Shown here in pieces: positions 1 through 64,000 of a stretch of 64,000 nt of DNA (positions are counted from its first letter, which is position 1; each line of letters begins with the position of its first letter). Made by a program: the position numbers and the translations under genes. The notes under the pieces were generated by a model. That model had not been told where the DNA came from, did no database searches, and saw only the letters and a program-made list of their open reading frames with translations. The DNA is from Patescibacteria group bacterium. GTDB lineage: Bacteria > Patescibacteriota > UBA1384 > CAJBMM01. The DNA is taken from NCBI GenBank assembly GCA_041660565.1, contig JBAZWC010000002.1, forward strand, positions 287,484 through 351,483. Direction: 5' to 3'.

Positions 1-774
1 CCGTATCGGGTTATCGGCGGCTTACGTTTTTATGAACGTAAAGAAATAAAAGACGCCATCTGCTATTTACGCGTGGTTGCTAATAAGGCTGATAGAGTCA
101 GTTTGGGGCGAGTCATAAATACTCCAACCAGAGGTATCGGAGAGAAAAGTGTGGAAACAATTTTGCGTGAAACCACCGACCGAGTGTTTGACCCGAACTA
201 TGATATTCCGAATCTGTCGGGCAGAACAGCGGAATCGTTTAAGCGTTTTCGACAAATGATATTGGATGGACGTAAATTGTATGATCAAAACGGCGATCTG
301 CTTGAACTGTTTAATTTTTTAATGGAACAGTCAGGCTATCTGAGCTGGCTTGATAGTCATACTCCCGAAGGATTAAATCGCCTGGAAAACATTGATGAGT
401 TAAAAACTGTACTCAAAGAAGAACCAGATCTAACTACATTTTTAGCCAACGTCAGTTTAGTTTCAGATATCGACCAATATGACGCAAACGCAGATAGCGT
501 AGCGTTAATGACAATGCACTCGGCTAAGGGGCTAGAGTTTCCGGTGGTGTTTATCGCCGGTATGGAAGAAGGAATTTTTCCGCATTCGCGCAGCAGTTTG
601 GACCCATCCGAAATCGAAGAGGAGCGCCGGTTGTGCTACGTTGGTATGACGCGAGCCAAAGAGCGGTTGTATTTGTTATATGCCCGAGAGCGCCGGTTGT
701 ACGGCGGCATTCAAGCAAATCCGGTGTCAAGGTTTATTGGCGATCTGCCCGAGGAACTGATCGAAGAATTATAA
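1..774 (+). CDS. pcrA: UvrD/PcrA-family DNA helicase, C-terminal fragment (5' end lies outside the window)
   Basis: The ORF is open to the window edge. It carries helicase C-terminal motifs MHSAKGLEFPVVFIAGMEEG and LCYVGMTRAKERLYL (motif VI region). Confidence 0.8.
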   Translation, partial: PYRVIGGLRFYERKEIKDAICYLRVVANKADRVSLGRVINTPTRGIGEKSVETILRETTDRVFDPNYDIPNLSGRTAESFKRFRQMILDGRKLYDQNGDLLELFNFLMEQSGYLSWLDSHTPEGLNRLENIDELKTVLKEEPDLTTFLANVSLVSDIDQYDANADSVALMTMHSAKGLEFPVVFIAGMEEGIFPHSRSSLDPSEIEEERRLCYVGMTRAKERLYLLYARERRLYGGIQANPVSRFIGDLPEELIEEL

Positions 775-840
775 TTAATTCCAATTGATCCAATTTGTCC
801 CATTAATCAAATTTGAGAAAGTCAACTTTAGTCTTGTATT

Positions 841-852
841 TGTGCTATAATA
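841..852 (+). promoter_or_regulatory. Extended -10 promoter TGTGCTATAAT
   Basis: TGnTATAAT match upstream of the G5/3D gene. The same 11-mer context recurs at 13424 and 19908. Confidence 0.45.
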
Positions 853-913
853 TAATCCAATTGGAGGAATCATTAGAAAGTGGCACTGGCTGGTTATTGG
901 TGTAGTCAGTATT

Positions 914-1855
914 GTGGCCGGATTAGGTCTGGTTTTGTATAGTTTTAATAAATCTAACTATACATATGCCGCAGATCTCCGATACGTTTTTTTGGTGCGT
1001 GATGTTAGCCCGGATTCGCTTCATAGCATTACTGAGTCGTCTATTATATCTAATAGCTTAGACGCTAGTGTGGCGCTAGCAGCAAATAATATTCCGGTTA
1101 ACGACCAAGACCGCATTATTAATACTCCAAATGGAGTGGGAAATGTGGGCGGGGTGATTACTATTGAGCGTGCCCCAGTTATTCGTCTAACCGATGCAAA
1201 GAAAACCAAAACGGTGCGTAGCTGGCAAAAAACCGTCGGCGACTTGTTGACAGAACAAAAGGTACCGGAAATTGGGGAACAGGACACGGTAACGCCAGCA
1301 ATTAGCGCGCAAGTGGTTCACAATATGTCTGTGACCATTGTCCGAGTACAAGAAACAGATATTATCGAAAAAACTGTGGTAGCTTTCCAAACCTCGGTAG
1401 TTGATGATAACACGCGTTATCGGGGCGAGCCAGACACGGTTACCCAAGCCGGTAAGGATGGGCTAATCACAAAAACTTATCACATTCGTCGTGAAGATGG
1501 GGTTGAGGTGAGTAGGAAATTGCTCAAAACCGATACAGTTGCGATGGTTAAAAAGATTGTTTCCCATCCGGTTAAACTGAAAATTGATTCGTCACAAACA
1601 AGATCTGGACGAGCTACTTGGTATTCGTCGCGATATCAAGCTGCGTCTAATTATCTTGATAGAGGCACAAATGTGCGCGTGACAAATTTAGTGAACGGTA
1701 AATCTGTGTTAATTCAAATACAAGATCATATGGCAAATGACGGGTCAGATGGTAGAAATGTAATAATTGATTTGCATCCAACGTATTTTTCTCAACTCGG
1801 AGTTCCAATAAGTCAGGGTCTTATGTCTGTAAAAGTCGAGGTAATTGTAAATTAA
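914..1855 (+). CDS. G5-domain plus 3D/RlpA-like (double-psi beta-barrel) cell-wall protein, YabE-like
   Basis: G5-like segment RGEPDTVTQAGKDGLITKTYHIRREDGVEV and a C-terminal 3D-type block GRATWYSS..TNVRVTNLVNGKSVLIQIQDH. As in Bacillus, the yabE-like gene sits next to ksgA/rsmA. The true start may lie upstream of the GTG at 914, in an in-frame region open from 851 that would add a TM helix. Confidence 0.7.
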   Translation: MAGLGLVLYSFNKSNYTYAADLRYVFLVRDVSPDSLHSITESSIISNSLDASVALAANNIPVNDQDRIINTPNGVGNVGGVITIERAPVIRLTDAKKTKTVRSWQKTVGDLLTEQKVPEIGEQDTVTPAISAQVVHNMSVTIVRVQETDIIEKTVVAFQTSVVDDNTRYRGEPDTVTQAGKDGLITKTYHIRREDGVEVSRKLLKTDTVAMVKKIVSHPVKLKIDSSQTRSGRATWYSSRYQAASNYLDRGTNVRVTNLVNGKSVLIQIQDHMANDGSDGRNVIIDLHPTYFSQLGVPISQGLMSVKVEVIVN

Positions 1856-1870
1856 ATCTACGGCGGTCGT

Positions 1871-1973
1871 CTCCTCACCCGGCCTAACGGCCACCCTCTC
1901 CTCGGGGAGGAGAGGGAAACCCTGGAACCCTTCTCCTCTAGAGGAGAAGGTGCCGGTACGGCGGATGAGGAGG
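1871..1973. repeat. Palindromic repeat family D, copy D1
   Basis: CTCCTCACCCGGCC..GGCCACCCTCTCCTC-loop-GAGGAGAGGG..CCCTTCTCCTC-loop-GAGGAGAAGGTGCC..GGCGGATGAGGAG. The core of D2 at 18005 is near-identical. Confidence 0.85.
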
Positions 1974-1988
1974 AAATAAAAGGAAAAT

Positions 1989-2783
1989 ATGCGGCAAAAA
2001 CTCGGACAACATTTTCTAAATGATCTAAACGTTATTAAAACGGCGGTTATTAATCTACCCAAACCAACTGATGATTTATTAGTGGTAGAGGTGGGGCCGG
2101 GTCAGGGCGTGCTAACGCGTGAATTACTTAACGCTGGCTATCAGGTTTTGGCGATTGAGTGGGATGAGGAGCTGCTCGCTAGTTTGCAAGCCGAATTTAG
2201 CGGTCAAAAGCGCCTACATTTAATCAATGCCGACATTCGCACATTCGACCTGGTCAAACAAATTAAATCACTCAAATTTAGCCGATACGTCATTGCTGCA
2301 AACCTGCCGTATTATTTATCGTCGTATTTCTTGCGCAGTGTGTTTGGATATCAGCTGCTACCTGAAAAGATGGTTTTATTATTGCAACAAGAGGTGGCGC
2401 AGCGTCTAGCGGCGGAAGTTGGCAGCAAGAAACGTAGTACTTTATCCATTTTAGCCCAAAGTTATTGCCGTCCCGAAGTGATATTGTCTGTCCCAGCGTC
2501 TTCTTTTACTCCGCCGCCAAAAGTAACCAGCGCTTTAGTTGAAATGGATCAGATTAAAAATCCGTTTAAGTCAAACGAAGAATCCAAACGATTTTTTCGG
2601 GTGGTGAAAGCGGGATTTGGCGAGAAGAGAAAGACCATCATTAACTCGCTTGCCGGAGGAATGCACTTGGAAAAGGACGAGATTGGGCTAATGCTGAGCG
2701 AATTAAAAATCGATTCAACTTTGCGCGCAGAGGATTTGTCGATTGAACAATGGCGAAAACTTACACAAGAATTTGAAATTTGA
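1989..2783 (+). CDS. rsmA: 16S rRNA (adenine1518/1519-N6)-dimethyltransferase
   Basis: N-terminal GQHFLND motif and a SAM-binding region VVEVGPGQGVLT. Length is 264 aa. Confidence 0.92.
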   Translation: MRQKLGQHFLNDLNVIKTAVINLPKPTDDLLVVEVGPGQGVLTRELLNAGYQVLAIEWDEELLASLQAEFSGQKRLHLINADIRTFDLVKQIKSLKFSRYVIAANLPYYLSSYFLRSVFGYQLLPEKMVLLLQQEVAQRLAAEVGSKKRSTLSILAQSYCRPEVILSVPASSFTPPPKVTSALVEMDQIKNPFKSNEESKRFFRVVKAGFGEKRKTIINSLAGGMHLEKDEIGLMLSELKIDSTLRAEDLSIEQWRKLTQEFEI

Positions 2784-2796
2784 AATTTTTAATGGC
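2770..2796. repeat. AT-rich repeat family F (F1), overlapping the rsmA stop
   Basis: gaatttgaaatttgaaatttttaatgg. Related AAATTTTAAATTTTTAATTTTAAAA elements lie downstream of several genes. Confidence 0.55.
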
Positions 2797-2797
2797 G

Positions 2798-2890
2798 GAA
2801 GGGATTTTTTCTCAGATTTCTCCCTCCGGGCGTAGTCTACGGGCGGAGCCAACGTGGTCGATTTGACAATCTCCCCGGGTCGAAATGACA
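2798..2890. repeat. Palindromic repeat family A, partial copy A1 (right half only)
   Basis: Contains TCTCAGATTTCTCC and the terminal GGGTCGAAATGACA. The left arm TGTCATTTCGAC is missing. Confidence 0.75.
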
Positions 2891-2911
2891 ATGGATTGAT
2901 GAGGTAAGTAT

Positions 2912-3568
2912 ATGTTATACGTTGTAGCAACCCCAATTGGAAATTTAGAGGATATCACAGATAGAGCTAGACGAATCTTGACGTCGGTAAGCTATATTGC
3001 GTGTGAAGACCCGAATCACAGCCGGATATTATTACAAAAAATTGGGAGTGTAGCCAAAACTATTGCTTTGAATGCTCATTCAAAATCTCCTAAAGTTGAT
3101 CAAGTAATTTCTTTGCTGCTGGCCGGAAATGACGTGGCTTACATTACTGACGCGGGTACGCCGGGTATTTCTGATCCGGGTGGGATTTTGGTTGAGGCTG
3201 CTCACAATAAAGAGATTGAGGTTTGTCCAATCCCGGGGCCATCGGCAGTGGCTTGCGCGTTATCGGTTTGCGGGTTCTGTGCTGATCAATTTATTTTTTA
3301 TGGCTACATCCCCAAGAAAAAAGGTCGTCAGACATTTTGGCTAAAATTGCAAAACCAAAAAATAACCGCTGTGATGTTTGAATCTCCAGACCGAATTGCC
3401 AAGACATTGGCCGAAATTCGTGCTACAATTAAGCCTGATAGGCGGGTGTGTATTTGCCGCGAATTAACCAAACAGTTTGAACAAATATGGCGGGGCACTA
3501 TCGCGCAAATTGAATCCGCTAAAATTATGGCAAAAGGGGAATTTGTGATCGTTTTGGAAGGTGACTAA
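2912..3568 (+). CDS. rsmI: 16S rRNA 2'-O-methyltransferase RsmI (tetrapyrrole-methylase fold)
   Basis: MLYVVATPIGNLEDIT N-terminus, typical RsmI length, and it follows rsmA. Confidence 0.9.
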   Translation: MLYVVATPIGNLEDITDRARRILTSVSYIACEDPNHSRILLQKIGSVAKTIALNAHSKSPKVDQVISLLLAGNDVAYITDAGTPGISDPGGILVEAAHNKEIEVCPIPGPSAVACALSVCGFCADQFIFYGYIPKKKGRQTFWLKLQNQKITAVMFESPDRIAKTLAEIRATIKPDRRVCICRELTKQFEQIWRGTIAQIESAKIMAKGEFVIVLEGD

Positions 3569-4623
3569 TGTTAAATAATTTCTTAAATAAACCGAATTAT
3601 AATTTATCGCCTAAAATATTGGCGGCGATCGCCAAGATAGAGCGGGCACAGGGAATCATTGACGCATCGCCGTTGGTGCCAACTTTTGAGCGAGATTTGC
3701 AATACGAAGCAATGTTGGCCACAATTCATGCGTCCACGCATATTGAGGGCAATGTTTTGGGTCAAGGCGCGGTAGAGCGCATTCTAAAAGGCGAAATCGT
3801 AACCGCTCGGCAGCGCGACATCCAAGAGGTAGTGAACTATCGCAATGTTATCGAATATGTTGGTAAAGTTTTTCGCAATACCAAGCAGCCGTTTACTGAT
3901 GTAATGATTCGTGAGTTTCATCGCGTTTTAATGCGCGATCTACTGCCCGAAGAACAGTTAGGCCAGTATCGCATTGTCCAAAACTATATTGTTGATGCCC
4001 GAACCGGCAAAACCATTTATACCCCGCCTCCAGCCAGAGACGTGCCAAAGCTAATGTTGGCGCTAACCGACTGGATAGTAGGGCAGAGCCCAGGCAGTTG
4101 TCATCCGGTCATTAAAGCGGCCTTGGCGCACTTTTTGGTAGAGGCAGTGCATCCGTTTGTAGATGGCAACGGCCGAGTTGGCCGTGTAGTGGCGATGTTT
4201 CTGCTTTACCGTGACGGCTACGATACGCGGCGATTGTTTTCGCTAGAAGATTATTACGATCAAGATCCCAAACAGTACTACCAGTCTTTGCGCTCGGTTT
4301 TGACTGCGCGGGCAGACGCCACAGAGTGGGTAGAGTATTTTGTAACCGGATTTGCAGTGCAGATTGATCAGATTTCGCAAAAAATCAGAGCGTACCTGGA
4401 CGGCGAGAAAAATCGCGATAAATTTGTAAAACAAGAGTTAAACAAGCGCCAGTTTGATGCTGTGCGTTGGCTGCAACATCACAAATCGGTGACGGCACTA
4501 GAATATGCCGAGCATTTTAAGGTTTCAAAACGCACTGCTAACTACGATCTTTCAGAGTTGGTGGGTAAAAAAATGGTTCTCCAAGAGGGCGAATCCCGTT
4601 CCTCGCGGTTTAAGCTAGCATAG
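3568..4623 (+). CDS. fic: Fic-family AMPylase (class II, N-terminal inhibitory helix) with C-terminal winged-helix
   Basis: Canonical Fic motif HPFVDGNGRVGR. The N-terminal STHIEGN matches the (S/T)xxxE(G/N) inhibitory motif. The start overlaps the rsmI stop (TAATG). Confidence 0.85.
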   Translation: MLNNFLNKPNYNLSPKILAAIAKIERAQGIIDASPLVPTFERDLQYEAMLATIHASTHIEGNVLGQGAVERILKGEIVTARQRDIQEVVNYRNVIEYVGKVFRNTKQPFTDVMIREFHRVLMRDLLPEEQLGQYRIVQNYIVDARTGKTIYTPPPARDVPKLMLALTDWIVGQSPGSCHPVIKAALAHFLVEAVHPFVDGNGRVGRVVAMFLLYRDGYDTRRLFSLEDYYDQDPKQYYQSLRSVLTARADATEWVEYFVTGFAVQIDQISQKIRAYLDGEKNRDKFVKQELNKRQFDAVRWLQHHKSVTALEYAEHFKVSKRTANYDLSELVGKKMVLQEGESRSSRFKLA

Positions 4624-4646
4624 AGTTTAGGAAAATATCACGACTG

Positions 4647-4745
4647 GTGTAGGGGCGGACTCATACTTGTCCTCCGTAGCCTTCTTGACTTTCCGTAGCT
4701 TTAGCGTAGGAGGTGGCGAAGGGGGATGTCCGCCCGTTTGGGGTG
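4647..4745. repeat. Palindromic repeat family C, long variant C1
   Basis: GTAGGGGCGGACTCATA..[~60-bp insert]..ATGTCCGCCCGTTTGG. Core hairpin GGGCGGAC/GTCCGCCC. Confidence 0.8.
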
Positions 4746-4852
4746 ATTTAATCGACAATAACCAGTAAAAGTGATATTATGATTCCGAAACAATAGCTGT
4801 CTTGGCTAATCGCTGTCGACGTAACGAGAACACCTGAAAGGAGAAACAGGTC

Positions 4853-5263
4853 ATGCTCGGTAAAGTCGGGTACATAACGGTAGCGATGGTTACCATTCTT
4901 CTCGGGATATTGTGCCTAATCATTCGAGACGATGGCCCACTGTTCGACGATCGTTCCGCGACGTTGGTGGCGCAGATCGATGCCGCCGACATGTCGGATT
5001 GTATCTCTCTGGTTGGTGCAGACACATCGGTGCTGACGAAGTCTCGGACGATGGTGGTGGTGTCGGTGCCGTTTGGGAATGCCAGTAGCCCGCCACTTTT
5101 CCAGAATACGTCGAAAAGCGCGACGACTGTGCGCTGGTTTCTGACCGGGGAGGAGAGAATACCGCTCAGTCTGACCACACAGGTCAAGGCCGGAACGTCC
5201 TATATCTCGGCTGAGCCGATCGATCTCGGCCACGGAAAGATGCGACTAAGGGTCTCGCTATGA
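4853..5263 (+). CDS. Hypothetical membrane-anchored protein encoded on GC-rich micro-island I1
   Basis: Strong RBS AAAGGAG 7 nt upstream, an N-terminal hydrophobic helix, and an intrinsic terminator immediately downstream. GC content is visibly above the backbone. Confidence 0.6.
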   Translation: MLGKVGYITVAMVTILLGILCLIIRDDGPLFDDRSATLVAQIDAADMSDCISLVGADTSVLTKSRTMVVVSVPFGNASSPPLFQNTSKSATTVRWFLTGEERIPLSLTTQVKAGTSYISAEPIDLGHGKMRLRVSL

Positions 5264-5273
5264 CGGCGGGCGT

Positions 5274-5313
5274 GGGGTCGGATGACAAGAGTTGTCCGAC
5301 CCCGTTAATTTTT
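5274..5313 (+). terminator. Intrinsic terminator of island I1
   Basis: Hairpin GGGGTCGGATGACAAGAGTTGTCCGACCCC followed by TTAATTTTTT. Confidence 0.65.
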
Positions 5314-5315
5314 TA

Positions 5316-5348
5316 TATAGATTCTGGGTCAAGCCCGGGATGACAATC
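5316..5348. repeat. Palindromic repeat family B, copy B1
   Basis: TATAGATTCTGGGTCAAGCCCGGGATGACA, near-identical to B2 at 40413. Confidence 0.8.
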
Positions 5349-5389
5349 TATCCTAATCACCATATCTTTGCTATATTTAGGGTGGAGAT

Positions 5390-6886
5390 ATGATGAAAAA
5401 GTTTTTTATCACCACCCCAATTTATTACGTTAATGATGTGCCGCACCTTGGGCACCTTTACACCACTTTAGCGGGTGATATTTTGGCGCGCCATTATCGT
5501 TTAACGGGGCGCGAGGTTTATTTTTTAACCGGCACCGATGAACATGGCTCCAAAATCGCCGAGGCAGCCGAAAAACATAATCAATCACCACAGGCCTTTG
5601 TAGATAACATTTCAGAGCAGTTTAAGCAGGTGTGGCAAAAGTACGACATCACTTTTGATCGATTTATTCGCACTACCGAAGAAGAGCACGTTAAAGTGGT
5701 CCAACAATTTCTGACCGATTTGCAGGCTCGTGGATATATTTATAAGGGCGAGTATTCCGGTTTGTATTGCCGTGGTTGCGAGGAGTACAAAAAAACATCA
5801 GATTTGGTTGATGGGCTTTGCCCGGTGCACCAGCGCGCTCCCGAATCTTTGGCTGAGCCGGCCTATTTTTTCAAATTGTCCGCTTTCGCCGATCAGATTT
5901 CTAGTTTAATCGATTCGCGTCAGTTGGAAATTCAGCCGGAGTCACGCCGCAACGAAGTACTATCATTCTTATCTAGCGGTTTAGAAGATGTGGCCATTTC
6001 GCGCCAAAACGTCGAATGGGGCATCCCGCTGCCTTGGGATCAGTCTCATACTATTTACGTGTGGATTGACGCCTTAATTAACTATTATACCGCGGGTCTT
6101 AAAGTAGACTGTTGGCCGGCAGACTGGCATTTAATGTCTAAAGACATTTTGCGATTTCACTGCGTTATTTGGCCGGCAATGCTGCTGGCGCTTGAGTTAG
6201 ACTTGCCAAAATCAATTTTCATTCACGGCTATTTTACGGTTGATGGTCAAAAGATGAGTAAGAGTTTAGGCAACGTGGTTAACCCTCTCGAAATGCTGCA
6301 GAAATATGATCGTGATGTAATTCGGGTCTTCCTTTTCAAATCGTTTCCGTTTGGTGCCGATGGTGATTTTTCGTGGGAGTTACTTGATCGATTTTATAAC
6401 GGCCAGTTGGCTAACGAGTTGGGCAATTTGGTACAGCGCGTGTTGGTGATGGCGGACAAATATTGTGACGGGATAGTGCCAAAGGGTGGCGGGTCGGTTT
6501 TGTCTGAGTTGACGCTGGATTTTGTTCAAAATACCCGCAAAGACATCGAAAAATTAGCTTTTGGCGATGCCCTGAATCATATTTTTAGTTTAATTCAGTT
6601 GGCCAATCGTCATATTGATAATATTAAATTATGGGATAAATCGAACGAACAAGCATTCATCAACCAAGGCATCGCGGAGTTGATCGAATTAATTAGGCAT
6701 CTTTCAATTGCGCTTTTGCCGATTATGCCCGATACCGCCCACAAAATTGCGCATTCACTTAATTTTGATCTTAAAAACAGTTATACTAAAGATGAATACG
6801 AAACAATAATAAGGTGGGGAAACTATCTTGAAGGGCGCAAGATTGTGGTGCCTGAGGTGCTGTTTCCACGAAGAGGAGAAAGTTGA
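5390..6886 (+). CDS. metG: Methionine--tRNA ligase (short form lacking C-terminal extension)
   Basis: Class I HIGH motif PHLGHLYT and a KMSKS motif. Length is 498 aa. Confidence 0.9.
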   Translation: MMKKFFITTPIYYVNDVPHLGHLYTTLAGDILARHYRLTGREVYFLTGTDEHGSKIAEAAEKHNQSPQAFVDNISEQFKQVWQKYDITFDRFIRTTEEEHVKVVQQFLTDLQARGYIYKGEYSGLYCRGCEEYKKTSDLVDGLCPVHQRAPESLAEPAYFFKLSAFADQISSLIDSRQLEIQPESRRNEVLSFLSSGLEDVAISRQNVEWGIPLPWDQSHTIYVWIDALINYYTAGLKVDCWPADWHLMSKDILRFHCVIWPAMLLALELDLPKSIFIHGYFTVDGQKMSKSLGNVVNPLEMLQKYDRDVIRVFLFKSFPFGADGDFSWELLDRFYNGQLANELGNLVQRVLVMADKYCDGIVPKGGGSVLSELTLDFVQNTRKDIEKLAFGDALNHIFSLIQLANRHIDNIKLWDKSNEQAFINQGIAELIELIRHLSIALLPIMPDTAHKIAHSLNFDLKNSYTKDEYETIIRWGNYLEGRKIVVPEVLFPRRGES

Positions 6887-7731
6887 TTGTCGGAATTTTA
6901 GCGGCCATTGGGTTTGCCGGTGGGGTTTTAGTTGATAAATACGAGCTTTCTAAGCGTCGGATACCGGTGCGTACCTACGTTCCGTTGATGTTCTTAACTT
7001 TGTGTTTATTTACCGGCATTGCGCTGGTTATTTTTCAACAACCAATTATGCAATATGGTACATCACTAAACTTCTCTTATGTTTTTGCATTTCTAGCGAT
7101 GATTTTGGTGGCGCTGGCTTGGAATCTGTTTTACTATCGCGCCCTAATGAAAGAGTCACTGCAAGAATTTGACCTAATTTTACTCACCGAGCCGCTAATT
7201 ACTATCGCAATGGCCGGGCTGTTATTTAGAAGTGAGCGTAATGCCACGGTGCTGCTACTGGCGTTAATCGCCTCAATTACCCTAGTGATTGCGCATATGC
7301 GTCGCAAAAAAATTAAATTTGACCATTATGCCAAAGAACTTATTTTAGCGATTTTCCTAATGTCGCTTGAAGTGATGATTATTCGCTATCTACTTGAAGT
7401 ATTTTCACCGATTGGGTTATATTTCTTGCGTACTTTTGTGGTCTATCTATTGGTAACGGCAATTTATAAGCCGAATTATAAAACCGTTAAGCATGCGGAT
7501 GCGGCTGCTATTGCTTTGACTGCCGGTTTTGGGGTAATGCAGATGGTGCTTCGGTATTACGGATATGAAATGGGTGGTGTGGTTATTACTACCTTAATGC
7601 TTTTGCTTGGGCCGTTGATTGTGGAAATGGTAAGCGTAAGCTTGTTAAAAGAAAAGGTGAATATTAAAACCGTCTCGGCTTTTATTGTTATTGCTGCCTG
7701 CGTGCTGTTCGCTTCAGTTCTTGGAACGTGA
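6883..7731 (+). CDS. Polytopic membrane protein, unknown function
   Basis: About 8-9 predicted hydrophobic helices. Start overlaps the metG stop and end overlaps the tatD start (operon). Confidence 0.6.
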   Translation: MIVGILAAIGFAGGVLVDKYELSKRRIPVRTYVPLMFLTLCLFTGIALVIFQQPIMQYGTSLNFSYVFAFLAMILVALAWNLFYYRALMKESLQEFDLILLTEPLITIAMAGLLFRSERNATVLLLALIASITLVIAHMRRKKIKFDHYAKELILAIFLMSLEVMIIRYLLEVFSPIGLYFLRTFVVYLLVTAIYKPNYKTVKHADAAAIALTAGFGVMQMVLRYYGYEMGGVVITTLMLLLGPLIVEMVSVSLLKEKVNIKTVSAFIVIAACVLFASVLGT

Positions 7732-8480
7732 TGATTGACACACATACTCATTTGAATTTTATTGATTTTGAGCCCGATCTTTCTGACGTGTTGTCACGGA
7801 TGAAAGACGCTGGGGTAATTTCTGCGATTGTGGTAGGCACGGATGATGAATCAAATATCAGTGCAATCAATTTAGCCAATCAGTATGAACAGTTGTATGC
7901 CGCGATTGGCATACATCCCTCAGACGTTAAAGGTGATTTTGACATATCTGATCTAAAAAATCTGACCAAGTCCCCAAAAGTGGTGGCTATTGGCGAAGTG
8001 GGGTTAGATTATTCATATGATGTTGACCATGGTTTACAGGCTAGGGCGTTTGAGGAATTTATGGCATTATCCGCGCAATCAAACTTGCCGTTAATTATTC
8101 ATTGTCGAGATGCTATGGACGATCTAATTACAGTTTTGTCTAAGTCGAACCAAGTTACCGGCGTAGTGCATTGTTTTACCGGTACATTAGCACAAGCGAA
8201 CCGTCTGATAGCGCTCGGATTGCATATTTCGTTTACCGGAATGATTACCTATCCAAAGAACGAGGAGCTCCGTCAAGTAATATTAAATCTGCCACACGAC
8301 AAAGTGTTGGTAGAGACTGATTGCCCGTTTTTGCCGCCACAATCCAAAAGAGGGAAGAGGTGCGAGCCGAAAGACATGGTAGAAGTGGCTGCCGCCATTG
8401 GACAAATATGGGATAAAAATGTAGAATATGTTGACAAGGTAACTTCTGACAATGCTAGGCGGTTATTTAAGATCAAATAA
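7728..8480 (+). CDS. tatD: TatD-family metal-dependent DNase/hydrolase
   Basis: MMIDTHTHLNF N-terminus, about 250 aa, TIM-barrel hydrolase pattern. Confidence 0.88.
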   Translation: MMIDTHTHLNFIDFEPDLSDVLSRMKDAGVISAIVVGTDDESNISAINLANQYEQLYAAIGIHPSDVKGDFDISDLKNLTKSPKVVAIGEVGLDYSYDVDHGLQARAFEEFMALSAQSNLPLIIHCRDAMDDLITVLSKSNQVTGVVHCFTGTLAQANRLIALGLHISFTGMITYPKNEELRQVILNLPHDKVLVETDCPFLPPQSKRGKRCEPKDMVEVAAAIGQIWDKNVEYVDKVTSDNARRLFKIK

Positions 8481-8506
8481 CAATACATCGATGGACGAGG
8501 TATAAC

Positions 8507-8543
8507 GAAAATTTTAAATTTTAAATTTTTAATTTTAAAAATT
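8507..8543. repeat. AT-rich repeat family F (F2)
   Basis: GAAAATTTTAAATTTTAAATTTTTAATTTTAAAAATT, about 30 nt near-identical to F8 at 38296. Confidence 0.7.
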
Positions 8544-8795
8544 ATGAATAAATATTTAACAAAACAATCTGCGGTTAACCAAATAGAAATGGTTCTGGAC
8601 CAAATCCGGCCGGCGTTACAAAATCATGGTGGAAACGTCGAAGTGGTTGGATTTGACAATGGAGTGGTGAAGGTAAAATTGACCGGGCATTGTCACGATT
8701 GTCTTATTTCGACCGTAACGCTCAAACTAGGAATCGAACGTGCTTTATGCGCCAATCTACCAAATTTGGTGAAAAAAGTAATTGAGGTAAAATGA
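8544..8795 (+). CDS. NifU/Nfu-like Fe-S cluster scaffold domain protein
   Basis: Nfu-type CxxC motif GHCHDC. Length is 83 aa. Confidence 0.75.
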   Translation: MNKYLTKQSAVNQIEMVLDQIRPALQNHGGNVEVVGFDNGVVKVKLTGHCHDCLISTVTLKLGIERALCANLPNLVKKVIEVK

Positions 8796-9619
8796 CAGCA
8801 AAATTATTATTAGGTCAGCCTGTTGCAGATCAGATTTACGCTGACATAAAATTTAAATTGACCCATTTACCCAGACCGGTGCATATTGCCGCTATTTTGA
8901 TTGGCGACGATATGGGGTCGGTAACTTATTTACGAATGAAAGAGAAGCGATGTGCCGAGTTGGGGATAGGTTTTACTTTGGTCAAATTGGCTCAAGACAT
9001 TAAGACCTCTAAAGTTGAATCCGAAATAAGTAAGCTAAACGCTGATGAAAAAATTACTGGCGTTATAGTCCAATTGCCGCTACCAAAACATTTAGATCAA
9101 GATTATCTACTTAAACAAATCAATCCCAAAAAAGATATTGATGCATTTGGCTATTTGAATTCATCTGACGCTAAAAATCAGATCGTATATCCGCCAACGC
9201 CAACCGGAATGCTGAAGTTATGCGAATTTTATGATATCGACCTGAAAAATCAAAAAATCGTGGTCATTGGCGATGGATTATTAGTCGGGCTACCACTACA
9301 TCGAATGTTGTGCGACCTTGGGTTTGGTTCTATGCTGATCAACAATAGCGATGCGCCTCAGTCTAGAAAAGACATTATTGAAGCCGATGTGATTTTTTGT
9401 GGTGTGGGCAAGGCAGATTTAATTACGCCAGAGATGATCAAAAATGGTGTGGTCATAATTGATGCTGGTTATTCTAAAGTAAGTGGGCAAACTCGTGGCG
9501 ACGCTGATCCGGAATGTGAGAAGAAAGCATCGGCAATAACTCCGCCTGTCGGAGGTGTTGGGCCATTAACTGTCGCGTGCTTACTATTAAATGCAGTCAA
9601 ACTTGTAGAAATAAAGTGA
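8792..9619 (+). CDS. folD: Bifunctional methylenetetrahydrofolate dehydrogenase/cyclohydrolase
   Basis: YLRMKEKRCAELGIGF and GVIVQLPLP motifs, 275 aa. Confidence 0.9.
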   Translation: MTAKLLLGQPVADQIYADIKFKLTHLPRPVHIAAILIGDDMGSVTYLRMKEKRCAELGIGFTLVKLAQDIKTSKVESEISKLNADEKITGVIVQLPLPKHLDQDYLLKQINPKKDIDAFGYLNSSDAKNQIVYPPTPTGMLKLCEFYDIDLKNQKIVVIGDGLLVGLPLHRMLCDLGFGSMLINNSDAPQSRKDIIEADVIFCGVGKADLITPEMIKNGVVIIDAGYSKVSGQTRGDADPECEKKASAITPPVGGVGPLTVACLLLNAVKLVEIK

Positions 9620-9630
9620 ATTTTATGAGC

Positions 9631-9755
9631 TGTCATTTCGACTCCTCGAGCGTTGTCTCGAGGGTGGAGAAATCTTTCAAAAAGACGGGAATGGATTCTT
9701 TCTTGAGATTTCTCCGACACAGTCGATCTGCGGCTCTCCTAGGGTCGAAATGACA
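9631..9755. repeat. Palindromic repeat family A, full copy A2
   Basis: TGTCATTTCGACTCCTCG..GGAGAAATCT..AGATTTCTCC..GGGTCGAAATGACA. The terminal ATG of the repeat is the mnmA start codon. Confidence 0.85.
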
Positions 9756-10823
9756 AATAAAAAACATTCAAATCAAACTGTTTGTGTCGCCATGTCCGGT
9801 GGAGTGGATAGTGCGGTGGCTGCGGCATTGTTAGTAGAACAAGGCTTCCGGGTTATTGGCGCATTTATGAAGAACTGGTCTTTGAATCAACAAGGAGTTA
9901 GTTACCAGCCGTGGGAAAACGAAGCTAACGTGGCGAAAGCGGTTTGTGAAAAACTAAAGATTCCTTTTCATATTTTTGATTTCGAAAAGGAATATCTGTC
10001 TCGGGTGGTACAATCGTTTGTCCAAGATTACGCGCGCGGACTGACGCCGAACCCCGATGTTTTATGCAATCGTGAAATTAAATTTGATCTTTTTATTAAA
10101 GAAGCGCAGAAACTGGGTGCAGATTTAATTGCCACCGGCCATTACGCTCAAATCAAACCGGTCGAGGGTCGGCTTGGATTGTTTGCAGGTGCGGATTCGA
10201 ACAAAGATCAGTCGTATTTTTTGTACACATTAGGTCAGCCCGAACTCAAATTTACTTTGTTTCCAATTGGGCATCTAACCAAGCCTGAGGTGAGAAAAAT
10301 AGCAGCGGATCTGAATTTGCCAAACGCGGCTAAAAAAGATAGCCAAGGTGTATGTTTTATCGGTCCGGTTTCAATGCGCCAATTTTTGCAACATTACCTT
10401 AAGCCGCAGTCGGGTGAAGTGGTGGACCAAAATGGGCGCGTGATCGGTCATCACGACGGGGTGATTTATTATACCGAAGGCCAGCGTCATGGCTTTAGCA
10501 CCGGCGGAAATCACGAGCCATTATATATTGCACGCAAATATATTAAGAAAAATCAGTTGGTGGTGGTGCCGGCAAACGACCCGATGTTATATTGCCAATC
10601 GGTCAATCTAATCGACTGCAGTTGGGTAGATCAACCTATCCCAGATCAAACAAAATGTTTGGTGCGAATTCGCTATCGTCAGCCGTTGCAGCCGGCAATT
10701 GTTAGTGTTAACGATGGTAAATATCAAATCGATTTTGAAAATCCAATTGAGTTTGTCAGTGCCGGCCAATCTGCAGTGATTTATTTGGGCGAGCAAGTCC
10801 TTGGTGGGGGGATAATTGCCTAA
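9750..10823 (+). CDS. mnmA: tRNA-specific 2-thiouridylase
   Basis: PP-loop VAMSGGVDSAVAA, 357 aa. Confidence 0.9.
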   Translation: MTNKKHSNQTVCVAMSGGVDSAVAAALLVEQGFRVIGAFMKNWSLNQQGVSYQPWENEANVAKAVCEKLKIPFHIFDFEKEYLSRVVQSFVQDYARGLTPNPDVLCNREIKFDLFIKEAQKLGADLIATGHYAQIKPVEGRLGLFAGADSNKDQSYFLYTLGQPELKFTLFPIGHLTKPEVRKIAADLNLPNAAKKDSQGVCFIGPVSMRQFLQHYLKPQSGEVVDQNGRVIGHHDGVIYYTEGQRHGFSTGGNHEPLYIARKYIKKNQLVVVPANDPMLYCQSVNLIDCSWVDQPIPDQTKCLVRIRYRQPLQPAIVSVNDGKYQIDFENPIEFVSAGQSAVIYLGEQVLGGGIIA

Positions 10824-10840
10824 GCAATAAAATTTCTTGT

Positions 10841-12235
10841 ATGATGGTTATGGAGGGCTGCATCGTTCGCCTGATTCGTTATAGTTTATTATCAACATTG
10901 TTGGTTGCATTGCTAATACAATCGACCGGTTTAGCATATGCACAATCACTAATTAGTCCGAATTACGAAGTTGATGCGATGGGATTCTTCTCAACAGATT
11001 TGCCTCAAGATTTTGCTCCTCCTGAAATTTTGACTGGTCCGACAGTTAGCTCGGTTACTTCTGGGTCGGCTATTGTAGAGTGGACCACCGATATTGTTAG
11101 TAGCTCGGTGGTGGCGTTTGGTTTGACCACCGATTATGGTCAAGAGAGCGCAAAAACCAGCGATCGTGTGACCAGCCATACGGTAAAATTAAACGGCTTA
11201 TCGCCAGAACGCACCTATCACTATCTGATCAAGAGCGCGGACGCAATGGGGCGATACGGTACCGGAACCGACCAAGTTATCACCACCACTTCTAATATCT
11301 CGCCTATATCTGAAGTACAAATTACTGATATCACCTTAAGTTCCGCTATTGTTAGTTGGAAAACAGCAGCGCTGTCAAATTCAACCGTGAATTACGGTCA
11401 ATCTTCTTCTTATGGTCAAACAGTTGGCGACCAAAGCGCCGGTACTACTACGGCTCATACTATTAGATTGAGTTCATTAAGTTCTGGCACCACATATCAC
11501 ATTCGTGTGTCCGGCGTAAATTCAGAAGGCGCCGACATCTTTTCTGACGATTATATCTTTACCACCCTTAGCTTACCGGTGTTAGTAAGCTATTCTTTAG
11601 GCACGATTACCGGTAATACGGCTGAAATATTGTGGACTACGAATGTACCGGTGGACTCGTTTATTTCTTATTGGAAAGAGGGCACGGATGAAAGTAGTGC
11701 CAAAACTCAGGCAAAACCAGAATTGGGCAAAACGCACATCATGGTTATTACTGGGTTAGAGGGTAAAACGCACTACTATTTCCGTATTACAGGGCGCGAT
11801 GCAAATGGTAATAATTTAAGATCAGAAATTTTATCATTTAATACACCATTGGACACCACGCCTCCGGTAATAACTAATATAAAAAGTGAGGTCAACTCCA
11901 ACTCTAAAAGTGATTCATTACAGCTTGTAATATCGTGGGATACAGACGAGCCGGCAAAGAGCCAGATCGAGTATAATCTTGGTCCGGTTGCCACGACTTA
12001 CAGCCTGAGCTCAAAACCAGATGATGGGTTAAATGTTAACCACATTATTATCGTGTCACCGCTGAAATCTTCCTCAAACTACCACTTTAGAATTAAAGCT
12101 ACTGATGCTTCGGGCAATGCTGGTTTTAGCGCCGATTACAGCGTTTTAACGCCGCAGAAACAGAAATCGTTGTTACAGATTATTTTAGATAAATTAGAAC
12201 AGACTTTTGGTTGGTTGCGAAAAATTGGCTCATAA
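10841..12235 (+). CDS. Secreted protein with multiple fibronectin type-III-like repeats
   Basis: N-terminal signal-like hydrophobic segment. Repeated about 90-aa modules with motifs such as TAVVEWTTD, AIVSWKT and AEILWTT (Fn3/purple-acid-phosphatase N-terminal-like). Confidence 0.7.
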   Translation: MMVMEGCIVRLIRYSLLSTLLVALLIQSTGLAYAQSLISPNYEVDAMGFFSTDLPQDFAPPEILTGPTVSSVTSGSAIVEWTTDIVSSSVVAFGLTTDYGQESAKTSDRVTSHTVKLNGLSPERTYHYLIKSADAMGRYGTGTDQVITTTSNISPISEVQITDITLSSAIVSWKTAALSNSTVNYGQSSSYGQTVGDQSAGTTTAHTIRLSSLSSGTTYHIRVSGVNSEGADIFSDDYIFTTLSLPVLVSYSLGTITGNTAEILWTTNVPVDSFISYWKEGTDESSAKTQAKPELGKTHIMVITGLEGKTHYYFRITGRDANGNNLRSEILSFNTPLDTTPPVITNIKSEVNSNSKSDSLQLVISWDTDEPAKSQIEYNLGPVATTYSLSSKPDDGLNVNHIIIVSPLKSSSNYHFRIKATDASGNAGFSADYSVLTPQKQKSLLQIILDKLEQTFGWLRKIGS

Positions 12236-12243
12236 ATAAAGTT

Positions 12244-12272
12244 GACCCCGGCGCGCCTAAGCGGTCGGGGTC
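12244..12272. terminator. Bidirectional hairpin between convergent genes
   Basis: GACCCCGGCGCGCCTAAGCGGTCGGGGTC. Confidence 0.5.
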
Positions 12273-12709
12273 TTGCTAGCAATGGCTTGGCGGAGTTGGG
12301 CCAGATAGTGAATGGCTCGTCTCAGGCCAGTTGGGGCGCCGGATTCTATCCGAAGTCGTTTGGCTAGTTGGTCGATGATCTTGCGCTCGTCCTCGGGCAA
12401 CATCATGTAGATATTCCGGCCCCACCGGCCGAGGGTACATGGCGCAGACTGAAGTGGGTTGGTTCGCGTTGGTGTGCGAATTATGGCTCCGCCGACACAG
12501 GCGCTCGAAACGAATTCGCTAATGGTGATACAGTCTCCGTACGCTCGGTGGCGCGTGAACTGGCCGAATGTCGACATGGGCGGGTGCTTGCCTGCCTCCT
12601 CACCCAATACTAACGTCAACAGCTTGGTGGAATATCTGATGTCGCCTGCCCGATAAAGCAGCCCAATGATCACATCGTGCGGGATCGACGTTACCACAGA
12701 CATCGAACC
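12257..12709 (-). CDS. Hypothetical protein on GC-rich micro-island I2
   Basis: Strong RBS GGGAGGTGG before the ATG (MSVVTSIPHD..). GC content is visibly high. No recognisable family. The longer ORF-track start at 12850 is unlikely. Confidence 0.5.
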   Translation of the reverse strand, partial: GSMSVVTSIPHDVIIGLLYRAGDIRYSTKLLTLVLGEEAGKHPPMSTFGQFTRHRAYGDCITISEFVSSACVGGAIIRTPTRTNPLQSAPCTLGRWGRNIYMMLPEDERKIIDQLAKRLRIESGAPTGLRRAIHYLAQLRQAIASKTPTA

Positions 12710-12849
12710 ACCTCCCAGAGATGTTCTAGCAAGACACGGTCTTGCTTGATTTGGATGATAGCACAAACTTCGCTTTCCGTCATTAGTTCTCTGATTCCCT
12801 TTACATCCATTTTTTTTATTGTTACCATTATTTATGAAAGTGAGGAACA

Positions 12850-13303
12850 AATGCGACGAAAACGAGTAATTTTATCAATTGCGTATATTGTGATTGCAGC
12901 AGTAGTGGTTTATGCCATTGTTTATACCAAAGGGTTTGGTTTATTTGATAAAAAAGACAGTGGGTCTGGTTGGTCGGCCGTGTTCCTAACCAATGGTCAA
13001 GTGTATTTTGGCCATCTAAAGGGGCAAAACAATCAGTTCTCAACGCTTTCAGACATTTACTACTTGCAAGTTGAGCAACAGTCTTCACTACAGCCAGAAG
13101 CAACAAAATCGACTGTCGCATCTCCTTCTGCTTCATCTAACCTGTCTTTAATTAAGCTAGGAAATGAGTTGCACGGGCCAAAAGATCAAATGACCATTAA
13201 CCGTGACCAGATTCTGTTTATCGAAGAGATGAAAACAGGTTCAAAGGTGGTTACTGCTATCGAAGCATATATAAAGAACCCAACCGCAACTCCAACACCA
13301 TAG
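12850..13303 (+). CDS. Small membrane-anchored protein, unknown function
   Basis: RBS GTGAGGAAC, start MRRKRVILSIAYIVIAAVVVYAIVY (TM helix), Ser/Thr-rich C-terminus. Confidence 0.6.
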
Positions 13304-13364
13304 TATAAACTGATTTTCAATATCGTATTGGCGGAACTTTGTGTCCGCCTTTATGATATTAACA

Positions 13365-13412
13365 AAATCTCAAATCCAAATTTTTAATTTTTAAAATTGT
13401 AATTTAGAATTT
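13365..13412. repeat. AT-rich repeat family F (F3)
   Basis: aaatccaaatttttaatttttaaaattgtaatttagaattt. Confidence 0.5.
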
Positions 13413-13423
13413 CGCCTCGTATG

Positions 13424-13434
13424 TGCTATAAATA
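13424..13434 (+). promoter_or_regulatory. Extended -10 promoter TGTGCTATAAAT upstream of recG
   Basis: Same TGTGCTATAA context as at 841 and 19908. Confidence 0.4.
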
Positions 13435-13438
13435 ACGT

Positions 13439-15508
13439 ATGATAACTTTAGATTCTCCAATTGAGGTGGTGGCTGGGGTAGGGCCGGCGATTGCGGCTAA
13501 ACTGCACAGCCGCGGTATTAATATTGTGCGTGATTTGCTGTCGTTTACACCCATGCGATATATCGATTTTAGCCATCCCAAAAAATCGAACAGCCTAATG
13601 GCGGGCAAATGGGCGGTGATTTCGGGGACAATTACCGGATGTCATCAGGAACACAGTTTTCGTAAGCGGATGGCGATAATCAAAGCGGAAATTACAGACG
13701 ATGCCGGTAAAATTGAAGCGGTGTGGTTTAACCAGCCGTTTTTGACTCAAATTTTACGTGTTGGCCGCCCGGTGCGTTTACATGGCCTGGTTATTCAAGA
13801 CCAGTTTGGAAAAAAGATCTTGCGCAATCCGGAAATTCAATTAACCGCTGATGGCAAGCCGGAAGTGAGATATTCCACCAAGAGTGGCATCGAAAGCGGG
13901 CGTTTTAAGCATATTATCAACTCAATTCTGCCATTAACCGACAGCTTACCAGATCCGCTGCCACCAGATTTGCTCAAAAAACTCAAATTGATTTCATTAT
14001 CGCAGGCGCTCAGGTGGTGCCATCAACCCGAAAAAATTTCAGATGTAACATTGGCGCGAACGCGTTTAGCAATTGATGAGTTGTGGACTTTGATGGTGCT
14101 AACCAAATTAACCAAACAACAAAACCAGGCTCATCCGGCATTAAAAATTGCGGTGGACGAGACGCGGGTTAAAAATGATGTTGACCGTTTGCCATTTAAA
14201 TTAACCGATGGTCAAAATAAGGCGATCGGTCAAATTCTGTCCGACATATCTAAAACGGTGCCGATGCGACGGTTGCTGAATGGCGATGTCGGATCAGGCA
14301 AAACGGTGGTGGCAATGTTGGCGTGTCATCAAGCCATTTTATCGGGTTGGCGGGCAATTATGATTGCGCCAACAGTGGTTTTAGCCTGGCAGCATATACG
14401 TAATTGGCAAAAACTGTATCCAAATGTGCCCAGTTTTATTTTTACCGGCAACGGGGTGTGGTTTAACGGGCAAAAGATCAAAACATCTGAAATAAAATCG
14501 ACATTAGATAATAATCCGGCCGCATTTATCTGCGGCACACACGCGGTATTTTCACCGGAACTGGAATTGGTAAATAATACCGCGCTGGTGATTGTAGATG
14601 AACAGCATCGGTTTGGGGTAATGCAACGAGCATTTTTCTCCCAAAATCCCAAAGCGGTGCCGCATTTGCTATCGATGTCCGCCACCCCAATTCCGCGCAC
14701 TGCGGCATTGGTGTTGTACGGCGATATGGACGCCAGTATTTTACCCGAGAAGCCGGCTGGACGAATTCAAATCACCTCAAAATTAGTATCAGACAACGGC
14801 CGTGAAATGATGTACAAATTTATCGACCAACTAATTGATAAAGGGGAGCGTGTTTACATTGTTTGCCCTCTAATTTCACCACCAGATCCGGACGAAGAGT
14901 TTGGCCAGTTTAACTTTGGTGATGATCGTAAAACCGTGATTGCCGAGTTTGAAAAGTTGCAAAAAACGGTCTTTAGTCATCGCCGCATTGGTTTGTTGCA
15001 CGGTAAAATGAAAGCCGCCGAAAAAGATGCGGTGTTAACCAGTTTTCGAGATGGAGAGTTGGACATTTTGATCACCACTTCGGTTATCGAAGTGGGGGTA
15101 GATGTGCCCGAGGCCACGGCGATGGTGATAGAAGGGGCAGAGTATTTTGGTTTGGCGCAGCTGCATCAGTTGCGTGGGCGAGTGGGCAGAAGTGATAAGC
15201 CTTCATACTGTTTCCTATGCGCTGCCAACTGGAACGAAAGCACTCAAAGCCGTTTAGAGCTATTGGTAAAATATCATGATGGATTTAGCCTGGCCGAACA
15301 AGATTTGCAACTGCGTGGCCCAGGTGAGCTTTACGGTACTATTCAAGCGGGGGTAATTCCGTTTAAATACGCCTCACTCGCCGACAAAAATTATATTGAG
15401 ATTGCCAAACAAATCGCTGATGAAATTATTACCACCCCAGTCGAAAAACGCTCTCCCGAATTAGAGTCTTGGCTCTCTACGCATCAAAATATGTTACATG
15501 TGGAATAA
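13439..15508 (+). CDS. recG: ATP-dependent DNA helicase RecG
   Basis: Walker A GDVGSGKT, DEQHRFG motif, RecG wedge domain and helicase C-terminus, 689 aa. Confidence 0.92.
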   Translation: MITLDSPIEVVAGVGPAIAAKLHSRGINIVRDLLSFTPMRYIDFSHPKKSNSLMAGKWAVISGTITGCHQEHSFRKRMAIIKAEITDDAGKIEAVWFNQPFLTQILRVGRPVRLHGLVIQDQFGKKILRNPEIQLTADGKPEVRYSTKSGIESGRFKHIINSILPLTDSLPDPLPPDLLKKLKLISLSQALRWCHQPEKISDVTLARTRLAIDELWTLMVLTKLTKQQNQAHPALKIAVDETRVKNDVDRLPFKLTDGQNKAIGQILSDISKTVPMRRLLNGDVGSGKTVVAMLACHQAILSGWRAIMIAPTVVLAWQHIRNWQKLYPNVPSFIFTGNGVWFNGQKIKTSEIKSTLDNNPAAFICGTHAVFSPELELVNNTALVIVDEQHRFGVMQRAFFSQNPKAVPHLLSMSATPIPRTAALVLYGDMDASILPEKPAGRIQITSKLVSDNGREMMYKFIDQLIDKGERVYIVCPLISPPDPDEEFGQFNFGDDRKTVIAEFEKLQKTVFSHRRIGLLHGKMKAAEKDAVLTSFRDGELDILITTSVIEVGVDVPEATAMVIEGAEYFGLAQLHQLRGRVGRSDKPSYCFLCAANWNESTQSRLELLVKYHDGFSLAEQDLQLRGPGELYGTIQAGVIPFKYASLADKNYIEIAKQIADEIITTPVEKRSPELESWLSTHQNMLHVE

Positions 15509-15536
15509 TTTGGGTTAACCTCGTACATCATGACTA

Positions 15537-15570
15537 GTGTAGGGGCGGACTCATATGTCCGCCCTCTGGC
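15537..15570. repeat. Palindromic repeat family C, copy C2
   Basis: GTGTAGGGGCGGACTCATATGTCCGCCC. Confidence 0.85.
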
Positions 15571-15628
15571 GGTAATTTGTCTAAATATTTGCTGAGTGAT
15601 ATTATCTATTTAAGGAGATCGGAAAAGT

Positions 15629-16114
15629 ATGGAAGATTATGATGACAAAGCAACGGATTCGCAAAATGGTTATAATTGGGGTGCGTTCTGGCTGACTGGG
15701 ATTTGGGGTGCCTGCCACGGATATTGGCTATCATTGGCATATATTCCTCTTATTCTTGTTGCATTATTTTTATCAATATTTTCTATTGTCAATGTGGCCG
15801 CGCACCTATCTCGAAGCTCTTTAGCATTAGCATATCCATTAATCTTATTGTCTGTGGTAGTCGATATTTTGACGGTTATTACCTTGTACAGATTTGGTCG
15901 TAAAGGGAACAAACTTGCTTGGATAATGCGAGGTTCTCGTGACAAAGAGTCATATAAAAAACGTGAAAAAAATTGGGCGATAGCTGGTTGGGTCGTTGGA
16001 GTGATAGCTGCTGTATGGTATGTGAGTGTGATTTATGTTTCAGTTGCTAATGAATATTCCTCGCCAGATTGTGGTGACGTAATGTCAATTGAATGTTTTC
16101 AGATATCGAAATAA
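15629..16114 (+). CDS. Membrane protein, unknown function
   Basis: Three to four hydrophobic helices. RBS AAGGAG upstream. Confidence 0.6.
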   Translation: MEDYDDKATDSQNGYNWGAFWLTGIWGACHGYWLSLAYIPLILVALFLSIFSIVNVAAHLSRSSLALAYPLILLSVVVDILTVITLYRFGRKGNKLAWIMRGSRDKESYKKREKNWAIAGWVVGVIAAVWYVSVIYVSVANEYSSPDCGDVMSIECFQISK

Positions 16115-16167
16115 ATTAAATGAGCGCTGACCTATAAAAAATACGCCATATCTGTTATAATAAATAC

Positions 16168-16575
16168 GTGGACAAGCTGCTAGATTGGTTAGAAAAGTAT
16201 CGAGTGGTGATGGGAGGGGTGATCGCCGTTGTTATTGTCGGCATTGGTGGATTGCTGATTTGGTACGACAGGCATCCAAACACCACCACCATTTCTACGC
16301 GCACGTTAGTGAGTCAAACTACAGTACCGGCGAGTGGGGCGGAAATTACCACAACATCCGCCAAATCTAACTCCAGTTTGATCAACATTAACACGGCAAA
16401 TGCCGAGCAGTTAGACAGTTTGCCCGGGATTGGGGCAACATACGCTCAGCGGATAATTGATTATCGCGTTGCGCATGGTAACTACAAAACAACTCACGAT
16501 TTAGTTTTAGTTAAGGGAATTGGTGAAGGTACGTACACTAAATTGAAAGATTTAGTGACAACAGGAGGGGAATAG
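16168..16575 (+). CDS. comEA: Competence protein ComEA (helix-hairpin-helix DNA-binding)
   Basis: N-terminal TM helix and C-terminal HhH motifs INTANAEQLDSLPGIGATYAQRII..LVLVKGIGEGT. Confidence 0.85.
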   Translation: MDKLLDWLEKYRVVMGGVIAVVIVGIGGLLIWYDRHPNTTTISTRTLVSQTTVPASGAEITTTSAKSNSSLININTANAEQLDSLPGIGATYAQRIIDYRVAHGNYKTTHDLVLVKGIGEGTYTKLKDLVTTGGE

Positions 16576-16578
16576 TAT

Positions 16579-16664
16579 GCGGATGTGGTGGAATGGCAGA
16601 CACGATAGCTTTAGGAGCTATTGGAGGAAACTCCGTGGAGGTTCAAGTCCTCTCATCCGCACCA
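16579..16664 (+). tRNA. tRNA-Leu (anticodon TAG), long variable arm
   Basis: Acceptor GCGGATG/CATCCGC, anticodon loop TTTAGGA, T-arm GGTTCAAGTCC, 3' CCA. Confidence 0.8.
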
Positions 16665-16666
16665 TA

Positions 16667-17002
16667 GTGTTGGTACCATTTATTTCAACTTTTATTTCAT
16701 CTCAAATTCATTTGGCGTTTGCCGCCTCACCTAGTGCGTCTGCGGTAGTGAGTTCGTCCAGCAACTTGCTTGGGGCGACCAGTTTAAGTGATTGGGTGAC
16801 CAAATTTGTTACTTGGGCTACAACTATCGGTATTTCGGTGGCCGCATTGATGATTTTGTACGCTGGAGTGGAGTATATCAACTCGGGCGGGAATGAAACA
16901 AAAATTAAAGGTGCCAAAGATCGGGTGATTGGCACGCTACTTGGGATCATAATTTTGTTACTAATTGGCACAATAATGAGAGTTTTACTCAAAACGAGCT
17001 AG
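16667..17002 (+). CDS. Small secreted two-helix (pilin/VirB2-TrbC-like) protein
   Basis: A GTG/TTG start directly after the tRNA. Signal-peptide-like N-terminus (..LAFA|AS), then two hydrophobic helices separated by a NSGGNETKIKGAKDR loop. The ORF-track start at 16577 would overlap the tRNA and is rejected. Confidence 0.5.
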   Translation: MLVPFISTFISSQIHLAFAASPSASAVVSSSSNLLGATSLSDWVTKFVTWATTIGISVAALMILYAGVEYINSGGNETKIKGAKDRVIGTLLGIIILLLIGTIMRVLLKTS

Positions 17003-17013
17003 GGAAATGTTTA

Positions 17014-17118
17014 GGGGGATTTGGGGGTTTAGGGTGATTGGCTCCAGCCCGTAGGGCTTACGCCCGGAGGGGAGATCCTTGGGTTCCCCCAATGTCTCTA
17101 ATCACCCTAATTCACCTA
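17014..17118. repeat. Palindromic repeat family E, copy E1
   Basis: AGGGTGATTGGCTCCAGCCCGTAGGGCTTACGCCCGGAGG..CTAATCACCCT. Shares the GGCTCCGCCCGTAGG module with copies at 47275, 52496 and 57820. Confidence 0.8.
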
Positions 17119-17128
17119 AAATGGTCCT

Positions 17129-17986
17129 CTAATTTTTTCCCACCGGGCTAGTGACGGCTCCGGTATTTGAGTCATATAAAATATCACGGTTAAGTGGGTC
17201 TTTGGGGATTTCGGTCAGATAGTGTTTTTGTACTAACTCGTTCAGATCTTTTGGGTAATGACCGAATTTATTTTTGTAATCTTTAATCATATTAGTTAAT
17301 CCTTGCAAGATGGTGTAGTGATCGACAAACAGTTTGGCGCGATCTTTAAAGTATTGCGTATCACTACTTTCCGCCAATCCTTCAAAAATCGCCAATGCGG
17401 TTTGGTAATCATTTGATCGATCAAACTCAACTGCCGATAAAAATTTGGTTTTAGACGGCGCTCCGGGTTTTTCTGAAGCGCGTTTATATGCGGCGGCCGA
17501 TTGCGCGTAATCTTTTTTGTTGATGTAGTAAATTGTGCCCTCGTAATATGGAATTTCCCAGTTGTTTGGTAACGCAACCTCGCCGTCTTTTAGAATTTGC
17601 AAAGCTTGATCAGAAAAACCTTCACCGGAGAGCACGATGCCGGAAAATTGATACGGGTAGCTGAATTTATTATCCAGAGACAAAATTGAGCTCATTAATT
17701 TGGGTAATGCTTGATATTTGCCGTATGGATCACCCCCGCCGTAGTATTGGATGGTGTTTAGCCACAATAAATCTGCCATAAAATTATTGTTTCCAAGCGC
17801 GCTAATTTTGAGCATATCTTTATTCGGCACTATAGGTTCAATAATTTGATTATAAGTTACAGTCGATTTGCGCCACTGGCTGGCACGTACCCGGTCAAAA
17901 TTGAGCTGCGTTAATACTACCAGCGCTAAAAGGGCTGGGACGGTAAGCCATTTAATTATTGAGGTGATTATTTTATTCATTTTCAT
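17129..17986 (-). CDS. Hypothetical exported protein
   Basis: N-terminal signal/anchor WLTVPALLALVVLTQL, 285 aa, no recognisable motifs. Confidence 0.6.
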   Translation of the reverse strand: MKMNKIITSIIKWLTVPALLALVVLTQLNFDRVRASQWRKSTVTYNQIIEPIVPNKDMLKISALGNNNFMADLLWLNTIQYYGGGDPYGKYQALPKLMSSILSLDNKFSYPYQFSGIVLSGEGFSDQALQILKDGEVALPNNWEIPYYEGTIYYINKKDYAQSAAAYKRASEKPGAPSKTKFLSAVEFDRSNDYQTALAIFEGLAESSDTQYFKDRAKLFVDHYTILQGLTNMIKDYKNKFGHYPKDLNELVQKHYLTEIPKDPLNRDILYDSNTGAVTSPVGKN

Positions 17987-18004
17987 TGTTTTTTTGATGA
18001 TGTG

Positions 18005-18104
18005 CTCCTCACCCGGCCTACGGCCACCCTCTCCTCAGGGAGGAGAGGGGATCCCCTTCTCCTCGTTTTTGAGGAGAAGGTGCCTGTCAAGGCGGATGAG
18101 GAGG
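18005..18104. repeat. Palindromic repeat family D, copy D2
   Basis: Near-identical to D1: CTCCTCACCCGGCCTACGGCCACCCTCTCCTCAGGGAGGAGAGGGG..CCCTTCTCCTC..GAGGAGAAGGTGCC..GGCGGATGAGGAGG. Confidence 0.85.
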
Positions 18105-18113
18105 GAGTCGATC

Positions 18114-18884
18114 CTATAATTCCTGCTTGCGGAAGGCAGCGTTGGCCAAAAACAACAATATCGCACTGTAAACAACGGTATAAACTATCACTAATGAAAT
18201 TTGCTCAGCAGTGGGCTGGATATGGTAAACCACATTATTGCGCAAATTAAATTTTTCTAAATTTGGAAAGATGTAATAAACCGCTTTGTACAAATCTTTA
18301 ATCCAAACAGGGCTATCTTGGCTTAAATTTACCACCGTTGCCGATGAATGGCCGATAATAAAGATCGCTAAGGCGTAAACGGTGCTTATAACCGCCGAGC
18401 AAAAACTGGAAAACATTACGGTTAAGGCAATAAGCAACACCATCTCTAGATAAGTATAAAACAGGGCAAGAATCAGCGTGACATCAATAACTTGCCAGCC
18501 TAGCCGAATGACCAACAAAGCTCCAAAAATTACTGACATCATGCCAATTAACATCAAAACGGTTAAACACAAGCCCGCAAATTTGCCTAATAAGTAGGTG
18601 AGGCGGGTGATTGGGCGCGCCAGCACTGTGTATGCGGTGCGTTGGTCTAACTCTTTGGCGATACTGGAGCCGCTTAGGAAGATGGTGATGATGATGCCGA
18701 AGAAAAATATGCCGGTTAAGCCAAGTTCGATGATAATTTTGCTGTCTTGGTCTAGCGAGATTGAGCCCAAAAATAAGGTAGCGCCAAGCAGTAAAACGGC
18801 AAAAACTCCCAGAGTGATTAAAATTCGATCACGGATGCTTTCTTTGTAGGTGTTAAGGGCTATGACTTTTATGGCATTGATCAT
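18114..18884 (-). CDS. ABC-2 type transporter permease
   Basis: Six hydrophobic helices. Start overlaps the stop of the upstream ATPase gene. Confidence 0.75.
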   Translation of the reverse strand: MINAIKVIALNTYKESIRDRILITLGVFAVLLLGATLFLGSISLDQDSKIIIELGLTGIFFFGIIITIFLSGSSIAKELDQRTAYTVLARPITRLTYLLGKFAGLCLTVLMLIGMMSVIFGALLVIRLGWQVIDVTLILALFYTYLEMVLLIALTVMFSSFCSAVISTVYALAIFIIGHSSATVVNLSQDSPVWIKDLYKAVYYIFPNLEKFNLRNNVVYHIQPTAEQISLVIVYTVVYSAILLFLANAAFRKQEL

Positions 18885-19612
18885 TTTTTAATCTCCTTGA
18901 GACGCGATTGATTAATTCGATCGACAAAGAATTGCTCCAAAGTTTGGTGGGGTTTAAGGAACGATTTAGTTTCGCCAATTTCGAGCAACACACCGCGGTC
19001 AATAATACCAATTTGATCACACATCTCTTCGACATCACTTAAAATGTGTGAGTTGAAAAAGATGGTGATTTTTTGTTTGCGCAAATCTTGGATCAGCTTT
19101 TTCATTTCGGCGCGGCCAAAAGCATCTAAGCCGTCTAGCGGTTCATCTAAAAATAGAATTTTTGGATCGCCAATTAGCGCTTGGGCTAAGCCCAGTCTTT
19201 GCACCATGCCTTTGGAATACCCGCGAATAGAGCGGGTTTGTGAATCTGTGAGGCCAACCTGATTTAAGAGCGCGGACGCTCGATTGCGCGCTGATTTTTT
19301 AGCTAGCCCCGCTAATTGCCCATGCATGGTGACAAACTCTAGACCGGTTAAGTATTGGTAAAATCGGGGATTTTCGGGCATAAAACCCAGTTCTTTCATC
19401 GCTGCCACTGTTCCGGCGGGGTGATTAAAGATTTTTATTTCGCCTGAATCTGGTTTGGCTAGCCCAACAACCATTCGCATGGTGGTAGTTTTTCCGGCGC
19501 CGTTTGGGCCTAAAAAACCAAACACGGTGCCAGCTTTTAGTGCAAAAGAAAGATGGTTGACCGCGGTTTGGCTGTATTTTTTTGTCACGTCTTTAAGTTC
19601 AAGCGCGTACAT
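18881..19612 (-). CDS. ABC transporter ATP-binding protein
   Basis: Walker A GPNGAGKTT, signature LSGGMVQRLGLAQAL-like (YSKGMVQRLGLA), Walker B ILFLDEP. Confidence 0.88.
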   Translation of the reverse strand: MYALELKDVTKKYSQTAVNHLSFALKAGTVFGFLGPNGAGKTTTMRMVVGLAKPDSGEIKIFNHPAGTVAAMKELGFMPENPRFYQYLTGLEFVTMHGQLAGLAKKSARNRASALLNQVGLTDSQTRSIRGYSKGMVQRLGLAQALIGDPKILFLDEPLDGLDAFGRAEMKKLIQDLRKQKITIFFNSHILSDVEEMCDQIGIIDRGVLLEIGETKSFLKPHQTLEQFFVDRINQSRLKEIKK

Positions 19613-19675
19613 TTACTCTCCTTGTCGAATATATTGTAGCCGTGAAATTGGCAAAAAACAAGAGTAAAAGAAATC

Positions 19676-19703
19676 GTCCCGGGGCACAGAGCGGCCTCGG
19701 GAC
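19676..19703 (-). terminator. Minus-strand intrinsic terminator after the small GC-rich ORF
   Basis: Hairpin GTCCCGGGGCACAGAGCGGCCTCGGGAC. On the minus strand it is followed by a T-rich run (GATTTCTTTTACTCTTGTTTTTTGCC). Confidence 0.5.
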
Positions 19704-19741
19704 GGTGATAATCGCGCCCCATTGTCAGTTGCTATACCCAG

Positions 19742-19879
19742 TCACCATAGCTTGTTGTTGACGGTCACCTGTTGGGCTGGCAACTTCCGGCTTCGCACTT
19801 CATGGAACAGGCCGAGCAATAGGAATGCGCAAACGAATAGTACAAATACGATGTCACGCCACCGTGTATCTTTGTTCAT
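19742..19879 (-). CDS. 45-aa hydrophobic peptide on GC-rich micro-island I7 (not in the ORF track because it is under 60 aa)
   Basis: RBS GGGAG 8 nt before the ATG. Peptide MNKDTRWRDIVFVLFVCAFLLLGLFHEVRSRKLPAQQVTVNNKLW has a single TM helix. GC-rich codons, own terminator. Confidence 0.45.
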   Translation of the reverse strand: MNKDTRWRDIVFVLFVCAFLLLGLFHEVRSRKLPAQQVTVNNKLW

Positions 19880-19907
19880 CTGACGTCTCCCGTTGCTAGA
19901 ATGTGTC

Positions 19908-19927
19908 AGCATGTGCTATATTATAAT
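19908..19927 (+). promoter_or_regulatory. Extended -10 promoter TGTGCTATATTATAAT upstream of miaA
   Basis: TGn plus TATATT/TATAAT. The start codon lies within or right after it, so the mRNA may be leaderless. Confidence 0.4.
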
Positions 19928-20801
19928 GACTATGAAACAAAAAGTCAAACAAATTATCGTGCTCGCGGGGCCAACTGCTAGTGGTAAAACCGATCTGGCT
20001 GCTGATTTGATCAAAAAATATCCGCTCGAAATAATTTCGGCTGATTCGCGACAGGTTTATCGTGGGCTGGATATTGGTAGTGGCAAAGATAAAACCGTGC
20101 CACAGTTCTTAATTGATGTGGTTAATCCGGAGAACGGATTTACTGTGGCGGATTTCAAGAAACTAGCCGAAGAAAAAATTGAACAAATCTGGCAAAGAGG
20201 GAACACGCCCCTAATTGTCGGCGGCACCGGCTTTTACATTGAGGCATTGATGTTTGATCAAACCACAAACCAAACGCCGCCAAATAAGTCGATCAGACAA
20301 AAACTCGAGCCGCTTTCCGGTGCAGAGCTATTAGAAATAATCGCGCGAGTTGACGCGATGACCGCTAGCAAAATCGATGTCAATAATCGCCGACGTTTAA
20401 TTCGCGCAGCGGAAATTATCTCGGCAACAAAAAAGCCGATTGCCCCGGTTTCGCATCAGTTGCGCACCGACGCTCGGGTTAGCTGCTTCGTGCTTGATGT
20501 ACCGCGTGAGGAGCTGTATAAGAGAATCGATAAACGAGTAGATGATCGGTTGAAGATCGGAATGATCGAAGAAGTTGAGCATTTAATCTTGGCCGGAGTC
20601 TCAAAAGAGTGGTTAGTTTCACTCGGGCTTGAATATCGCGCCATCACTCGATTCCTATCAGGTGAGGTTGGGCGCGACGAAATGGTGAAACAGTTAAAAT
20701 ATGACACGCACGCCTTTGCCAGACGGCAAATATCATATTTTAAGAGATGGAAATTCGCCGAAGCACTAAGCAAAAAAAGAATTTTAAATTTTAAATTTTA
20801 A
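19926..20801 (+). CDS. miaA: tRNA dimethylallyltransferase
   Basis: P-loop AGPTASGKT and DSRQVYRGLDIGSGK. The start is ATG 19926 or ATG 19932; the ORF-track start at 19893 is unlikely. Confidence 0.88.
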   Translation: MTMKQKVKQIIVLAGPTASGKTDLAADLIKKYPLEIISADSRQVYRGLDIGSGKDKTVPQFLIDVVNPENGFTVADFKKLAEEKIEQIWQRGNTPLIVGGTGFYIEALMFDQTTNQTPPNKSIRQKLEPLSGAELLEIIARVDAMTASKIDVNNRRRLIRAAEIISATKKPIAPVSHQLRTDARVSCFVLDVPREELYKRIDKRVDDRLKIGMIEEVEHLILAGVSKEWLVSLGLEYRAITRFLSGEVGRDEMVKQLKYDTHAFARRQISYFKRWKFAEALSKKRILNFKF

Positions 20802-20828
20802 ATTTTCAAAACTTGGAATTTAATTAAT
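20776..20828. repeat. AT-rich repeat family F (F4), overlapping the miaA 3' end
   Basis: gaattttaaattttaaattttaaattttcaaaacttggaatttaatt. It encodes the miaA C-terminus ..KRILNFKF. Confidence 0.6.
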
Positions 20829-20829
20829 C

Positions 20830-21420
20830 TTATGGTTTCACGCCGTAAACATTGATTGCTTGCTCGTAAATATCGTCAGCAACCTCATCAAAATTTAAGC
20901 TCTCGGTATGATACATAATTTTGGGCAAGGTGCTGTCGTGATAAAGCGCCAACAGTTTATATTGATACATTTTATACCACTCCACGGCGTTGTCCTCGCT
21001 TTGCCCGCGTCGTTTTAGCTCTTCTTGCCACTTGGTTTCATGAAGCGCTTTAGAGTACAGTAAGCGTTGCTTAATTATATCTTCGGGTACTTGCAATAGC
21101 ACTAGCATTGGATTGTATTCGCGAATTACTTTTTCAATTTCAACCAAGTCGGCCGGTGATCCGTTAGTAATATTTAGGTGATAAAGATGGAATCGGCAAC
21201 AAATGGTCACTTTTTTATCAGACGAGCACTCTTTTTTTAAGAACGCGGTAAGTTGCGCGATACTGTTTTTCGGATCAGGGTGCGTGTAGGTTTCAGGTGA
21301 AATCCTTTTTGACTCGTCAAAAACTTCGCATGATACGCCCCGACTTTTGAATTTTTCACCAAGAACTTTAATTACATCAGTCTTGCCACTGGTTGGTATG
21401 CCTTCAAGAATAATAATCAT
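20830..21420 (-). CDS. P-loop nucleoside/nucleotide kinase-like protein
   Basis: Walker A ILEGIPTSGKTD, about 196 aa, typical of the dNK/thymidylate-kinase-like fold. Confidence 0.6.
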   Translation of the reverse strand: MIIILEGIPTSGKTDVIKVLGEKFKSRGVSCEVFDESKRISPETYTHPDPKNSIAQLTAFLKKECSSDKKVTICCRFHLYHLNITNGSPADLVEIEKVIREYNPMLVLLQVPEDIIKQRLLYSKALHETKWQEELKRRGQSEDNAVEWYKMYQYKLLALYHDSTLPKIMYHTESLNFDEVADDIYEQAINVYGVKP

Positions 21421-21469
21421 ATGCTTTCTCCTAATCCAAGCATATCAAATTTTTGTGTCATCAACTAAA

Positions 21470-21913
21470 TTATTTCGTTAGATTGTCGCTTTGGTGAGTT
21501 CGAGTAGAGTGGTGGCGATGGCGTTTGACTACATTAATGCGGTTTAAGTTGCGCTCTAATAATGCGGCGGCGTGAGCAAATTCAACATCGTTTTTAGCCT
21601 TGTCTTGCAAAGAGGTGGCTGCTTTAACAGCGGCCTCGGCGGCGGCCAGATCAATTGAATCAACGTGCTCGGCGCGATCCGCCATAACTGTGACGGTTTT
21701 GTCGGTAATTTCGGCCACACCGCCAAAAACAGAGAAATGATTGGTTTTGTTGCTGGAATGAGTGGTAATTTCGCCGGTTTTAATCATTGTAATTAAATTA
21801 ACGTGATTTGGTAGCACGCCAATTTCACCGAGTGTGGTCGGTAATAATACTTCGTCAACTTCGAACTCATCAACGACGCGGTCTTGGCTAATTAGGGAGA
21901 AGGTGATGGACAT
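21470..21913 (-). CDS. atpC: F1 ATP synthase epsilon subunit
   Basis: Last gene of the atp operon. N-terminal beta-sandwich sequence LLPTTLGEIGVLPNH. Confidence 0.85.
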   Translation of the reverse strand: MSITFSLISQDRVVDEFEVDEVLLPTTLGEIGVLPNHVNLITMIKTGEITTHSSNKTNHFSVFGGVAEITDKTVTVMADRAEHVDSIDLAAAEAAVKAATSLQDKAKNDVEFAHAAALLERNLNRINVVKRHRHHSTRTHQSDNLTK

Positions 21914-21954
21914 TGGGTCCTTAATTTACAATTTGAAATAGTGGGAGATCTTTC

Positions 21955-21990
21955 ATAGACTGGATTCCCGCCTTCGCGGGAATGACTACC
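21955..21990. repeat. Palindromic repeat family B (variant stem), copy B4, inside the atp operon
   Basis: CATAGACTGGATTCCCGCCTTCGCGGGAATGACTAC. Stem TTCCCGC/GCGGGAA with compensatory changes relative to B1-B3. Confidence 0.8.
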
Positions 21991-21995
21991 ACTGA

Positions 21996-23381
<1,386 letters not shown>

Positions 23382-24263
23382 TTACTGCTCAAGGGCGGTG
23401 ATACTTGAGGAAATCTCCGCCATTTCGGCTGTAATTGCTGTTTGTCTTTCGCTGTTAAATGTTAGTTGTAAGTCGTTTGATAAATCTTCGGCGTTATCGG
23501 TAGCTGATCTCATTGCAATCATGCGCGCAGAATGTTCTGAAGCGGCTGACTCAAGCATCATTTCAAAAAATAATTGATCTACTAATTTTGGTAAAAGCCC
23601 TTTGAGCAACTCAGAAACGCTTGGCTCAAACATTGCCTCGGCGTCTGCAATTTGTTGGTCTTTGTTGGCTGTTTCGCGCGCTGATTCCGGGTGAACAAAC
23701 AATGGCAAAAGCTGAGTTACGGTTGGAACTTGAACTAACGTTGATTGAAAATGACTGTAAACCACGTTAACCAGGTCGTATTTCTTAGCTAAAAAGTTTG
23801 TGGTGGCAAACAAAGAAATTGGTCGGCAAAACTCAAATGGTACATTTGCTGGTACATCGATAAAAGTGGCAGCGATGGGAAATTTGTACTTAGCCAAAAG
23901 CGAGTTGCCCTTTTTGCCTATTACCACTAAATCCGTGTCGTGACCGGCTTCTTTAATTTGGGTTAGCGCTTTTTTAATCACCTGCGCGTTGATGCCGCCA
24001 GCTAAGCCACCGTCGGAAGTGATAATGATCAGCAATTCATTTTTAATTGGCCGAATGTCTAGTAAAGGATGATGAAATTCCAAATTTTGTTGCTGCAAGC
24101 GGTCAATTAACGCCGAGATACGGGTAGCGTATGGTCTTGCCCCCACAACGGCCTGGCTAGCCTTATGCATTTTTGCAGCCGACACTAATTCCATCGCTTT
24201 GGTAATTTGTTTGATATTACCAACCGATCGAAGTCGTCTTTTAATTACTAAACTGTTGCTCAC
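23382..24263 (-). CDS. atpG: F1 ATP synthase gamma subunit
   Basis: [26 protein letters not shown]-terminus. Confidence 0.9.
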
Positions 24264-25747
24264 GCCGTTGCTTCCTTAAATGCCTTAGTAATGGTTTCTT
24301 CGTCCGATTTTTCTATCGTATCTTTTGTGGTCAATTCGGCTAATAATTTTGCATAGCCAGATTTTAATCCAGTCAAAAACTGCTTAGTGGTTTTGGCGAC
24401 ATCATCTATATCTACACCGTCGTAAAGTCCGTTGGTAACCGCCCAAACCAACGCAATCTGCTCGCCGACCGGTAGGGGAGAATATTGTGGCTGTTTCAGG
24501 ATTTCAGTAATTCTGGCACCGCGGTCGAGCTGGCTCTTGGTGGCATCGTCTAAGTCTGAACTAAATTGGGCAAAAGCGGCTAATCCACGATATTGTGCCA
24601 AGTCTAAGCGCAATTTTCCGGCCACTTTTTTCATATTTTTAATTTGAGCGTCACTTCCAACGCGTGAAACCGATAATCCAACGTTTAATGCCGGTCTGAT
24701 TCCTTGATAGAATAGATCAGATTCAAGATAAATTTGTCCGTCGGTGATAGAAATAACGTTGGTTGGAATGTAGGCCGAGACATCGCCAGATTGAGTTTCG
24801 ATAATCGGTAGGGCAGTAATTGATCCGCCGCCGGCTTCTTTATTTAAGTTAGCGCTGCGTTCGAGTAATCTGGAGTGCAGATAAAAAACATCACCCGGAT
24901 AAGCTTCGCGACCCGGTGGGCGACGGAGCAATAGCGAGATTTGACGATACGACCAGGCGTGCTTGGATAGATCATCATAAACTACTAGCACGTCTTGTCC
25001 TTTAGCCATGAAATATTCGGCGATAGCGCAACCGGCGTACGGAGAGAGAAAGACTAATGATGCTGGGTCTGAAGCTCCTGCCACTACCACAATGGTATGT
25101 TTTAGCGCGTTCATTTCTTCAAGTTTGGCTACAATTCTGGCGGTTTTGGACTTTTTTTGACCGATAGCAACGTAAATACAGATGACGTCGGTATCGCGCT
25201 GGTTAATGATGGTGTCGATGGCGATGGCAGTTTTACCGGTTTGGCGATCTCCAATAATCAGTTCGCGCTGACCACGGCCAATTGGAATCATCGAATCGAT
25301 GGCAATGATACCGGTTTGAATTGGCTTGTTGACCTTCTGCCTGGTAATGACGCCCGGCGCCACTTTTTCAACCGGCATCATAGTAGTTTTTTTGAACGCG
25401 CCTTTGCCGTCAATTGGTTCACCGAGTGGGTTAACCACGCGCCCGATCATCTCTTCAGATGCAGGGACGCTCATAACCTGTCCGGTGCGCTTAACGCTGT
25501 CACCGGCTTTAACCTTAGTGGTATCACCTAAAATGGCAGCTCCAACCCGAGTTTCTTCTAAGTTTAACACTAAACCAACCAAATCATCGTTAAAGGTAAC
25601 GAGCTCGCCAGACATCACCGAAGATAGGCCAGAGATAGTGGCAATTTCATCAGCCACACTCAGAACAATCCCGGATTGTCTTTGCTCCGGCGTGTATTCA
25701 ATATCGGCAAGTTGTTTTTTTAGTTGATCGATAAGGGTTTCGCTCAT
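24260..25747 (-). CDS. atpA: F1 ATP synthase alpha subunit
   Basis: P-loop GDRQTGKTA. Confidence 0.95.
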
Positions 25748-25758
25748 GTCGTTCCTTT

Positions 25759-26244
25759 TTATTCAGATGTGTTTAGGGCTAAACTAATTTGTCTTAACTG
25801 TTGTCTTAGGCTATTCTCATAGGTCTGGTCGGAAACAGTCAGTCGCACGCCGGCCAGTAGGTTTGAATCTAACCGAGAAATTATGATGCTGTTGCTCCCA
25901 AACTGTTTTTTGATCTCGGTTTCATCCACTTGTGTCTTAGCATAATCGATCTTGATAATCGGAATGCCAAGACGTCGTAACTGTCGCTCAAAAGCGGATA
26001 ATACTTTGGGGATTATTTTAATACTGCGATCTCGGTGTAAAATTAAAACCAAATTGGTGAGCGGTTTCACCGTGCCTTGGGTAGAAAGCAATGATTTTAG
26101 CTGGCTTGTGGTTAAATTGCTTAATTTTGATGGGCACTCGGTGGCAATTTCGGCTAAGTCTAATAAAACTTGATAACATCGTCCGTAATCGGATGATTCA
26201 ACCTGATCTAGCAACGCTGTTGCAGCTAGCGCGTGATTAATCAT
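25759..26244 (-). CDS. atpH: F1 ATP synthase delta subunit (OSCP)
   Basis: Correct position and size (161 aa) in the operon. Confidence 0.8.
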
Positions 26245-26746
26245 CGTTTTTCTTCCCCACGGCCTTCAAAGTGGTCTCGATGTATTTTTGCTCAATACTG
26301 GTTGGCATTTTTTCTAGCAAAATCGATTTAACAGCTAGCATCACTAAGTCAGCAGCTTCAGACTGAATCTGCTTTTTTATTTCAGAGGCTTGCTGAGACA
26401 ACTTAGCCTCGGTTTGGCTGATCATTTTTGCCGATTGTTCCTTGGCTAAATCCAAAATCTCTAATTGACGTGATTTGGCTTGATTCTCAGCTTTTGCAAT
26501 TAACTGTTCTGCATCAATACGAGCTTGGTGCAAGATTTTTTGCTGCTCGTCAGTAGTCTCGGCCAGCTTTTTCTCGATTGTCTCGGCATTTTTTAAGCTT
26601 TCGTCGATCTTATTTTTGCGCTCATCCATCACCTGTAACAATGGCTTGTACACAATTTTATTTAACAAAAATAACAAGATCACAAAGTTTATCGTGCTTG
26701 CGACCAATAGTTTCCAATCAACTCCAAAAGAATTAAGAATTTCCAT
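26237..26746 (-). CDS. atpF: Fo ATP synthase subunit b
   Basis: N-terminal TM helix followed by a long charged coiled-coil. Confidence 0.85.
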   Translation of the reverse strand: MEILNSFGVDWKLLVASTINFVILLFLLNKIVYKPLLQVMDERKNKIDESLKNAETIEKKLAETTDEQQKILHQARIDAEQLIAKAENQAKSRQLEILDLAKEQSAKMISQTEAKLSQQASEIKKQIQSEAADLVMLAVKSILLEKMPTSIEQKYIETTLKAVGKKNDD

Positions 26747-26767
26747 ATTTATCCGATTCTTTTATAT

Positions 26768-26989
<222 letters not shown>

Positions 26990-27766
26990 TTAATGCGCGT
27001 CGTGTTCGACGGGCTGGCTGATAATACTAAAGAAAACAAGGGTTAATAACGCAAAAACGGTCGCCTGGACTAACCCGACGATCGTTTCGAGCATTAAAAA
27101 TGGTACCGGAGCAATGTACCCGGCCATACCGGTAATAGTGCTAATTACTACATCTCCGGCATAAACGTTACCAAACAGTCGAAACGATAACGAGATTATC
27201 TTAACAAATTCTGATACAACTTCCAAGAACCCCACAAAACCGCCAATGGCGATCCCAAGTAGAATAAAGGCGATTCCGCCCTGCAGAGGGTTATGAAAAT
27301 ATCGTTTAACATAGCCGTATATGCCGTTGAATCGGATGCCGTAGTACTGGGTTAATATCACGGTAATTAAAGCGAGTGCCAGCGTTGTATTTAGATCAGA
27401 TGCGGCCGAGCGAAAAAGCGGTACGAACACGGTTCCATGCGCGGAGTGTTCATATATCCCGATGGCATTTAAACCGGGAATCAGACCAAACCAGTTTGCG
27501 CATAAAATAAACAAAAAAAGTGTGGCGATAATCGGGAAAAAAACACGAGCCCGATCTGCCGCCACCGATTTTACCAAGTCATAAAGCGTTTCTAAAATAT
27601 ATTCCATAAAATTTTGCAGTTTGCCGGGGTGCAATTTGATGTGCCTAGTAGCTAACAATCCCAAAATAATCAAAGTTGACATTACCAACCAAGACATCAG
27701 CAGTGAGTTGGTAATAAAAAAATGTCCAATGTGGACGACATTTTCTGGCTTTAATGGGACTTCCAC
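26990..27766 (-). CDS. atpB: Fo ATP synthase subunit a
   Basis: Five to six TM helices, conserved R in the LSFRLFGNVYAGD motif. Confidence 0.9.
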   Translation of the reverse strand: MEVPLKPENVVHIGHFFITNSLLMSWLVMSTLIILGLLATRHIKLHPGKLQNFMEYILETLYDLVKSVAADRARVFFPIIATLFLFILCANWFGLIPGLNAIGIYEHSAHGTVFVPLFRSAASDLNTTLALALITVILTQYYGIRFNGIYGYVKRYFHNPLQGGIAFILLGIAIGGFVGFLEVVSEFVKIISLSFRLFGNVYAGDVVISTITGMAGYIAPVPFLMLETIVGLVQATVFALLTLVFFSIISQPVEHDAH

Positions 27767-27913
27767 GATAATCCTTATGTAAATTATATTAAATATTTGT
27801 CAATGACATTCTAGCATTACGAAGGGGTTTTTGGCAAGAACAGGCAAATATTTGATAATTATGCTTCGTATTTATTGACGCCCAGCGGTGCTAGTCTATA
27901 CTAAACCTATAGA

Positions 27914-28724
27914 GGGGATTCGTATGACTGTCATACAGCTGTACTGGCTTAGCTTAAGTGTCTTAGTAGCCGTGATTGTTGCGGTGATTTGGGTTTCTGC
28001 ATCAAAACGACGATCTATGAAACGAAGCGTAGAAGCGCATAAAACCGAATTTTTTTCACTCGTTGCGCACTATTTTATGACTCCGCTATCCATTATCCGC
28101 GGAAATGTATCCGAGCTAATTGACCCATCGTCAGCCAGCCTGTCGAAATCACAGCTAATAACATATTATCTGAACATCCAAGTATCGGCTGCCCGTTTGA
28201 TCATGTTAGTTCAAAACATTATGACGGTATCGGAAATTGATCAGCAGACCATCTCGCTTAATCCGACTGCGGTTAATCTAATGGATGTAATAGATAAATG
28301 TATTACCGAGGTGCACTCAGAGGCGATGCAGCGAGGAGTAAACATTAGATTTGATCGTACCCTAGAAGAATCGGCAAGTCAGGTTACTATTGATCCGGAA
28401 AAATTCCGACAGGCTTTAATTAATATTCTGCATAACTCGGTAAAATTCACGCGGCCGGGTGGTAATATTCAAGTTACGCTCAAAACTAGCTCAAATTCCT
28501 TTGAAATACAGGTTGCTGATTCCGGTATTGGCATTTCCAAAGATGAAATGACTAAACTGTTTACCCGGTTTCACCGTGGCACCAGCTATTTGAATTTGGA
28601 TTATGAGGGCGTTGGGCTGGGATTATATATTGCCAAATATCTGATTGAACTTAACCGCGGGCAAATTAGGGTAGATAGTGAACTAGACAAAGGCACTGTG
28701 GTAACAATAAATTTGATTAAATAA
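27914..28724 (+). CDS. Sensor histidine kinase
   Basis: H-box FSLVAHYFMTPL and HATPase_c motifs N (LHNSVKFT), G1 (DSGIGI) and G2 (GVGLGLYIAK). One N-terminal TM helix. RBS GAGGGG before ATG 27914. No adjacent response regulator was found. Confidence 0.82.
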
Positions 28725-28749
28725 TATTCAAATGTGATATAGTTGAGCT

Positions 28750-30288
28750 ATGGCGATATCACGCGTAAATTCGGTGGTAATTCAGGGGCTAGATGGTATC
28801 AGCATCATCGTCGAAGTTGATCTTGGCTTAGGTCTGCCTAAATTTAGCATTGTCGGTTTGCCCGATAAAGCGGTAGATGAAGCAAAAGAACGTACTAAAT
28901 CTGCACTCAAAAATTCAAACATCCCATTTCCGCAACATTTGGTGACGGTTAATTTGGCGCCAGCCGATGTTAAGAAGTCCGGTACCGGTTACGATCTGCC
29001 GATTGCTTTGGGGATCGCCGTAGGATTAGAACAAGTGGAGCAATCCGCACTAGAAAACGCTGGGTTTATCGGTGAATTGTCTTTAAGTGGTGATATTAAG
29101 CCGGTTTCGGGCATTTTGCCGGCCACCATGCATGTGCGTGACTTGGGTTGGAAATCGCTTTATGTGCCTTCTGCAAACGGGGCAGAGGCGGCCATTATTG
29201 ATGGTATTGATATTTATCCGGTGGAAAGTCTACGGCAATTAATTTTACATTTGCGCGGTGAAAAGCTAATCAAACCACTACCCCAAACCGAGTGGCAAGG
29301 GCAAGTGGACAAAGCAGTTTATACCGATATGTCATCCATTCGCGGGCAAAATCAGGCCAAGCGATCATTAGAAATTGCTGCGTCTGGTGGTCATAACGTG
29401 TTGATGAGCGGGCCTCCGGGAAGTGGCAAAACCATGCTGGCCAAAGCGTTTGCTGGCATTTTGCCTACCATGACTAAAAACGAAGTGTTTGAAGTGACCA
29501 AAATTTACAGTGTGGCTGGTTTGCTAACCGCCGACGAGCCGATTATGTTACGCCGACCTTTTCGTTCCCCGCACCACACCAGTAGCACTATTTCTTTGAT
29601 TGGCGGAGGGCAATGGCCCAAGCCGGGGGAGATAAGCCTTGCCCATCGAGGTGTGCTGTTTTTAGATGAATTTCCCGAGTTTCCCAGAAGTGCTTTGGAA
29701 AGTTTGCGCCAGCCACTGGAAGATGGCACCGTTTCGATATCTCGAGCTAACGGCTCGGTGCATTTTCCGGCTAAGTTTATTTTGTTGGCAACTCAAAATC
29801 CTTGCCCGTGTGGTTATTTGCACGACACCATCAAGCGTTGCCGTTGCTCGCAAACCGAGATAAAGCGTTATCACCAACGCTTGTCTGGCCCGCTTTTGGA
29901 TCGCATTGACTTGCATATTACCGTGCCACGAGTTGAAGTGGATGATTTAAGTAATGCCGGCAACGGAGAGACGACCGAAAGTATCCGTCTGCGCGTTGAA
30001 AAAGCGCGTAAAATTCAGTCGGTGCGTTTTGAAGGCACAAAGATAGTCTCGAACGCGGAAATGGGAGTTAAAATGATCGATCAGTTTTGTGTGCTCGATG
30101 TAGCGTCTCGAAATTTATTAAACAAGGCGGTGGAAAGGTACGGTTTATCGGCTCGGTCATATCATCGTATCATTAAGGTTGCCAGAACCATTGCTGATCT
30201 GTCTGGAGAGGAAAACATCCAACAAAACCACATTGCTGAAAGTCTGCAATTTAGAGAAAGCTCTCAGGATGAGGAAAATATTAGATAA
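28750..30288 (+). CDS. comM: YifB/ComM-family Mg-chelatase-like AAA+ ATPase
   Basis: Walker A SGPPGSGKTML and Walker B VLFLDEF. N-terminal Lon-like ChlI domain, 512 aa. Confidence 0.88.
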   Translation: MAISRVNSVVIQGLDGISIIVEVDLGLGLPKFSIVGLPDKAVDEAKERTKSALKNSNIPFPQHLVTVNLAPADVKKSGTGYDLPIALGIAVGLEQVEQSALENAGFIGELSLSGDIKPVSGILPATMHVRDLGWKSLYVPSANGAEAAIIDGIDIYPVESLRQLILHLRGEKLIKPLPQTEWQGQVDKAVYTDMSSIRGQNQAKRSLEIAASGGHNVLMSGPPGSGKTMLAKAFAGILPTMTKNEVFEVTKIYSVAGLLTADEPIMLRRPFRSPHHTSSTISLIGGGQWPKPGEISLAHRGVLFLDEFPEFPRSALESLRQPLEDGTVSISRANGSVHFPAKFILLATQNPCPCGYLHDTIKRCRCSQTEIKRYHQRLSGPLLDRIDLHITVPRVEVDDLSNAGNGETTESIRLRVEKARKIQSVRFEGTKIVSNAEMGVKMIDQFCVLDVASRNLLNKAVERYGLSARSYHRIIKVARTIADLSGEENIQQNHIAESLQFRESSQDEENIR

Positions 30289-30372
30289 ATTTTTAATTTT
30301 TAATTTTTAATTTCAAATGAAAGGTTGCCAATTTTAAATGACTAAATAAAGAACCATTTAAAATTTAATCAT
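30287..30372. repeat. AT-rich repeat family F (F5)
   Basis: aaatttttaatttttaatttttaatttcaaatg..ccaattttaaatg..atttaaaatttaatc. Confidence 0.6.
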
Positions 30373-30407
30373 TCGGTACTTATTCATTTAAAATTTGGGC
30401 GATATAT

Positions 30408-30487
30408 TATAGACTGGATTCCCGCTCTTCGAGCCTGAGCCTGAGGGCTTATCCCTCAGAGTCGAATGACCTGCGCGGGAATGACAG
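30408..30487. repeat. Palindromic repeat family B, copy B5, with a nested palindromic insert
   Basis: TATAGACTGGATTCCCGC[TCTTCGAGCCTGAGCCTGAGGGCTTATCCCTCAGAGTCGAATGACCT]GCGCGGGAATGACAG. Confidence 0.8.
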
Positions 30488-30492
30488 ATCGT

Positions 30493-30804
30493 CTAGTTAT
30501 TTATATGTAAAAACTGGCTAAAGCTGTTGCTAAAGTGCTGCAAATAGTCAGTTTTTGCGTTTACTATGACCGTGGCCACTAAAATAATTATTAATAAGCC
30601 AAATACAAAACCAACTCGGCGTAGCTCTTTAACTACTAACGTAGATGAGTGGCTAAGCGAAGATTCTGGCTCAACAACGGGTTTTGCAGCGATTGTAACT
30701 GTTTCGGATACGGTTGGAATTTGATCGGGTTGGCTAATAGGAATGGTGGAAACTGGGGCCGAAACTGTTTTTTTGAAAAACTTTTTCTTATGTTTTTTTG
30801 ACAT
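30493..30804 (-). CDS. Small membrane protein with a basic N-terminus and C-terminal TM helix
   Basis: MSKKHKKKFFKK.. then GFVFGLLIIILVATVIV. Length is 103 aa. Confidence 0.55.
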   Translation of the reverse strand: MSKKHKKKFFKKTVSAPVSTIPISQPDQIPTVSETVTIAAKPVVEPESSLSHSSTLVVKELRRVGFVFGLLIIILVATVIVNAKTDYLQHFSNSFSQFLHINN

Positions 30805-30902
30805 TTATTGCCTCCGGTTATTCTCGCCTCGATCATATCGCTTTTTCCACCTTTTACACAAGAGGGGGTTTTGTGTTATAATCGGATACATACGAGCGAA
30901 AT

Positions 30903-30977
30903 GCGAGAGTAGTTCAGTGGTAGAACGCTTCCTTGCCAAGGAAGAGGCCGGGGGTTCAAGTCCCCTCTCTCGCTCCA
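30903..30977 (+). tRNA. tRNA-Gly (anticodon GCC)
   Basis: Acceptor GCGAGAG/CTCTCGC, D-arm AGTTCAGTGGTAGAACG, anticodon loop TTGCCAA, T-arm GGGTTCAAGTCCC, 3' CCA. Upstream promoter TGTGTTATAAT at 30870. Confidence 0.85.
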
Positions 30978-30987
30978 ATATTCTTTT

Positions 30988-31061
30988 GGTCTGGTGGCCG
31001 AGCAGCTAGGCAGCGGTCTGCAAAACCGCGTACAGCAGTGCAACTCTGCTCCAGACCTCCA
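30988..31061 (+). tRNA. tRNA-Cys (anticodon GCA), tentative
   Basis: Acceptor GGTCTGG/CCAGACC, anticodon stem-loop GCGGT-CTGCAAA-ACCGC, 3' TCCA. The T-loop is atypical. Confidence 0.55.
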
Positions 31062-31200
31062 CAAGACAAAATTCGAAATCCGAAGCACCAAGCACGAAAT
31101 AAATAATAAATACAAAATAAAAAAGGTTTCTAACATTTGAATTTGAAATTTGGGATTTGTTTCGAATTTCGGATTTAGTGCTTCGAATTTGCAAAGGATA
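31062..31200. repeat. AT-rich repeat family F (F6), palindromic variant
   Basis: Inverted arms CGAAATCCGAAGCACCAAGCACG .. TTTCGGATTTAGTGCTTCGAA. Shares the CGTGCTTGGTGCTT module with F9 at 47990. Confidence 0.6.
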
Positions 31201-31203
31201 TTT

Positions 31204-31431
31204 ATGGCTGATAATACAGGGATGATGATTGCTCAGGTTGTTGTGTCATTGTTGTTAGTTGCAACGGTGTTGCTGCAGCAACGGGGGACAGGACTTGGTG
31301 GAGCATTTGGTGGTGAAGGTAACGTGTATCGATCAAGACGCGGCACCGAACGATTTTTATTTGGTTCGACGATTGTTTTAGGCGTGGCTTTTGTGGCTTT
31401 AGCTGGAATATCCGTTTTCCTCGCCAGATAA
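31204..31431 (+). CDS. secG: Preprotein translocase subunit SecG
   Basis: MADNTGMMIAQVVVSLLLVATVLLQQRGTGLGGAFGG is typical of SecG. RBS AAAGGA. The ORF-track start at 31150 is likely too early. Confidence 0.8.
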   Translation: MADNTGMMIAQVVVSLLLVATVLLQQRGTGLGGAFGGEGNVYRSRRGTERFLFGSTIVLGVAFVALAGISVFLAR

Positions 31432-31441
31432 ATAGGTAATT

Positions 31442-32923
31442 ATGATTAAGTTATCAATCAATCCCGGGAGAATGACGTTAATTGAGAGGCTGGGGTCGGT
31501 TTGGCGTCGGCTAATCCGATTACCAAAAGTGCTTCGGCCAAAAGAAAAACGGGCGATTTTATTCTTAGCTCTAGTGATGCTTGGTGCGTTGCTGTGGAAC
31601 TTAATCAGTAGTCACGGTTCTAACCCGGCCTTTGGTGGTACTTATGTGGAAGGGTTTGTGGGAGAGGCAAAATATATCAATCCGGTGCTGGCCAGCTCAG
31701 ATGCTGACACCAGTATGGTTAAACTTATTTATTCCGGATTAACCAGAATCGATGAAAATGGTGATATCCAGCCAGATTTGGCCTCGTCTTGGGAGATAAC
31801 CGATGGCGGCAAGACTTACATTTTCCATTTGCGCAATGACGTAGAGTGGCATGATGGGTCGCCGTTCACTGCCAAAGACGTGGTATATACTATCGGGTTG
31901 ATCCAAGACCCGGCAGTCCAAAGTTGGCATTTCGACGCGTGGAACAACATTTCTGCAAGCGCGCCCGATGACTACACGGTAAAGTTTAGCTTGCCCGAGG
32001 TTACATCTACCTTCATTTGGAACACCACTATTGGTATAATGCCAGCAAAAATTGGCAGCTCCGATATTAATCAAAGTTTTGTGGGCACCGGGCCGTATAA
32101 ATATTCTAAGGTAAGAGTTAAAAACAATAAGATCGAATCCATCGTGTTAGTCCGGAATACCCATATCTATCATGTTTCGGCGCCGTACATCGATGCAGTC
32201 GAAATTTGGCTTTTCCCATCATTAGCTGAAGCAAAATCTGCTTTGCAAGATCAGAAGATACAGGCGTTGGCCAAGCCGGAAGTAAATGATAGCCGTGCCA
32301 ATAGTTATCAGCTAATTTTGAATCAAAAAATCACTTTGTTCATTAACAGCCAGAGCGCTTTGTTATCCGACCTAAATGTGCGGCAGCAGCTGCTAAGTGG
32401 TACGGTTACAGCAAGCATTACCAAGCCGCTTGTGGTGGTGGTTGACACTGCACACGCTAATGATTCGGTAATAACCGAAACCATCAAGCAGTGGGAAAAA
32501 GAGGGGATCACAATTACGTCGCAAAACTTGTCACTAACCGCTATCAAAGCGTCCATATTACCATCGCGAAAATATGATGTGCTTATTTTGGCGGTTGAAG
32601 ACGGCCCGCAGTTTGATTATTATGCTTATTGGCATTCGTCGCAAATGAGTGGGCTCGGGTTAAACTTTTCGAGCGTGAAAAATAATGATCTGGACAAATT
32701 ATTGTCAGATCAGCGCAAGGCACTAACCATTGCCGATCGCAGTACCTTAACTGACCAGATTGAAAAGATGCTAGATGGTTTGGCAGTGCGAAAAGTGTTG
32801 TCTCAGGCAAAATTTGAATACGCAATCAGCAAAAATGTGCATGTTGTGCCGACAAAGGTTGGTAACAGTGGAGCCGATCGTTTCAATAGTTTTGAGAAAT
32901 GGTACATTAAAACCAGGCGGTAA
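31442..32923 (+). CDS. ABC transporter substrate-binding protein, family 5 (oligopeptide/dipeptide type)
   Basis: N-terminal anchor, about 490 aa, SBP_bac_5-like pattern. No cognate permease or ATPase genes are adjacent, so it is an orphan. Confidence 0.75.
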   Translation: MIKLSINPGRMTLIERLGSVWRRLIRLPKVLRPKEKRAILFLALVMLGALLWNLISSHGSNPAFGGTYVEGFVGEAKYINPVLASSDADTSMVKLIYSGLTRIDENGDIQPDLASSWEITDGGKTYIFHLRNDVEWHDGSPFTAKDVVYTIGLIQDPAVQSWHFDAWNNISASAPDDYTVKFSLPEVTSTFIWNTTIGIMPAKIGSSDINQSFVGTGPYKYSKVRVKNNKIESIVLVRNTHIYHVSAPYIDAVEIWLFPSLAEAKSALQDQKIQALAKPEVNDSRANSYQLILNQKITLFINSQSALLSDLNVRQQLLSGTVTASITKPLVVVVDTAHANDSVITETIKQWEKEGITITSQNLSLTAIKASILPSRKYDVLILAVEDGPQFDYYAYWHSSQMSGLGLNFSSVKNNDLDKLLSDQRKALTIADRSTLTDQIEKMLDGLAVRKVLSQAKFEYAISKNVHVVPTKVGNSGADRFNSFEKWYIKTRR

Positions 32924-32930
32924 ACCGCCA

Positions 32931-33013
32931 ATTTTCTATTTTTATTTTAAAATTTTAAAACATTTGGAAATTCATTTAAAATTTATAATTTATACTTTAA
33001 AATTTAAGTGCTT
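32931..33013. repeat. AT-rich repeat family F (F7) upstream of tRNA-Leu
   Basis: tttattttaaaattttaaaacatttggaaattcatttaaaatttataatttatactttaaaatttaagtgcttgggg. Preceded by the hairpin CCAGGCGGTAAACCGCC at the SBP gene stop. Confidence 0.6.
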
Positions 33014-33099
33014 GGGGATGTGGTGAAATGGCAGACACGCAGCGTTCAGGTCGCTGTGAGCGCAAGCTCGTGGAGGTTCAACTCCTCTCATCCCCACCA
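33014..33099 (+). tRNA. tRNA-Leu (anticodon CAG), long variable arm
   Basis: Acceptor GGGGATG/CATCCCC, anticodon loop TTCAGGT, T-arm GGTTCAACTCC, 3' ACCA. Confidence 0.8.
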
Positions 33100-33215
33100 T
33101 TCGACTCTCCGCCGGTCGGCGGATCGCTCACGTTCGACACCGCTACGCGGTGCTCAGGGCCTGAGTGTAATCGAAGGCATGGTCTACGACCCTGAGCTGA
33201 AGAAGTAAGGCGAAT

Positions 33216-33245
33216 GCCCTGAGAATTGTAGAGGGGCTTTTTTGT
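33216..33245 (+). terminator. Hairpin plus T-run just inside island I3
   Basis: GCCCTGAGAATTGTAGAGGGGC followed by TTTTTT. It follows a 9-codon mini-ORF (ATGGTCTACGACCCTGAGCTGAAGAAGTAA). Confidence 0.45.
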
Positions 33246-33316
33246 TGTCAAAATATCGACAAAACATAAATAATATGATAATATAATGCCAACTCGCGCG
33301 AAAGGGGGACGGATGA

Positions 33317-33850
33317 ATGCGCGTTTTGGTGGTACCAAGCAGTGGCATGGTCCCGGTTGATCAGCTTGGACCAGACACGCTGATGCGCTGCGAAAAAGCG
33401 CTTGAGCTGTGGCGGACGGGACAGTTTGGCTGCCTGGTGGTTACCGGCGGTCGGTGTCACCCGTCATACGTGGAGACACGGTCGGCTGCGGAATCGATGC
33501 AAGTGTGGTTCGATTTCGGCCGAGTTCCGCTGTCATGCATTCTGGTAGAGCCGGAGGCCAAGGACACCTTCGGAAACGCGATCAGCACCGTGGCGGGGCT
33601 TCAGCATTGGGGGATCGACACAGACAACATCACAGTGGTCAGTCACTGGTTGCACTGTGTTCGGCTCCGGATCACCTTCCGACTAGCCTGTAGGGTTCGG
33701 GTCAAGACGGTGCCGCTTTACTACCCAATCGGGTGGAAGGGCGCGTTTGCCGAGGTCGCGATGATCTGCTACCACGTGCTTGATCGGAAAGGGAATGGCT
33801 GGATTGCCCGGCGCAACCGCGCCAAGCGAACATTCTCGAAACCATCCTGA
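33317..33850 (+). CDS. DUF218/YdcF (SanA/ElyC)-like protein on GC-rich island I3
   Basis: LVVTGG and EAKDTFGNA motifs of the DUF218 family. RBS AAGGGGGA. GC-rich codons. Confidence 0.65.
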   Translation: MRVLVVPSSGMVPVDQLGPDTLMRCEKALELWRTGQFGCLVVTGGRCHPSYVETRSAAESMQVWFDFGRVPLSCILVEPEAKDTFGNAISTVAGLQHWGIDTDNITVVSHWLHCVRLRITFRLACRVRVKTVPLYYPIGWKGAFAEVAMICYHVLDRKGNGWIARRNRAKRTFSKPS

Positions 33851-33856
33851 TGTAGA

Positions 33857-34318
33857 ATGGAGGAGTCGATGTGCGACAAGTACGTATATCTCGCAGGGCC
33901 GATTGCGGGGCAGACTTACGACCAGAGCAACGACTGGCGTATCAATACCGGTGACCGGCTCAGAGAACTTGGGATGGTTCCGCTTTCACCGATGCGAGGG
34001 AAAGACCCGCAAGCGTTTGTTCCGGGGTTTGACCGTGAATCCACGCCGCTGACCTCCGCCCGTGGCATCAAGGCTCGTGATAAGTATGATGTGCACCGAT
34101 CATCGGCAGTCCTGGCCAACTTCCTTGGGGCCACGGACAAGTCTATCGGCACAGCGTGCGAATTCAGTTGGGCTGATGACGCCGGGGTGCCGGTCATCGC
34201 TGTCATGGAGCCATCGGGTAATCCGAATGATCACCCGTTCATTCGAGAAACCGCGTTCTGCGTGGTCACAACTCTTGGTGAGGCGATCGAGGTTCTCAGA
34301 TGGATCGTGCTTCCATGA
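33857..34318 (+). CDS. Nucleoside 2-deoxyribosyltransferase-like protein on GC-rich island I3
   Basis: YLAGPIAG signature of the NDT/Rcl fold. RBS GGAGGAG. Start is 7 nt after the upstream stop. Confidence 0.7.
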   Translation: MEESMCDKYVYLAGPIAGQTYDQSNDWRINTGDRLRELGMVPLSPMRGKDPQAFVPGFDRESTPLTSARGIKARDKYDVHRSSAVLANFLGATDKSIGTACEFSWADDAGVPVIAVMEPSGNPNDHPFIRETAFCVVTTLGEAIEVLRWIVLP

Positions 34319-34333
34319 CAACGAACCGTCACT

Positions 34334-34366
34334 GCCGGGGCTTAACCGCCCCGGCTATTATTTTTC
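34334..34366 (+). terminator. Intrinsic terminator closing island I3
   Basis: GCCGGGGCTTAACCGCCCCGGC followed by TATTATTTTT. Confidence 0.7.
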
Positions 34367-34435
34367 GTTGACTTTTGGTGCTGAATCACGTAATATAAAA
34401 GATAGCCGAGATGGATGGCCAGTTTTTTGTTATTT

Positions 34436-34521
34436 GGGATCGTGGTGGAATTGGCATACACAACAGGTTGAGGGCCTGTGGGAGAAATCCCGTGAGGGTT
34501 CAAGTCCCTCCGATCCCACCA
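34436..34521 (+). tRNA. tRNA-Leu (anticodon GAG), long variable arm
   Basis: Acceptor GGGATCG/CGATCCC, anticodon loop TTGAGGG, T-arm GGTTCAAGTCC, 3' ACCA. Confidence 0.8.
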
Positions 34522-34629
34522 TTCAGAGGATAGAAAATGGAGGATAGAGGATGGACTGTTTTCCTAACATTACAATAGGATCGAAATAAACAATCTATTT
34601 TCCACCTTCAATCATCCATTCTCCGATCT

Positions 34630-34706
34630 GGAATCTTAGCTCAGTTGGTTAGAGCGCCTCGTTTACACCGAGGAGGTCAGTGGTCCGAGTCCACTAGGTT
34701 CCACCA
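34630..34706 (+). tRNA. tRNA-Val (anticodon TAC)
   Basis: GGAATCTTAGCTCAGTTGGTTAGAGCG.. with anticodon loop TTTACAC, 3' CCACCA. Confidence 0.82.
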
Positions 34707-34730
34707 TTCGACTTTTCGACCAAATTATTT

Positions 34731-34806
34731 GCCCAGATAGCTCAGTGGTAGAGCGCTGCCCTGAAGAGGCAGGCGTGGTCAGTCCGATTCTGACTCTGGG
34801 CACCAA
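34731..34806 (+). tRNA. tRNA-Phe (anticodon GAA)
   Basis: GCCCAGATAGCTCAGTGGTAGAGCG, anticodon loop CTGAAGA, 3' GGGCACCA. Confidence 0.8.
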
Positions 34807-34950
34807 CCTTCGCCATCGCGTACGCTCGGACTATGGTTGGCAAGCCAATCAGTTTACTCTAAAGATTAGGTAATAATTGCGAAGGTTGCCGTCCGAAGTC
34901 GTTATGGAATAACGCGAAGGATGGCTAGGCAAATATAATGGAGTACGTTA

Positions 34951-35334
34951 ATGTCCACATTTTTCCCGCCAATAGATGGTACGAGTGCGCAATATGGCAC
35001 CATTTGGATCGTATTACTTCTTGCAACCGCGCTTTTAATTGGGCTATGGTGGTTCATGCACAAAGCAGTGATGCGAACATCAATATTACGTTATCTATCT
35101 ACAGTAGTGGTAATGGGGTTCATTGTTTACTGGTTTAGGTTCGAAAACGTAATGTACTTTACCGCAGATTGGATTATCTGGTTGTGGGTTGCGGTGGTGG
35201 CAATTGGCTTGCTCTGGTTGTTGTCGATCCGCCTGATAAAAGTGCCCAAAGTTAAAGCTAAACAATCAGTAGTAGATACCAAAACAAAATACCTTCCGAA
35301 ATCAAAAAATACAAAGCCAAGGATTAAAAAATAA
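34951..35334 (+). CDS. Membrane protein, unknown function (three TM helices, lysine-rich tail)
   Basis: RBS GGAG before ATG 34951. Hydrophobic helices. Confidence 0.6.
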   Translation: MSTFFPPIDGTSAQYGTIWIVLLLATALLIGLWWFMHKAVMRTSILRYLSTVVVMGFIVYWFRFENVMYFTADWIIWLWVAVVAIGLLWLLSIRLIKVPKVKAKQSVVDTKTKYLPKSKNTKPRIKK

Positions 35335-35343
35335 ATCAGTAAA

Positions 35344-35466
35344 TGTCATTTCGACCCTCGGAGAGCGTCAGCTCGACGGTGTTGGAGAAATCTTAAAAAG
35401 AATCCCTTCCAGTCTTTCTTGAGATCTCTCCAACCTCTCGACAAAGCTCGAGGGGTCGAGATGACA
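35344..35466. repeat. Palindromic repeat family A, full copy A3
   Basis: TGTCATTTCGACCCTCGG..GGAGAAATCTTAAAAAG..AGATCTCTCC..GAGGGGTCGAGATGACA. Confidence 0.85.
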
Positions 35467-35524
35467 ATTATCGGATCATAAAAATTATAAACAAAAATCA
35501 AACAAGAAATAGTTTAGGAGAACA

Positions 35525-36760
35525 ATGGTCAATAAGCCGAATACAGAAGAGACGATGGAAGAGCTAGTTACCGAGGCTGGTGAGAACCTGGTCCCATTTA
35601 AAGTTGGCAGCGTAGCCGACGTAGTTGTAACTGCAGTTACTAAAAACAGCATTTGGGTAGATGTTGCGGGCGTGGCGGTTGGAATAATTCCAGACCGTGA
35701 GTTTTCGTTTGGTACGGGGGATCTAAAAGTGGGCGATCATGTTGTGGCGTATGTTTTGTCTCAAGAAGACAAAGAGGGTCATGTAGTCTTAAGCTTGCGC
35801 AAAGCAGACAGAGAGCGCTTGTGGGTTACCTTAAAAGATAAATTCGAAAGCGGTGAAGTACTTCAAGCTAAAGTAGCCGAAGCAAACAAGGGTGGTTTGA
35901 TGGTAGAAATTGGCGGCGTGGTTGGTTTCTTGCCGATATCGCAGCTTGCGTCAAACCATTATCCTAGAGCAACTCAAGGGAATCGAGACGAGGTTTCAAC
36001 CAAACTTAATGAATTAATTGGCGAAACCATGAACGTCAAAATTATTAACTTTGATAAAATTACCAATAAATTAATCTTTTCTGAGCGCGCCGCCGGAGAT
36101 ACCGTTGCAGAAGAAAAGCTAAGCAAAATTAAAATTGGCGAGATCTTAAAAGGTAAAATTACCGGTATCGTAGATTTTGGTTTGTTTGTTAGTATTGGTG
36201 ATGATTTAGAGGGCTTGGTACACATCTCCGAAATTTCGTGGAAAAGGGTTAGTGATTTACGCACCATGTTTAACATTGGTGATGAAATCAACGTCTCCGT
36301 GACTGGCATAACCGACGGAAAAGTGTCGTTGTCAATGAAGCGATTGCTAGAAGACCCATGGGTAGAAGCAGCTAGTAAGTTTAAAGTAGGTGATATTGTA
36401 TCTGGCGTGGTTACAGGTGCTACCCGATTTGGCGTTTTTGTCCGCTTGAACGATACTGTTGATGGCCTGGTACACAAATCTGAGTTGACCGATGAAAATG
36501 TAGAAGATCCATCAACCATATTACCAATTGGTCACAAAGATCAGTTTAGAGTAATTAGCATCGATTCTCCGGCTCATCGCTTAAGTTTAAGCTGGAAGGG
36601 TCTAAAAGCCGAAGCAGACAAGCAAGCTGCCAAAACGGCCAAGAAATTACCGGAAAAAGCCGAAGTTCAAGAGGAAGTTAAAGAAGAAGTCAAAAAGGAA
36701 TCACCTAAAAAAGCACCTGCCAAAAAGCCGGCTGCCAAAAAAACCTCCAAAAAAGAATAA
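35525..36760 (+). CDS. rpsA: 30S ribosomal protein S1 (four S1 domains, lysine-rich tail)
   Basis: Repeated S1 motifs (GxV..G.VGFLP.S) and a KKxxAKK C-terminal tail. RBS TAGGAG. Confidence 0.88.
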   Translation: MVNKPNTEETMEELVTEAGENLVPFKVGSVADVVVTAVTKNSIWVDVAGVAVGIIPDREFSFGTGDLKVGDHVVAYVLSQEDKEGHVVLSLRKADRERLWVTLKDKFESGEVLQAKVAEANKGGLMVEIGGVVGFLPISQLASNHYPRATQGNRDEVSTKLNELIGETMNVKIINFDKITNKLIFSERAAGDTVAEEKLSKIKIGEILKGKITGIVDFGLFVSIGDDLEGLVHISEISWKRVSDLRTMFNIGDEINVSVTGITDGKVSLSMKRLLEDPWVEAASKFKVGDIVSGVVTGATRFGVFVRLNDTVDGLVHKSELTDENVEDPSTILPIGHKDQFRVISIDSPAHRLSLSWKGLKAEADKQAAKTAKKLPEKAEVQEEVKEEVKKESPKKAPAKKPAAKKTSKKE

Positions 36761-36769
36761 AGAGGTAAT

Positions 36770-37258
36770 ATGATTATTACGCGCAATTCTGAACATGCTT
36801 TAGAGTTTAAGACCAAAGAAGCGGCGATTAAAGTAAACACAGACGTGGTTATTAACGATGTAAAGATAGCTGGCCCGGGTGAATACGATGTGGCAAAGGT
36901 TTCGGTGATTGGGTTTCCTACAAAAACGCAGACGGTTTACCTGTTGGCTGTGGACGATGTTACAGTGTGCTATTTTTCCGTCAAACCGGAAAAATTGGCC
37001 ACCGATGTAATTGAAAAGATGGGTAATGTTGAGATGCTTGTGGTTACGCTTTGTGCAGACACAACTCCAGAGGAAGTGGTTAACTTAATTAACGCGCTTG
37101 AGCCGAACGTAGTGATGCCAATTGGTGATAAAGGTGCGGTGGAAAAATTAATGCAGACATCTGGGGCAGATAACACCGAGATTGATTCTTATAAAATTAC
37201 CAAATCCACCTTACCGGCTGACGACCGACAAATGATCGTACTCAAGTCGGGTAGATAA
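36770..37258 (+). CDS. Hypothetical protein
   Basis: Tightly follows rpsA. 162 aa, no recognisable motifs. Confidence 0.55.
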   Translation: MIITRNSEHALEFKTKEAAIKVNTDVVINDVKIAGPGEYDVAKVSVIGFPTKTQTVYLLAVDDVTVCYFSVKPEKLATDVIEKMGNVEMLVVTLCADTTPEEVVNLINALEPNVVMPIGDKGAVEKLMQTSGADNTEIDSYKITKSTLPADDRQMIVLKSGR

Positions 37259-37277
37259 TAGAGGATGGAATATGGAT

Positions 37278-37313
37278 CCGTAGGGGTGGACTCATATGTC
37301 CGCCCGTTTGTGG
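37278..37313. repeat. Palindromic repeat family C, copy C3
   Basis: CCGTAGGGGTGGACTCATATGTCCGCCCGTTTGTGG. Confidence 0.85.
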
Positions 37314-37322
37314 AGAGGCCTG

Positions 37323-38291
37323 ATGTTCAGCCCCGATCTAAGTAAATCTCTAAAAGACATTATCGCAAATTCACCTCGAGTTTTGCTGATTTGTCATGAA
37401 AAACCGGATGGTGACGCGATCTCGTCATTACTAGCAACTCGGTTAATGTTATTTGGCCTGAATTGTTTGGACGTGCAAATGGTCAGTATAGATGGCGTGC
37501 CAAAGGCGTTTGAGTTTTTACCTGATTCAAATTTGATAAAATCCGATTTTTTACGAGGTGATTTTGAAGTCATTATTACTTTGGACTGTGGCGACTTTAA
37601 ACGCACCGGATACTCTGATCGCATAGCTAAGATGATCGAAAAGGGCACCAAATTAATTAACATAGATCATCACCCTAAAAACGATATTTTTCGGATTGCA
37701 CACCTAAATTTAAGCGATACAACATGCGCCTCAACCACGCAAATAATCTATCAACTTTGCCAGTTTTTTCATCTCAAATTAGATGTCAAATTAGCAACTT
37801 TGTTATTTGTTGGGCTTTACACCGACACGGGTGGTTTTCAGCACATCGTAACGTCGCCGGAAGTGATGCGTATGGCGGCCGAGCTGGTCTCTAGCGGCGC
37901 GCAAACCAGGCTGATCAGCCAATACCTAACCGGCACCAAATCTTCGGCGCAATTAAAGTTGTGGGGGCGAGTGATTAGCCGAGCACGAGTAAGTAAGGAT
38001 GGGGTAGTGGTTGCGGGGGTAACTCAATCAGATTTGAAAGCAGTTGGCGCTAACGAGGAGGACGTAGCGGGGCTGTTAACGATGCTAGAGACCCTAGACC
38101 AGTGTAAAATGGCGATATTGTTATGTGAAACCGCGGATGGTGTGATTAAAGGTAGTTTGCGCTCTAACAACAGCCAAATTGATGTTTCTAAAATTGCCAG
38201 ATATTTTGGGGGCGGTGGGCACGTTAAGGCGGCCGGATTCACTCTTCCAGGGAAACTGGTTATAGACAAGCACAGCGTAAGCGTGGTATAA
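37323..38291 (+). CDS. nrnA: DHH/DHHA1 phosphoesterase, NrnA-like
   Basis: DHH motif LICHEKPDGDAISS and DHHA1 GGGGH motif YFGGGGHVKAAG. The ORF-track start at 37296 lies within repeat C3; ATG 37323 is more likely. Confidence 0.8.
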   Translation: MFSPDLSKSLKDIIANSPRVLLICHEKPDGDAISSLLATRLMLFGLNCLDVQMVSIDGVPKAFEFLPDSNLIKSDFLRGDFEVIITLDCGDFKRTGYSDRIAKMIEKGTKLINIDHHPKNDIFRIAHLNLSDTTCASTTQIIYQLCQFFHLKLDVKLATLLFVGLYTDTGGFQHIVTSPEVMRMAAELVSSGAQTRLISQYLTGTKSSAQLKLWGRVISRARVSKDGVVVAGVTQSDLKAVGANEEDVAGLLTMLETLDQCKMAILLCETADGVIKGSLRSNNSQIDVSKIARYFGGGGHVKAAGFTLPGKLVIDKHSVSVV

Positions 38292-38295
38292 TAAG

Positions 38296-38348
38296 ACAAA
38301 ATTCTAAATTTTAAATTTTTAATTTTAAAATAATTGGAATTTGTTTTT
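38296..38348. repeat. AT-rich repeat family F (F8)
   Basis: AAAATTCTAAATTTTAAATTTTTAATTTTAAAATAATTGGAATTTG. Confidence 0.7.
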
Positions 38349-38349
38349 G

Positions 38350-38374
38350 CCCAGGTGGTGGAATGGCATACAAT
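38350..38374 (+). pseudogene. Duplicated 5' fragment of tRNA-Leu, left boundary of the HNH insertion
   Basis: GCCCAGGTGGTGGAATGGCATACAA versus GCCCGGGTGGTGAAATTGGCATACAC of the intact tRNA-Leu at 38896. No tRNA body follows. Confidence 0.6.
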
Positions 38375-38420
38375 AATAACGATCATTGCAAACACCTCTG
38401 CCATATGCCATAATTGATTT

Positions 38421-38888
38421 ATGAAAGATAAATCGTGGACAGAAGCACAATTAAGGTCAGCCGCCCAAGAATCTCGAAGTATCCGTCAGATTTTACAGAG
38501 ACTTGGATTAGCAGAGGCGGGCGGAAATTACGCTCAGATTAAAAAATATTTGCACATTTACAATATCAATATGGAAAATATTAAAGGTAAATCTTGGTGC
38601 AAAGGGTTGAATGTCGAAGGACATCCAAGAGTGCAGTTAGATCAATTATTGGTAGAAAACAGTAGTTTCCAAAGTTACAAGCTAAAAAATCGACTTTTCA
38701 ATTCGGGGTTAAAGCCCAGAAAATGTGAAGAATGTGGGTGGTCAAAAATAACGCCAAGCGGTCATTTGCCTTTAGAAATACATCATATCAATGGGGATCG
38801 GTCTGATAACAGAATAAATAATTTAGTCATTCTGTGTCCCAACTGTCATAGTCAAAAGCCGAATTATCGTGGTAGGCGAAGAGATTAG
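38421..38888 (+). CDS. HNH homing-endonuclease-like protein
   Basis: HNH zinc-finger core CEECGW..HLPLEIHHINGDRSDNRINNLVILCPNCH. Confidence 0.8.
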   Translation: MKDKSWTEAQLRSAAQESRSIRQILQRLGLAEAGGNYAQIKKYLHIYNINMENIKGKSWCKGLNVEGHPRVQLDQLLVENSSFQSYKLKNRLFNSGLKPRKCEECGWSKITPSGHLPLEIHHINGDRSDNRINNLVILCPNCHSQKPNYRGRRRD

Positions 38889-38895
38889 TAAATAA

Positions 38896-38980
38896 GCCCG
38901 GGTGGTGAAATTGGCATACACGCGACACTTAAAATGTCGTTTCGAAAGAATTGCGGGTTCGAGTCCCGCCCTGGGCACCA
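38896..38980 (+). tRNA. tRNA-Leu (anticodon TAA), long variable arm
   Basis: Acceptor GCCCGGG/CCTGGGC, anticodon loop CTTAAAA, T-arm GGTTCGAGTCC, 3' ACCA. Confidence 0.82.
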
Positions 38981-38995
38981 AAAATTGCAGCATAC

Positions 38996-39030
38996 CCTCG
39001 TCATTCCGGGCTTGACCCGGAATCTATGTA
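38996..39030. repeat. Palindromic repeat family B, copy B3 (inverted orientation)
   Basis: CCTCGTCATTCCGGGCTTGACCCGGAATCTATGTA. Confidence 0.8.
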
Positions 39031-39041
39031 AAAAGAAAAAA

Positions 39042-39386
39042 ATGAATAAATATACCGGCACTATCGTTGAAGAGTCACTAGACGACAATCGGCTTATAAA
39101 TGAATTTAATATCTTAAATACTCGTATTTCCGGGGCAGAAAATCCTGCCGACCGCTGGCACTTATATAAAGTCGATGCAACTAAAGAGCAGCTTGAGGAG
39201 CTATCAAAACATATTAAACCGCAAAAGTGGTATGCTCATTTTTGGTGTGACGACGAGATGATAGTAGTTTTCCGAGATAAAATGTTTGATCAAAAAGTTA
39301 ATGATAAAAATACTTGGGAGCCAGCAATTAGATACGGGCTCTCTCACGGTATCCCAATAAAACAGCTTGATTTTGTTGTTGAGTGA
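39042..39386 (+). CDS. Hypothetical protein
   Basis: ATG 39042 after repeat B3. The ORF-track start at 38934 would overlap the tRNA and is rejected. Confidence 0.55.
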   Translation: MNKYTGTIVEESLDDNRLINEFNILNTRISGAENPADRWHLYKVDATKEQLEELSKHIKPQKWYAHFWCDDEMIVVFRDKMFDQKVNDKNTWEPAIRYGLSHGIPIKQLDFVVE

Positions 39387-39393
39387 AAAATAA

Positions 39394-39978
39394 ATGATTG
39401 AAGTTGAGAAGAAGTTTAAATTAAGCGGGCAAGACATTGAACGGCTAACCAGGGATGCCGAGTTTTTGAAAGAGCGGACTTTTACTGACATTTATTTTGA
39501 CGATGAAAAATATTCTCTAACCTCGAACGATAAATGGTTGCGTGCGCGAGATGGCCTTTATGAACTAAAATTGCCAATGCATGCGGGGGTGGATAGAAAA
39601 GCAGACCAGTACGATGAAATTGAAGATGAACAAAAGATTCGCGAAGTGCTAAATATCCCCACCGACCAGAAAATTGACGAAATTTATGCACCATTTTGCA
39701 ATGTCACCACTACGCGCAAAAAATATAAAAAAGATCAATTTATTATTGATTTAGACGATGTCGATTACGGTGATTTTAAGTATTCGCTTGGTGAGATTGA
39801 ACTATTAGTAAATAATCAGTCAGATATTGAAAAAGCAATTGCGGAAATTATGGATTTTGCGAATAAGTATCAATTGTCCGTCGCAATGGTTCGTGGAAAA
39901 GTAATTGAATATCTAAAACAAGTTAAACCGGAACATTATCAAGCTCTAATTAAAGCCAAAGTAGTGAAAGATTTCTGA
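39394..39978 (+). CDS. CYTH-domain protein (CyaB-like/triphosphatase fold)
   Basis: N-terminal EVEKKF motif, plus YFDD and LRAR..YELKLP motifs. Confidence 0.75.
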   Translation: MIEVEKKFKLSGQDIERLTRDAEFLKERTFTDIYFDDEKYSLTSNDKWLRARDGLYELKLPMHAGVDRKADQYDEIEDEQKIREVLNIPTDQKIDEIYAPFCNVTTTRKKYKKDQFIIDLDDVDYGDFKYSLGEIELLVNNQSDIEKAIAEIMDFANKYQLSVAMVRGKVIEYLKQVKPEHYQALIKAKVVKDF

Positions 39979-39985
39979 ATAGAGT

Positions 39986-40013
39986 GAATGCCCGTCCGAA
40001 GACGGGCATTTTG
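39986..40013 (+). terminator. Intrinsic terminator
   Basis: AATGCCCGTCCGAAGACGGGCATTTTGG. Confidence 0.7.
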
Positions 40014-40036
40014 GTGTGGCGGGTAGGCGCACTGGC

Positions 40037-40306
40037 CTACTCAGCGTTCTTGTTGGCAGGTACGATGCCAGAGCCGTCATAAGGCTCGATCTCGATGACG
40101 CCTGCAACGAATGCCTCGTCAGCCTTGGCGACGTTCCTGACAAATGTCCATTCACCGTCCGGGCCTTCGTGGAAACGCCCGATGATCGTACCAGTGTCTC
40201 GAACGCGATGGGGCAGCTTTCGTTCTGGCCCGTGGCCGTCCTGCATTCCAACGAGCGCATCAGTTTCCAACATGGCCGCAATTCCGGACAGACCCTCGTT
40301 CTCCAT
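40037..40306 (-). CDS. Hypothetical 89-aa protein on GC-rich micro-island I4
   Basis: RBS AAAGGAG 8 nt before the ATG (MENEGLSG..). GC content is visibly high. No motifs recognised. Confidence 0.55.
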   Translation of the reverse strand: MENEGLSGIAAMLETDALVGMQDGHGPERKLPHRVRDTGTIIGRFHEGPDGEWTFVRNVAKADEAFVAGVIEIEPYDGSGIVPANKNAE

Positions 40307-40412
40307 TGCTCGACTCCTTTGGTATCCGAATCGATGAAAAGATCGACAGGAGTGATTGCTTATCCTGCTATGCCGTGATCATATAATTATTTGTCTTGTG
40401 ATTCAAGCTATT

Positions 40413-40446
40413 TATATAGATTCCGGGTCGAGCCCGGAATGACAGC
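40413..40446. repeat. Palindromic repeat family B, copy B2
   Basis: TATATAGATTCCGGGTCGAGCCCGGAATGACAGC. Confidence 0.85.
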
Positions 40447-40471
40447 GGAACGAATATGTTATAATGACGGC

Positions 40472-41041
40472 ATGAAAAGGGTTATCTTCAAATTTATTTC
40501 TACACTGATAATTTTAGGCCTCGCTGCGGCAGGGGGATATTATTACTATCAAACTTGGCGATACCCGCTAAAATATCAAGATGAGGTAAAGGCAGCGGCA
40601 ATACAGAATAATTTGCCCAAGAACTTTATCATGTCGGTAATTCGTGAAGAAAGCCGATTTAATCCAGATGCCAAATCTAACGCAGGGGCAGTAGGGCTGA
40701 TGCAAGTTTTGCCCACCAGTGCTAAATGGATGGCCACAAAACGGGGTAAAACATTAGATTTAAGCACGTTAAATGACCCAAAAGTGAATATTGATTATGG
40801 TTGTTGGTACTTAAGTTATCTACTAAAAACGTTTAACGGCAACTATACCACGACCATCGAGGCATACAACGCGGGGATGGCAAATGTAACAGAATGGGAG
40901 AAAGTGCAATCGGGTTACATTGCATTTCCAGAGACCGCAGAGTTTGTGAAAAGAGTGAAGCAATCGAACGAGATTTATGATAAGCTGTATGGAGAAAATT
41001 GGGATGCGAGTCGTTATGACATTACCCGCGTTCTAAGGTAG
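40472..41041 (+). CDS. Lytic transglycosylase (SLT domain), membrane-anchored
   Basis: N-terminal TM helix. SLT catalytic motif ESRFNPDAKSNAGAVGLMQV. Extended -10 TGTTATAAT just upstream. Confidence 0.8.
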   Translation: MKRVIFKFISTLIILGLAAAGGYYYYQTWRYPLKYQDEVKAAAIQNNLPKNFIMSVIREESRFNPDAKSNAGAVGLMQVLPTSAKWMATKRGKTLDLSTLNDPKVNIDYGCWYLSYLLKTFNGNYTTTIEAYNAGMANVTEWEKVQSGYIAFPETAEFVKRVKQSNEIYDKLYGENWDASRYDITRVLR

Positions 41042-41050
41042 GAGACCAAT

Positions 41051-42799
41051 ATGATCACCAGAGAGCAATTGATCCAAAAATACAGAGAGTTTTTTGAATC
41101 CCATGGACACAAGTGGGTGGCTGGGGCTTCGCTTGTGCCAGAAAACGATCCGACAGTGCTATTTACTACCGCCGGGATGCATCCGTTGGTGCCATATTTA
41201 ATGGGCGAAAATCACGCCGAGGGTAAGCGCATTGCCAATGCGCAGAAATGTATTCGAACCGATGATATCGACGAAGTGGGCGATGCTACTCATCAAACCT
41301 TTTTTGAAATGCTTGGTAACTGGTCGTTTGGTGACTATTTTAAGTCAGAAGCTATCCAATGGAGCTACGAATTTTTGACTGATCCAAAATGGTTGGGGCT
41401 TGATGTGGCGAAATTAGCCGTGACGGTTTTCGCCGGAGATCAGGATGCACCATTTGACACTGAAGCATACGATTTATGGATCAAGACTGGGATTAAACCG
41501 CAGCGAATTGCCAAGTTGCCAAAATCTGATAACTGGTGGGGGCCGGCAGGGCAGGTGGGGCCGTGTGGACCGGATACCGAGATGTTTTATTGGACAGGTA
41601 GTGATAAGGCTCCGGCCGAGTTTGACCCGAAAGACACGCGTTGGGTGGAAATTTGGAATAACGTCTTTATGCAATACAACAAGACCGAGGACGGCAAATT
41701 CGTTCCTCTTAAACAGACTAATGTTGATACGGGTATGGGATTGGTGCGTACGCTGGCGGTTATTAACGGCCAAGCCGATAACTATCAAACCGAACTTTTT
41801 TGGCTAATTATTCAAAAAATCGAACAGATTTCGGGAAAAAAATATGCTGATCATTTAATCGAATTTAGAATTGTTGCCGATCATATTACCGCGGCCATTT
41901 TTGCCATCGCAGATGATGTATTGCCATCTAATAAAGGTGCCGGATACATCACTCGCCGTTTAATTCGTCGCGCAATTTCAAAAATGCATGCATTGGGAGT
42001 TAAGGGTGCTTGCGTATATCAGATTGGGCTAGAGGTTGTTCATTTATATCAGCAAGATTATTCAAAGCTAGCAGACAAATCGATTTTGGAAACGCTGGAA
42101 CAGGAAGAGAAAAAGTTTTTGGCCACTCTGGTTTTGGGTTTGAAGCAACTTGATTCGTGCAAAAATCCAGACGGCAAGTTTGCTTTTAATTTATTTCAAA
42201 CGTATGGTTTCCCGGTTGAAATGACGATGGAGCAAATGCGTCTGCAAAAAATCGGCTTCGATAAGGGTCAGTTATTGCGCGAGTTTGGCCAAGAAATGAC
42301 GGCGCACCAAGATTTATCCCGTACGGCATCGGCGGGGATGTTTAAGGGCGGGCTGGCTGATGCAAGTGAGATAACCACCAAATATCATACTGCTACGCAT
42401 TTGTTGCAAGCTGCGCTACGTCAGGTGCTAGGAACAGAAGTTTACCAGCGCGGATCTAACATTACTGCCGAAAGAATGCGGTTTGATTTCTCGTATCCGG
42501 ACAAAATGACTGACGATCAGATTGCTCAAGTCGAGCAACTAGTTAATGGTTGGATAAAAGATTCGCTAGTTGTTCAAATGGAAGAAATGTCTCCTGCTGA
42601 AGCAAAGCAAAGTGGTGCGTTAGGCATTTTTGATGATAAATATGGTTCTAAAGTGAAGGTTTATTCGGTGGGTAAGACTAGCCGCGAGATCTGCGGTGGT
42701 CCGCATGTATCTAATACCAAAGAATTAGGATTATTTAAGATAACTAAAGAAGAAGCTTCCTCCGCCGGGGTCAGGCGTATTAAAGCCACGCTGATATAA
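41051..42799 (+). CDS. alaS: Alanine--tRNA ligase, shortened (582 aa, lacks the C-Ala domain)
   Basis: Class II catalytic N-terminus (FFESHGHKWVAGASLVP..TTAGM). Editing-domain motifs HTATHLL and CGGPH are present. Confidence 0.88.
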   Translation: MITREQLIQKYREFFESHGHKWVAGASLVPENDPTVLFTTAGMHPLVPYLMGENHAEGKRIANAQKCIRTDDIDEVGDATHQTFFEMLGNWSFGDYFKSEAIQWSYEFLTDPKWLGLDVAKLAVTVFAGDQDAPFDTEAYDLWIKTGIKPQRIAKLPKSDNWWGPAGQVGPCGPDTEMFYWTGSDKAPAEFDPKDTRWVEIWNNVFMQYNKTEDGKFVPLKQTNVDTGMGLVRTLAVINGQADNYQTELFWLIIQKIEQISGKKYADHLIEFRIVADHITAAIFAIADDVLPSNKGAGYITRRLIRRAISKMHALGVKGACVYQIGLEVVHLYQQDYSKLADKSILETLEQEEKKFLATLVLGLKQLDSCKNPDGKFAFNLFQTYGFPVEMTMEQMRLQKIGFDKGQLLREFGQEMTAHQDLSRTASAGMFKGGLADASEITTKYHTATHLLQAALRQVLGTEVYQRGSNITAERMRFDFSYPDKMTDDQIAQVEQLVNGWIKDSLVVQMEEMSPAEAKQSGALGIFDDKYGSKVKVYSVGKTSREICGGPHVSNTKELGLFKITKEEASSAGVRRIKATLI

Positions 42800-42861
42800 A
42801 CATTTCAAATTGATATTGGTCGACTTTATGTAGTACAATGATATAAACGAGGGGATTGTTT

Positions 42862-44127
42862 ATGTTTGGTGTGGGTAAAAGCAAGAAAAAAAATCAGTAC
42901 GCCATATCGTTGGATATTGGCACTGAGTTTGTGAAGGCGCTTATTTTCCGCATTGAGGGTGAAAAAGGTTATGTGGTGGGAGTGGGGCGAGAACGCCAGC
43001 GTTTATCCGATATGCAGGGTGGAACTGTTACCGACATCGCCGGAGTAATCTCTAACTGTGAAAAAGCCTTAAAACAGGCAGCCGAACATGCCGGTGTTTT
43101 GCCTCGCCAGGTAATTATTGGAATCGCAGGCGAGCTGGTTAAAGGGTTAACCACGCATGTGCATTACGTTCGGCCAAATTCCAGGCAGAAAATTGGTTTG
43201 AATGAATTGCAGGAAATTGTGCATCAGGTTCAGTCAAAAGCGTTGGAACAGGCTAAAACCGCTTTGGCATGGGAAACAGGGCATAAAGAAATCGATGTGC
43301 GCTTGGTTAACTCTGCTGTGGTTGAAGTTAAAATTGATGGATATCGCGTTACAAATCCAATTGGTTTTTATGGTAAAGATGTTTCGGTGGGCGTTTTTAA
43401 CTCTTTTGCACCAATTGTGCACCTTGGCGCTTTGCAAACGATCGCCGAGGAGCTTGGCTTAGATTTGTTATCAATTGCGGCCGAGCCGTATGCTGTTTCG
43501 CGCTGTTTGGGGATGGAAGAGTCGGTTGATTTTTCAGCCATCTTCATCGATGTTGGTGGTGGCACAACCGATATTGCCGTGGTGCGCAACGGTGGTGTTG
43601 AAGGCACTAAGATGTTTGCCATTGGTGGCCGCAGTTTTACCAAGCGGGTGGCCAACACTTTGTCTCTGGGGTTTGTTGAGGCTGAGGAGATGAAAATTAA
43701 TTACGCAAATGGTCTGGTAGAAGGCGAGCAAAAACAAGCTTTAGCTAAAGCAATTAAGGCTGATGCAGAGGTGTGGTTGTCTGGGGTAGAGCTAACGCTT
43801 GAAGAGTTTGCTGCCAAATCCAAAACCGGTGATTCCGATCTGTTGCCGACTCGCATATTGCTCTGTGGTGGTGGTAGTATGTTACCCGAGATTTATCAAA
43901 CCTTAAAAGAGGCAAAGTGGAGTAAGAGTTTGCCATTTCCACACGCGCCAAAGGTGGAATATATTATGCCGAAAGATGTGGTGGCAATTGCAGACGAGAC
44001 CGGGGTATTAAAAGACCAACAAGATGTTACCCCAATGGGGTTAGCTAATTTGGCTATCGATTTTGCCGGGGTAGAGGGCGTAGTGGATAGCGTTTTGGAA
44101 AAAGTAACTTCGGGATTAAAATCATAA
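42862..44127 (+). CDS. ftsA: Cell division protein FtsA (actin-like ATPase)
   Basis: DIGTEFVKALIF phosphate-1 motif and DVGGGTTDIAV phosphate-2 motif. Confidence 0.8.
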   Translation: MFGVGKSKKKNQYAISLDIGTEFVKALIFRIEGEKGYVVGVGRERQRLSDMQGGTVTDIAGVISNCEKALKQAAEHAGVLPRQVIIGIAGELVKGLTTHVHYVRPNSRQKIGLNELQEIVHQVQSKALEQAKTALAWETGHKEIDVRLVNSAVVEVKIDGYRVTNPIGFYGKDVSVGVFNSFAPIVHLGALQTIAEELGLDLLSIAAEPYAVSRCLGMEESVDFSAIFIDVGGGTTDIAVVRNGGVEGTKMFAIGGRSFTKRVANTLSLGFVEAEEMKINYANGLVEGEQKQALAKAIKADAEVWLSGVELTLEEFAAKSKTGDSDLLPTRILLCGGGSMLPEIYQTLKEAKWSKSLPFPHAPKVEYIMPKDVVAIADETGVLKDQQDVTPMGLANLAIDFAGVEGVVDSVLEKVTSGLKS

Positions 44128-44128
44128 T

Positions 44129-45886
44129 ATGGAACAGATTTTTCTAGCATTAGATGATGAAATTACCGGCGTTGTCGAAAAGATACAGCAAAGCGTATCC
44201 GATGACGTAGTATTAATTGTGCCGAAAGGTGCTACAATTTTGCAAAGTTTGGTCAATATTCGCTTGCTAATGAAGAAAGCAGACGAATTTGACAAAAAAG
44301 TCTCTGTGGTAACGTCGGATGCGATTGGAAAACAGTTATGTGCTCAAGCGGGGTTGAAGGTTTATCAATCAGTCCCCGATGGAAAACCAGTGGTAAAAGA
44401 TAAGATGCCCAAAACAGCAGTTGGGGATGATGTGGTTGTCGACTCAGATCAAAAAGTGGAATCGCATGATGGTGCCGTTAGGGTAACGCACTACAATGCA
44501 TCGGCCACCGAGGCATTAAAGAAAGCGGGCATAGAACCGGCTGAAAAAATCGATGAATCACCACCGGAGGCGTCGATCGAAGTAACAGAAGATTCGGAAA
44601 TATCCGATGAAGCAGAAATTGACATACCGGCAGAGCCCGAAGTTAAATCATCTGCATCATCTGATGTGATTATGGGTAAAGTAATCGAAGATGATGTTGA
44701 AGAGCATCCGCATAAAACTCGAATTAAGTTAACTCGAAAACCAGTATCTTTGCCGAAGTGGTTGTGGCGCGGTGTAGCACTGACATTGGTACTAGTGGTG
44801 TGCGCGGCTATAAGTTATGCCATTTTTATTCCTTCTACTAGTGTGGTGATAAATGTTCCGAGCGAAAGTGTTAAGAAAACCGCGTCGATCGTTGTTGATA
44901 CTTCAGCGTCGGGAATAAATCAAAATGTCATTCAAGGTTTGGCGCACCAGACAACAGCCGATAGTATTGGTACGGCTAAGGCAACAGGTAAAAAACAAGT
45001 TGGCGACAAGGCAACCGGTACGGTTACAATATCCAATGCCGATAGCACAGACGTCGTGACAATTGCCAAAAACACCGCCCTTACTTCTACTGATAGCAAA
45101 TTGGTATTTCGTACTCAAGTTGCAGTTTCGGTTCCCGGAGACACTGTAACCAAAGTAAACGGCAGATTTGTGGATAATCCGGGTAGAGCTGATGTAGCAG
45201 TAATCGCGGATCAGCCGGGAGACCAATACAATATCAAAGCAACTAGTTTTACGATTGCTGGTGTTTCATCATTAATTACCGGAGCCAGTGCAAAAGCGAT
45301 GTCTGGCGGAACCACAAAAGAGCTGACTATTGTAGCTGAGGCAGACATTACATCGGCCAAGAACGATGCTCAGTCAAAAATGTCAGATGCGGCATTAGCA
45401 GCTTTGCAAAAATCAATTCCATCTAGCGAAACGGCTTTCTATCAATCTGTTAGCGATGTAACTTATTCGGGGCAAGACCATCAGGTGGGTGATGAGGCAA
45501 GCACAGTTTCCATCACTGCCAGTGGTAAAGCAAACGGGGTTTCGTATCGTGGAGATGATATTGCAAGCGTGCTTAAGAGCCAGTTTGCCGATGATATTCC
45601 ACCAGCTAAAAACCTGGTTTTACCGGTAGTGGCGGATATTAAGTTTGACGTAAAATCAGATTCTAGCACCCGATTTACCTTGACCAAGGAAATTGAAGGA
45701 AAGTTAATTGCGAATATTAATACAACCGAAGTAAAAAATAAGTTACGTGGGCGAACAGTGAAGGGTTCGGCGGAGAATATTAAGAGTGCGTACAGCGCAG
45801 ATGCCGTTACAATTACCGCAAGCCCGTCTAAATGGCCACTAATTTCGATTCTCGCTAATCATATTAATGTGACTGTTGCGGAGTAG
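44129..45886 (+). CDS. Bitopic membrane protein occupying the position where ftsZ is normally found
   Basis: Start is 2 nt after the ftsA stop. A cytoplasmic domain of about 200 aa, one TM helix (WRGVALTLVLVVCAAISYAIFI), then a roughly 360-aa Thr/Ser/Ala-rich extracytoplasmic domain. No tubulin GGGTG(S/T)G motif. Confidence 0.6.
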   Translation: MEQIFLALDDEITGVVEKIQQSVSDDVVLIVPKGATILQSLVNIRLLMKKADEFDKKVSVVTSDAIGKQLCAQAGLKVYQSVPDGKPVVKDKMPKTAVGDDVVVDSDQKVESHDGAVRVTHYNASATEALKKAGIEPAEKIDESPPEASIEVTEDSEISDEAEIDIPAEPEVKSSASSDVIMGKVIEDDVEEHPHKTRIKLTRKPVSLPKWLWRGVALTLVLVVCAAISYAIFIPSTSVVINVPSESVKKTASIVVDTSASGINQNVIQGLAHQTTADSIGTAKATGKKQVGDKATGTVTISNADSTDVVTIAKNTALTSTDSKLVFRTQVAVSVPGDTVTKVNGRFVDNPGRADVAVIADQPGDQYNIKATSFTIAGVSSLITGASAKAMSGGTTKELTIVAEADITSAKNDAQSKMSDAALAALQKSIPSSETAFYQSVSDVTYSGQDHQVGDEASTVSITASGKANGVSYRGDDIASVLKSQFADDIPPAKNLVLPVVADIKFDVKSDSSTRFTLTKEIEGKLIANINTTEVKNKLRGRTVKGSAENIKSAYSADAVTITASPSKWPLISILANHINVTVAE

Positions 45887-45888
45887 CC

Positions 45889-46293
45889 GTGATTTTAGCG
45901 ATTGATTTTGGCTTAGTGCGAATTGGTTTGGCAATGGGCGAGCAGATTGCATCGGAATATCGAACTATTTTGAATAATGATGGCGCAATATCTGAAATTC
46001 TAAAGATTATTGGTGATGAGCAAGTTGACACTGTGGTTATTGGTCGTCCGGTACGTAGCCGAGGCGAAAAAGGCAGTATCGATGAACACATCGATTTTTT
46101 TGTCCAAGCTATTAAATTAGCGGTGCCACATATTACAATTTGTGAATCAAATGAGGCGTTTACTACGTCTGCGGCGCTCTCAGATTTGAAGGAAAAAGGG
46201 TTGTCTATAGAAGCGAGTAAGAAAAGAGTAGATCAATACGCCGCCAAATTATTGTTGCAACAGTATATTGATGAACAAATGAAAAAGGCGTAA
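45889..46293 (+). CDS. ruvX: YqgF/RuvX-like putative Holliday-junction resolvase
   Basis: ILAIDFGLVRIGLAM N-terminus of RNase H-like fold. GTG start. Confidence 0.75.
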   Translation: MILAIDFGLVRIGLAMGEQIASEYRTILNNDGAISEILKIIGDEQVDTVVIGRPVRSRGEKGSIDEHIDFFVQAIKLAVPHITICESNEAFTTSAALSDLKEKGLSIEASKKRVDQYAAKLLLQQYIDEQMKKA

Positions 46294-46295
46294 GG

Positions 46296-47258
46296 ATGAA
46301 ACTTTGGGTTAAGATTAGTTTATTGATAATCGGAATTATTATCGCGATTGGTTTGTCGGGGTATCTTTGGTTTATTAATCAAATTAATGCCAAAACAACC
46401 GCTTCGGTTACTACATTCGAGATTACATCCGGAGAAAGCTCGGCAGATGTTATTAGTCGATTATACTCCAGCGGTATTATTAAGTCCGAAACGGTGGCGC
46501 TGATTTATCAAAAAATATATCGCCCTAAGTTGTTGGCGGGTACGTTTTCGATCCCTCAAACTTATTCCGTTAAATCTTTATTTAATGTTCTTGGCTCTCC
46601 GGAGTTAGAGCAGAAGAAGTTGACTGTTAAAGAAGGATGGGCCAAGGAGCAAATTGCCGATAAGATTACGGAATTCGGGCTGTCTTCATTTACATTTCTG
46701 AATTTGGCAAAAAATTCAGAAGGTAAATTGTTCCCCGACACTTATTTTATTGGTAAGAAAACGACCGAAGAAAGCCTGGTTACGGCGATGACCGATCAGT
46801 ACAGCAAAGAAACGGCCAGTTTGAATGTGACAAAAAATCAACTTATTTTGGCATCAATTGTCGAACGAGAAGCGTTGAACGATGCGGATAGAGGCATTAT
46901 TGCCGGGATTTACTCAAATCGATTGAAAATTAATATGTCAATGGGCGCGGACCCAACGGTGCAATACGCTAAAAATATCGATCTTGGATTAGCGCCGGTT
47001 AAGGATGGGATAACGCAGTGGTGGGCGCCAATTACGGCGGCGGATTATAAATCGGCCAACTCATTGTATAACACTTACCTACATGTTGGGTTGCCTCCAG
47101 CGCCAATTTGCAATCCCGGGATCGCCAGTATTAATGCAGCCCAAAATCCAACACCGTCGGACGACTATTATTTCTACTACGATGCAAAAAGTGTTTTAAT
47201 TACCGCTAAAACACTTGCCGAACGAAACGCGCTGCTTCGAACATATCCAATTCATTAG
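46296..47258 (+). CDS. mltG: Endolytic murein transglycosylase MltG (YceG-like)
   Basis: N-terminal TM helix and YceG-like domain (..GLPPAPICNPG..). Confidence 0.8.
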   Translation: MKLWVKISLLIIGIIIAIGLSGYLWFINQINAKTTASVTTFEITSGESSADVISRLYSSGIIKSETVALIYQKIYRPKLLAGTFSIPQTYSVKSLFNVLGSPELEQKKLTVKEGWAKEQIADKITEFGLSSFTFLNLAKNSEGKLFPDTYFIGKKTTEESLVTAMTDQYSKETASLNVTKNQLILASIVEREALNDADRGIIAGIYSNRLKINMSMGADPTVQYAKNIDLGLAPVKDGITQWWAPITAADYKSANSLYNTYLHVGLPPAPICNPGIASINAAQNPTPSDDYYFYYDAKSVLITAKTLAERNALLRTYPIH

Positions 47259-47412
47259 GTGATTAGCTGATTAGGCTCCGCCCGTAGGGCTACTCCTCTC
47301 CGAGCCGTAGGCTCTACGAGCTGGAGGCCGGAGGGTGATTAGGGGTTCCATAGGGGCGATACCTCGTTTCACTTCGGAAACCGAAGGTTAACACGAATCG
47401 CCCGTTTCGGCG
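47256..47412. repeat. Palindromic repeat family E, copy E2 (long composite)
   Basis: GGTGATTAGCTGATTAGGCTCCGCCCGTAGGGCT..GGAGGGTGATTAGGGG. Carries additional hairpins ending CGAATCGCCCGTTTCGGCG. Confidence 0.8.
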
Positions 47413-47487
47413 TAGTTGAAGATTATCTATCGAAGTAATATATTGATGTTGTCAGTCTGAATGACTCGTATCTCAGGGGAGAAGCGC

Positions 47488-47691
47488 ATGGAAGGGAATC
47501 GTGGCCTCGCGTCGTTGGAGGATCTGGTACGGTCTATCGGCACTGATCCAATCGATCCAATGTTCGCCACGTCGAGCGACAAGGAACGATTCGATGGGTC
47601 TTTGCGGACGGTGCTGGAACCGCTCTGGGCAGAGGACGACGTTGCTCGCGCCAAGTCGGTCGAATCTGGCCGAAGTTACATCGTATATTGA
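47488..47691 (+). CDS. Hypothetical 67-aa protein, gene 1 of GC-rich micro-island I5
   Basis: RBS AGGGGAGAAG before the ATG. GC-rich. Confidence 0.5.
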   Translation: MEGNRGLASLEDLVRSIGTDPIDPMFATSSDKERFDGSLRTVLEPLWAEDDVARAKSVESGRSYIVY

Positions 47692-47715
47692 GCTACTGTC
47701 ACGGAGGTTTGTGAG

Positions 47716-47922
47716 ATGTATGACGAGGAGCTGACCCCGATAGAGAAGCTTGTCTTGTCTAACTCGGGTGGAGTGCCTGCTGCCCATCCCGTACTGGCAA
47801 CTCGGGCAGACATCGATGCGTTTGAGGGGAGAATGCGGATTGCAACAGAGCTGACTCTCAAGGCAGACCGAAGAGCCATGGATGAGTCATGGCAGGCTGC
47901 GCGCTTCAAGCTGATCGACTGA
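47716..47922 (+). CDS. Hypothetical 68-aa protein, gene 2 of GC-rich micro-island I5
   Basis: RBS GGAGG 9 nt before the ATG. Followed by an intrinsic terminator. Confidence 0.5.
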   Translation: MYDEELTPIEKLVLSNSGGVPAAHPVLATRADIDAFEGRMRIATELTLKADRRAMDESWQAARFKLID

Positions 47923-47936
47923 GTGTCGGGTGATAG

Positions 47937-47975
47937 GCCGGGTGGATGTTCCACTCCGGCCTTTCTCTTTTTAAT
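47937..47975 (+). terminator. Intrinsic terminator closing island I5
   Basis: GGCCGGGTGGATGTTCCACTCCGGCC followed by TTTCTCTTTTT. Confidence 0.65.
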
Positions 47976-48036
47976 ATTTTGATTTTGAATTTATTCCGTG
48001 CTTGGTGCTTAGAATTTAGTGCTTATTCAACCCGGC
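47963..48036. repeat. AT-rich repeat family F (F9) upstream of mreB
   Basis: tttttaatattttgattttgaatttattCCGTGCTTGGTGCTTagaatttagtgctt plus palindrome TTCAACCCGGCGGGTTGAA. Confidence 0.6.
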
Positions 48037-48091
48037 GGGTTGAATTAATCTGTCAGATTGATATAATCAGCGCCAGACGGAGATTTTTATT

Positions 48092-49138
48092 GTGGTCAAA
48101 ATAATTGACACCCTATTCAACTTTTTTTCCCAAGATATTGGCATCGATTTAGGTACGGCCAACACCTTGGTTTATGTACGCGGAAAAGGAGTGGTTATTC
48201 AAGAGCCGTCGGTTGTAGCCATCAACGAGCGCACTAAAAAAGTATTAGCCATTGGTAACGAAGCCAAGCGGATGGTAGGGCGTACCCCGTCACATATTGT
48301 GGCTGTTCGTCCACTTGTAGATGGGGTAATCTCTGATTTCGAGGTGACCGAGGCCATGCTTCGCTATTTTATTGATAAAGTAACTCAAGACAAATTTAAA
48401 TTATTATCCAGACCTAGGGTGGTAATTGGTATCCCGTATGGTGTAACCGAAGTTGAGCGTCGCGCTGTTGAAGAAGGAGCGCTGAATGCCGGTGCGCGGC
48501 AAGTTTTCTTAATTGAAGAGCCGGTCTCGGCGGCTATTGGGGCGCGTTTGCCAATTCACGAACCATCGGGCAATATGATCGTTGATATTGGTGGCGGTAC
48601 TACTGAGGTGGCTGTATTAAGTTTGGGAGGGATTGTTGCGTCCAGATCGCTTCGAGTGGCCGGCGATGAGCTGAACCAAGACATCATCCAATACGCTCGT
48701 GATCAATTTAATATCTTATTGGGCGAAAAAACCGCCGAAGATGTTAAAATTAATATTGGTAGTGCCTTCCCCCTGAATGAAAAATTGCAGACGCCAATGC
48801 GCGGGCGTGATTTGGTTAGCGGATTGCCTAAAGAAATTATGGTAAACGATGAACAGATTCGCGAAGCGATGAAGAAATCGATTAAAATTATTGTTGATAG
48901 TATTCGGATGACTATGGAAGAAACTCCACCGGAGTTGCTGGCAGATATAATGGAGCGAGGAATTATTTTGGCTGGCGGGGGTGCAATGTTGCGCGGGCTG
49001 GATAAGTTGATCGCTCAGGAAACCAGAACCATTGTGCATATTGCTGACGATCCGTTGACATGCGTTGTGCGAGGAACAGGGGTGGTGCTTGAAGATTTGG
49101 ATAATCTACGGGAAGTACTGTTACCGACCGTTAGATAA
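48092..49138 (+). CDS. mreB: Rod shape-determining protein MreB
   Basis: IGIDLGTANTLVYV, DIGGGTTEVAV, 348 aa. Extended -10 TGATATAAT at 48059. Confidence 0.92.
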   Translation: MVKIIDTLFNFFSQDIGIDLGTANTLVYVRGKGVVIQEPSVVAINERTKKVLAIGNEAKRMVGRTPSHIVAVRPLVDGVISDFEVTEAMLRYFIDKVTQDKFKLLSRPRVVIGIPYGVTEVERRAVEEGALNAGARQVFLIEEPVSAAIGARLPIHEPSGNMIVDIGGGTTEVAVLSLGGIVASRSLRVAGDELNQDIIQYARDQFNILLGEKTAEDVKINIGSAFPLNEKLQTPMRGRDLVSGLPKEIMVNDEQIREAMKKSIKIIVDSIRMTMEETPPELLADIMERGIILAGGGAMLRGLDKLIAQETRTIVHIADDPLTCVVRGTGVVLEDLDNLREVLLPTVR

Positions 49139-49148
49139 ACTGCTCGTA

Positions 49149-49272
49149 TTGTCATTTCGACTCCTCGACATTCGAGTCGAGGGTGGAGAAATCTCAAAAA
49201 AGACTGGAAGGGGTTTTATCTCAGATTTCTCCAACACAGTCGTGTTGACACACTCCTAGGGTCGAAATGACA
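49149..49272. repeat. Palindromic repeat family A, full copy A4
   Basis: TGTCATTTCGACTCCTCGACATTCGAGTCGAGGGTGGAGAAATCTC..AGATTTCTCC..CTAGGGTCGAAATGACA. Confidence 0.85.
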
Positions 49273-49288
49273 GGCAAAAGGATTGTTT

Positions 49289-50074
49289 ATGTGGAAAAGA
49301 TTTCGGTCTCAAATTATTATTACGATAGTTTTGATTGTGCTATTATTTTTGCCAACCAGCTGGTCTAACTCGGTTCGATCTGGCATAAAAACTGTTATTA
49401 CTCCAATTGTAGAGCCAATTTATCAAAGCAGTACATACTTACGCAAAATCTCAATAACATTATCCGGATTATCCAGTTTGCCCGGACAAAACGATCAGCT
49501 TTCGGCCGAGGTATCTAGGCTGTTGGTTGAAAACGCGCGGTTGCAAGAAGTTGATCACAATAACACCGTGCTTAGAAACGAATTAAACATCAATCAAACT
49601 TCTGGTACTAGGAAACTGGTTGAGGCAAGAATTACATCGCGTAGTACTTATGTATTTCAAGATAAGATATCCATAGATGTTGGCAGTAATAACGGAATCA
49701 AAGTTGGCTTTCCGGTAACCAGTAGCGGTGCATTGGTTGGGCGGGTAACTGTGGTTAGTGGCAATCAATCCGAAGTGGAATTGGTTACCAGTAGCACTGC
49801 GGTAACACAGGCCCAACTGCAACAATCACGAATGACCGGTATTGTACGGGGCGGTTTAACGGGGTTAGTGTTAGAAAATATCCCGCAAGACACCAAGATT
49901 AACGAAGGCGAAGTAGTGCAGACGAGTGGGTTGGGCGGTTTCTTGCGCCCCGGCTTATTAATTGGCACCGTGTCCGAGGTTATCTCAAAAAAGAATAATG
50001 TATTTCAATCCGCGCTAATTTCCCCAACGGTCAGTATTAGTCGTTTAGACACGGTTTTTGTGGAATTGCCATGA
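49289..50074 (+). CDS. mreC: Rod shape-determining protein MreC
   Basis: N-terminal TM helix, coiled-coil, C-terminal beta domain. It follows mreB. The context GGATTGTTTATG is shared with ftsA. Confidence 0.8.
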   Translation: MWKRFRSQIIITIVLIVLLFLPTSWSNSVRSGIKTVITPIVEPIYQSSTYLRKISITLSGLSSLPGQNDQLSAEVSRLLVENARLQEVDHNNTVLRNELNINQTSGTRKLVEARITSRSTYVFQDKISIDVGSNNGIKVGFPVTSSGALVGRVTVVSGNQSEVELVTSSTAVTQAQLQQSRMTGIVRGGLTGLVLENIPQDTKINEGEVVQTSGLGGFLRPGLLIGTVSEVISKKNNVFQSALISPTVSISRLDTVFVELP

Positions 50075-50568
50075 AAAAAACCAGTCAAATTATCAGTTTT
50101 GGGTGGTGGTTGATTTTGGCGATATTCCAAGTTGGGGTGGTGGTTAACTGGCGAATAGATGGCATGGTGCCAAACATCATTACCATCGCGATTGTAGTTT
50201 TGGTGGTGCAGAAAAATCAAACCGTGCCGTGGATCAATATTTTGGGGGCAAGTGTGGTGCTAGACACTGTCAATAACATTAGAATTGGCGAATCGGCTTT
50301 TGCGTTAATTATGATTTTGTTGATGCTGGAACTGGTTAAAAGCCGGTTCGTTCGAGAAGGATCGGTCATCTTTGCTATGGTCGCTTTGTTCTTAACCTCA
50401 GCGATTTTTGATTTCATTATGACAATATTATCCGCCCCGTCATCAATTTCGCTTAGCCGGTTAATTGGTAACGGGGTGTACTCTTTAATTATTGGGATGC
50501 TTATAATTGGTTTGTTTACTTTAAGTCAGGATTGGTTTAAGGCCAAAAGTCAGATGAGGATTGAGTGA
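50071..50568 (+). CDS. mreD: Rod shape-determining protein MreD (polytopic membrane)
   Basis: Position between mreC and PBP2. Five hydrophobic helices. Overlapping start and stop codons. Confidence 0.7.
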   Translation: MKKTSQIISFGWWLILAIFQVGVVVNWRIDGMVPNIITIAIVVLVVQKNQTVPWINILGASVVLDTVNNIRIGESAFALIMILLMLELVKSRFVREGSVIFAMVALFLTSAIFDFIMTILSAPSSISLSRLIGNGVYSLIIGMLIIGLFTLSQDWFKAKSQMRIE

Positions 50569-52496
50569 GTATATTTGATCAATATGAAAACAGCACCGAC
50601 CAGATAGATCATAGCGATGTGGTAGATTATCGTTACACCGATCCGGAGAGTGAAGACAATCCGGAAATGGCAGAAAAACCGAGTAGTCATCATTATCGAG
50701 GATTCGTTTATCTATCATTGCTGATTTTTGGATTGTTAATATGGCGTTTAGTGGATGTACAAATTGTACAAGGAACAAATAACGCCGTGTTGGCCAAGGC
50801 GAATAGTGTTCGTCAGGTAATTAATCCGGCAAAACGGGGAGGTATATTTGACAGTCGCGGGGTGTGGTTGGCTCGAAACGTAGCTACATTTCAAGTTCAA
50901 CTTACCCCCAGCAATTTGCCGAAAAAGTTATCCGACCGAAACAAGGTTTACGATCAGATAACGAATGCACTTGGCTGGACAGAGGCCGAAAAACAAAGTC
51001 AGATCACGCAAATTGAAAAAAAGATATTGGTTAGCATTGAAGCAATTGTGCTTAAAGATGAAATGACCAGGGACGATGCCTTAATTTTGACCGAAAAGTT
51101 AAATAATATCGACGCGGTGGCAGTGGTTCCAACCAGTATTCGGCAGTATAACAATCCAACAAATGGATTATCGTTTATTTTGGGATATGTGGGTAAAGCA
51201 AACAATGATGATATTATTAACGGCTCGTATCATCTAAATGATACGGTGGGCAAAAACGGTTTGGAATCGAGCTATGATATTCAAATGCGCGGAACAGACG
51301 GGGTAATCCAAGAGGTAGTAGATAGCCGTGGAAAAGTTTTACAGGCCCTGAACGATAGTAATTCCGCCCCGGTTTCTGGTAATAATTTGGTTTTAAAAAT
51401 CGACAACAAATTGCAAAACATCATGTACACCGAACTGTCAAAAGGATTGCAGACAGCGGGGATTACCTCTGGCGTGGCAATTGCGATGGACCCGCGTGAC
51501 GGCGGTATTTTGGGCATGGTGTCGTTGCCCGCGTACGATAATAATTTGTTTGCCAACGGTGTGTCTAGCGATGTCTATCAAAAATTATCCACCGATCCGA
51601 CCAAGCCGTTATTTAGCCGGGCCACTCAGGGTACTTATCCTTCTGGATCAACCATTAAACCGTTTGTGGCCTCGGTTGGGCTAAATGACGGGGTAATTAC
51701 CGAAAATACCAAAATTGATACTCCTCCCGAGATTACCATTGGTCCTTGGCGATTTCCAAACTGGCAGAATAAATTAATTACAGGTGTAGATGTTAAGAAA
51801 GCTATTGCAGAATCGAATGACATTTTCTTTTATGCTGTTGGGGGTGGATATGACAAGATTGGTGGGCTTGGTGTAGATCGGTTGTCTAAAGGATTAGGAC
51901 TGTTTGGATTTGGCAAGAAGACCGGCGTAGATTTGCCATCGGAGTCGACCGGGTTAATTCCAAACGCCGCTTGGAAGAAAAGCTACAAAGGAGAAAGCTG
52001 GTATATTGGCGATACTTATCACATGGCCATCGGGCAAGGTGACCTGTTGGTAACGCCATTGCAGTTGGTTACGGCGTTGTCGGCTGTGGCAAATGGCGGC
52101 ACGCTATATCAGCCCCATATCGTCGACAAAATTATGGATGATAATGATAAGGTGGTATCAACCATTAAGCCAACAGTTGCGTCAAGCAATTTTATTGATC
52201 CCAAAAATATTCAGATAGTACGCGAGGGGATGCTGCTGACCAACACCAGCGGATCTGGGCGGTCATTGGCTACTTTGCCTGTGCCATCCGGAGGAAAGAC
52301 CGGTACGGCGCAGGTGGGGGCAAATAACGAGTATCTAAACGCTTGGTACGAGGTTTTTGCGCCGTATGACAACCCAACCATCGCATTAGTGGTATTGGGC
52401 GAAAAAGGCCCGCTAACCAACGAAGGTAACTCAACCGCTGTGCCAGTAGCCAAAGCGATTTTGCAGCAATATTTTAGTCCGGATTATAGTAAATAG
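50565..52496 (+). CDS. mrdA: Penicillin-binding protein 2 (elongasome transpeptidase)
   Basis: SxxK (STIK), SxN (SND) and KTGTA motifs. N-terminal TM helix. Confidence 0.88.
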   Translation: MSIFDQYENSTDQIDHSDVVDYRYTDPESEDNPEMAEKPSSHHYRGFVYLSLLIFGLLIWRLVDVQIVQGTNNAVLAKANSVRQVINPAKRGGIFDSRGVWLARNVATFQVQLTPSNLPKKLSDRNKVYDQITNALGWTEAEKQSQITQIEKKILVSIEAIVLKDEMTRDDALILTEKLNNIDAVAVVPTSIRQYNNPTNGLSFILGYVGKANNDDIINGSYHLNDTVGKNGLESSYDIQMRGTDGVIQEVVDSRGKVLQALNDSNSAPVSGNNLVLKIDNKLQNIMYTELSKGLQTAGITSGVAIAMDPRDGGILGMVSLPAYDNNLFANGVSSDVYQKLSTDPTKPLFSRATQGTYPSGSTIKPFVASVGLNDGVITENTKIDTPPEITIGPWRFPNWQNKLITGVDVKKAIAESNDIFFYAVGGGYDKIGGLGVDRLSKGLGLFGFGKKTGVDLPSESTGLIPNAAWKKSYKGESWYIGDTYHMAIGQGDLLVTPLQLVTALSAVANGGTLYQPHIVDKIMDDNDKVVSTIKPTVASSNFIDPKNIQIVREGMLLTNTSGSGRSLATLPVPSGGKTGTAQVGANNEYLNAWYEVFAPYDNPTIALVVLGEKGPLTNEGNSTAVPVAKAILQQYFSPDYSK

Positions 52497-52518
52497 GCTC
52501 CGCCCGTAGGCTGATTAG
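52496..52518. repeat. Family E repeat fragment E3
   Basis: GGCTCCGCCCGTAGGCTGATTAG. Confidence 0.65.
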
Positions 52519-52561
52519 AAGTCGCGAAGGGGATCGAACGATGCAACGGAGGACAAATCAG

Positions 52562-54160
52562 CTATTTAATCGCGGCTTTGATGAACTGTTTGAATAACGG
52601 GTGGCCGGTTTCTGGGCGGGATTTAAATTCGGGATGAAACTGACAACCAACGTAAAATGGATGATTTTTTAGCTCGATAATCTCCACAATGCGATCGTCG
52701 GGCGAAGTGCCGGCAATCACCAACCCGGCCTCTTCCAGTTTTTGGCGATACAAATTATTAAATTCAAAACGATGGCGATGGCGCTCCGAAATCAACTCTT
52801 CCCCGTATGCCATTTTGGAAATCGATCCTTCCTTCAGCTGACACGGATATGCGCCCAGCCGCATGCTGCCGCCGTAATTATGTTCCAGCATCTTTTTTTC
52901 TTGGTCTGGCATAATGTGAATAACCGGATGAGCAGTTTTAGGATCAATTTCGGTGGTGTGGGCATCTTTTAGCTTAGCTACGTTTCGCGCGAATTCAATT
53001 ACGGCAATTTGCATTCCATAGCATAAACCTAAATAGGGGATTTTGTGCTCGCGGGCATACTGTGCCACCGCGATTTTCCCTTCGACACCGCGGTTGCCGA
53101 ATCCGCCCGGTACCACAATGCCATCAAATTGCCTTAACTCTGGCAGTTTGGATGGATTTTTCTCAAAATCTTCAGCATTAAGCCATGTTAATTTTGGTTT
53201 GCATTTGTTTGCCCAAGAGGCGTGTTTTAGTGCTTCAATAACTGAGATGTACACATCCGACAGCACAAAATCGCCGGTGGAAAAGTATTTGCCTAAAATG
53301 CCAATGTTTACTTCTTTGGTGTAGGTATTGATTTCTTTAACCCAGTTGCTCCACGACACCAGATCATCTTTTCGTACTCGCAGATGCAATTTACGTAGAA
53401 TTTTTTCGCCCAGTTGCTGGTCGTTGTAAGTATCCGGTACGGCATAAACACTTGGCGCATCCGGAGACGAGATAATGTCTTCTTGCGACACATTACACAT
53501 CATACTCATCTTGCGCTTTCGCGGCTCGTCTACCGGTTGCTCACTTCTGGCCAAGATAAAATCCGCCTGCAAACCGGCGGCATTTAACGAATGAGATGCG
53601 TATTGAGTTGGTTTGGTTTTCATTTCGCCAATACTCTTGGGGATCGGTAGGTAACTGACTAAAATACACAGAACATCTTTTGGGTGGGCCAATTTCATCA
53701 TTCTAGCGGCTTCCAAAAATAAGATGTTTTGATATTCGCCCACAGTGCCACCAACTTCGATAATGACGATATCGGCTTTAGCTTTTTTGCCGGCATTTTT
53801 AATTCGTTTAATCACTTCCTCTGGAACGTGTGGCACCACTTCTACACAATGACCATTATATTCCAAGGCGCGTTCGCGCTCGATTACGGTTTTATACACC
53901 CGTCCGGTGGTCATGTAGTTATAGGATAAAATGTCTTCATCCAAAAAACGCTCGTACGAGCCGATGTCTTGGTCAGTTTCGTCACCATCGTCGGTGACAA
54001 AAACCTCGCCGTGTTCAATTGGGTTCATGGTACCGGCATCAACATTGACGTATGGGTCAATCTTTACTGCGGTAACGGCTAGCCCTTTGCTTTTGAGAAT
54101 TTTGCCAATGGATGCAGCAGCTGTGCCTTTGCCTACTCCACTCATTACCCCGCCGGTCAC
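52562..54160 (-). CDS. pyrG: CTP synthase
   Basis: N-terminal VTGGVMSGVGKG. Glutamine amidotransferase triad region GLCYGMQ. Confidence 0.93.
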   Translation of the reverse strand: MTGGVMSGVGKGTAAASIGKILKSKGLAVTAVKIDPYVNVDAGTMNPIEHGEVFVTDDGDETDQDIGSYERFLDEDILSYNYMTTGRVYKTVIERERALEYNGHCVEVVPHVPEEVIKRIKNAGKKAKADIVIIEVGGTVGEYQNILFLEAARMMKLAHPKDVLCILVSYLPIPKSIGEMKTKPTQYASHSLNAAGLQADFILARSEQPVDEPRKRKMSMMCNVSQEDIISSPDAPSVYAVPDTYNDQQLGEKILRKLHLRVRKDDLVSWSNWVKEINTYTKEVNIGILGKYFSTGDFVLSDVYISVIEALKHASWANKCKPKLTWLNAEDFEKNPSKLPELRQFDGIVVPGGFGNRGVEGKIAVAQYAREHKIPYLGLCYGMQIAVIEFARNVAKLKDAHTTEIDPKTAHPVIHIMPDQEKKMLEHNYGGSMRLGAYPCQLKEGSISKMAYGEELISERHRHRFEFNNLYRQKLEEAGLVIAGTSPDDRIVEIIELKNHPFYVGCQFHPEFKSRPETGHPLFKQFIKAAIK

Positions 54161-54232
54161 AAAAATAAATTTGGCGATTTTGCACCTCCATTCTTAGTTT
54201 TGAGTATAGTCGAATTACTGTTTGCGTCAACT

Positions 54233-54261
54233 ATTGACAAACCCTAAACCCATCCCTATAT
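54233..54261 (+). promoter_or_regulatory. Sigma-70-type promoter TTGACA-17-TATATT in the greA leader region
   Basis: TTGACAAACCCTAAACCCATCCCTATATT. A second -10-like element GGTATAAT lies at 54296. The leader hairpin TAACGCGAAAGCGTTA at 54336-54351 sits just before the RBS. Confidence 0.45.
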
Positions 54262-54366
54262 TACTAGAGTAAATAATGTCCTATTATAATTAAGGTATAA
54301 TAATTTAGTTGACCTTGTATGGTCGCTTTTTAAGTTACGTAACGCGAAAGCGTTAGAAAGGTTGAT

Positions 54367-54837
54367 ATGGCGGATGCTGTATATTTAACCAAAGAGGGTT
54401 TGGAAAAAATCGAGGTTGAGCTGAAAGAGCTAAAGACAGTTAAGCGTAAAGAAGCAGTTAAACATATTCAAGAAGCAAAAGAATTTGGTGATTTGTCGGA
54501 AAACAGTGAATACGAAGACGCAAAAAATGAACAGGCGTTTGTTGAAGGCCGTATCTCTGAGCTAGAGGATGTGGTTCGTAAAGCAAAAATAATTGATTCT
54601 AGGGGAAAATCCGATCAAGTGGTAGGTTTGGGCTGCAAAGTGGTAGTAACCGTTGATGGTGGTGACGAAAGCTATACTTTGGTAGGCGCAACCGAAGCAA
54701 ATCCACGCAAAGGCGCTATCTCGGTTGAAAGCCCAACCGGAAAAGCGTTGCTTGGTGCCAAAAAAGGCCAGAAAATTGTGGTGTCTGCTCCGGCGGGTAA
54801 AATTGAATATGTGATCAAATCTGTCGAGTCCATCTAA
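54367..54837 (+). CDS. greA: Transcription elongation factor GreA
   Basis: LTKEGLEKIEVELKELK coiled-coil N-terminus, C-terminal FKBP-like domain, 156 aa. Confidence 0.88.
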   Translation: MADAVYLTKEGLEKIEVELKELKTVKRKEAVKHIQEAKEFGDLSENSEYEDAKNEQAFVEGRISELEDVVRKAKIIDSRGKSDQVVGLGCKVVVTVDGGDESYTLVGATEANPRKGAISVESPTGKALLGAKKGQKIVVSAPAGKIEYVIKSVESI

Positions 54838-54883
54838 TCTCTGTATTCCATTCTCCGTTACTTTTTGTTATTCTCGAAGATGA

Positions 54884-56404
54884 ATGGCGGAGTTGATGGT
54901 AGAGAAAAAAGAAGAAAATGACCTAATTAAAGCACGGGCTGAACATCTTAAATCCCTAATTGATTTAGGGGTTGATCCTTTTGCTAGCCAGAGTGAAAAA
55001 ACGCATAGTATTAAACAAGCGTTGGATTTGTGGCAAAAAAATCAGAAAGCTTGGGGGAAAGACGTTGGATCTCCGGTAGAGGACGCAGATAAATTAACGC
55101 TAGCGGGCCGCGTTACCGCGCTTAGAGGCCACGGCGGGGCTACTTTTGTGGATATTGAAGATGGTGTAGATAAAATCCAACTCCTAGCCAGTCAATCTGC
55201 GCTGGGGAAACAGTACAACTTGTGGGAGTTATTTGATTTAGGTGATTTTGTGGAAGTGTCTGGGCGATTATTTATTACCAAACGTGGCGAAGTCACGCTA
55301 CACTTAGATCATTTTAAATTGCTAACCAAATCGCTCCGTCCGCTACCCGATAAATGGAGTGGGCTGGAAGACACCGAAAAACGCTATCGCGAACGCTACG
55401 CCGATTTAATTGCCAACCCAGAGGTTAGGCAAATCTTCCGTACGCGAAGCGCAATCGTCGCCAATCTGCGAGCGCAGCTGGAATCAAACAATTTTATGGA
55501 AGTAGAGACACCAATTTTGCAATCTTTAGCCGGTGGTGCCACCGCCAAGCCGTTTATCACGCATTACAACGCCTACGATGCCGATGTGTATTTGCGCATT
55601 GCTCCCGAGCTGTATCATAAGCGGTTAGTGGTGGGCGGGTTTGAGCGAGTTTACGAGTTCGCCAAATGTTTCCGAAACGAAGGGGTAGATCATTCTCATA
55701 ATCCGGAATTTACCAACCTCGAGTTTTACGTGGCCTATTTTGACTATCAAAAACTGATGGCGTTTAGTGAAGAGATGATTCGTAAATTGGTAAAAGAGGT
55801 GATGCAGTCGGATACCACGCAATACAAAGATCACAAGATTAATTGGGCGAGACCGTTCGAACGGATTACCTTTAGAGATGCAGTAAAACATCATACCTCA
55901 ATCGATATTTGGGCGGAAACAGAGGATAGTTTACGCGCCAAACTAAAATCACTCAAAATCGATACGCCACGGTCAGCTGACTTTGGCCGAATGTGTGATT
56001 TACTACTTAAACATATGGTGCGACCAAACATTATTCAGCCTACCTTTATTATCGATCACCCGACCGTCCTGTCGCCGTTGGCAAAAAGTAAAAACGATAA
56101 AGAGGTGCAGCGATTTCAACTTTTGGTGGCTGGGGAATTTGAGCTATGTAACGCGTTTTCAGAGCTAAACGATCCGAATGTGCAGAGAGAGCGCTTTGAA
56201 AATCAGCAAAAACTGCGTGAAAAAGGCGATGAAGAGGCGCAAAGTTATGACGATGATTTTGTGCGTGCATTAGAGTACGGCATGCCGCCGACAGCCGGGT
56301 TTGGAATGGGAATTGATCGCTTGTGCGCGTTGCTAACCAACTCGAACACACTTAGAGAGGTAATTTTATTCCCATTTATGAAACCGAAAGGGAAAAATGA
56401 TTGA
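54884..56404 (+). CDS. lysS: Lysine--tRNA ligase (class II)
   Basis: OB-fold anticodon-binding N-domain. Class II motifs FRNEG and GMGIDR. Confidence 0.92.
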   Translation: MAELMVEKKEENDLIKARAEHLKSLIDLGVDPFASQSEKTHSIKQALDLWQKNQKAWGKDVGSPVEDADKLTLAGRVTALRGHGGATFVDIEDGVDKIQLLASQSALGKQYNLWELFDLGDFVEVSGRLFITKRGEVTLHLDHFKLLTKSLRPLPDKWSGLEDTEKRYRERYADLIANPEVRQIFRTRSAIVANLRAQLESNNFMEVETPILQSLAGGATAKPFITHYNAYDADVYLRIAPELYHKRLVVGGFERVYEFAKCFRNEGVDHSHNPEFTNLEFYVAYFDYQKLMAFSEEMIRKLVKEVMQSDTTQYKDHKINWARPFERITFRDAVKHHTSIDIWAETEDSLRAKLKSLKIDTPRSADFGRMCDLLLKHMVRPNIIQPTFIIDHPTVLSPLAKSKNDKEVQRFQLLVAGEFELCNAFSELNDPNVQRERFENQQKLREKGDEEAQSYDDDFVRALEYGMPPTAGFGMGIDRLCALLTNSNTLREVILFPFMKPKGKND

Positions 56405-57650
56405 TATTCAACTTATTCGCGAACATTTAGACTTGGTCAAAAAAGGACTGACAAAAAAGCAAAGCAATCCAGAGCTGGCCGTTGACGCTTTCAAACTAGA
56501 CAAAGAAAAACGACGCTTGCAAACCGAAGTCGAAGCTTTTCAATCTAACTTGAATCAGGTGTCAAAAGAAATTGCCAAAGAGTTTGGTCAAAAAAAGGTT
56601 GATTTACTTAAGCAGGCGAACCAAATTTCGGAACAGATTGACAAGCATCGCCCGCATTTAGACGCGCTTGAAAAGGATTTGAATGAGGTGATGGCGCAAA
56701 TTCCAAATATGCCCCTTGACGATGTTATTGCCGGACATTCCGATAAAGATAACAAAGTTGCCTACAAAAAAGGCGATGTACCAAAATTTGGGTTTACAGT
56801 TAAAGATCATATTCAGTTGGCGGCAGATTTAGATTTAATCGAATTTGATGCGGCGGCCAAGTCTATGGGTTCACGTTTTGCGTATCTTAAAAATGAACTA
56901 GTAGTGCTTGAATTTGCTTTAATGCGCTACGGGCTAGATCAGGCGATGAAAAGTGGGTTTAAGCCCATTCTGCCTCCAATTTTATTAAATCGAGCGGCAA
57001 TGGATGCGGCGGGGTATTTGGGACAAGCCGAAGAAGAAATTTACAAAACTCAAGATGATTTATATTTAGCGGGCACCGCCGAACAGCCCCTGTTAGCTCT
57101 GCACGCTGGGCAAATGCTCAAAAAAGAAGATTTACCGTTAAGATACGTTGGATTTTCCAGCTGTTTTAGGCGTGAAGCTGGCAGCTATGGTAAAGATGTA
57201 AAAGGCATTTTACGTATGCATCAATTTCAAAAACTGGAACTATTTAGCTTTGTAGAGCCCGAAATGGCCGAACAGGAACACAAAAAGATTTTAGAGTTAG
57301 AAGAAAAACTAATGGCCAGTCTAGACATTCCGTATCAAGTAATCGACATTTGCGCGGGGGATTTAGGTTTTCCGGCCGCCAAAAAATGGGATATTGAGGC
57401 GTGGATGGCGGGGCAAAACACTTATCGCGAAACGCATAGTTGTAGCAACTGCACCGATTTTCAAGCTAGACGGATGAATATTCGGTATAAAGATGAAAAA
57501 GGCACGCGATTTGTTTATACCTTAAACGGCACTGTTTTTTCCGAACGCCCGCTAATTGCCATTTTAGAAAATAATCAACAAAAAGACGGTTCAATTAAGG
57601 TACCAAAAGTTCTAGCGCCTTACACCGGGTTTGATGTTATAAAAAAATAA
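56397..57650 (+). CDS. serS: Serine--tRNA ligase
   Basis: N-terminal coiled-coil arm, class II core, 417 aa. Overlaps the lysS stop. Confidence 0.9.
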   Translation: MIDIQLIREHLDLVKKGLTKKQSNPELAVDAFKLDKEKRRLQTEVEAFQSNLNQVSKEIAKEFGQKKVDLLKQANQISEQIDKHRPHLDALEKDLNEVMAQIPNMPLDDVIAGHSDKDNKVAYKKGDVPKFGFTVKDHIQLAADLDLIEFDAAAKSMGSRFAYLKNELVVLEFALMRYGLDQAMKSGFKPILPPILLNRAAMDAAGYLGQAEEEIYKTQDDLYLAGTAEQPLLALHAGQMLKKEDLPLRYVGFSSCFRREAGSYGKDVKGILRMHQFQKLELFSFVEPEMAEQEHKKILELEEKLMASLDIPYQVIDICAGDLGFPAAKKWDIEAWMAGQNTYRETHSCSNCTDFQARRMNIRYKDEKGTRFVYTLNGTVFSERPLIAILENNQQKDGSIKVPKVLAPYTGFDVIKK

Positions 57651-57652
57651 TT

Positions 57653-57848
57653 CCTCCTCGTCCGCCCGCTGGGCACCTTCTCCTCCACCCTCCTTCGCAA
57701 TGCTTCGGAAGGGCAGGGAGGAGAAGGGCTTTTCTGGTATTTCCCTCTCCTCTCAGAGAAGAGGGTGACCGTAGGCCGGCCACCGGCTCGTAGACCCTCC
57801 GGGCGTAAGTCCTACGGGCTGGAGCCTACGGCTCGGAGAGGTGAGGAG
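57653..57848. repeat. Composite palindromic repeat: family D (inverted) fused to a family E module (D3/E4)
   Basis: CCTCCTCGTCCGCC..CACCTTCTCCTCCACCCTCC..GGAGGAGAAGGG..CCCTCTCCTCTCAGAGAAGAGGG..CCTACGGGCTGGAGCCTACGGCTCGGAGAGGTGAGGAG. Confidence 0.8.
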
Positions 57849-57907
57849 TCTTGTATATAAAAGAACAGGACCGAGACGCGCGATGGCGTCCCGGTCCGAA
57901 AGCGGAG

Positions 57908-58141
57908 CTACTTCTCCAGCTCCTGCATGATGTGCTTGAAGTCGCCGTCGTCGAGACGTCGCGCTATTCGGTCGAATTTGCCAGCGACGTCCATTGGATC
58001 TGGGCCTTCATGTATAACAATATCTCTTCCGTCGACCATCTTGACCCTAATGTTGCTCAGGCCGGGTTGTGCTAGCGTCTGATCGGCATAAAACGGCTCG
58101 ATGCAATCGACATAGTCAGAGTTGATAACGAGCCTCTTCAC
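57908..58141 (-). CDS. Hypothetical 77-aa protein on GC-rich micro-island I6
   Basis: GTG start (or an internal ATG). The region between the repeat composite and repeat C4 is GC-rich. Confidence 0.4.
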   Translation of the reverse strand: MKRLVINSDYVDCIEPFYADQTLAQPGLSNIRVKMVDGRDIVIHEGPDPMDVAGKFDRIARRLDDGDFKHIMQELEK

Positions 58142-58299
58142 ATGCGGGACGCCTTAGGCCTTGGGCTCGCGCACGTCCACAACCGTAAAGAACGCCATTT
58201 TGCTCACCCCCTCCTTGTCGCCACGCCTAATCTGGTGTATCTTTAAGGCGTAGGTGACAGTGATATTATTACACTATTTTACGATTTATGTCAATAATT

Positions 58300-58330
58300 T
58301 GTAGGGCGGACACACGGGTCCGCCCCTACA
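58300..58330. repeat. Palindromic repeat family C, copy C4
   Basis: TGTAGGGCGGACACACGGGTCCGCCCCTACA. Confidence 0.8.
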
Positions 58331-58356
58331 CAGGTCGTGATGTAGCGAAAGGAAAT

Positions 58357-61125
58357 ATGATGTTTGGACTGTTTGGCGATCTAAATAAAAAAGAAGTTTC
58401 TAAAATTGAGCCGATTGTTGGGCAGATAAATCAGCATAGCTCGACCATCGAGGCATTAACCAAAGAGCAGATCCGTATTCGAGTAGAAGAACTAAAAACA
58501 AAGGTACAAGACGAAATTAAAGCCGTGGTGGGCGACGAATCCGAATCCGCATTAATTCAAAACGAAGACGAACGCGAAAAATGGCAAATTGATCGCCTAA
58601 AAAAAGTCGAACAAAGCGTACTAGATGAAATATTGCCAGAAGCGTTTGCCTTGGTTAGAGAAGCGGCAAAACGCACCATTAAAGAGCGCCATTTTGATGT
58701 GCAGCTAACCGGTGGGGTGGTTCTGCATCAAGGTAAAATTGCCGAAATGCGTACTGGAGAAGGTAAAACTTTAGTGGCAACACTGCCCGCTTTTCTGAAT
58801 GCGCTAACCGGTAAAGGCGTGCACATCGTAACGGTTAACGACTATTTGGCTAAACGTGATGCGGCTTGGATGGGGCAGATTTTCGATTATTTAGGCGTTA
58901 CTGTGGCGGCAATTGGGCACGAAACTTCGTTAATTTACGATACTAAAGCCAAAAAACAACAAGAAAAAGACGCGCAGTTAGCTGCCGAAGAGCAAGGTTT
59001 GGTTTATACTTCGGACGATTCGCCTTTAGCCGCGGTTAGCCGCAAGGCTGCCTATCAGGCCGACATCGTTTACGGCACCAATAACGAGTTTGGTTTTGAT
59101 TATTTGCGCGATAATATGGCACAAGATCCGGAGCAGATGGTCCAACGTGAATTGCATTACGCTATCGTAGATGAAGTAGACTCCATTTTAATTGATGAAG
59201 CGCGAACGCCGCTGATTATCTCGGCACCGGCTGAGGAATCGGCTAGTGAATACCATCGCTTTGCCAAATTGGTGACCAATCTTGAAGCCGAAAAAGATTA
59301 TACCGTTGATGAAAAGATGAAAGCCATCAGTTTAACCGATGCCGGCATCGCCAAAATGGAATCTTTGCTCGGTTTGAAAAACATTTACGAGCAGGGCGTG
59401 CATTTGGTGCACTATATGGAAGAATCACTTAAGGCCAACATTTTATTCACGAGAGACAAAGACTATGTGGTTAAAGATGGCGAGGTGGTAATAGTTGACG
59501 AATTTACCGGCCGTATGATGCCCGGGCGTCGATATTCCGAGGGCTTGCACCAAGCTATCGAAGCCAAAGAAGGCGTTGAAGTGCAAAAAGAGTCGTTAAC
59601 GTTGGCCACCATTTCGTTTCAGAACTTATTCCGCATTTACCAGAAACTATCGGGTATGACCGGAACCGCGGCAACCGAGGCAGAGGAATTTCATAAAATC
59701 TATAAATTAGAGGTTGTTGAAATCCCGACAAATCGCCCGAACCAACGCCACGATTTTTCAGACCAGATTTATCAGACCGTTGACGAAAAGTTTAAGGCTG
59801 TGTGCAAAGACGTAGCTGAGCGGCATCAAAAAGGCCAGCCAATTTTGATTGGTACAATTTCGATCGAAAAAAACGAATACTTATCACAGCTTCTAACTAA
59901 AGCCGGGGTAAAACACGAGCTGTTAAACGCCAAAAACCACGAAAAAGAGGCGCATATTATTGCGCACGCAGGCGCGGTGGGCGCGGTTACGGTGGCTACA
60001 AACATGGCAGGGCGTGGTACGGATATTAAAATTACCAAAGAGGTGGCGGAGGTTGGCGGATTGCATGTGATCGGCACTGAACGCCACGAATCACGCCGCA
60101 TTGACAATCAGTTGCGCGGACGTACCGGACGTCAGGGTGATGTTGGATCGAGCCAGTTTTTTGTATCGATGGATGACGATTTGATGCGCATTTTTGGTGG
60201 CGAGCGGTTAAAATCGATTATGACCACGCTGCGCCTTCCCGCTGATATGCCAATTGAAAATAAAATGATTAGCCGGGCTATCGAGAGCGCCCAGAAAAAG
60301 GTGGAAGGACACAACTTTGATACTCGTAAGCACTTGGTTGAATACGATGATGTAATGAACAAACATCGCGAAGTGATTTACAAACGTCGTCGTCGAATTT
60401 TGCACATGAACACCGCAGAAGCGCAAAACCACTACATTAAGAATCAATTTTTATCCACTGCCGAAGAGCGCATTCGCGCTACGTTAAATAGTTATTTAGA
60501 GACAAATCAAGACTTAACAAAAGCCAAGGACGAAATCCAGAGAATTATTGGCGTAGATTTGGCTGGGACCGAGGCGAACCTTGATTCCATATTATCGCAG
60601 GTCAAGCAGCAGTATGACGCGAGAGAGCAACGATTTGGGGCCGAAATTATGCGCCAAATTGAAAAAGCAATTTACTTGCGTGCCATTGATACGGCGTGGA
60701 TTGATCATTTAACCGCGATGGATCATTTACGCGATGGGATTGGGCTTAGAGGCTATGGGCAATATGATCCGCTAGTTGCGTATAAACAAGAATCGTACAA
60801 AATGTTTCAGCGATTGTTACAGGTGATTGACAGCGCTGCGCTAGAGATGATCTTTAGAGTTGAAGTGGCACAGGCAGCAGCTCAGCCAAAGCCAGAGAAG
60901 GTGCAATTAAAGGGAGCGGATGAATCGGATAGCGGTGGCGGGTTTACCAAAGAAAAAACATTGGAAAAAACCAAGGTGCAAAAGTTGATGTCTAGCGAGG
61001 CAGACAGATCTAGTAATAAGCCAACCGGCGAGTCCAAAAAAGTCGGCCGAAATGATCCATGCCCATGCGGAGCGAAAAAAGCAGATGGAACACCGGTTAA
61101 ATACAAACATTGTCATGGGCGATGA
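58357..61125 (+). CDS. secA: Preprotein translocase ATPase SecA (with C-terminal zinc-binding CxC..C(H/C) tail)
   Basis: N-terminus MMFGLFGDLNKK, DEAD-like motifs, C-terminal CPCGAKKADGTPVKYKHCHG. The ORF-track start at 58288 lies within repeat C4; ATG 58357 is preceded by RBS GAAAGGAAAT. Confidence 0.93.
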   Translation: MMFGLFGDLNKKEVSKIEPIVGQINQHSSTIEALTKEQIRIRVEELKTKVQDEIKAVVGDESESALIQNEDEREKWQIDRLKKVEQSVLDEILPEAFALVREAAKRTIKERHFDVQLTGGVVLHQGKIAEMRTGEGKTLVATLPAFLNALTGKGVHIVTVNDYLAKRDAAWMGQIFDYLGVTVAAIGHETSLIYDTKAKKQQEKDAQLAAEEQGLVYTSDDSPLAAVSRKAAYQADIVYGTNNEFGFDYLRDNMAQDPEQMVQRELHYAIVDEVDSILIDEARTPLIISAPAEESASEYHRFAKLVTNLEAEKDYTVDEKMKAISLTDAGIAKMESLLGLKNIYEQGVHLVHYMEESLKANILFTRDKDYVVKDGEVVIVDEFTGRMMPGRRYSEGLHQAIEAKEGVEVQKESLTLATISFQNLFRIYQKLSGMTGTAATEAEEFHKIYKLEVVEIPTNRPNQRHDFSDQIYQTVDEKFKAVCKDVAERHQKGQPILIGTISIEKNEYLSQLLTKAGVKHELLNAKNHEKEAHIIAHAGAVGAVTVATNMAGRGTDIKITKEVAEVGGLHVIGTERHESRRIDNQLRGRTGRQGDVGSSQFFVSMDDDLMRIFGGERLKSIMTTLRLPADMPIENKMISRAIESAQKKVEGHNFDTRKHLVEYDDVMNKHREVIYKRRRRILHMNTAEAQNHYIKNQFLSTAEERIRATLNSYLETNQDLTKAKDEIQRIIGVDLAGTEANLDSILSQVKQQYDAREQRFGAEIMRQIEKAIYLRAIDTAWIDHLTAMDHLRDGIGLRGYGQYDPLVAYKQESYKMFQRLLQVIDSAALEMIFRVEVAQAAAQPKPEKVQLKGADESDSGGGFTKEKTLEKTKVQKLMSSEADRSSNKPTGESKKVGRNDPCPCGAKKADGTPVKYKHCHGR

Positions 61126-61248
61126 CGTTGGGCATAAATCGAGCATAGCGGAGTCCTCCGTAGCTCGAAGAGCGTAAGAGGATGAAAATGGTAAGAAATA
61201 CAAAAAATGCCATGGAAAATAAAGGATAACTAGGGATGGCGATGGGTT

Positions 61249-61279
61249 CCGTAGGGGCGGACCCATGTGTCCGCCCGCC
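61249..61279. repeat. Palindromic repeat family C, copy C5
   Basis: CCGTAGGGGCGGACCCATGTGTCCGCCCGCC. Confidence 0.8.
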
Positions 61280-61308
61280 AACAGAAAAAAAATGCCACGG
61301 GAGGTAGT

Positions 61309-61755
61309 ATGGATGAGAAATCTCTAAAATTCTTAATTAATTCTAGACAAAGCACTTATGCCTCTGGGATGAAGGCGGATGAGATCAATGGTGGTAAAAC
61401 GTACGTTATTAAATCAGGTAATTTAGAGTATCGCGATACGTATTTCGATCAGCACTTAATTTTTCAAGGTCAAGAAGTTTTGTTTGAAGATGGCCAGCCA
61501 GTTTGGTCAATGAGCTATAGGGGTGCGGCGGTCGAGGGAGTTGATGCTGGTGCGGTTTTTGCAGTTTTGCAAAAATTTATTAAAGAATATTCCGACAAGG
61601 TCAGATTCGGTAACAACTTTGAAAAAGATGAAGGCGAATATAAATATAGTTGCTCCGCAACGGGGGATCCAAGTGAGTTCAGTGGCCGCGAAGAGATTTA
61701 TCAAAATGGAAAACTGGTTCATTGGATGAATTATTTTGGCGGATCTATCCAATAA
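61309..61755 (+). CDS. Hypothetical protein (about 148 aa)
   Basis: RBS GGGAGG before ATG 61309. No motifs recognised. Confidence 0.55.
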   Translation: MDEKSLKFLINSRQSTYASGMKADEINGGKTYVIKSGNLEYRDTYFDQHLIFQGQEVLFEDGQPVWSMSYRGAAVEGVDAGAVFAVLQKFIKEYSDKVRFGNNFEKDEGEYKYSCSATGDPSEFSGREEIYQNGKLVHWMNYFGGSIQ

Positions 61756-61824
61756 ATGTAATAAGGTAAACGAAGGATAGCTAAGGATTGCGAAGGATGG
61801 CAAGGGAGGTAGTGGCCGCGAGAT

Positions 61825-62190
61825 CTATTTTTTAGCAGTAAGGCGGACGGAGAATTTGAAGCCGCGTTGCGAACCATCGGTAACCTCAATTACCTCGCTT
61901 TTTCTTTCTATGCGATATTCTATTAGCTCTTCCGAAAGCATCTCTTTTAAGGTCATAATTTCGTCGCGATTTTCTTTGATTTCAACTTGTAATTTATTAT
62001 TTGCGGGTTGGTTGTAGATTTCGGACAGAATTTGTTTTTTCTTGCTGCTGGCTACTTTGGCTTCCTCGGCGGCGTCAGTGTAAGCTGAGTCGTTGGTTAA
62101 GGCCTCGTTAAGCATATCCTTCGCTATTTTGATTTCACCCTGTAGCTTCTCAATTAGTTCGATTCGCCTTTTTATCGTATCTGTATCCAC
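61825..62190 (-). CDS. Hypothetical coiled-coil protein (121 aa)
   Basis: Convergent with the preceding gene. Charged helical N-terminus, beta-rich C-terminus. Confidence 0.55.
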   Translation of the reverse strand: MDTDTIKRRIELIEKLQGEIKIAKDMLNEALTNDSAYTDAAEEAKVASSKKKQILSEIYNQPANNKLQVEIKENRDEIMTLKEMLSEELIEYRIERKSEVIEVTDGSQRGFKFSVRLTAKK

Positions 62191-62346
62191 GTTGCTCCTT
62201 TTCTTAATGCGTCTAGTGTAACGTGAATTTATTCTGTTGCCAAGCTAGAAAGAATTGGGACGATTGGAGATATTGGATAAATTGGGGAGTCCAAGCTTGA
62301 TAATAATCACCAATTTATATATTCTTAATACGAAATAGGAGATCTA

Positions 62347-63258
62347 ATGCATACAAAACTTGCTATTATTGGTTCGGGGCCGGCGGGATTAACCGCCGCC
62401 ATTTATGCTGCCCGTGCCGAGTTAAAACCAATTGTTTTTGCCGGTGCCGTACCAGGCGGACAACTAACCGAAACAACCGAGGTAGAAAACTTTCCCGGGT
62501 TTGATGATGGCATAATGGGGCCGGATTTAATGGCCAAAATGCGTTTGCAAGCCGAGAAATTTGGTTCAGTTACTGTTGATGCCTCGGTGGACAAGGTAAA
62601 CCTCAAAAAACAGCCATTTACAATTGAATCAGGGGATAAATCGTATTCGGCTGACGCAATTATTGTAGCTACCGGTGCCAGCGCGATGTGGTTAAACGTT
62701 AAAGGGGAAACGGAATTTAAGGGAAAAGGCGTTTCGGCTTGCGCCACTTGCGATGGTTTTTTCTTTAAGAATAAGGCAGTGGTCATTGTTGGCGGCGGTG
62801 ACGCAGCCATGGAAGAATCAATGTTTTTGACTAAATTTGCTTCTAGCGTCACTATTGTTCATCGTCGAAATGAATTTAGAGCTAGCAAAATTATGCAGGA
62901 AAAGGTACTAAATAATCCTAAAATCAAAGTGGTTTGGGACTCTGCGGTGGTGGAGATAAAAGGTGGGGCAAAAGTTGAAGCAGTAGTGGTGGAAAATATT
63001 AAAGATCAATCAAAATCTGAAATTAAAACCGATGGAGTGTTTGTGGCGATCGGCCATAAACCAAATACAGATATTTTCAAAGATCAGCTTGAAATTGATG
63101 AAAAGGGCTACATCGTTTTGCACGGTGAAACAAAGTCAAACGTCGAAGGTGTATTTGTTGCGGGTGATGTGTATGACCACCGATATCGACAAGCTATTAC
63201 CGCCGCCGGGTCTGGCTGTAAAGCGGCCATAGATGCAGAGAAATACTTGGCTGAGTAA
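62347..63258 (+). CDS. trxB: Thioredoxin-disulfide reductase
   Basis: FAD motif GSGPAGLTAA, redox-active CATC, NADPH-binding GGGDAAMEE. 303 aa. RBS AGGAG. Confidence 0.93.
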   Translation: MHTKLAIIGSGPAGLTAAIYAARAELKPIVFAGAVPGGQLTETTEVENFPGFDDGIMGPDLMAKMRLQAEKFGSVTVDASVDKVNLKKQPFTIESGDKSYSADAIIVATGASAMWLNVKGETEFKGKGVSACATCDGFFFKNKAVVIVGGGDAAMEESMFLTKFASSVTIVHRRNEFRASKIMQEKVLNNPKIKVVWDSAVVEIKGGAKVEAVVVENIKDQSKSEIKTDGVFVAIGHKPNTDIFKDQLEIDEKGYIVLHGETKSNVEGVFVAGDVYDHRYRQAITAAGSGCKAAIDAEKYLAE

Positions 63259-63282
63259 AGCATCACGACTTGATACGCGGAA

Positions 63283-63426
63283 CCCTTCTCCTCACGAGGA
63301 GAAGGTGCCCGTAGGGCGGATGAGGAGCTCCTCACCCGGCTTTCAGCCACCCTCTCATCAAGACAAAACTTTGCAGTTTTGTCTTGTAGTTCCTTTCCGA
63401 CACGGATCTATCGGGAGGAGAGGGAA
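63283..63426. repeat. Palindromic repeat family D, rearranged copy D4 with a nested hairpin
   Basis: CCCTTCTCCTCACGAGGAGAAGGTGCC..GGCGGATGAGGAGCTCCTCACCCGGC..CCACCCTCTC[ATCAAGACAAAACTTTGCAGTTTTGTCTTG]..GGGAGGAGAGGGA. Confidence 0.8.
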
Positions 63427-63484
63427 CAAAGATCGAAATGACAGTTGCTGACGTTCTGTGTTAGAATAAACCTAGGTGGGTAAT

Positions 63485-64000
63485 TTGATTGAGTTTATTC
63501 ATGTCTCAAAAAAATATGGTAAAAAGACCGCGGTTGAAGACCTAAACTTCTTCATTGATCGCGATGAGTTCGTGACCTTAGTTGGGCCATCGGGCTCAGG
63601 GAAGTCCACGTTAATTAAGCTGCTCATTGCCGAAGAAAAACCAACCAGCGGACAAATAGTAGTCGCTGGGCGCGATATTACCACCTTAACCTCACGCGAA
63701 CTGCCATTCTTTAGACGTAAAATTGGGGTGGTTTTTCAAGATTTTAAGATATTGCCTCATAAAAATGTTTATGAAAACATTGCGTTTGCTTTGGAAGTAA
63801 GTGACGCAGAACAAAGCGTAATCAAATTAAAGGTGCCAGAGATTTTGCAGCTGGTTAATTTGTCGGATAAAGCCAGAAGTATGCCTAACGAATTGTCTGG
63901 TGGGGAAAAACAGCGAGTCTCAATTGCCCGTGCCTTAGTTCACGAGCCAAAATTATTGATTGCCGATGAGCCCACCGGAAACTTGGATCCAATAAATAGT
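63485..64000 (+). CDS. ftsE: Cell division ATP-binding protein FtsE (3' end lies outside the window)
   Basis: TTG start. LIEFIHVSKKYGKK..VTLVGPSGSGKST Walker A and LSGGEKQRVSIARAL signature. Open to the window end. Confidence 0.85.
   Translation, partial: MIEFIHVSKKYGKKTAVEDLNFFIDRDEFVTLVGPSGSGKSTLIKLLIAEEKPTSGQIVVAGRDITTLTSRELPFFRRKIGVVFQDFKILPHKNVYENIAFALEVSDAEQSVIKLKVPEILQLVNLSDKARSMPNELSGGEKQRVSIARALVHEPKLLIADEPTGNLDPINS

Follow-up and report, generated by a model that had tools for sequence, protein, structure and literature searches.

The 64-kb stretch of DNA analysed here (the window) belongs to a Patescibacteria (CPR) MAG and contains four composite repeats of a family termed D. These elements occupy intergenic spacers, some of them within otherwise compact operons, and all D units begin 3-21 nt past a stop codon. 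D1 (1871-1973) is flanked by a G5/DUF348 gene, which stops at 1855, and ksgA, which starts at 1989, whereas the neighbours of D2 (18005-18104), an ABC-2 permease gene (18114-18884) and an ORF (17129-17986), are both on the minus strand; D1 and D2 have the same sequence orientation between oppositely transcribed gene pairs. D3 (57653-57848) starts 3 nt past the serS stop codon, and D4 (63283-63426) follows trxB and precedes an ABC ATPase gene (63476 onward). A further composite, D0 (L121, 1944-2037), is found upstream of the window, at a distance of 1.2 kb.

Each composite consists of one copy of each of two flavours of a module of approximately 46 nt, 'a' (..GAGAGGG / GGGTGAGG..) and 'b' (..GAGAAGG / GGATGAGG..), and the four composites of the window correspond to eight half-modules. 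The 10-bp hairpin of the module consists of a pyrimidine arm and a purine arm joined by a short loop. It is followed by a T, a 4-bp GC mini-hairpin (with GTAG present in several cases) and a second purine tract with a central T, which mirrors the first tract and does not complement it. The hairpin has 0-1 mismatch in all ten half-modules (the eight in the window, D0a and D0b), and 9-10 of the 10 positions at which the tail faces the hairpin are allowed triads in nine of them (8 in D3a). The predicted fold of a single module comprises the hairpin and the mini-hairpin and leaves a 10-nt tail unpaired. GGG runs, and with them G-quadruplex potential, are absent.

In this genome, the modules exist exclusively as inverted a/b doublets (5/5 composites, D0-D4), which are head-to-head in D1-D3 and tail-to-tail in D4 and D0. 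The a-module of D1 (1871-1916, read on the minus strand) comprises the arm CTCCTCACCC (1871-1880), the mini-hairpin (1881-1892) and the hairpin (1894-1903/1907-1916); a linker (1917-1927) connects it to the plus-strand b-module (1928-1973), with its hairpin (1929-1938/1941-1950), mini-hairpin (1952-1962) and mirror tract GGATGAGGAG (1963-1972). D2 is built likewise from an a-module at 18005-18049 (minus) and a b-module at 18054-18104 (plus). D3 has the opposite orientation: the loop of its b-module (57653-57727, minus) has received a 33-nt hairpin (57685-57717), and a 61-nt cluster of a second family, E, (57780-57840) separates the mini-hairpin from the mirror tract of its a-module (57743-57848, plus). 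In D4, the b-module (63283-63327, plus) abuts the a-module (63328-63426, minus), whose hairpin loop holds approximately 54 nt of foreign sequence (63360-63413). This insert includes a hairpin (63359-63386) and can be aligned to the 5' portion of F, a third family of repeats. An extra insertion in D4 had been recognized in a preliminary description of this DNA, but the halves, there called permuted, are instead a tail-to-tail a/b pair. They are not a circular permutation; D0 shows the identical arrangement, clean and without an insert.

Homopurine/homopyrimidine arms make short matches easy, and it could be asked whether the D units are more than chance similarities of GA/CT-rich low-complexity tracts without colinear alignment. 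However, D1 and D2 align colinearly (82% over 108 nt, E 2e-21), one half of D4 is 92% identical to D1 over 49 nt, and D3 gives an alignment in reverse orientation. The eight half-modules share a common layout in which the non-repetitive mini-hairpin and linker are also conserved, and an HMM trained on the modules of this genome retrieves precisely these eight from the 64 kb scanned and no others. A pattern scan for a pyrimidine arm, a purine arm and a mirror purine tract matched only D modules in the window, whereas the same hairpin-plus-mirror pattern gave 0-1 matches in 30 shuffles. The D units also fold far better than shuffled sequences (z of -4.3 to -6.9 as RNA and -4.0 to -5.6 as DNA; predicted RNA stability -63 to -100 kcal/mol), and the unit is present in other genomes. 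A chance origin is therefore extremely improbable and is already refuted for D; it may apply to a single short E copy (E3, below), which rests on just 16-17 nt. The GA/CT-rich nested-hairpin repeats of the preliminary description are thus real, and the sequences quoted in it all occur where it placed them.

Family E, with the core GGCTCC(A)GCCCGTAG..CCGGAGGG, is likewise a genuine shared repeat, with five copies in the window, one more (2822-2850) than had been listed. E1 is an element of approximately 90 nt (17026-17116, plus strand; core 17040-17071) bounded by the inverted repeat TTAGGGTGATT / AATCACCCTAA, with tRNA-Leu (16579-16664) on one side and, on the other, the minus-strand ORF 17129-17986, which faces it with its 3' end. 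The core within D3, a reverse-orientation match as proposed earlier (57795-57826, minus), shares 97% identity with E1 over 32 nt, and the additional copy (2822-2850, minus) is nested in an F element (2790-2895) in the ksgA / TP_methylase spacer. Downstream of mltG (YceG), the expanded copy E2 (47274-47335, plus) matches the core at both ends and contains an inverted partial copy in its middle (47314-47328, minus). The first base of the shortened E3 (52496-52511, plus) is also the final one of the PBP2 stop codon, and the copy extends into the 65 nt that separate the convergent genes PBP2 and pyrG; its 17-nt match is marginal when taken alone. The core 15-mer occurs three times with at most two mismatches, against 0.18 expected, but the core has no significant folded structure (z -0.2 to -1.2), and in 1.47 Mb of fetched loci E was confined to this genome. 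As a family it is distinct from D, GC-rich, short (29-32 nt) and restricted to the lineage, and it goes into other repeat elements, two of the five copies lying inside D3 or the F element. In this behaviour, the approximately 30-nt E resembles the small dispersed repeats of cyanobacteria (Elhai et al. 2008), which reportedly insert into other repeats. The window also has a classic GTAG-headed palindrome family, GTAGGGGCGGAC..GTCCGCC.

The modularity of the units, their presence in both orientations and their nesting (an E cluster in D3, a hairpin in the loop of the other half of D3, F-like sequence in D4 and E in F) were thus correctly perceived at the outset, whereas ongoing recombination is not shown and a role as structured 3' UTRs or terminators is not supported. 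The b-module and whole a/b units recur in at least eight phyla (by record title, Planctomycetota, Bacillota, Bacteroidota, Alpha- and Gammaproteobacteria, Desulfobacterota, Chloroflexota and Acidobacteriota), the module being almost unchanged. The b-module pattern was found at at least 120 genome loci, compared with approximately 5 expected by our own uniform-composition estimate, and about 110 of the matches listed continue as ..TGAGG; the a-side pattern matched 88 metagenome contigs. The inverted a/b layout is found in Rhizobium, Planctomycetaceae, Bacillota and soil metagenomes, each with an identical single outer-arm mismatch, which arises because the flavours differ at mirror-related positions. 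Since this layout is found across distant taxa, it is a family trait and not a local rearrangement, and D4 represents an alternative tail-to-tail junction. Among 104 modules of other organisms, none of them picked by the search patterns, the two mirror-related positions agree in 96 (GG 64, AA 32, discordant 8). The mirror constraint in D-type modules appears real, although the concordance may stem from two founder types and not from many independent covariation events.

In comparison with relatives, which lack the elements at the corresponding sites, the elements behave like insertions. Gene order is syntenic with two relatives (L216 and L218), and the G5-ksgA spacer, 133 nt with D1 here, is empty in L218 (13 nt) and contains a different repeat family in L216 (188 nt). 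The ksgA / TP_methylase and folD / mnmA spacers, which carry F and E elements here, measure 0-1 nt or are replaced by overlapping genes in both. As protein identity to the empty-site relatives is only about 55%, the empty sites show non-conserved spacers, not recent insertion. Sequence inspection revealed no target-site duplications at the elements, and no transposase was found among the 30 window ORFs tested.

The closest known system is E. coli BoxC, also termed PIT (potential intrastrand triplex) or TMECO (Bachellier et al.; Hoyne & Maher; Holder et al. 2015, PMC4666352). TMECO elements are intergenic, lack strand bias, form inverted pairs of type A and type B and have no transposon link (PMC4666352). 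Family D shares the order of pyrimidine arm, loop, purine arm and mirror purine tract with a central T (GGGAGAGGG .. GGGTGAGGG), as well as strictly intergenic, multi-copy occurrence without strand preference, often in inverted pairs of two sub-types, with no associated transposase and no known function. A 47-nt a-type consensus derived from D-related metagenome copies matches 5408 of 5426 E. coli genomes, at a median of 18 places per genome, all unannotated. Nonetheless, D1 gave no BLAST match to E. coli, and the published TMECO pattern (CCCTCNCCC N3-6 GGGNGAGGG N3 GGGNGAGGG) has no match in the window. The second loop of D, at 12-13 nt, forms the mini-hairpin, whereas that of TMECO is 3 nt; D fails the strict pattern and is therefore a variant. 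Its arms are GA-richer (GAGGAGAGGG, GAGGAGAAGG) and without GGG runs, and it resides in a CPR bacterium, whereas TMECO belongs to a proteobacterium. Whole a/b units also exist in Rhizobium, Shinella, Mesorhizobium and Ensifer genomes; the rhizobial unit, in intergenic spacers of ABC-transporter operons, aligns with D1 at 74% over approximately 100 nt, and on Rhizobium plasmids this identity spans 98% of the length of D1. Rhizobial genomes are described as rich in structured repeats that lie between genes and have no known function, and RIME (Rhizobium-specific intergenic mosaic elements) and Sm-repeats are mentioned for them (PMC2573895); the rhizobial a/b units may correspond to RIME. No Rfam family matches the D elements.

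How might such units persist? In single-stranded DNA, the tail would stay free while both hairpins of a module fold, and it could fold back to give a purine-motif triplex with the hairpin (G.G-C, A.A-T and T.A-T triads), a structure predicted here from sequence. For E. coli TMECO, Holder et al. observed a triplex when single strands were isolated, but neither in duplex DNA nor in vivo (PMC4666352). The units may be maintained and spread at the DNA level, with hairpin, cruciform or triplex-prone single-stranded forms serving as the substrate for copying, nested insertion at loops and rearrangement, either by template switching during replication or by a putative enzyme. Any effect on neighbouring mRNAs, in which a very stable stem would be read through, would be secondary.

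Two other readings deserve consideration. Short palindromic intergenic repeats without target-site duplications are also known as REP, BIME and REPIN elements, and two reports (PMC3116915, PMC3337134) present the inverted doublet as a REPIN hallmark. In BIMEs, too, two sub-types alternate in inverted orientation, joined by fixed linkers, and REPIN doublets are able to form one long hairpin. The a/b doublet could thus be a non-autonomous mobile unit cut and copied as ssDNA by a single-copy RAYT-type (Y1/HUH) transposase encoded elsewhere; the exclusively inverted doublets, GTAG in several mini-hairpins, a GTAG-headed palindrome family nearby and presence/absence at syntenic sites would all fit. 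Such a system is nevertheless unlikely, as no RAYT and no Y1 transposase domain was found in the 30 window ORFs scanned, head-to-head and tail-to-tail doublets both exist, and Holder et al. found TMECO unlinked to mobile elements in E. coli (PMC4666352). Moreover, REPIN/RAYT systems are described in the same two reports as lineage-specific and vertically inherited, whereas the D module is nearly identical across phyla, and strand-pure purine/pyrimidine arms with a mirror repeat are D features, not REP features.

The elements might alternatively act in cis on flanking mRNAs, as 3'-end protectors, RNase III processing sites or non-canonical terminators, in keeping with their proximity to stop codons and extreme predicted RNA stability. 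Some modules elsewhere stop 5-10 nt short of a start codon and have their GAGG positioned like a ribosome-binding site, and in low-GC genomes the module lies on the strand of the upstream gene in 30 cases versus 10 opposite, a bias that hints at an RNA-level role but derives from a crude gene call and many non-independent copies. Against this, the transcribed strand carries no T-run after any D unit, and only two terminator-like calls touch D: one is the foreign hairpin within D4, the other a cross-hairpin internal to D2 that lies on the strand not transcribed. D1 and D2 are opposite relative to transcription, and D units sit within operons that are contiguous in relatives, with a 13-nt gap in one. 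Mismatches in the hairpins show no strand asymmetry (T.G 3.5% per G vs. C.A 3.1% per A in 261 modules), Rfam offers no corresponding RNA, and a plain RNA hairpin needs neither homopurine/homopyrimidine arms nor mirror symmetry. PIT elements in E. coli are cited, in PMC4666352, as having neither promoter nor terminator activity. Such a function is accordingly quite doubtful.

The D repeats are inverted pairs of a module of approximately 46 bases and belong to a known, functionally unexplained class of bacterial intergenic repeats. They are most likely a structure-prone interspersed repeat acting at the DNA level, and family D probably represents a lineage-specific expansion of the very widespread non-coding BoxC/PIT/TMECO kind of repeat, maintained and spread as DNA.

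Family D is a real and well-defined repeat, an inverted-pair element resembling BoxC/PIT (BoxC, PIT, for potential intrastrand triplex, and TMECO are names given to the same E. coli intergenic repeats). On inspection of the sequence, its four composites in the window, D1 (1871-1973), D2 (18005-18104), D3 (57653-57848) and D4 (63283-63426), lie where the preliminary description had placed them and carry the arms quoted there. The concern that their similarity might consist of low-complexity runs only was addressed by self-alignment, in which D1 and D2 are colinear (82% over 108 columns, E 2e-21), a half of D4 matches D1 over 49 nt at 92%, and D3, described as inverted, indeed aligns to the D1/D2 family in reverse orientation. 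The units form much more stable folds than dinucleotide shuffles do, either as RNA (z -4.3 to -6.9) or as DNA (z -4.0 to -5.6). The window has 44% G+C, and an Rfam scan of it returned eight tRNA genes and nothing else at gathering score. Its KsgA is identical to a protein listed by NCBI under a Patescibacteria MAG, the next relatives being only ~55% identical. All D and E copies in the window are intergenic: D1 lies between a G5/DUF348 gene and ksgA, D2 separates an ABC-2 permease gene from its neighbour (both minus-strand genes), D3 follows serS, and D4 is flanked by trxB and an ABC ATPase gene. Three of the four composites point one way and one the other.

When the eight halves are brought into a common orientation (alignment A1), they form a single ~46-nt module, which leads from a pyrimidine arm, CCCT(T)CTCCTC, through a 2-6-nt loop to a purine arm, GAGGAGA(A/G)GG, and then through a T and a mini-hairpin (e.g., GCCC-GTA-GGGC or GGCC-GTA-GGCC) to a tail, GG(A/G)TGAGGAG. 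The module comes in two flavours, "a" (GAGAGGG ... GGGTGAGG) and "b" (GAGAAGG ... GGATGAGG). Run over the 64 kb, a profile trained on the modules of this genome recovers precisely these eight half-modules and no other match; no module stands alone in the window. D1, D2 and D3 are head-to-head a/b pairs with the tails outermost, and it is the pairing of these tails that had been described as an outer stem. In D4, b is followed directly by an inverted a, i.e., the pair is tail-to-tail; its halves had been called permuted. That interpretation did not survive the discovery of a fifth composite, D0, which lies 1.2 kb upstream of window position 1 in a locus of the same genome that reaches 3.2 kb upstream of the window (L121, 1944-2037). 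D0 consists of b and inverted a joined tail-to-tail, cleanly and without inserts; D4 therefore represents the other junction type and not a circular permutation. Inverted a/b pairing is found in all five composites. D0 is located in a 659-nt DnaB-UvrD spacer. Elsewhere, in a locus of uncultured bacterium bin-329 (L043, 3900-4010), two b-modules stand in direct tandem, so direct and inverted arrangements both exist; one gene of this locus shares 73% DNA identity with window 24546-25267, and its organism is probably related to that of the window.

The tail has no complement inside its own module; instead, it is the purine arm reversed, with the central A changed to T. Thus, in the b-half of D1, GAGGAGAAGG reversed gives GGAAGAGGAG and the tail is GGATGAGGAG; for the a-half, reversal of the arm gives GGGAGAGGAG, compared with a tail of GGGTGAGGAG. 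The 10-bp hairpin has 0-1 mismatch in ten of ten half-modules, and 9-10 of 10 positions allow purine-motif triads (G.G-C, A.A-T, T.A-T) in nine of them, with 8 in the a-half of D3. A scan of the window for a pyrimidine arm, a purine arm and a mirror tract returned the D modules only, and shuffles (n=30) gave 0-1 matches. An isolated module is predicted to fold into the hairpin and mini-hairpin, leaving the 10-nt tail unpaired. Each tail mirrors its own hairpin, so that a single base distinguishes a tails from b tails; this explains why one C.A or G.T mismatch is always present in the outer stem in D1, D2 and D4. Among 104 modules that were not selected by the search patterns, the flavour-defining hairpin base agrees with its mirror partner in the tail in 96, which is consistent with a mirror constraint as judged from sequence and could also reflect two old founder types. 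A comparison of mirror and outer arm in metagenome copies, of which 17 of 74 were parsed, is confounded by our own search pattern and is suggestive only.

The literature match for GGGGAGAGGG / GGGTGAGGGG is Holder et al. 2015 (PMC4666352), where BoxC, re-described as PIT and then as TMECO, has the consensus CCCTCNCCC N3-6 GGGNGAGGG N3 GGGNGAGGG. According to this study, TMECO in E. coli are always intergenic and without strand bias, commonly occur as inverted type-A/type-B pairs, and show no association with transposons, phages or plasmids; the isolated strand forms a triplex, a triplex in vivo has not been demonstrated, and local sequence instability is associated with the repeats (PMC4666352). 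Earlier work, as cited there, found neither promoter nor terminator activity of BoxC/PIT. Family D shares with these repeats the consecutive blocks of a pyrimidine stem, the purine stem complementary to it and a second purine stem mirroring the first, the intergenic location without strand bias, and the inverted a/b pairs, comparable to types A and B. Nonetheless, it is a variant and not a strict TMECO member, because the published consensus, used as a regular expression on both strands of the window, gives 0 matches, BLAST of D1 against E. coli gives no match, and loop 2 is longer (12-13 nt with a 4-bp mini-hairpin vs. 3 nt in TMECO). When the consensus is relaxed (loop 2 of up to 20 nt, A/G alternatives), five matches appear in the window, all of them in D. 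The long loop 2 also places D outside the ITxF database definition (loops of 1-6 nt), with loop 1 being 2-6 nt in intact modules. A 47-nt a-type consensus, assembled from D-related metagenome copies, matches 5408 of 5426 complete E. coli genomes at a median of 18 places per genome, nearly all chromosomal and with no annotated feature there; one such copy reads CCCTCACCCC-AA-CCCTCTCCC-TGT-GGGAGAGGG-TT-GGGGTGAGGG. A G-quadruplex is plausible in GGG-rich copies of the E. coli type; D has GG runs only, and this candidate was set aside.

The b-module is widespread. The pattern GAGGAGAAGGTGCC N4-8 GGCGGA occurs at no fewer than 120 loci of species-representative genomes, several of which supply many contigs each, compared with approx. 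5 loci expected by chance (our own estimate, uniform composition). Among the matches listed, approx. 110 of these at least 120 loci extend into ..TGAGG and have the complementary CCTTCTCC arm in front, both features being outside the search pattern; the listed matches lacking ..TGAGG fall within coding regions of high-GC genomes and appear fortuitous. According to record titles, the b-module is near-identical in at least eight phyla, the taxa including Planctomycetaceae; Oscillospiraceae/Faecousia, Lachnospiraceae and Selenomonas; Bacteroidales and Lacibacter; Mesorhizobium, Rhizobium, Shinella, Ensifer, Devosia and Maricaulis; Xanthomonas and Legionella; and Desulfobulbaceae, Anaerolineaceae and Vicinamibacterales. 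The a-side pattern was found in 88 metagenome contigs, mostly of 55-68% G+C and in a BoxC-like four-block form. Whole head-to-head a/b units of matching layout occur at approx. twenty distinct places outside this genome, and D1 aligns to Rhizobium plasmids at 74% over 98% of its length, between ABC-transporter genes. It should be added that in nine Bacteroidales/Bacteroidota loci (L010, L020, L039, L088, L093, L095, L105, L109 and L113) tandem 7-8-nt arrays flank the b-module, e.g., tttcagaatttcagggtttcaggg, gagtgaaaaattaagagtgaaaaa and ggagacaaggagactgg, and also GGAGAGGGGTTGGGGGGTGAGG.

The preliminary description had suggested that the repeats may act as terminators or structured 3' UTRs, and for D this reading is not supported. 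No D unit qualifies as an intrinsic terminator (GC-rich hairpin plus T/U run) on the transcribed strand, where no T-run follows any unit; the terminator-like calls touching D are limited to the foreign hairpin at 63359-63386, within D4, and to a hairpin internal to D2 but on the wrong strand. Moreover, D1 and D2 face opposite ways with respect to transcription, and the repeat-bearing spacers are not conserved in relatives. The empty-site comparison was made with two distant syntenic relatives, L216 and L218 (the nearest other KsgA is ~55% identical), both of which keep the gene order G5 / ksgA / TP_methylase / Fic / cysS / EamA / TatD / NifU / folD / mnmA. The G5-ksgA spacer is 133 nt with D1 in the window, 13 nt and empty in L218, and 188 nt with a different, F-like element in L216 (F being a third repeat family); the ksgA-TP_methylase spacer is 128 nt with F and E, vs. 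1 nt in L218 and 0 nt in L216; and the folD-mnmA spacer is 130 nt with F, vs. overlapping genes in L218 and 0 nt in L216. On this comparison, the repeats at these three places would be insertions into operons and not conserved regulatory spacers. Some RNA-level effect is suggested by the position of the D units tight against stop codons and by an orientation bias of the module relative to the upstream gene, 30 vs. 10, in low-GC genomes (a crude gene call, with many copies non-independent). Hairpin mismatches are strand-symmetric in 261 distinct modules (T.G 3.5% per G, C.A 3.1% per A), and neither RNA strand appears to be under selection. The idea that the module supplies a ribosome-binding site is not supported either: in the window, 16-18 nt separate the GAGGAG tail from the start codon that follows, an AAGGA of its own precedes ksgA, and the base after GAGG varies among phyla.

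D was also compared with known mobile and RNA families. As in REPINs, the minimum-free-energy folds predicted for D1 and D2 are single long hairpins joining both halves. However, REPIN/RAYT repeats are described as lineage-specific and vertically inherited, whereas the b-module recurs near-identically in at least eight phyla. A REPIN system would also have a cognate single-copy RAYT (a Y1/HUH transposase), usually with REPs on its flanks; by Pfam scan, none of 30 window ORFs carries a transposase domain (~67 kb of genome covered). As in MITEs, the outer arms are inverted repeats; yet sequence inspection found no direct repeat common to the D0-D4 flanks and no target-site duplication there. A link with insertion sequences in Oscillospiraceae was dismissed, the common sequence around the module being ~170 nt only, as was a link with phages, the pattern occurring in 6 viral contigs only. 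Against Rfam 15 at a permissive threshold, D1 yields sub-threshold noise only, and in 38 loci of other organisms the motif is not matched by any Rfam family. A permuted ribozyme (a hammerhead- or twister-like three-way junction with circular permutation) was discarded, there being no conserved core and no Rfam match, and D4 being tail-to-tail. Likeness to 16S rRNA helix 45 was likewise dropped: CCGTAGG/CCTACGG occurs 12x vs. ~8 expected by our own estimate, a mild enrichment, and other phyla have CCGAAGG instead.

The nesting that had been described among these repeats is real and involves at least three families, with E in D3, E in F, and F-like sequence in D4. There are five copies of the E core, GGCTCC(A)GCCCGTAG..ACGCCCGGAGGG, two of them inside other repeats. 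E1 (17026-17116) follows tRNA-Leu, E2 (47274-47335) follows mltG, and E3 (52496-52511) occupies the spacer separating PBP2 from pyrG, which are convergent; a further copy is inserted in the D3 a-module between mini-hairpin and tail (57780-57840, core 57795-57826), and another in an F element (2822-2850). The core alone has no significant structure and is absent from 1.47 Mb of other organisms' loci. E is a small element that nests into other repeats. In addition, the D3 b-module carries a 33-nt hairpin in its loop, and the D4 a-module loop contains sequence colinear with the 5' part of F. The F elements (2790-2895, 9631-9762, 35344-35468 on the minus strand and 49148-49279 in the window, and 9850-9995 in L216) are ~125 nt long and 71-86% identical, with ends TGTCATTTCGAC ... 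GGAGAAATCT and ... GGGTCGAAATGACA. The E elements of the window have GGTGATTAG-type flanks resembling those of the Bacteroidota b-modules, which, from sequence, suggests a common mosaic organisation.

The window carries other repeats as well. A REP-like family with a GTAG head, GTAGGGGCGGAC-N6-GTCCGCC(C), is present at 15538-15563, 37279-37304, 58303-58344 (minus strand) and 61250-61275, and more weakly at 13324-13349. One of these copies, 58303-58344, falls within the 5' end of the ORF predicted for secA; as the SecA domain begins only at residue 28, translation of secA probably starts downstream of the repeat. Small palindromes of the GTCATTCCGGGCTTGACCCGGAATC family (5310-5344, 39000-39035 and 40408-40443; ~91% complementary between copies) resemble 'GTCATT..CGA' hairpins beside b-modules in Clostridia loci (e.g., L019, L037 and L041). 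Phased A/T tracts, AATTTTAAATTTTAAATTTTTAATTTT, with a period of ~10-11 (2765-2793, 8499-8559, 13354-13414, 20769-20829, 30277-30337, 32919-32979 and 38289-38349), are upstream of genes and tRNA genes and resemble promoter-upstream elements of curved DNA. Between one such tract and tRNA-Leu (38896-38980) is an ORF of 155 aa (38421-38888, plus strand) with an HNH endonuclease domain, whose product may be a free-standing homing-type nuclease; a palindromic repeat follows at 39000. Strong terminator-like hairpins with T-rich tails are found at 63359-63386, in D4 after trxB, and at 57868-57897 (minus strand), just right of D3, the latter in the 637-nt serS-secA spacer alongside a 77-aa ORF (57908-58141, minus strand).

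To our knowledge, repeats of the BoxC/PIT/TMECO type have been known for thirty years without an accepted function or means of spread. Family D adds an expanded architecture, in which the second loop holds a mini-hairpin and the a/b pairing is fixed. Loop-limited triplex searches would overlook this form, which is common to at least eight phyla almost base for base. Practically, D-type elements inflate spacers within conserved operons, are a source of spurious ORFs, and are likely break points in metagenome assemblies. Comparative tests are now open, such as gene co-occurrence with high copy number across thousands of genomes, or covariation of mirror tract and hairpin. What stands out most is that the module is so nearly identical from phylum to phylum, a CPR genome among them. 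We see a small chance that the a/b module (hairpin, mini-hairpin, mirror tract and central T) represents one and the same non-coding element throughout bacteria, maintained near-identical from CPR to Proteobacteria, Bacillota, Bacteroidota, Planctomycetota and Chloroflexota since it is recognised by a conserved cellular machine or a horizontally travelling enzyme. If so, the module would serve as a functional structural signal in DNA, or else belong to a novel type of mobile element that crosses phyla by means of machinery not recognised so far. Patescibacteria genomes are expected to hold little non-coding DNA, and the expanded form thrives in one despite this; were the pan-bacterial reading true, the persistence of the module in a streamlined CPR genome of the ~1-Mb class would argue that it is more than junk.

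Follow-up and report, generated by a model that had tools for sequence, protein, structure and literature searches.

Two kinds of tagged hairpin repeat come closest to the elements described here. CGTC-tagged REPs carry the tag CGTC, often TGTC, followed by a stem with AT at positions 1-2 and a short unpaired tail; in the described families the stem runs unbroken for 8-9 bp, the loop measures 4-5 nt and the tail reads CCA (Di Nocera 2013, PMC3733652). They mostly occur as HH dimers, both homo- and heterodimers, whose 20-100 bp spacers have complementary ends, and they were reported without RAYT from five phyla, mostly from alpha-Proteobacteria (PMC3733652). The second kind, the NTS/SRM hairpins, serve in single-stranded DNA as targets for the GIY-YIG nucleases named Ssn (Chenal 2025, Nat Commun, PMC11893778). 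In Neisseria and Wolbachia, an Ssn protein of about 95 aa with a single domain binds the hairpin in ssDNA and introduces a nick that lies a few nucleotides to the 5' side of the tag; cutting and binding are strand-specific on ssDNA and do not occur on dsDNA or RNA (PMC11893778). The tag, the AT at the start of the stem and the C 3' of the stem matter for both activities, with the C immediately after the stem being critical for binding in N. meningitidis (PMC11893778). Members of the Ssn family (cd10448) consist of one GIY-YIG domain, roughly 94 aa in length, whose catalytic Tyr/Tyr/Glu residues fall near positions 6, 17 and 64. Transposition by the nuclease alone is put forward only as an undemonstrated hypothesis, and in the accessible part of that text the words MITE, REPIN, Correia and Patescibacteria are absent, with "inverted" occurring once (PMC11893778).

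Family A copies in the window

We analysed a stretch of 64 kb from a Patescibacteria genome (hereafter, the window), which contains the repeats that we call Family A (Table 1). When the window was scanned with an nhmmer profile derived from A2, A3 and A4, these full copies were recovered at E values between 1e-39 and 1e-41 and the partial copy, matching model positions 56-123, at an E value of 1e-10, and there was no further significant copy beyond these four. The number and coordinates given in the earlier note were correct. Pairwise identity among the full copies is 82-84% when A3 is inverted and 69-72% in the other orientation, so that, in a correction to the earlier note, A3 lies reversed with respect to A2 and A4. 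As had been described, all copies are intergenic between same-strand genes, with rsmA/rsmI, folD/mnmA, a 127-aa ORF/rpsA and mreB/mreC all on the + strand (NCBIfam); 16 nt separate the end of A4 from the mreC ATG at 49289, a start backed by an identical NCBI protein. Family A is probably a lineage-specific set of composite repeats of 123-125 bp.

The 12-mer GTCGAAATGACA at the element ends has six exact occurrences and one with a single mismatch. When up to two mismatches are allowed, 22 matches are found against 6.6 expected, a number reached in 0 of 100 shuffles. The terminal inverted repeats are solid over 12 nt, with one terminal mismatch at an end of A3 (GTCGAGATGACA), but the extension CCTCG...CGAGG that had been attributed to them is mostly a local side hairpin and does not pair end to end. 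The internal inverted repeat GGAGAAATCT/AGATTTCTCC was indeed found in every copy, in A3 as the variant AGATCTCTCC. The palindrome nested in A1 resembles repeats at 17040-17071 and 57795-57826.

Table 1. Positions of Family A copies, their hairpin units and other superfamily hairpins in the 64-kb window
Feature	Position	Strand	Remarks
A1, fragment, rsmA-rsmI	2796-2890	+	spacer and right hairpin unit; left unit absent
27-nt palindrome CTCCGGGCGTAGTCTACGGGCGGAGCC nested in A1	2824-2850	.	
ATG AGC, probable original mnmA codons 1-2	9625-9630	+	abuts left end of A2
A2, full dimer, folD-mnmA	9631-9755	+	folD stop at 9619; sequence, profile, folds
A2 left hairpin unit	9631-9676	+	TTT/AAA subtype
A2 right hairpin unit	9705-9755	-	TTT/AAA subtype
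mnmA start codon in terminal ATGACA of A2	9750-9752	+	first start of the ORF
Canonical NTS/dRS3-type CGTC-1 REP AGTCATTCCCGCGAAGGCGGGAATCCAG, not Family A	21960-21987	-	SRM pattern
NTS-type stem ATTCCCGC...GCGGGAAT	30417-30485	-	superfamily member; split by insert of ~45 nt
A3, full dimer, upstream of rpsA	35344-35466	-	heterotypic, opposite orientation; TTT/AAA half beside 35344, CTC/GAG half beside 35466
Superfamily hairpin CGTCATTCCGGGCTTGACCCGGAATCTA, left of tags-outside pair	39000-39024	+	pair brackets 1.4 kb
Superfamily hairpin, right of tags-outside pair	40419-40443	-	pairs with 39000-39024
A4, full dimer, mreB-mreC spacer	49150-49272	+	begins 11 nt past mreB stop
A4 left unit	49150-49195	+	
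A4 right unit	49222-49272	-	

Each full copy consists of two convergent hairpin units

Every full Family A copy consists of two convergent units with their tags outside (an HH dimer), the two being separated by about 30 nt of conserved spacer. The unit reads 5'-TGTC, ATYTC, GAC, structured loop, GGA, GARAT, C, T-3' and spans 43-51 nt; an A/T helix of 5 bp closes it, and it contains GA/AG mismatches as well as a structured insert. The TGTC tag, the AT-first stem and the C directly after the stem are present in all seven half-units (six of the full copies plus the right unit of A1). The two units are of like type in A2 and A4 (homodimers) and differ in A3 (a heterodimer). None of the Family A halves matches the published SRM pattern HGTCWYN(0-2)YYVSBRHN(0-5)WNVSBRGN(0-2)RNCYNB. 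We observe that the local ATYTC:GARAT helix is not predicted to be stable by nearest-neighbour folding (-4 to -8 kcal/mol, z not significant), and that the whole element folds strongly as DNA (-28 to -29 kcal/mol, z about -5). The RNA folds of the copies, proposed earlier as a check, reach -51 to -59 kcal/mol (z -4.6 to -6.9) and are equally good on both strands, as for any palindrome.

With respect to related elements elsewhere, the end pair TGTCATYTCGAC...GTCGARATGACA occurs at at least 120 loci in many phyla, and nearly all of these share the inner GGAGARATC, although it was not part of the search criteria. Among 83 related elements from many phyla, the Y/R variant agrees inside the left half in 78 (Fisher 5e-16) and inside the right half in 81 (1.5e-16), whereas left and right halves vary independently (P = 0.79), with 36 of the 83 being heterodimers; the outer stem has a C-A mismatch in 21. 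This covariation within but not between halves indicates that the ends are not selected for mutual pairing and that each half is a hairpin module of its own, although common descent of subtypes accounts for part of the within-half signal, since it consists essentially of two haplotypes. The "terminal" and "internal" inverted repeats are accordingly best read as the product of two convergent copies of one hairpin unit.

Other superfamily hairpins are also found in the window. The REP at 21960-21987 is its only match to the published SRM pattern and forms a DNA hairpin of -8.9 kcal/mol (z -5.7), and the region inside the tags-outside pair (39025-40418) holds a CYTH-domain ORF and a 120-aa ORF. 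GTAG-tagged REP-like repeats are present elsewhere in the window.

Insertion sites and the mnmA start codon

Comparison with relatives of conserved synteny, as the earlier note had suggested, revealed empty sites at two junctions. In these relatives folD and mnmA overlap by 1 nt, against a distance of 130 nt in the window, and the mreB-mreC spacers are 11 and 26 nt long, against 150 nt; in both cases the extra length is supplied by the Family A element, which shows that these copies are insertions. Since the spacer is common to the three full copies at 82-84% identity, the gene-less form itself has propagated. No target-site duplication is seen at A2, A3 or A4, nor in 94 of 127 elements, with a distribution as in permuted flanks. 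These two clean comparisons of filled and empty sites show that TGTC-tagged dimers do insert, as the Ssn paper hypothesised.

The claim that A2 supplies the start codon of mnmA is borne out: the ATG at 9750 is the annotated start and the only one that preserves the conserved N-terminus, with no alternative in-frame start in the sequence ahead of the conserved VCVAMSGG. The MnmA profile match begins at residues 9-11 of the window ORF (NCBIfam), and an NCBI MnmA protein of 357 aa is identical to it. Precise excision of 9631-9755 leaves an in-frame ATG AGC AAT AAA..., relatives' MnmA proteins start 2-6 residues before VCVAMSGG, and the chance of an in-frame ATG at 9625 is about 5%. The ATG AGC directly before A2 thus probably represents the original first two codons of mnmA, and the insertion appears to have landed after codon 2, where it would have been tolerated because the element end reads ATG in frame. 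The present start codon sits within the 12-bp outer stem of A2, so that this stem may have to be opened by ribosomes that finish folD 12 nt upstream.

GIY-YIG genes lie between related hairpins in other genomes

We clustered the ORFs around 120 loci with related ends to find recurring gene families. Across phyla, one ORF family alone recurs beside related elements: GIY-YIG proteins (PF01541) of about 95 aa, present at seven loci, at four of which the gene is nested between the left and right halves. PF01541 spans the whole of these 96-100 aa proteins, which have conserved Y, Y and E columns and more than 8000 homologues of the same size; by domain, size and conserved columns they are candidate Ssn-type proteins. 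When GIY-YIG genes were picked by protein similarity alone, all four were closely preceded by a forward hairpin and closely followed by a reverse one, of the TYTCGAC type in two (Patescibacteria and Bipolaricaulota). No GIY-YIG (ssn) gene is present in the 64-kb window.

From these sequence comparisons, we consider it probable that Family A is an HH dimer of a TGTC-tagged, REP/Ssn-related motif and the gene-less counterpart of cassettes in which ssn lies between two convergent hairpins. The copies would be co-transcribed with their host operons. As ssDNA, either strand of the element would carry a single hairpin in the correct orientation, namely at the 5' end of that strand, so that a cognate Ssn would be expected to nick immediately beyond both boundaries. 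The element may then be copied or moved by the replication or repair machinery of the host; to our knowledge, cutting is the only activity known for a GIY-YIG nuclease. A broader proposal, which we offer tentatively and hold to be possible rather than probable, is that gene-less Ssn-hairpin dimers form a REPIN-like class of non-autonomous mobile DNA that depends for its movement on a nuclease-only GIY-YIG enzyme, supplied in trans and working on ssDNA, with neither a transposase nor target duplication, across most bacterial phyla including Patescibacteria with their reduced genomes. If this were true, the filled and empty folD/mnmA and mreB/mreC sites would be direct evidence of nuclease-driven mobility, and the strikingly conserved TGTCATYTCGAC/GGAGARATC core would be the mark of a single Ssn specificity that has been widely exchanged.

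Alternative explanations

The earlier note called the elements MITE-like, and they are indeed small, gene-less, present in several copies and inserted relative to relatives, with 12-nt perfect terminal inverted repeats. A classical MITE, however, is a deletion derivative of a DDE-transposase IS that is recognised through its terminal repeats and moved by cut and paste, and the likeness does not extend this far. Target-site duplication is missing at the window copies and over the 127 elements, and the search for an IS or transposase parent with matching ends came back empty, as ORF clustering found no transposase recurring near the 120 loci and only the GIY-YIG gene between such ends. Moreover, each end varies with the inner motif of its own half and independently of the other end, which is unexpected for transposase-binding repeats, and we regard a classical MITE as very unlikely. 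Movement as a REPIN by RAYT, the REP-associated HUH tyrosine transposase, would agree with the architecture of an inverted tagged-hairpin doublet with spacer and with the GTAG-tagged repeats of the window. The Family A tag is nevertheless TGTC and not GTAG, CGTC-tagged REPs are reported without RAYT, and clustering alone, without a dedicated HMM, found no RAYT-like ORF family recurring across the 120 loci, so that this reading is the least plausible one and highly improbable.

A role mainly in RNA, with the co-transcribed long hairpin being retained because it offers a site to RNase III, stabilises the RNA or gates translation of the downstream gene, fits the position of every copy inside a same-strand operon, the strong RNA folds and the burial of the mnmA start in the outer stem; for REP dimers, functions at the RNA level have been suggested by Di Nocera et al. 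too (PMC3733652). Yet A3 lies in reverse with respect to transcription, the folds of the two strands are equally good, and long-range pairs are not kept across the superfamily, as seen from the outer-stem mismatches. Promoter and terminator scans gave signals at chance level at Family A, and no Rfam family matches it: at the gathering threshold the window yields only tRNAs, and the sole match in four related loci is Flavo-1, elsewhere in its locus. Finally, the empty sites of relatives indicate that the host operons work without the element. We therefore think it unlikely that Family A is mainly an RNA element; any RNA effect is likely a side consequence and not the reason for its existence.

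Comparison with known systems

With Family A read as paired Ssn-type hairpins, the generic name "MITE" gives way to an assignment that is specific and can be tested: pairs of target hairpins for a class of ssDNA nucleases that was discovered recently. This reading would widen the Ssn-motif class by a TYTCGAC subtype that the published search pattern misses, and extend it to Patescibacteria, a phylum unmentioned in the accessible part of the Chenal 2025 text. More speculatively, Ssn-type hairpins near core operons could affect recombination of incoming DNA in organisms that are thought to depend on uptake.

Correia elements, the MITEs of Neisseria, are also co-transcribed intergenic inverted repeats of about 100-150 bp that can alter the expression of neighbouring genes. 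Their terminal inverted repeats measure 26 bp and their target duplication is TA; Family A is not known to resemble them in sequence and shows no target duplication. NTS/SRM hairpins, which are found in hundreds of mostly intergenic copies, share with Family A the 5' (C/T)GTC tag, the AT-first stem and the C after the stem. They differ in that Family A units are longer, have an interrupted stem with a structured insert and fail the published pattern, and in that an ssn of about 94-100 aa is flanked on both sides by the motif there and none lies inside the window here. CGTC-tagged REPs resemble Family A in their CGTC/TGTC tag, AT stem start and spacer-separated HH homo- and heterodimers, but their stems are contiguous, their loops short and their tail CCA, where Family A has interruptions in the stem, long loops with structure and the tail CT; also, their five reported phyla, mostly alpha-Proteobacteria, contrast with the Patescibacteria host here. 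REPINs (Bertels and Rainey 2011) are likewise non-autonomous inverted doublets of tagged hairpins with the enzyme gene lying between like hairpins elsewhere, with the difference that their tag is GTAG and their enzyme an HUH tyrosine transposase able to cut and rejoin. By this analogy, Family A would be to ssn cassettes what REPINs are to RAYT genes.

Family A copies in the window

A nhmmer profile built from the three full Family A copies and run against the window recovers all four stretches that the earlier note had placed in this family, three full copies and one partial copy, and yields no further significant copies in the window. An isolated ATCGAAATGACA at 63432-63443 (+), beside other repeats, is possibly left over from an element end; its nhmmer E value of 8.9 is not significant. 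With up to two mismatches, the terminal 12-mer gives 22 matches against 6.6 expected, a count that no shuffle reaches. Pairwise identity among the full copies is 82-84% when A3, the copy on the reverse strand, is reverse-complemented and 69-72% otherwise, indicating that Family A has a polarity and that A3 is inverted with respect to its flanking genes. The neighboring genes confirmed with NCBIfam (rsmA/rsmI, folD/mnmA, an unassigned 127-aa ORF/rpsA and mreB/mreC) all lie on the + strand, in agreement with the intergenic, same-strand context originally described.

Promoter and terminator scans around three Family A copies gave results at chance level. A near-consensus -35 hexamer, ATGACA, is seen at every element end, and at 35461-35488 (+) the terminal ATGACA of A3 and an AATTAT 16 nt downstream make up a sigma-70-like -35/-10 pair facing rpsA, in a region in which the count of sigma-70-like matches is at chance level.

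Hairpin repeats and other repeat families in the window (E, profile search)
Feature	Position	Strand	Remarks
Family A full copy A2	9631-9755	+	E within 1e-39 to 1e-41
Family A full copy A3	35344-35466	-	E within 1e-39 to 1e-41
Family A full copy A4	49150-49272	+	E within 1e-39 to 1e-41
Family A partial copy A1	2796-2890		profile search; model positions 56-123
Canonical Neisseria-type NTS/dRS3 hairpin	21960-21987	-	AGTCATTCCCGCGAAGGCGGGAATCCAG, CCA tail; just upstream of atpC
NTS-type stem	30417-30485	-	ATTCCCGC...GCGGGAAT; loop split by ~45-nt insert
Third hairpin type	39000-39024; 40419-40443	+; -	CGTCATTCCGGGCTYGACCCGGAATCTA; tags-outside pair around 1.4 kb
GTAG-tagged REP-like family	13324-13349, 15538-15563, 37279-37304, 58299-58344, 61250-61281		CGTAGGGGCGGAC...GTCCGCCC
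G+C-rich composite palindromic family	1863-1976, 17996-18107, 57645-57780, 63279-63360	both orientations	CCCTCTCCTC...GAGGAGAGGG, GGCGGATGAGGAG
Palindrome of 27-32 nt	2824-2850, 17040-17071, 57795-57826		CCCTCCGGGCGTA...TACGGGC.GGAGCC
AT-rich phased motif	8499-8559, 13354-13414, 20769-20829, 30277-30337, 32919-32979, 38289-38349		AATTTTAAATTTTAAATTTT

Family A is assembled from half-units

Searching 185,579 species genomes for both Family A ends spaced 85-115 nt apart returned at least 120 loci, with Flavobacterium, Mucilaginibacter, Acidobacteriota, Chloroflexota, Clostridia, Gammaproteobacteria, Nitrospirota, Bifidobacterium and many Patescibacteria as hosts among the matches listed. The interiors of the listed elements show no relationship to Family A in BLAST comparisons, and nearly all of these elements carry the inner motif GGAGARATC...GATYTCTCC, which was absent from the search query; together, ends and inner motif form the hairpin type TGTCATYTCGAC...GGAGARATC. 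Two variants, T/A and C/G, occur at both the ends and the inner motifs of the related elements. The left end and the left inner motif are of the same variant in 78 of 83 elements (Fisher, 5e-16) and the right end and right inner motif in 81 of 83 (Fisher, 1.5e-16), while the variants of the left and right ends are independent (p = 0.79, 83 elements), as are those of the two inner motifs. Subtype-mixed elements make up 36/83, and copy A3 in the window is also mixed. Matching within halves and independence between them indicate that the unit is the half, TGTC-ATYTC...GARAT-CT, and the "terminal" and "internal" inverted repeats of the earlier note are, on this comparison of sequences, only a by-product of two half-units facing each other.

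The covariation within halves argues strongly for modularity and less strongly for base pairing as such, because it is carried by two main haplotypes. When a single half-unit is folded as DNA with nearest-neighbor parameters, it reaches -4 to -8 kcal/mol, which is not significant, and the local helix is not predicted to be stable. The whole element folds at -28 to -29 kcal/mol as DNA (z about -5) and at -51 to -59 kcal/mol as RNA. Thermodynamics thus favors one long hairpin, whereas the comparative data favor half-units, and we give more weight to the latter with respect to what is selected; both the long hairpin and the half-unit folds are physically possible.

In five of the related loci in other genomes (L004 6888-7020, L032 4331-4441, L054 943-1066, L092 7787-7911 and L106 3647-3791), the ends of the element occur as two to three tandem copies spaced ~17-22 nt apart, such as TGTCATTTCGACCGCGGCCCCC in triplicate. 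Family A has side arms, GTCGNNNTGACA-N10-GTCGAAATGACA, that resemble such a duplication after decay.

Insertion without target-site duplication

The comparison of orthologous intergenic regions proposed at the outset revealed element-free junctions in relatives at both folD/mnmA and mreB/mreC. In the relatives with 62-65% identical MnmA, gene order is kept (aminoacyl-tRNA synthetase, EamA, TatD, NifU, FolD, MnmA, fn3 protein, small ORF, RecG) and folD and mnmA share a single base (TAATG) in both, while the gap in the window is 130 nt, 125 nt of which are the element. Likewise, the mreB-mreC spacers are 11 and 26 nt in relatives with 47-52% identical MreC, and the 150-nt spacer in the window consists of the 123-nt element plus 27 nt that still hold a Shine-Dalgarno-like AAAGGA. 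Such tight junctions, set against element-filled gaps in the window, show that the Family A copies are insertions, and the spacer common to them indicates that the gene-less form itself spread.

The MITE-like reading of the earlier note therefore holds as far as gene-less, inserted copies are concerned, but the lack of a target-site duplication, both at the window copies and in a set of 127 elements, argues against a DDE-type MITE. Apart from a pyrimidine at position -1, the flanks of these 127 elements show no bias. A metagenome scan with a pattern specific to the right half of Family A gave two matches, with no true copy of Family A among them. Dimers of this kind are all but absent from viral contigs (2 matches to the dimer pattern among 2.9 million), indicating that phage carriage is no feature of them.

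Donation of the mnmA start codon

The mnmA ORF has its first start codon at ATG 9750, within the terminal ATGACA of A2. MnmA profiles start at residues 9-11 of its product, the sole alternative in-frame start would remove the conserved VCVA strand, and the identical NCBI protein has the same start, all of which bears out the original proposal that the element end supplies the start of mnmA. Directly left of A2, at 9625-9630, lies ATG AGC, which after exact removal of 9631-9755 joins AAT AAA AAA in frame, so that the predicted N-terminus without A2 is MSNKKHSNQTVCVAMSGG instead of the present MTNKK.... This suggests that A2 inserted after codon 2 of mnmA and was tolerated since its end contributes an in-frame ATG ACA; given that chance alone would put an ATG in frame into so short a spacer in about 5% of cases, the codon-2 reconstruction is a reasonable inference rather than proof. 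In the RNA fold, the start codon is predicted to be paired inside the 12-bp outer stem. A2 begins 12 nt from the end of folD, and ribosomes terminating at folD could open the stem over the mnmA start.

Association with GIY-YIG genes in other genomes

Clustering of all ORFs at the loci (at least 120) revealed a ~95-aa GIY-YIG protein (PF01541) as the sole family recurring across phyla beside elements. It adjoins elements in seven of the listed loci, and in four of the seven it is nested between the left and right half. In an independent set of four GIY-YIG genes, picked solely by protein similarity and size of the carrying contig, all four are flanked by a forward hairpin immediately upstream and a reverse one immediately downstream, with the Patescibacteria and Bipolaricaulota genes showing the TYTCGAC hairpin type, as in the window. 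The proteins have no specific family in NCBIfam or PADLOC, and their PDB matches are distant UPF0213 proteins only. A profile search of the six-frame translation detected no GIY-YIG gene in the window. At L127, a locus in another Patescibacteria genome (1284-4256), a hairpin-flanked ssn cassette and an adjacent gene-less dimer lie between lexA and a dinB-like Y-family polymerase gene.

A cognate Ssn, the single-stranded DNA nuclease of this type, in the genome studied here would nick single-stranded DNA just outside each Family A boundary, because the 5' end of each strand has one unit in the correct orientation; copying could then be finished by host replication or repair.

Other repeats and relation to known superfamilies

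The window is part of a Patescibacteria MAG. The NTS, the split NTS-type stem and the third hairpin type are further CGTC/TGTC superfamily members in it. The insert in the split stem itself begins GTCATTCGAC, and the whole looks, from its sequence, like one hairpin repeat nested within another. The 1.4 kb enclosed by the third type, right after a tRNA, hold a CYTH-domain ORF (39394-39978) and a 120-aa ORF, and a degenerate copy of this type lies at 5310-5344. The GTAG-tagged family indicates that repeats of the GTAG superfamily coexist in the genome with those of the CGTC/TGTC superfamily, and the palindrome lying within A1 indicates that its small repeat families insert into each other. The AT-rich phased motif recurs at the ends of genes and ahead of tRNA genes, where it may act as a promoter or UP-like signal or mark curved DNA.

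Ssn are single-domain GIY-YIG nucleases that bind the NTS (CGTCATTCCCGCGMAVGCGGGAATCYRG) and related SRM (Ssn-related motif) hairpins solely as single-stranded DNA, with cleavage a few nucleotides away on the 5' side; cutting needs the three bases preceding the stem, binding needs the C following it, and ssn genes typically have the motif on both flanks (Chenal et al. 2025, PMC11893778). The same repeats were earlier defined as the CGTC-tagged REP superfamily, with TGTC as a frequent form of the tag, AT at stem positions 1-2, a short tail and no known transposase, mostly arranged as HH dimers (homo- and heterodimers) with tags outside and spacers of 20-100 bp (Di Nocera et al. 2013, PMC3733652).

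The published SRM pattern has no match in Family A units, and its sole match in the window is the NTS. At Rfam gathering thresholds only tRNAs are matched in the window, and nothing relevant in four related loci; in the literature, 12-mers of the Family A terminal sequence have no match and 10-mers occur in unrelated papers only. Family A halves resemble CGTC/TGTC REPs in their tag, in a stem that opens with AT, in the C 3' of that stem and in forming HH dimers, but differ from described SRM/REP families in a longer unit (43-51 nt) and a 5-bp closing helix that gives way to GA/AG mismatches and a structured insert, and from described CGTC REPs in a CT tail instead of CCA. Judging by these features, Family A is best filed as a divergent, newly found member of the known CGTC/TGTC REP (SRM) superfamily.

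Follow-up and report, generated by a model that had tools for sequence, protein, structure and literature searches.

Seven GC-rich gene islets, probably acquired horizontally, in a Saccharibacteria-type chromosome

The window analysed here is a stretch of 64,000 nucleotides from a metagenome-assembled genome (MAG) of a Patescibacteria group bacterium (GCA_041660565.1, JBAZWC010000002.1:287484-351483), in which seven short GC-rich islands are spread over 53 kb with MetRS, RecG, MiaA, tRNAs, MreB, SerRS and SecA as their chromosomal flanks. The GC content of the whole window is 44.3% (43.6% for the backbone without the islands), and islands 1–7 as first delimited have 53.0, 54.0, 53.8, 56.6, 54.7, 55.4 and 55.0%, corresponding to the 95th–99.8th percentile of windows of the same length (z = 1.9–4.6). 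Maximum-likelihood segmentation places cores of 56–59% GC in all seven, at 4925–5305, 12244–12718, 19674–19816, 33008–34356, 39989–40312, 47273–47961 and 57654–58226; the signal is weakest for island 3 (143–220 bp, 2*dLL = 13), and native GC-rich repeat blocks at 47262–47420 and 57645–57850 supply part of it for islands 6 and 7. The 55–60% estimated by eye in the initial annotation therefore describes the cores well and is slightly too high for the islands as first delimited (53–57%). The excess lies mainly at codon position 3 of the frames defined by Shine-Dalgarno (SD) motifs, where the nine island ORFs have a GC3 of 0.61–0.70 against 0.425±0.044 (maximum 0.51) for 49 backbone ORFs. The synonymous-codon log-likelihood ratio (LLR) is positive in 9/9 island ORFs and negative in 55/55 backbone ORFs, and all nine show coding-type periodicity with GC2 as the lowest codon position. 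The earlier view of islands with GC-biased codons, unlike their flanks, is thus borne out by both GC content and codon usage. Since island GC3 is ∼0.61–0.70 throughout, their source should be a gene pool richer in GC than the 44% GC recipient.

Island 1 (unit 4752..5305, + strand) comprises a promoter-like site (TCGACA-17-TATTAT, 4752–4780), the SD motif AGGAGA and ORF I1 (4853–5263, 136 aa, LLR +31.7 bits), an orphan with a hydrophobic helix at its N-terminus that found no match in family, phage and plasmid searches; its terminator hairpin (5272–5305, −26.4 kcal/mol, z −4.4) is followed by a U-tract. On the − strand, island 2 (12240..12783) has the promoter-like site ATGACG-17-TATCAT (12783–12755), SD GGAGGTG and ORF I2 (12703–12257, 148 aa), whose stop codon is overlapped by a hairpin (GACCCCG...CGGGGTC, 12270–12240) leading into a U-rich tail. 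I2 belongs to an uncharacterised, unnamed putative winged-helix family, with relatives in a defence island of a Planctomycetota MAG and on a phage-like contig, and is probably nucleic-acid-binding. Island 3 is the weakest unit (19674..19948, − strand), with the promoter-like site TTGACT-17-TATAAT (19948–19920), SD GGGAGA, ORF I3 (19879–19742, LLR +7.5 bits) and a hairpin at about 19719–19690 preceding a U-tract; the 45-aa product has one hydrophobic helix, and its sequence was absent from the protein collection in which it was looked up. I1 and I3 are predicted to be small membrane-anchored proteins.

Island 4 lies between tRNA-Leu(CAG) (33014–33099) and tRNA-Leu(GAG) (34436–34521), matching the earlier description of one island as bracketed by two tRNA-Leu genes. 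Its first part, immediately 3' of tRNA-Leu(CAG), is a GC-rich leader (33100..33240, + strand) that ends in a hairpin and T-run. The leader is conserved in alignments with the relatives L001 (a Ca. Saccharibacteria MAG) and L020, and precedes a GIY-YIG gene in relatives; judged from these alignments it is ancestral and contributes no acquired DNA, though counted in island 4. The unit proper is a two-gene operon (33245..34355, + strand) with the promoter-like site TTGTCA-18-AATAAT (33245–33274) and a predicted terminator hairpin and U-tract at 34334–34355. ORF I4a (33317–33850, 177 aa) is a DUF218/YdcF protein (Pfam PF02698, E = 3.9e-13, 49.9 bits against a gathering cut-off of 27.6), and a 167-aa version of it is named YdcF family protein by NCBI. 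ORF I4b (33857/33869–34318, 153/149 aa) falls in the nucleoside 2-deoxyribosyltransferase superfamily (PF05014; NDT, Rcl/DNPH1, BlsM/MilB), which it resembles in its Pfam match, in PDB-profile matches to BlsM, MilB and NDT and in an SxGTxxE nucleophile motif that aligns with those of BlsM and MilB. It differs in that the Pfam score of the 153-aa form is marginal (28.5 bits, just below the gathering cut-off of 28.8; the 149-aa form has a precomputed PF05014 assignment) and in that its closest relatives are viral. Residues E98, S92 and G94 are invariant across 22 homologues. On the strength of these matches, I4b, in which the catalytic Glu of SxGTxxE is intact, would be an enzyme of nucleoside or nucleotide N-glycosyl transfer, with either nucleoside transfer or nucleotide hydrolysis as its candidate reaction; speculatively, it might have a role in nucleoside salvage.

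Island 5 (39989..40406, − strand) carries the promoter-like site TTGAAT-17-TATGAT (40406–40378), SD AAGGAG and ORF I5 (40306–40037, 89 aa), an orphan for which no homologue was found among 5.8 billion clusters. The sole hairpin downstream of I5 (39985–40012) is the + strand terminator of the adjoining CYTH gene. Two orphan ORFs, I6a (47488–47691, 67 aa) and I6b (47716–47922, 68 aa), with no detectable similarity to each other, make up island 6 (47416..47970, + strand), between a promoter-like site (TTGAAG-17-TATATT, 47416–47444) and a terminator hairpin with U-tract (47936–47961). Island 7 (57868..58294, − strand) has the promoter-like site TTGACA-18-AATAAT (58294–58265) and a predicted terminator hairpin and U-tract at 57897–57868; here the SD AAGGAGGGGGTG and an ATG at 58198 open 14 codons that end at an in-frame TAA, downstream of which a second ORF runs for 77 codons from a GTG at 58141 to 57908. 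I7, which had no homologue in the searches made, is probably a gene broken by a nonsense mutation and appears to be decaying.

The islands share a common layout, as the initial annotation had proposed: one or two ORFs of 45–177 aa, an SD motif 5–10 nt upstream of every start codon and, in most cases, an intrinsic terminator of their own. A hairpin and U-tract are predicted downstream of 6/7 units, five of them by folding (islands 1, 3, 4, 6 and 7) and that of island 2 by eye, island 5 being the exception that uses only the terminator of the CYTH gene. Promoter-like sites precede 7/7 units on the correct strand, such matches being frequent in AT-rich DNA (about 1.5-fold above shuffles here). 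As ORFs of 45–89 codons are not significant by length in DNA of 57% GC, coding status is taken from SD motifs, frame periodicity and terminators. On these sequence features, and as part of the reading we consider probable overall, each island would be a self-contained transcription unit with a sigma-70-like promoter, an SD motif and one or two small ORFs. The predicted functions are diverse: an enzyme (I4b), a DUF218/YdcF protein (I4a), a winged-helix protein (I2) and membrane-anchored proteins (I1, I3).

That the islands are insertions is supported by comparison with L001, L020, L021 and L022, Saccharibacteria-type contigs in which the genes flanking islands 4–6 are collinear with the window at 40–86% amino acid identity. 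Islands 4, 5 and 6 are absent from every syntenic contig spanning the respective site (3, 3 and 3 of the 4; island 4 from relatives including L001 and L020, island 5 from L001, L020 and L021, island 6 from L001, L020 and L022), and tblastn with I4a, I4b, I5, I6a and I6b gave no match in any of the four. At the corresponding positions the relatives have little sequence or different cargo. The tRNA-Leu genes that bracket island 4 are 1336 bp apart in the window and 519 bp apart in L020, and in L001 low-GC genes fill the 1824 bp that separate them; island 4 stands in the place of the relatives' GIY-YIG gene. From YceG to MreB the distance is 833 bp in the window, against about 280 bp in L020 and about 110 bp in L022, and between tRNA-Leu(taa) and SLT it is 1.4 kb, against 0–110 bp in relatives. 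At these hotspots the cargo of relatives is AT-rich (L001 5600–7400, 36–42% GC). The absence of islands 4, 5 and 6 from all syntenic relatives compared marks them as lineage-specific insertions, with the qualification that in relatives as distant as these (about 50–85% amino acid identity) gain here and loss elsewhere are formally inseparable. Together with the sharp shift in codon usage, this agrees with the earlier suggestion that the islands are acquired and not ancestral, except for the leader at 33100–33240.

It could be argued that the islands are assembly chimeras, the source genome being a MAG, or native genes or structured RNAs whose function calls for a high GC content, as the ancestral leader and the native repeats that inflate islands 6 and 7 might imply. 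We regard this as very improbable. Over both junctions of island 2, and over island 5 with its CYTH-side junction, the window matches an independent Logan assembly at 100% identity; for island 5 the match stops ∼30 bp past the promoter-like site. Rfam covariance models run at gathering score over the whole window found only eight tRNAs and no island match, and the GC excess at codon position 3 and the absence of the genes of islands 4–6 from syntenic relatives also speak against a native origin.

The layout and codon bias common to all seven, and the GC-rich repeats adjoining three or four of them, are features that one selfish micro-element family, integron-cassette-like or MITE-like and inserting beside palindromic repeats, would produce, as the initial annotation had suggested. 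This idea is largely refuted, and we leave it hardly any weight. The islands have no common ends, and neither inverted repeats at their termini nor duplications in their flanks exceed chance; the longest direct or inverted flanking matches are 6–10 nt, as expected from shuffles apart from marginal cases. No similarity was detected between islands or between their proteins and no second copies within the window, island ORFs recur in no other genome searched, and neither integrase, transposase nor other mobility genes were found in the islands or the flanking genes scanned. The repeats themselves are as common elsewhere, occurring at 3/7 island-bearing and 8/30 other intergenic regions, so that the earlier observation of islands abutting repeats stands without a significant association.

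Relatives could be traced for only two island ORFs, I4b and I2, both in the mobile gene pool, and at only 30–51% identity. IMG/VR viral contigs contain 335 relatives of I4b, and the closest of them, at 51% identity, equals or exceeds the best general-database matches (45–50%). Phage replication modules make up 4/5 of the relatives' gene contexts examined; the named relatives are one Falkowbacteria MAG and isolated phages whose hosts are Tunturiibacter and Bradyrhizobium. Judged by these relatives, the phage and mobile-element gene pool is the source pool for I4b and I2. Six of the nine ORFs (I1, I3, I5, I6a, I6b and I7) had no detectable homologue in the searches made, and at 90% clustering none of the island proteins shares a cluster with another protein.

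These relatives bear on the donor put forward earlier, a high-GC actinobacterial host. Saccharibacteria live as epibionts of Actinobacteria, and the GC of the islands (55–59%, GC3 0.61–0.70), uniform and above that of the recipient, would fit one GC-rich donor pool. However, typical actinobacterial genes have a GC3 far above 0.61–0.70, so that strong amelioration must be assumed, and the relatives found for I4b and I2 include none from Actinobacteria, the named ones being phages of other hosts, a Falkowbacteria MAG and a Planctomycetota MAG; the six ORFs that lack any relative in the searches made lend no help. A survey of aquifer Patescibacteria traced most transfers to other Patescibacteria and just 1 in about 130 to Actinomycetota; individually transferred genes and genomic islands are reported to occupy up to 13% of genome length in Patescibacteria (PMC12455944). 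Transfer from host to epibiont is thus quite unlikely here.

tRNA genes are classic integration sites. The position of island 4 between two of them, the phage-associated families of I4b and I2, the in-frame stop after codon 14 of the SD-preceded ORF in I7 and the uniform codon bias might accordingly be explained if the islands were the last remnants of degraded prophages or integrative elements, whose neutral or useful genes were left after deletions. This explanation is unlikely, as it requires at least seven separate remnants at seven sites that housekeeping genes separate across 53 kb, no integrase fragments, att-like duplicated tRNA 3' ends or structural phage gene remnants were found, and every unit appears complete and not truncated.

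Taken together, our results are best explained by seven lineage-specific, horizontally acquired gene islets in a Saccharibacteria-type chromosome, probably moron-like and the outcome of real but ordinary horizontal gene acquisition. The islets would have settled in intergenic gaps of a conserved, syntenic housekeeping backbone. Being without recombinase, terminal repeats or flanking duplications, the units would not be self-mobile; we infer that they may have entered by illegitimate or homology-facilitated recombination at permissive intergenic sites, such as tRNA-flanked or endonuclease-occupied gaps, or as larger inserts since deleted down to a remnant.

Integron cassettes are promoterless, form arrays next to an intI integrase gene and terminate in attC sites. 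Like them, the islands are small, foreign in composition and mostly limited to a single gene, and some lie next to palindromic sequences; unlike them, they are dispersed over 53 kb and have predicted promoters and terminators, and neither an integrase nor a common recombination site was found. They differ from MITEs and other transposable elements in having no terminal inverted repeats or target-site duplication and in being single-copy in the window. Acquired ORFans are usually AT-richer than the host genome. Genomic islets, that is strain-specific ORFans of which many are viral, are likewise small, atypical in composition, lineage-specific, partly phage-related and with few or no homologues; they are typically AT-richer, as is the relatives' cargo at the same hotspots, whereas the islands are uniformly GC-richer. 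In the concept of Juhala and Hendrix, reviewed by Cumby, Davidson and Maxwell (2012), phage morons are additional DNA separating genes that stand side by side in related genomes; their GC is unlike that of the neighbours, they bring a promoter and a terminator with them, and they hold one or a few small genes, often of obscure function (PMC3594210). A moron sits in a phage or prophage genome, whereas the islands lie among housekeeping genes of a cellular chromosome with no prophage around. Islands 4–6, the three compared, are likewise inserted between genes adjacent in relatives; the islands differ in composition from their surroundings. In sequence predictions they carry candidate promoters (7/7) and terminators (6/7), and by analogy with phage morons the units may be expressed independently, leaving the adjoining operons undisturbed.

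The GC anomaly of the seven GC-rich segments (islands 1–7, which carry ORFs I1, I2, I3, I4a, I4b, I5, I6a, I6b and I7) is real and is located in their reading frames, because both GC content and codon usage differ sharply from those of the flanks. The window has 44.3% GC overall, against 43.6% for the backbone excluding the islands, while the segments picked out by eye in the initial annotation reach 53.0–56.6%, which corresponds to the 95th to 99.8th percentile of same-length windows. A three-segment maximum-likelihood fit delimits GC-rich cores of 56–59% GC at 4925–5305, 12244–12718, 19674–19816, 33008–34356, 39989–40312, 47273–47961 and 57654–58226, the weakest being that of island 3 (143 bp, 2*dLL = 13). 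GC3 is 0.61–0.70 in the nine SD-defined island ORFs versus 0.425±0.044 (maximum 0.51) in 49 long backbone ORFs. In a leave-one-island-out test, the synonymous-codon likelihood ratio is above zero in all nine (+0.14 to +0.34 bit per codon) and below zero in each of 55 backbone ORFs (maximum −0.20). GC3 and codon usage therefore separate the islands from their flanks, as the initial annotation had anticipated, and every island ORF has the coding-type pattern in which GC2 is lowest. Structured RNAs are excluded as the source of the signal, since a Rfam scan of the whole window at gathering threshold returned only eight tRNAs.

The islands had been described as self-contained units of RBS, small ORF and terminator, and this description holds for six of the seven. 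An SD motif lies 5–10 nt before the start codon of each of the nine ORFs (AGGAGA, GGAGGTG, GGGAGA, AGGGGGA, GGAGGAG, AAGGAG, GGGGAGA, GGAGG and, for I7, AAGGAGGGGGTG). A predicted sigma-70-like hexamer pair is found on the correct strand 40–110 nt upstream in all seven units (score 9–11 of 12), although promoter-like matches are only ∼1.5-fold more frequent than in shuffled sequence and are thus supportive, short of proof. Predicted terminators, consisting of a hairpin and a U-tract, lie 3′ of islands 1, 3, 4, 6 and 7. Four of these five hairpins are much more stable than shuffled sequence (−24.8 to −27.3 kcal/mol, z −3.7 to −5.8), whereas the folded 86-nt stretch of island 3 gives a z of −0.4 despite the presence of both elements. 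In island 2 a GACCCCG...CGGGGTC hairpin overlaps the stop codon and is followed by a U-rich tail. The exception is island 5, where a U-tract is absent on its own strand and the local hairpin is the + strand terminator of the adjoining CYTH gene. Islands 2 and 5 are not assembly artefacts: independent Logan contigs (run SRR18595301) match the window at 100% identity over 9647–16663, which covers island 2 and both flanking genes, and over 39004–40437, which covers island 5 and the CYTH gene.

One scan each of genome and metagenome collections yielded four collinear contigs. The best syntenic relative among species-representative genomes is L001, an uncultured Candidatus Saccharibacteria MAG of 47% GC, and the earlier assignment to a Saccharibacteria-like organism is accordingly reasonable; the others are L020, part of a 1.04 Mb contig, L021 and L022. 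Flanking genes occur in the same order as in these relatives at 40–86% amino-acid identity, and the conserved order includes the tRNA array Gly-Cys...Leu(cag)-Leu(gag)-Val-Phe...Leu(taa). Of the seven island sites, the comparison takes in those of islands 4, 5 and 6; at these three sites the island genes are missing from the relatives, with zero tblastn matches to I4a, I4b, I5, I6a or I6b in any of the four contigs. The gap between tRNA-Leu(cag) and tRNA-Leu(gag) is 1336 bp in the window (island 4), 519 bp in L020 (a GIY-YIG gene only) and 1824 bp in L001 (GIY-YIG and a 402-aa gene, 36–42% GC), and is not covered by L021 or L022. That between tRNA-Leu(taa) and the SLT transglycosylase gene is 1.4 kb in the window and 0–110 bp in L020, L001 and L021, and that between YceG and MreB is 833 bp in the window (island 6), ∼280 bp in L020, 2.2 kb of unrelated genes in L001 and ∼110 bp in L022. 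These gaps are variable hotspots in a backbone of rigid gene order, and at the sites of islands 4–6 the GC-rich cargo is lineage-specific. Accessory cargo at the hotspots is not GC-rich alone: relatives carry AT-rich cargo at the same places, and a low-GC pair in the window (38934–39978, a 150-aa ORF and the CYTH-domain gene) is missing from all compared relatives, so that the GC-rich units are merely the conspicuous share of the accessory genome. An HNH endonuclease gene (38421–38888) abutting tRNA-Leu(TAA) is present in L020 and missing in L001.

At island 4 the boundaries of the foreign segment can be placed by alignment. Positions 33100–33240, directly 3′ of tRNA-Leu(cag), align with the GIY-YIG gene leader of L001 (5552–5640) and L020 (2781–2915) along ...AAGAAG..GGCGAATGCCCTGAG..GTxGAxGGGC, and represent a GC-rich leader of ancestral origin. 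Foreign DNA begins at ∼33241, the position of the GIY-YIG start codon in the relatives, and ends near 34395, short of a conserved motif that precedes tRNA-Leu(gag). The YdcF–NDT operon of island 4 therefore lies where the two relatives have the small endonuclease gene, which is missing from the window. The operon encodes a DUF218/YdcF protein (I4a; Pfam E = 3.9e-13) and a member of the nucleoside 2-deoxyribosyltransferase superfamily (I4b). The SxGTxxE motif of I4b, including the nucleophile Glu, is invariant across 22 aligned homologues and also aligns with BlsM, MilB and NDT structures.

The relatives of I4b point to a phage-type pool. The closest among 5.8 billion protein clusters are 45–50% identical, and of five genomic contexts inspected, four are replication modules of phage type (with Phage_rep_O, DUF932, ClpP, DNA ligase, RecA, clamp loader and SNF2 helicase genes), the remaining one being a Falkowbacteria chromosome; the GC content of the contigs with available sequence ranges from 36% (L024) through 55% (L019) to 68% (L018). 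A profile scan of IMG/VR viral contigs, where a single-protein scan had found nothing, returned 335 relatives (best 51% identical, top loci 50–55% GC), and others occur in isolated phages of Tunturiibacter and Bradyrhizobium. I4a had no match on viral contigs in a single-protein scan, and YdcF was not seen beside a deoxyribosyltransferase gene in any of these five contexts, nor in 80 viral loci.

Among the other ORFs, I2 (148 aa) has 19 distant homologues (29–36% identity) in 1.84 billion representatives, forming an unnamed family of ∼120 aa. Its members are found in a defence island of Planctomycetota that encodes HsdM, an OLD nuclease and then an HD protein; in a phage-like contig with NADAR, HD, tRNA-ligase CPD, ParB and PRPP synthetase; and among small ORFs of no assigned function. 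In the Planctomycetota MAG (L026, 6001–7888) a 490-aa HD/HD_assoc_2 gene lies 20 bp 3′ of the I2-family gene within the HsdM/OLD-family nuclease island, and the two may form a two-gene system. Faint NikA and Arc matches had suggested a ribbon-helix-helix C-terminus for I2, which was rejected as the family alignment and the model point to a single unbroken domain of winged-helix type that carries additional helices. I5 has no homologue in the 5.8 billion protein clusters, and its single-sequence AlphaFold model is uninformative (pLDDT 40). I1, I3, I6a, I6b and I7 have no match in Pfam, PHROGs, NCBIfam, PADLOC, 50,697 phage records or 72,556 plasmids; I5, which was searched in a larger protein database, can be called an orphan with more confidence than these five. 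IMG/VR likewise yielded no close relatives of the five, with single-protein scans of its contigs run for I1, I6b and I7. A weak I6b match on a viral locus (L044) falls inside a 501-aa helicase ORF and was discarded as spurious, and I6a and I6b, considered as possible paralogues, share no BLASTP similarity. I7 (− strand, 58198–57908) looks damaged: a strong SD and an ATG at 58198 open a stretch of 14 codons that runs into an in-frame TAA (58156–58154), past which the frame resumes as a 77-codon ORF from GTG 58141. Either a single nonsense mutation may have interrupted a gene of 97 codons, or a leader peptide may be followed by re-initiation.

Our results support the view that the islands were acquired, and support neither of the origins proposed in the initial annotation. 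A high-GC actinobacterial host as donor finds no backing, as no named relative is actinobacterial and the traceable genes lead to the phage/mobile-element pool; for the orphan ORFs such a donor is conceivable but improbable. In a survey of aquifer Patescibacteria, most transfers came from other Patescibacteria and very few from Actinomycetota (PMC12455944). The near-identical codon bias of the seven units could reflect piecemeal natural transformation from one GC-rich contact donor, either the host or its phage, though we regard this as highly improbable; were it true, the islets would record which host an uncultured Saccharibacterium lives with, and promoter-to-terminator 'moron' units would also move into cellular chromosomes. 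A selfish cassette family using palindromic repeats as insertion hotspots finds no support either. Within the window the islands have no sequence in common and no second copies, terminal inverted or direct repeats and target-site duplications do not exceed shuffle expectation, and no recombinase is found among the flanking genes. GC-rich repeats are present in 3 of the 7 intergenic regions that hold an island, versus 8 of 30 others; the enrichment is not significant, and the frequencies in both classes are as expected if islands and repeats both simply require room between genes.

Several repeats and motifs were recorded across the window. A MITE-like element of ∼125 bp (9631–9755 and 49150–49272, with a partial copy at 2797–2890) has perfect 12-bp terminal inverted repeats (TGTCATTTCGAC ... 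GTCGAAATGACA) and fills entire intergenic gaps. A GC-rich palindrome family (GTAGGGGCGGAC-loop-GTCCGCCC) at gene ends (4649, 13325, 15539, 37280, 58300 and 61251) resembles terminators or REP elements, and a second GC-rich family occurs at 1863–1976, 17996–18107, 47268–47420, 57645–57850 and 63279–63360. Phased AT tracts (AAATTTTAAATTTTAAATTTTT, 5–6 bp period) just 3′ of genes at 2765, 8505, 13364, 20775, 30283, 32929 and 38295 may be curved-DNA or UP-like elements. A 35-nt motif (TATATAGATTCYGGGTCRAGCCCGGRATGACA) lies directly upstream of two housekeeping genes, those for MetRS and the SLT transglycosylase (5308–5342 and 40414–40447), at both sites on the far side of an island.

It is likely that the islands are horizontally acquired gene islets, putative autonomous transcription units that were drawn from a GC-richer pool with an at least partial viral component and became fixed in permissive intergenic gaps of a conserved chromosome. 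Foreign DNA might have recombined into gaps that are flanked by tRNA genes or prone to double-strand breaks; alternatively, larger inserts may have been deleted down to a remnant. A streamlined epibiont genome of ∼1 Mb with rigid gene order would thus continue to gain small genes from outside at a limited number of permissive intergenic sites, and in this window composition by itself isolates them cleanly. For annotation, the nine genes are best flagged as accessory cargo, likely of mobile-element origin, outside core Saccharibacteria biology. I4b, as a putative phage-type nucleoside-modifying enzyme, could matter to an organism dependent on nucleotide salvage.

The more exciting readings, host-derived DNA and a new class of selfish cassette, drop out as unsupported, and the result opens up no new mechanism; such islets have already been reported in general terms for Patescibacteria. 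What the window offers is a clean, well-delimited case of a known phenomenon, that of horizontal gene transfer islets, ORFans and moron-like units. Phage morons are defined as extra DNA between otherwise adjacent genes, with deviant GC content and their own promoter and terminator (PMC3594210). The islands resemble this layout, as DNA of deviant GC in intergenic gaps (extra relative to the compared genomes at the sites of islands 4–6) with a predicted promoter and, in six of seven, a predicted terminator; however, residence in a phage genome is the defining feature of morons and is not a feature of the islands. By analogy, the islands would seem to behave as morons do, yet they are not morons.
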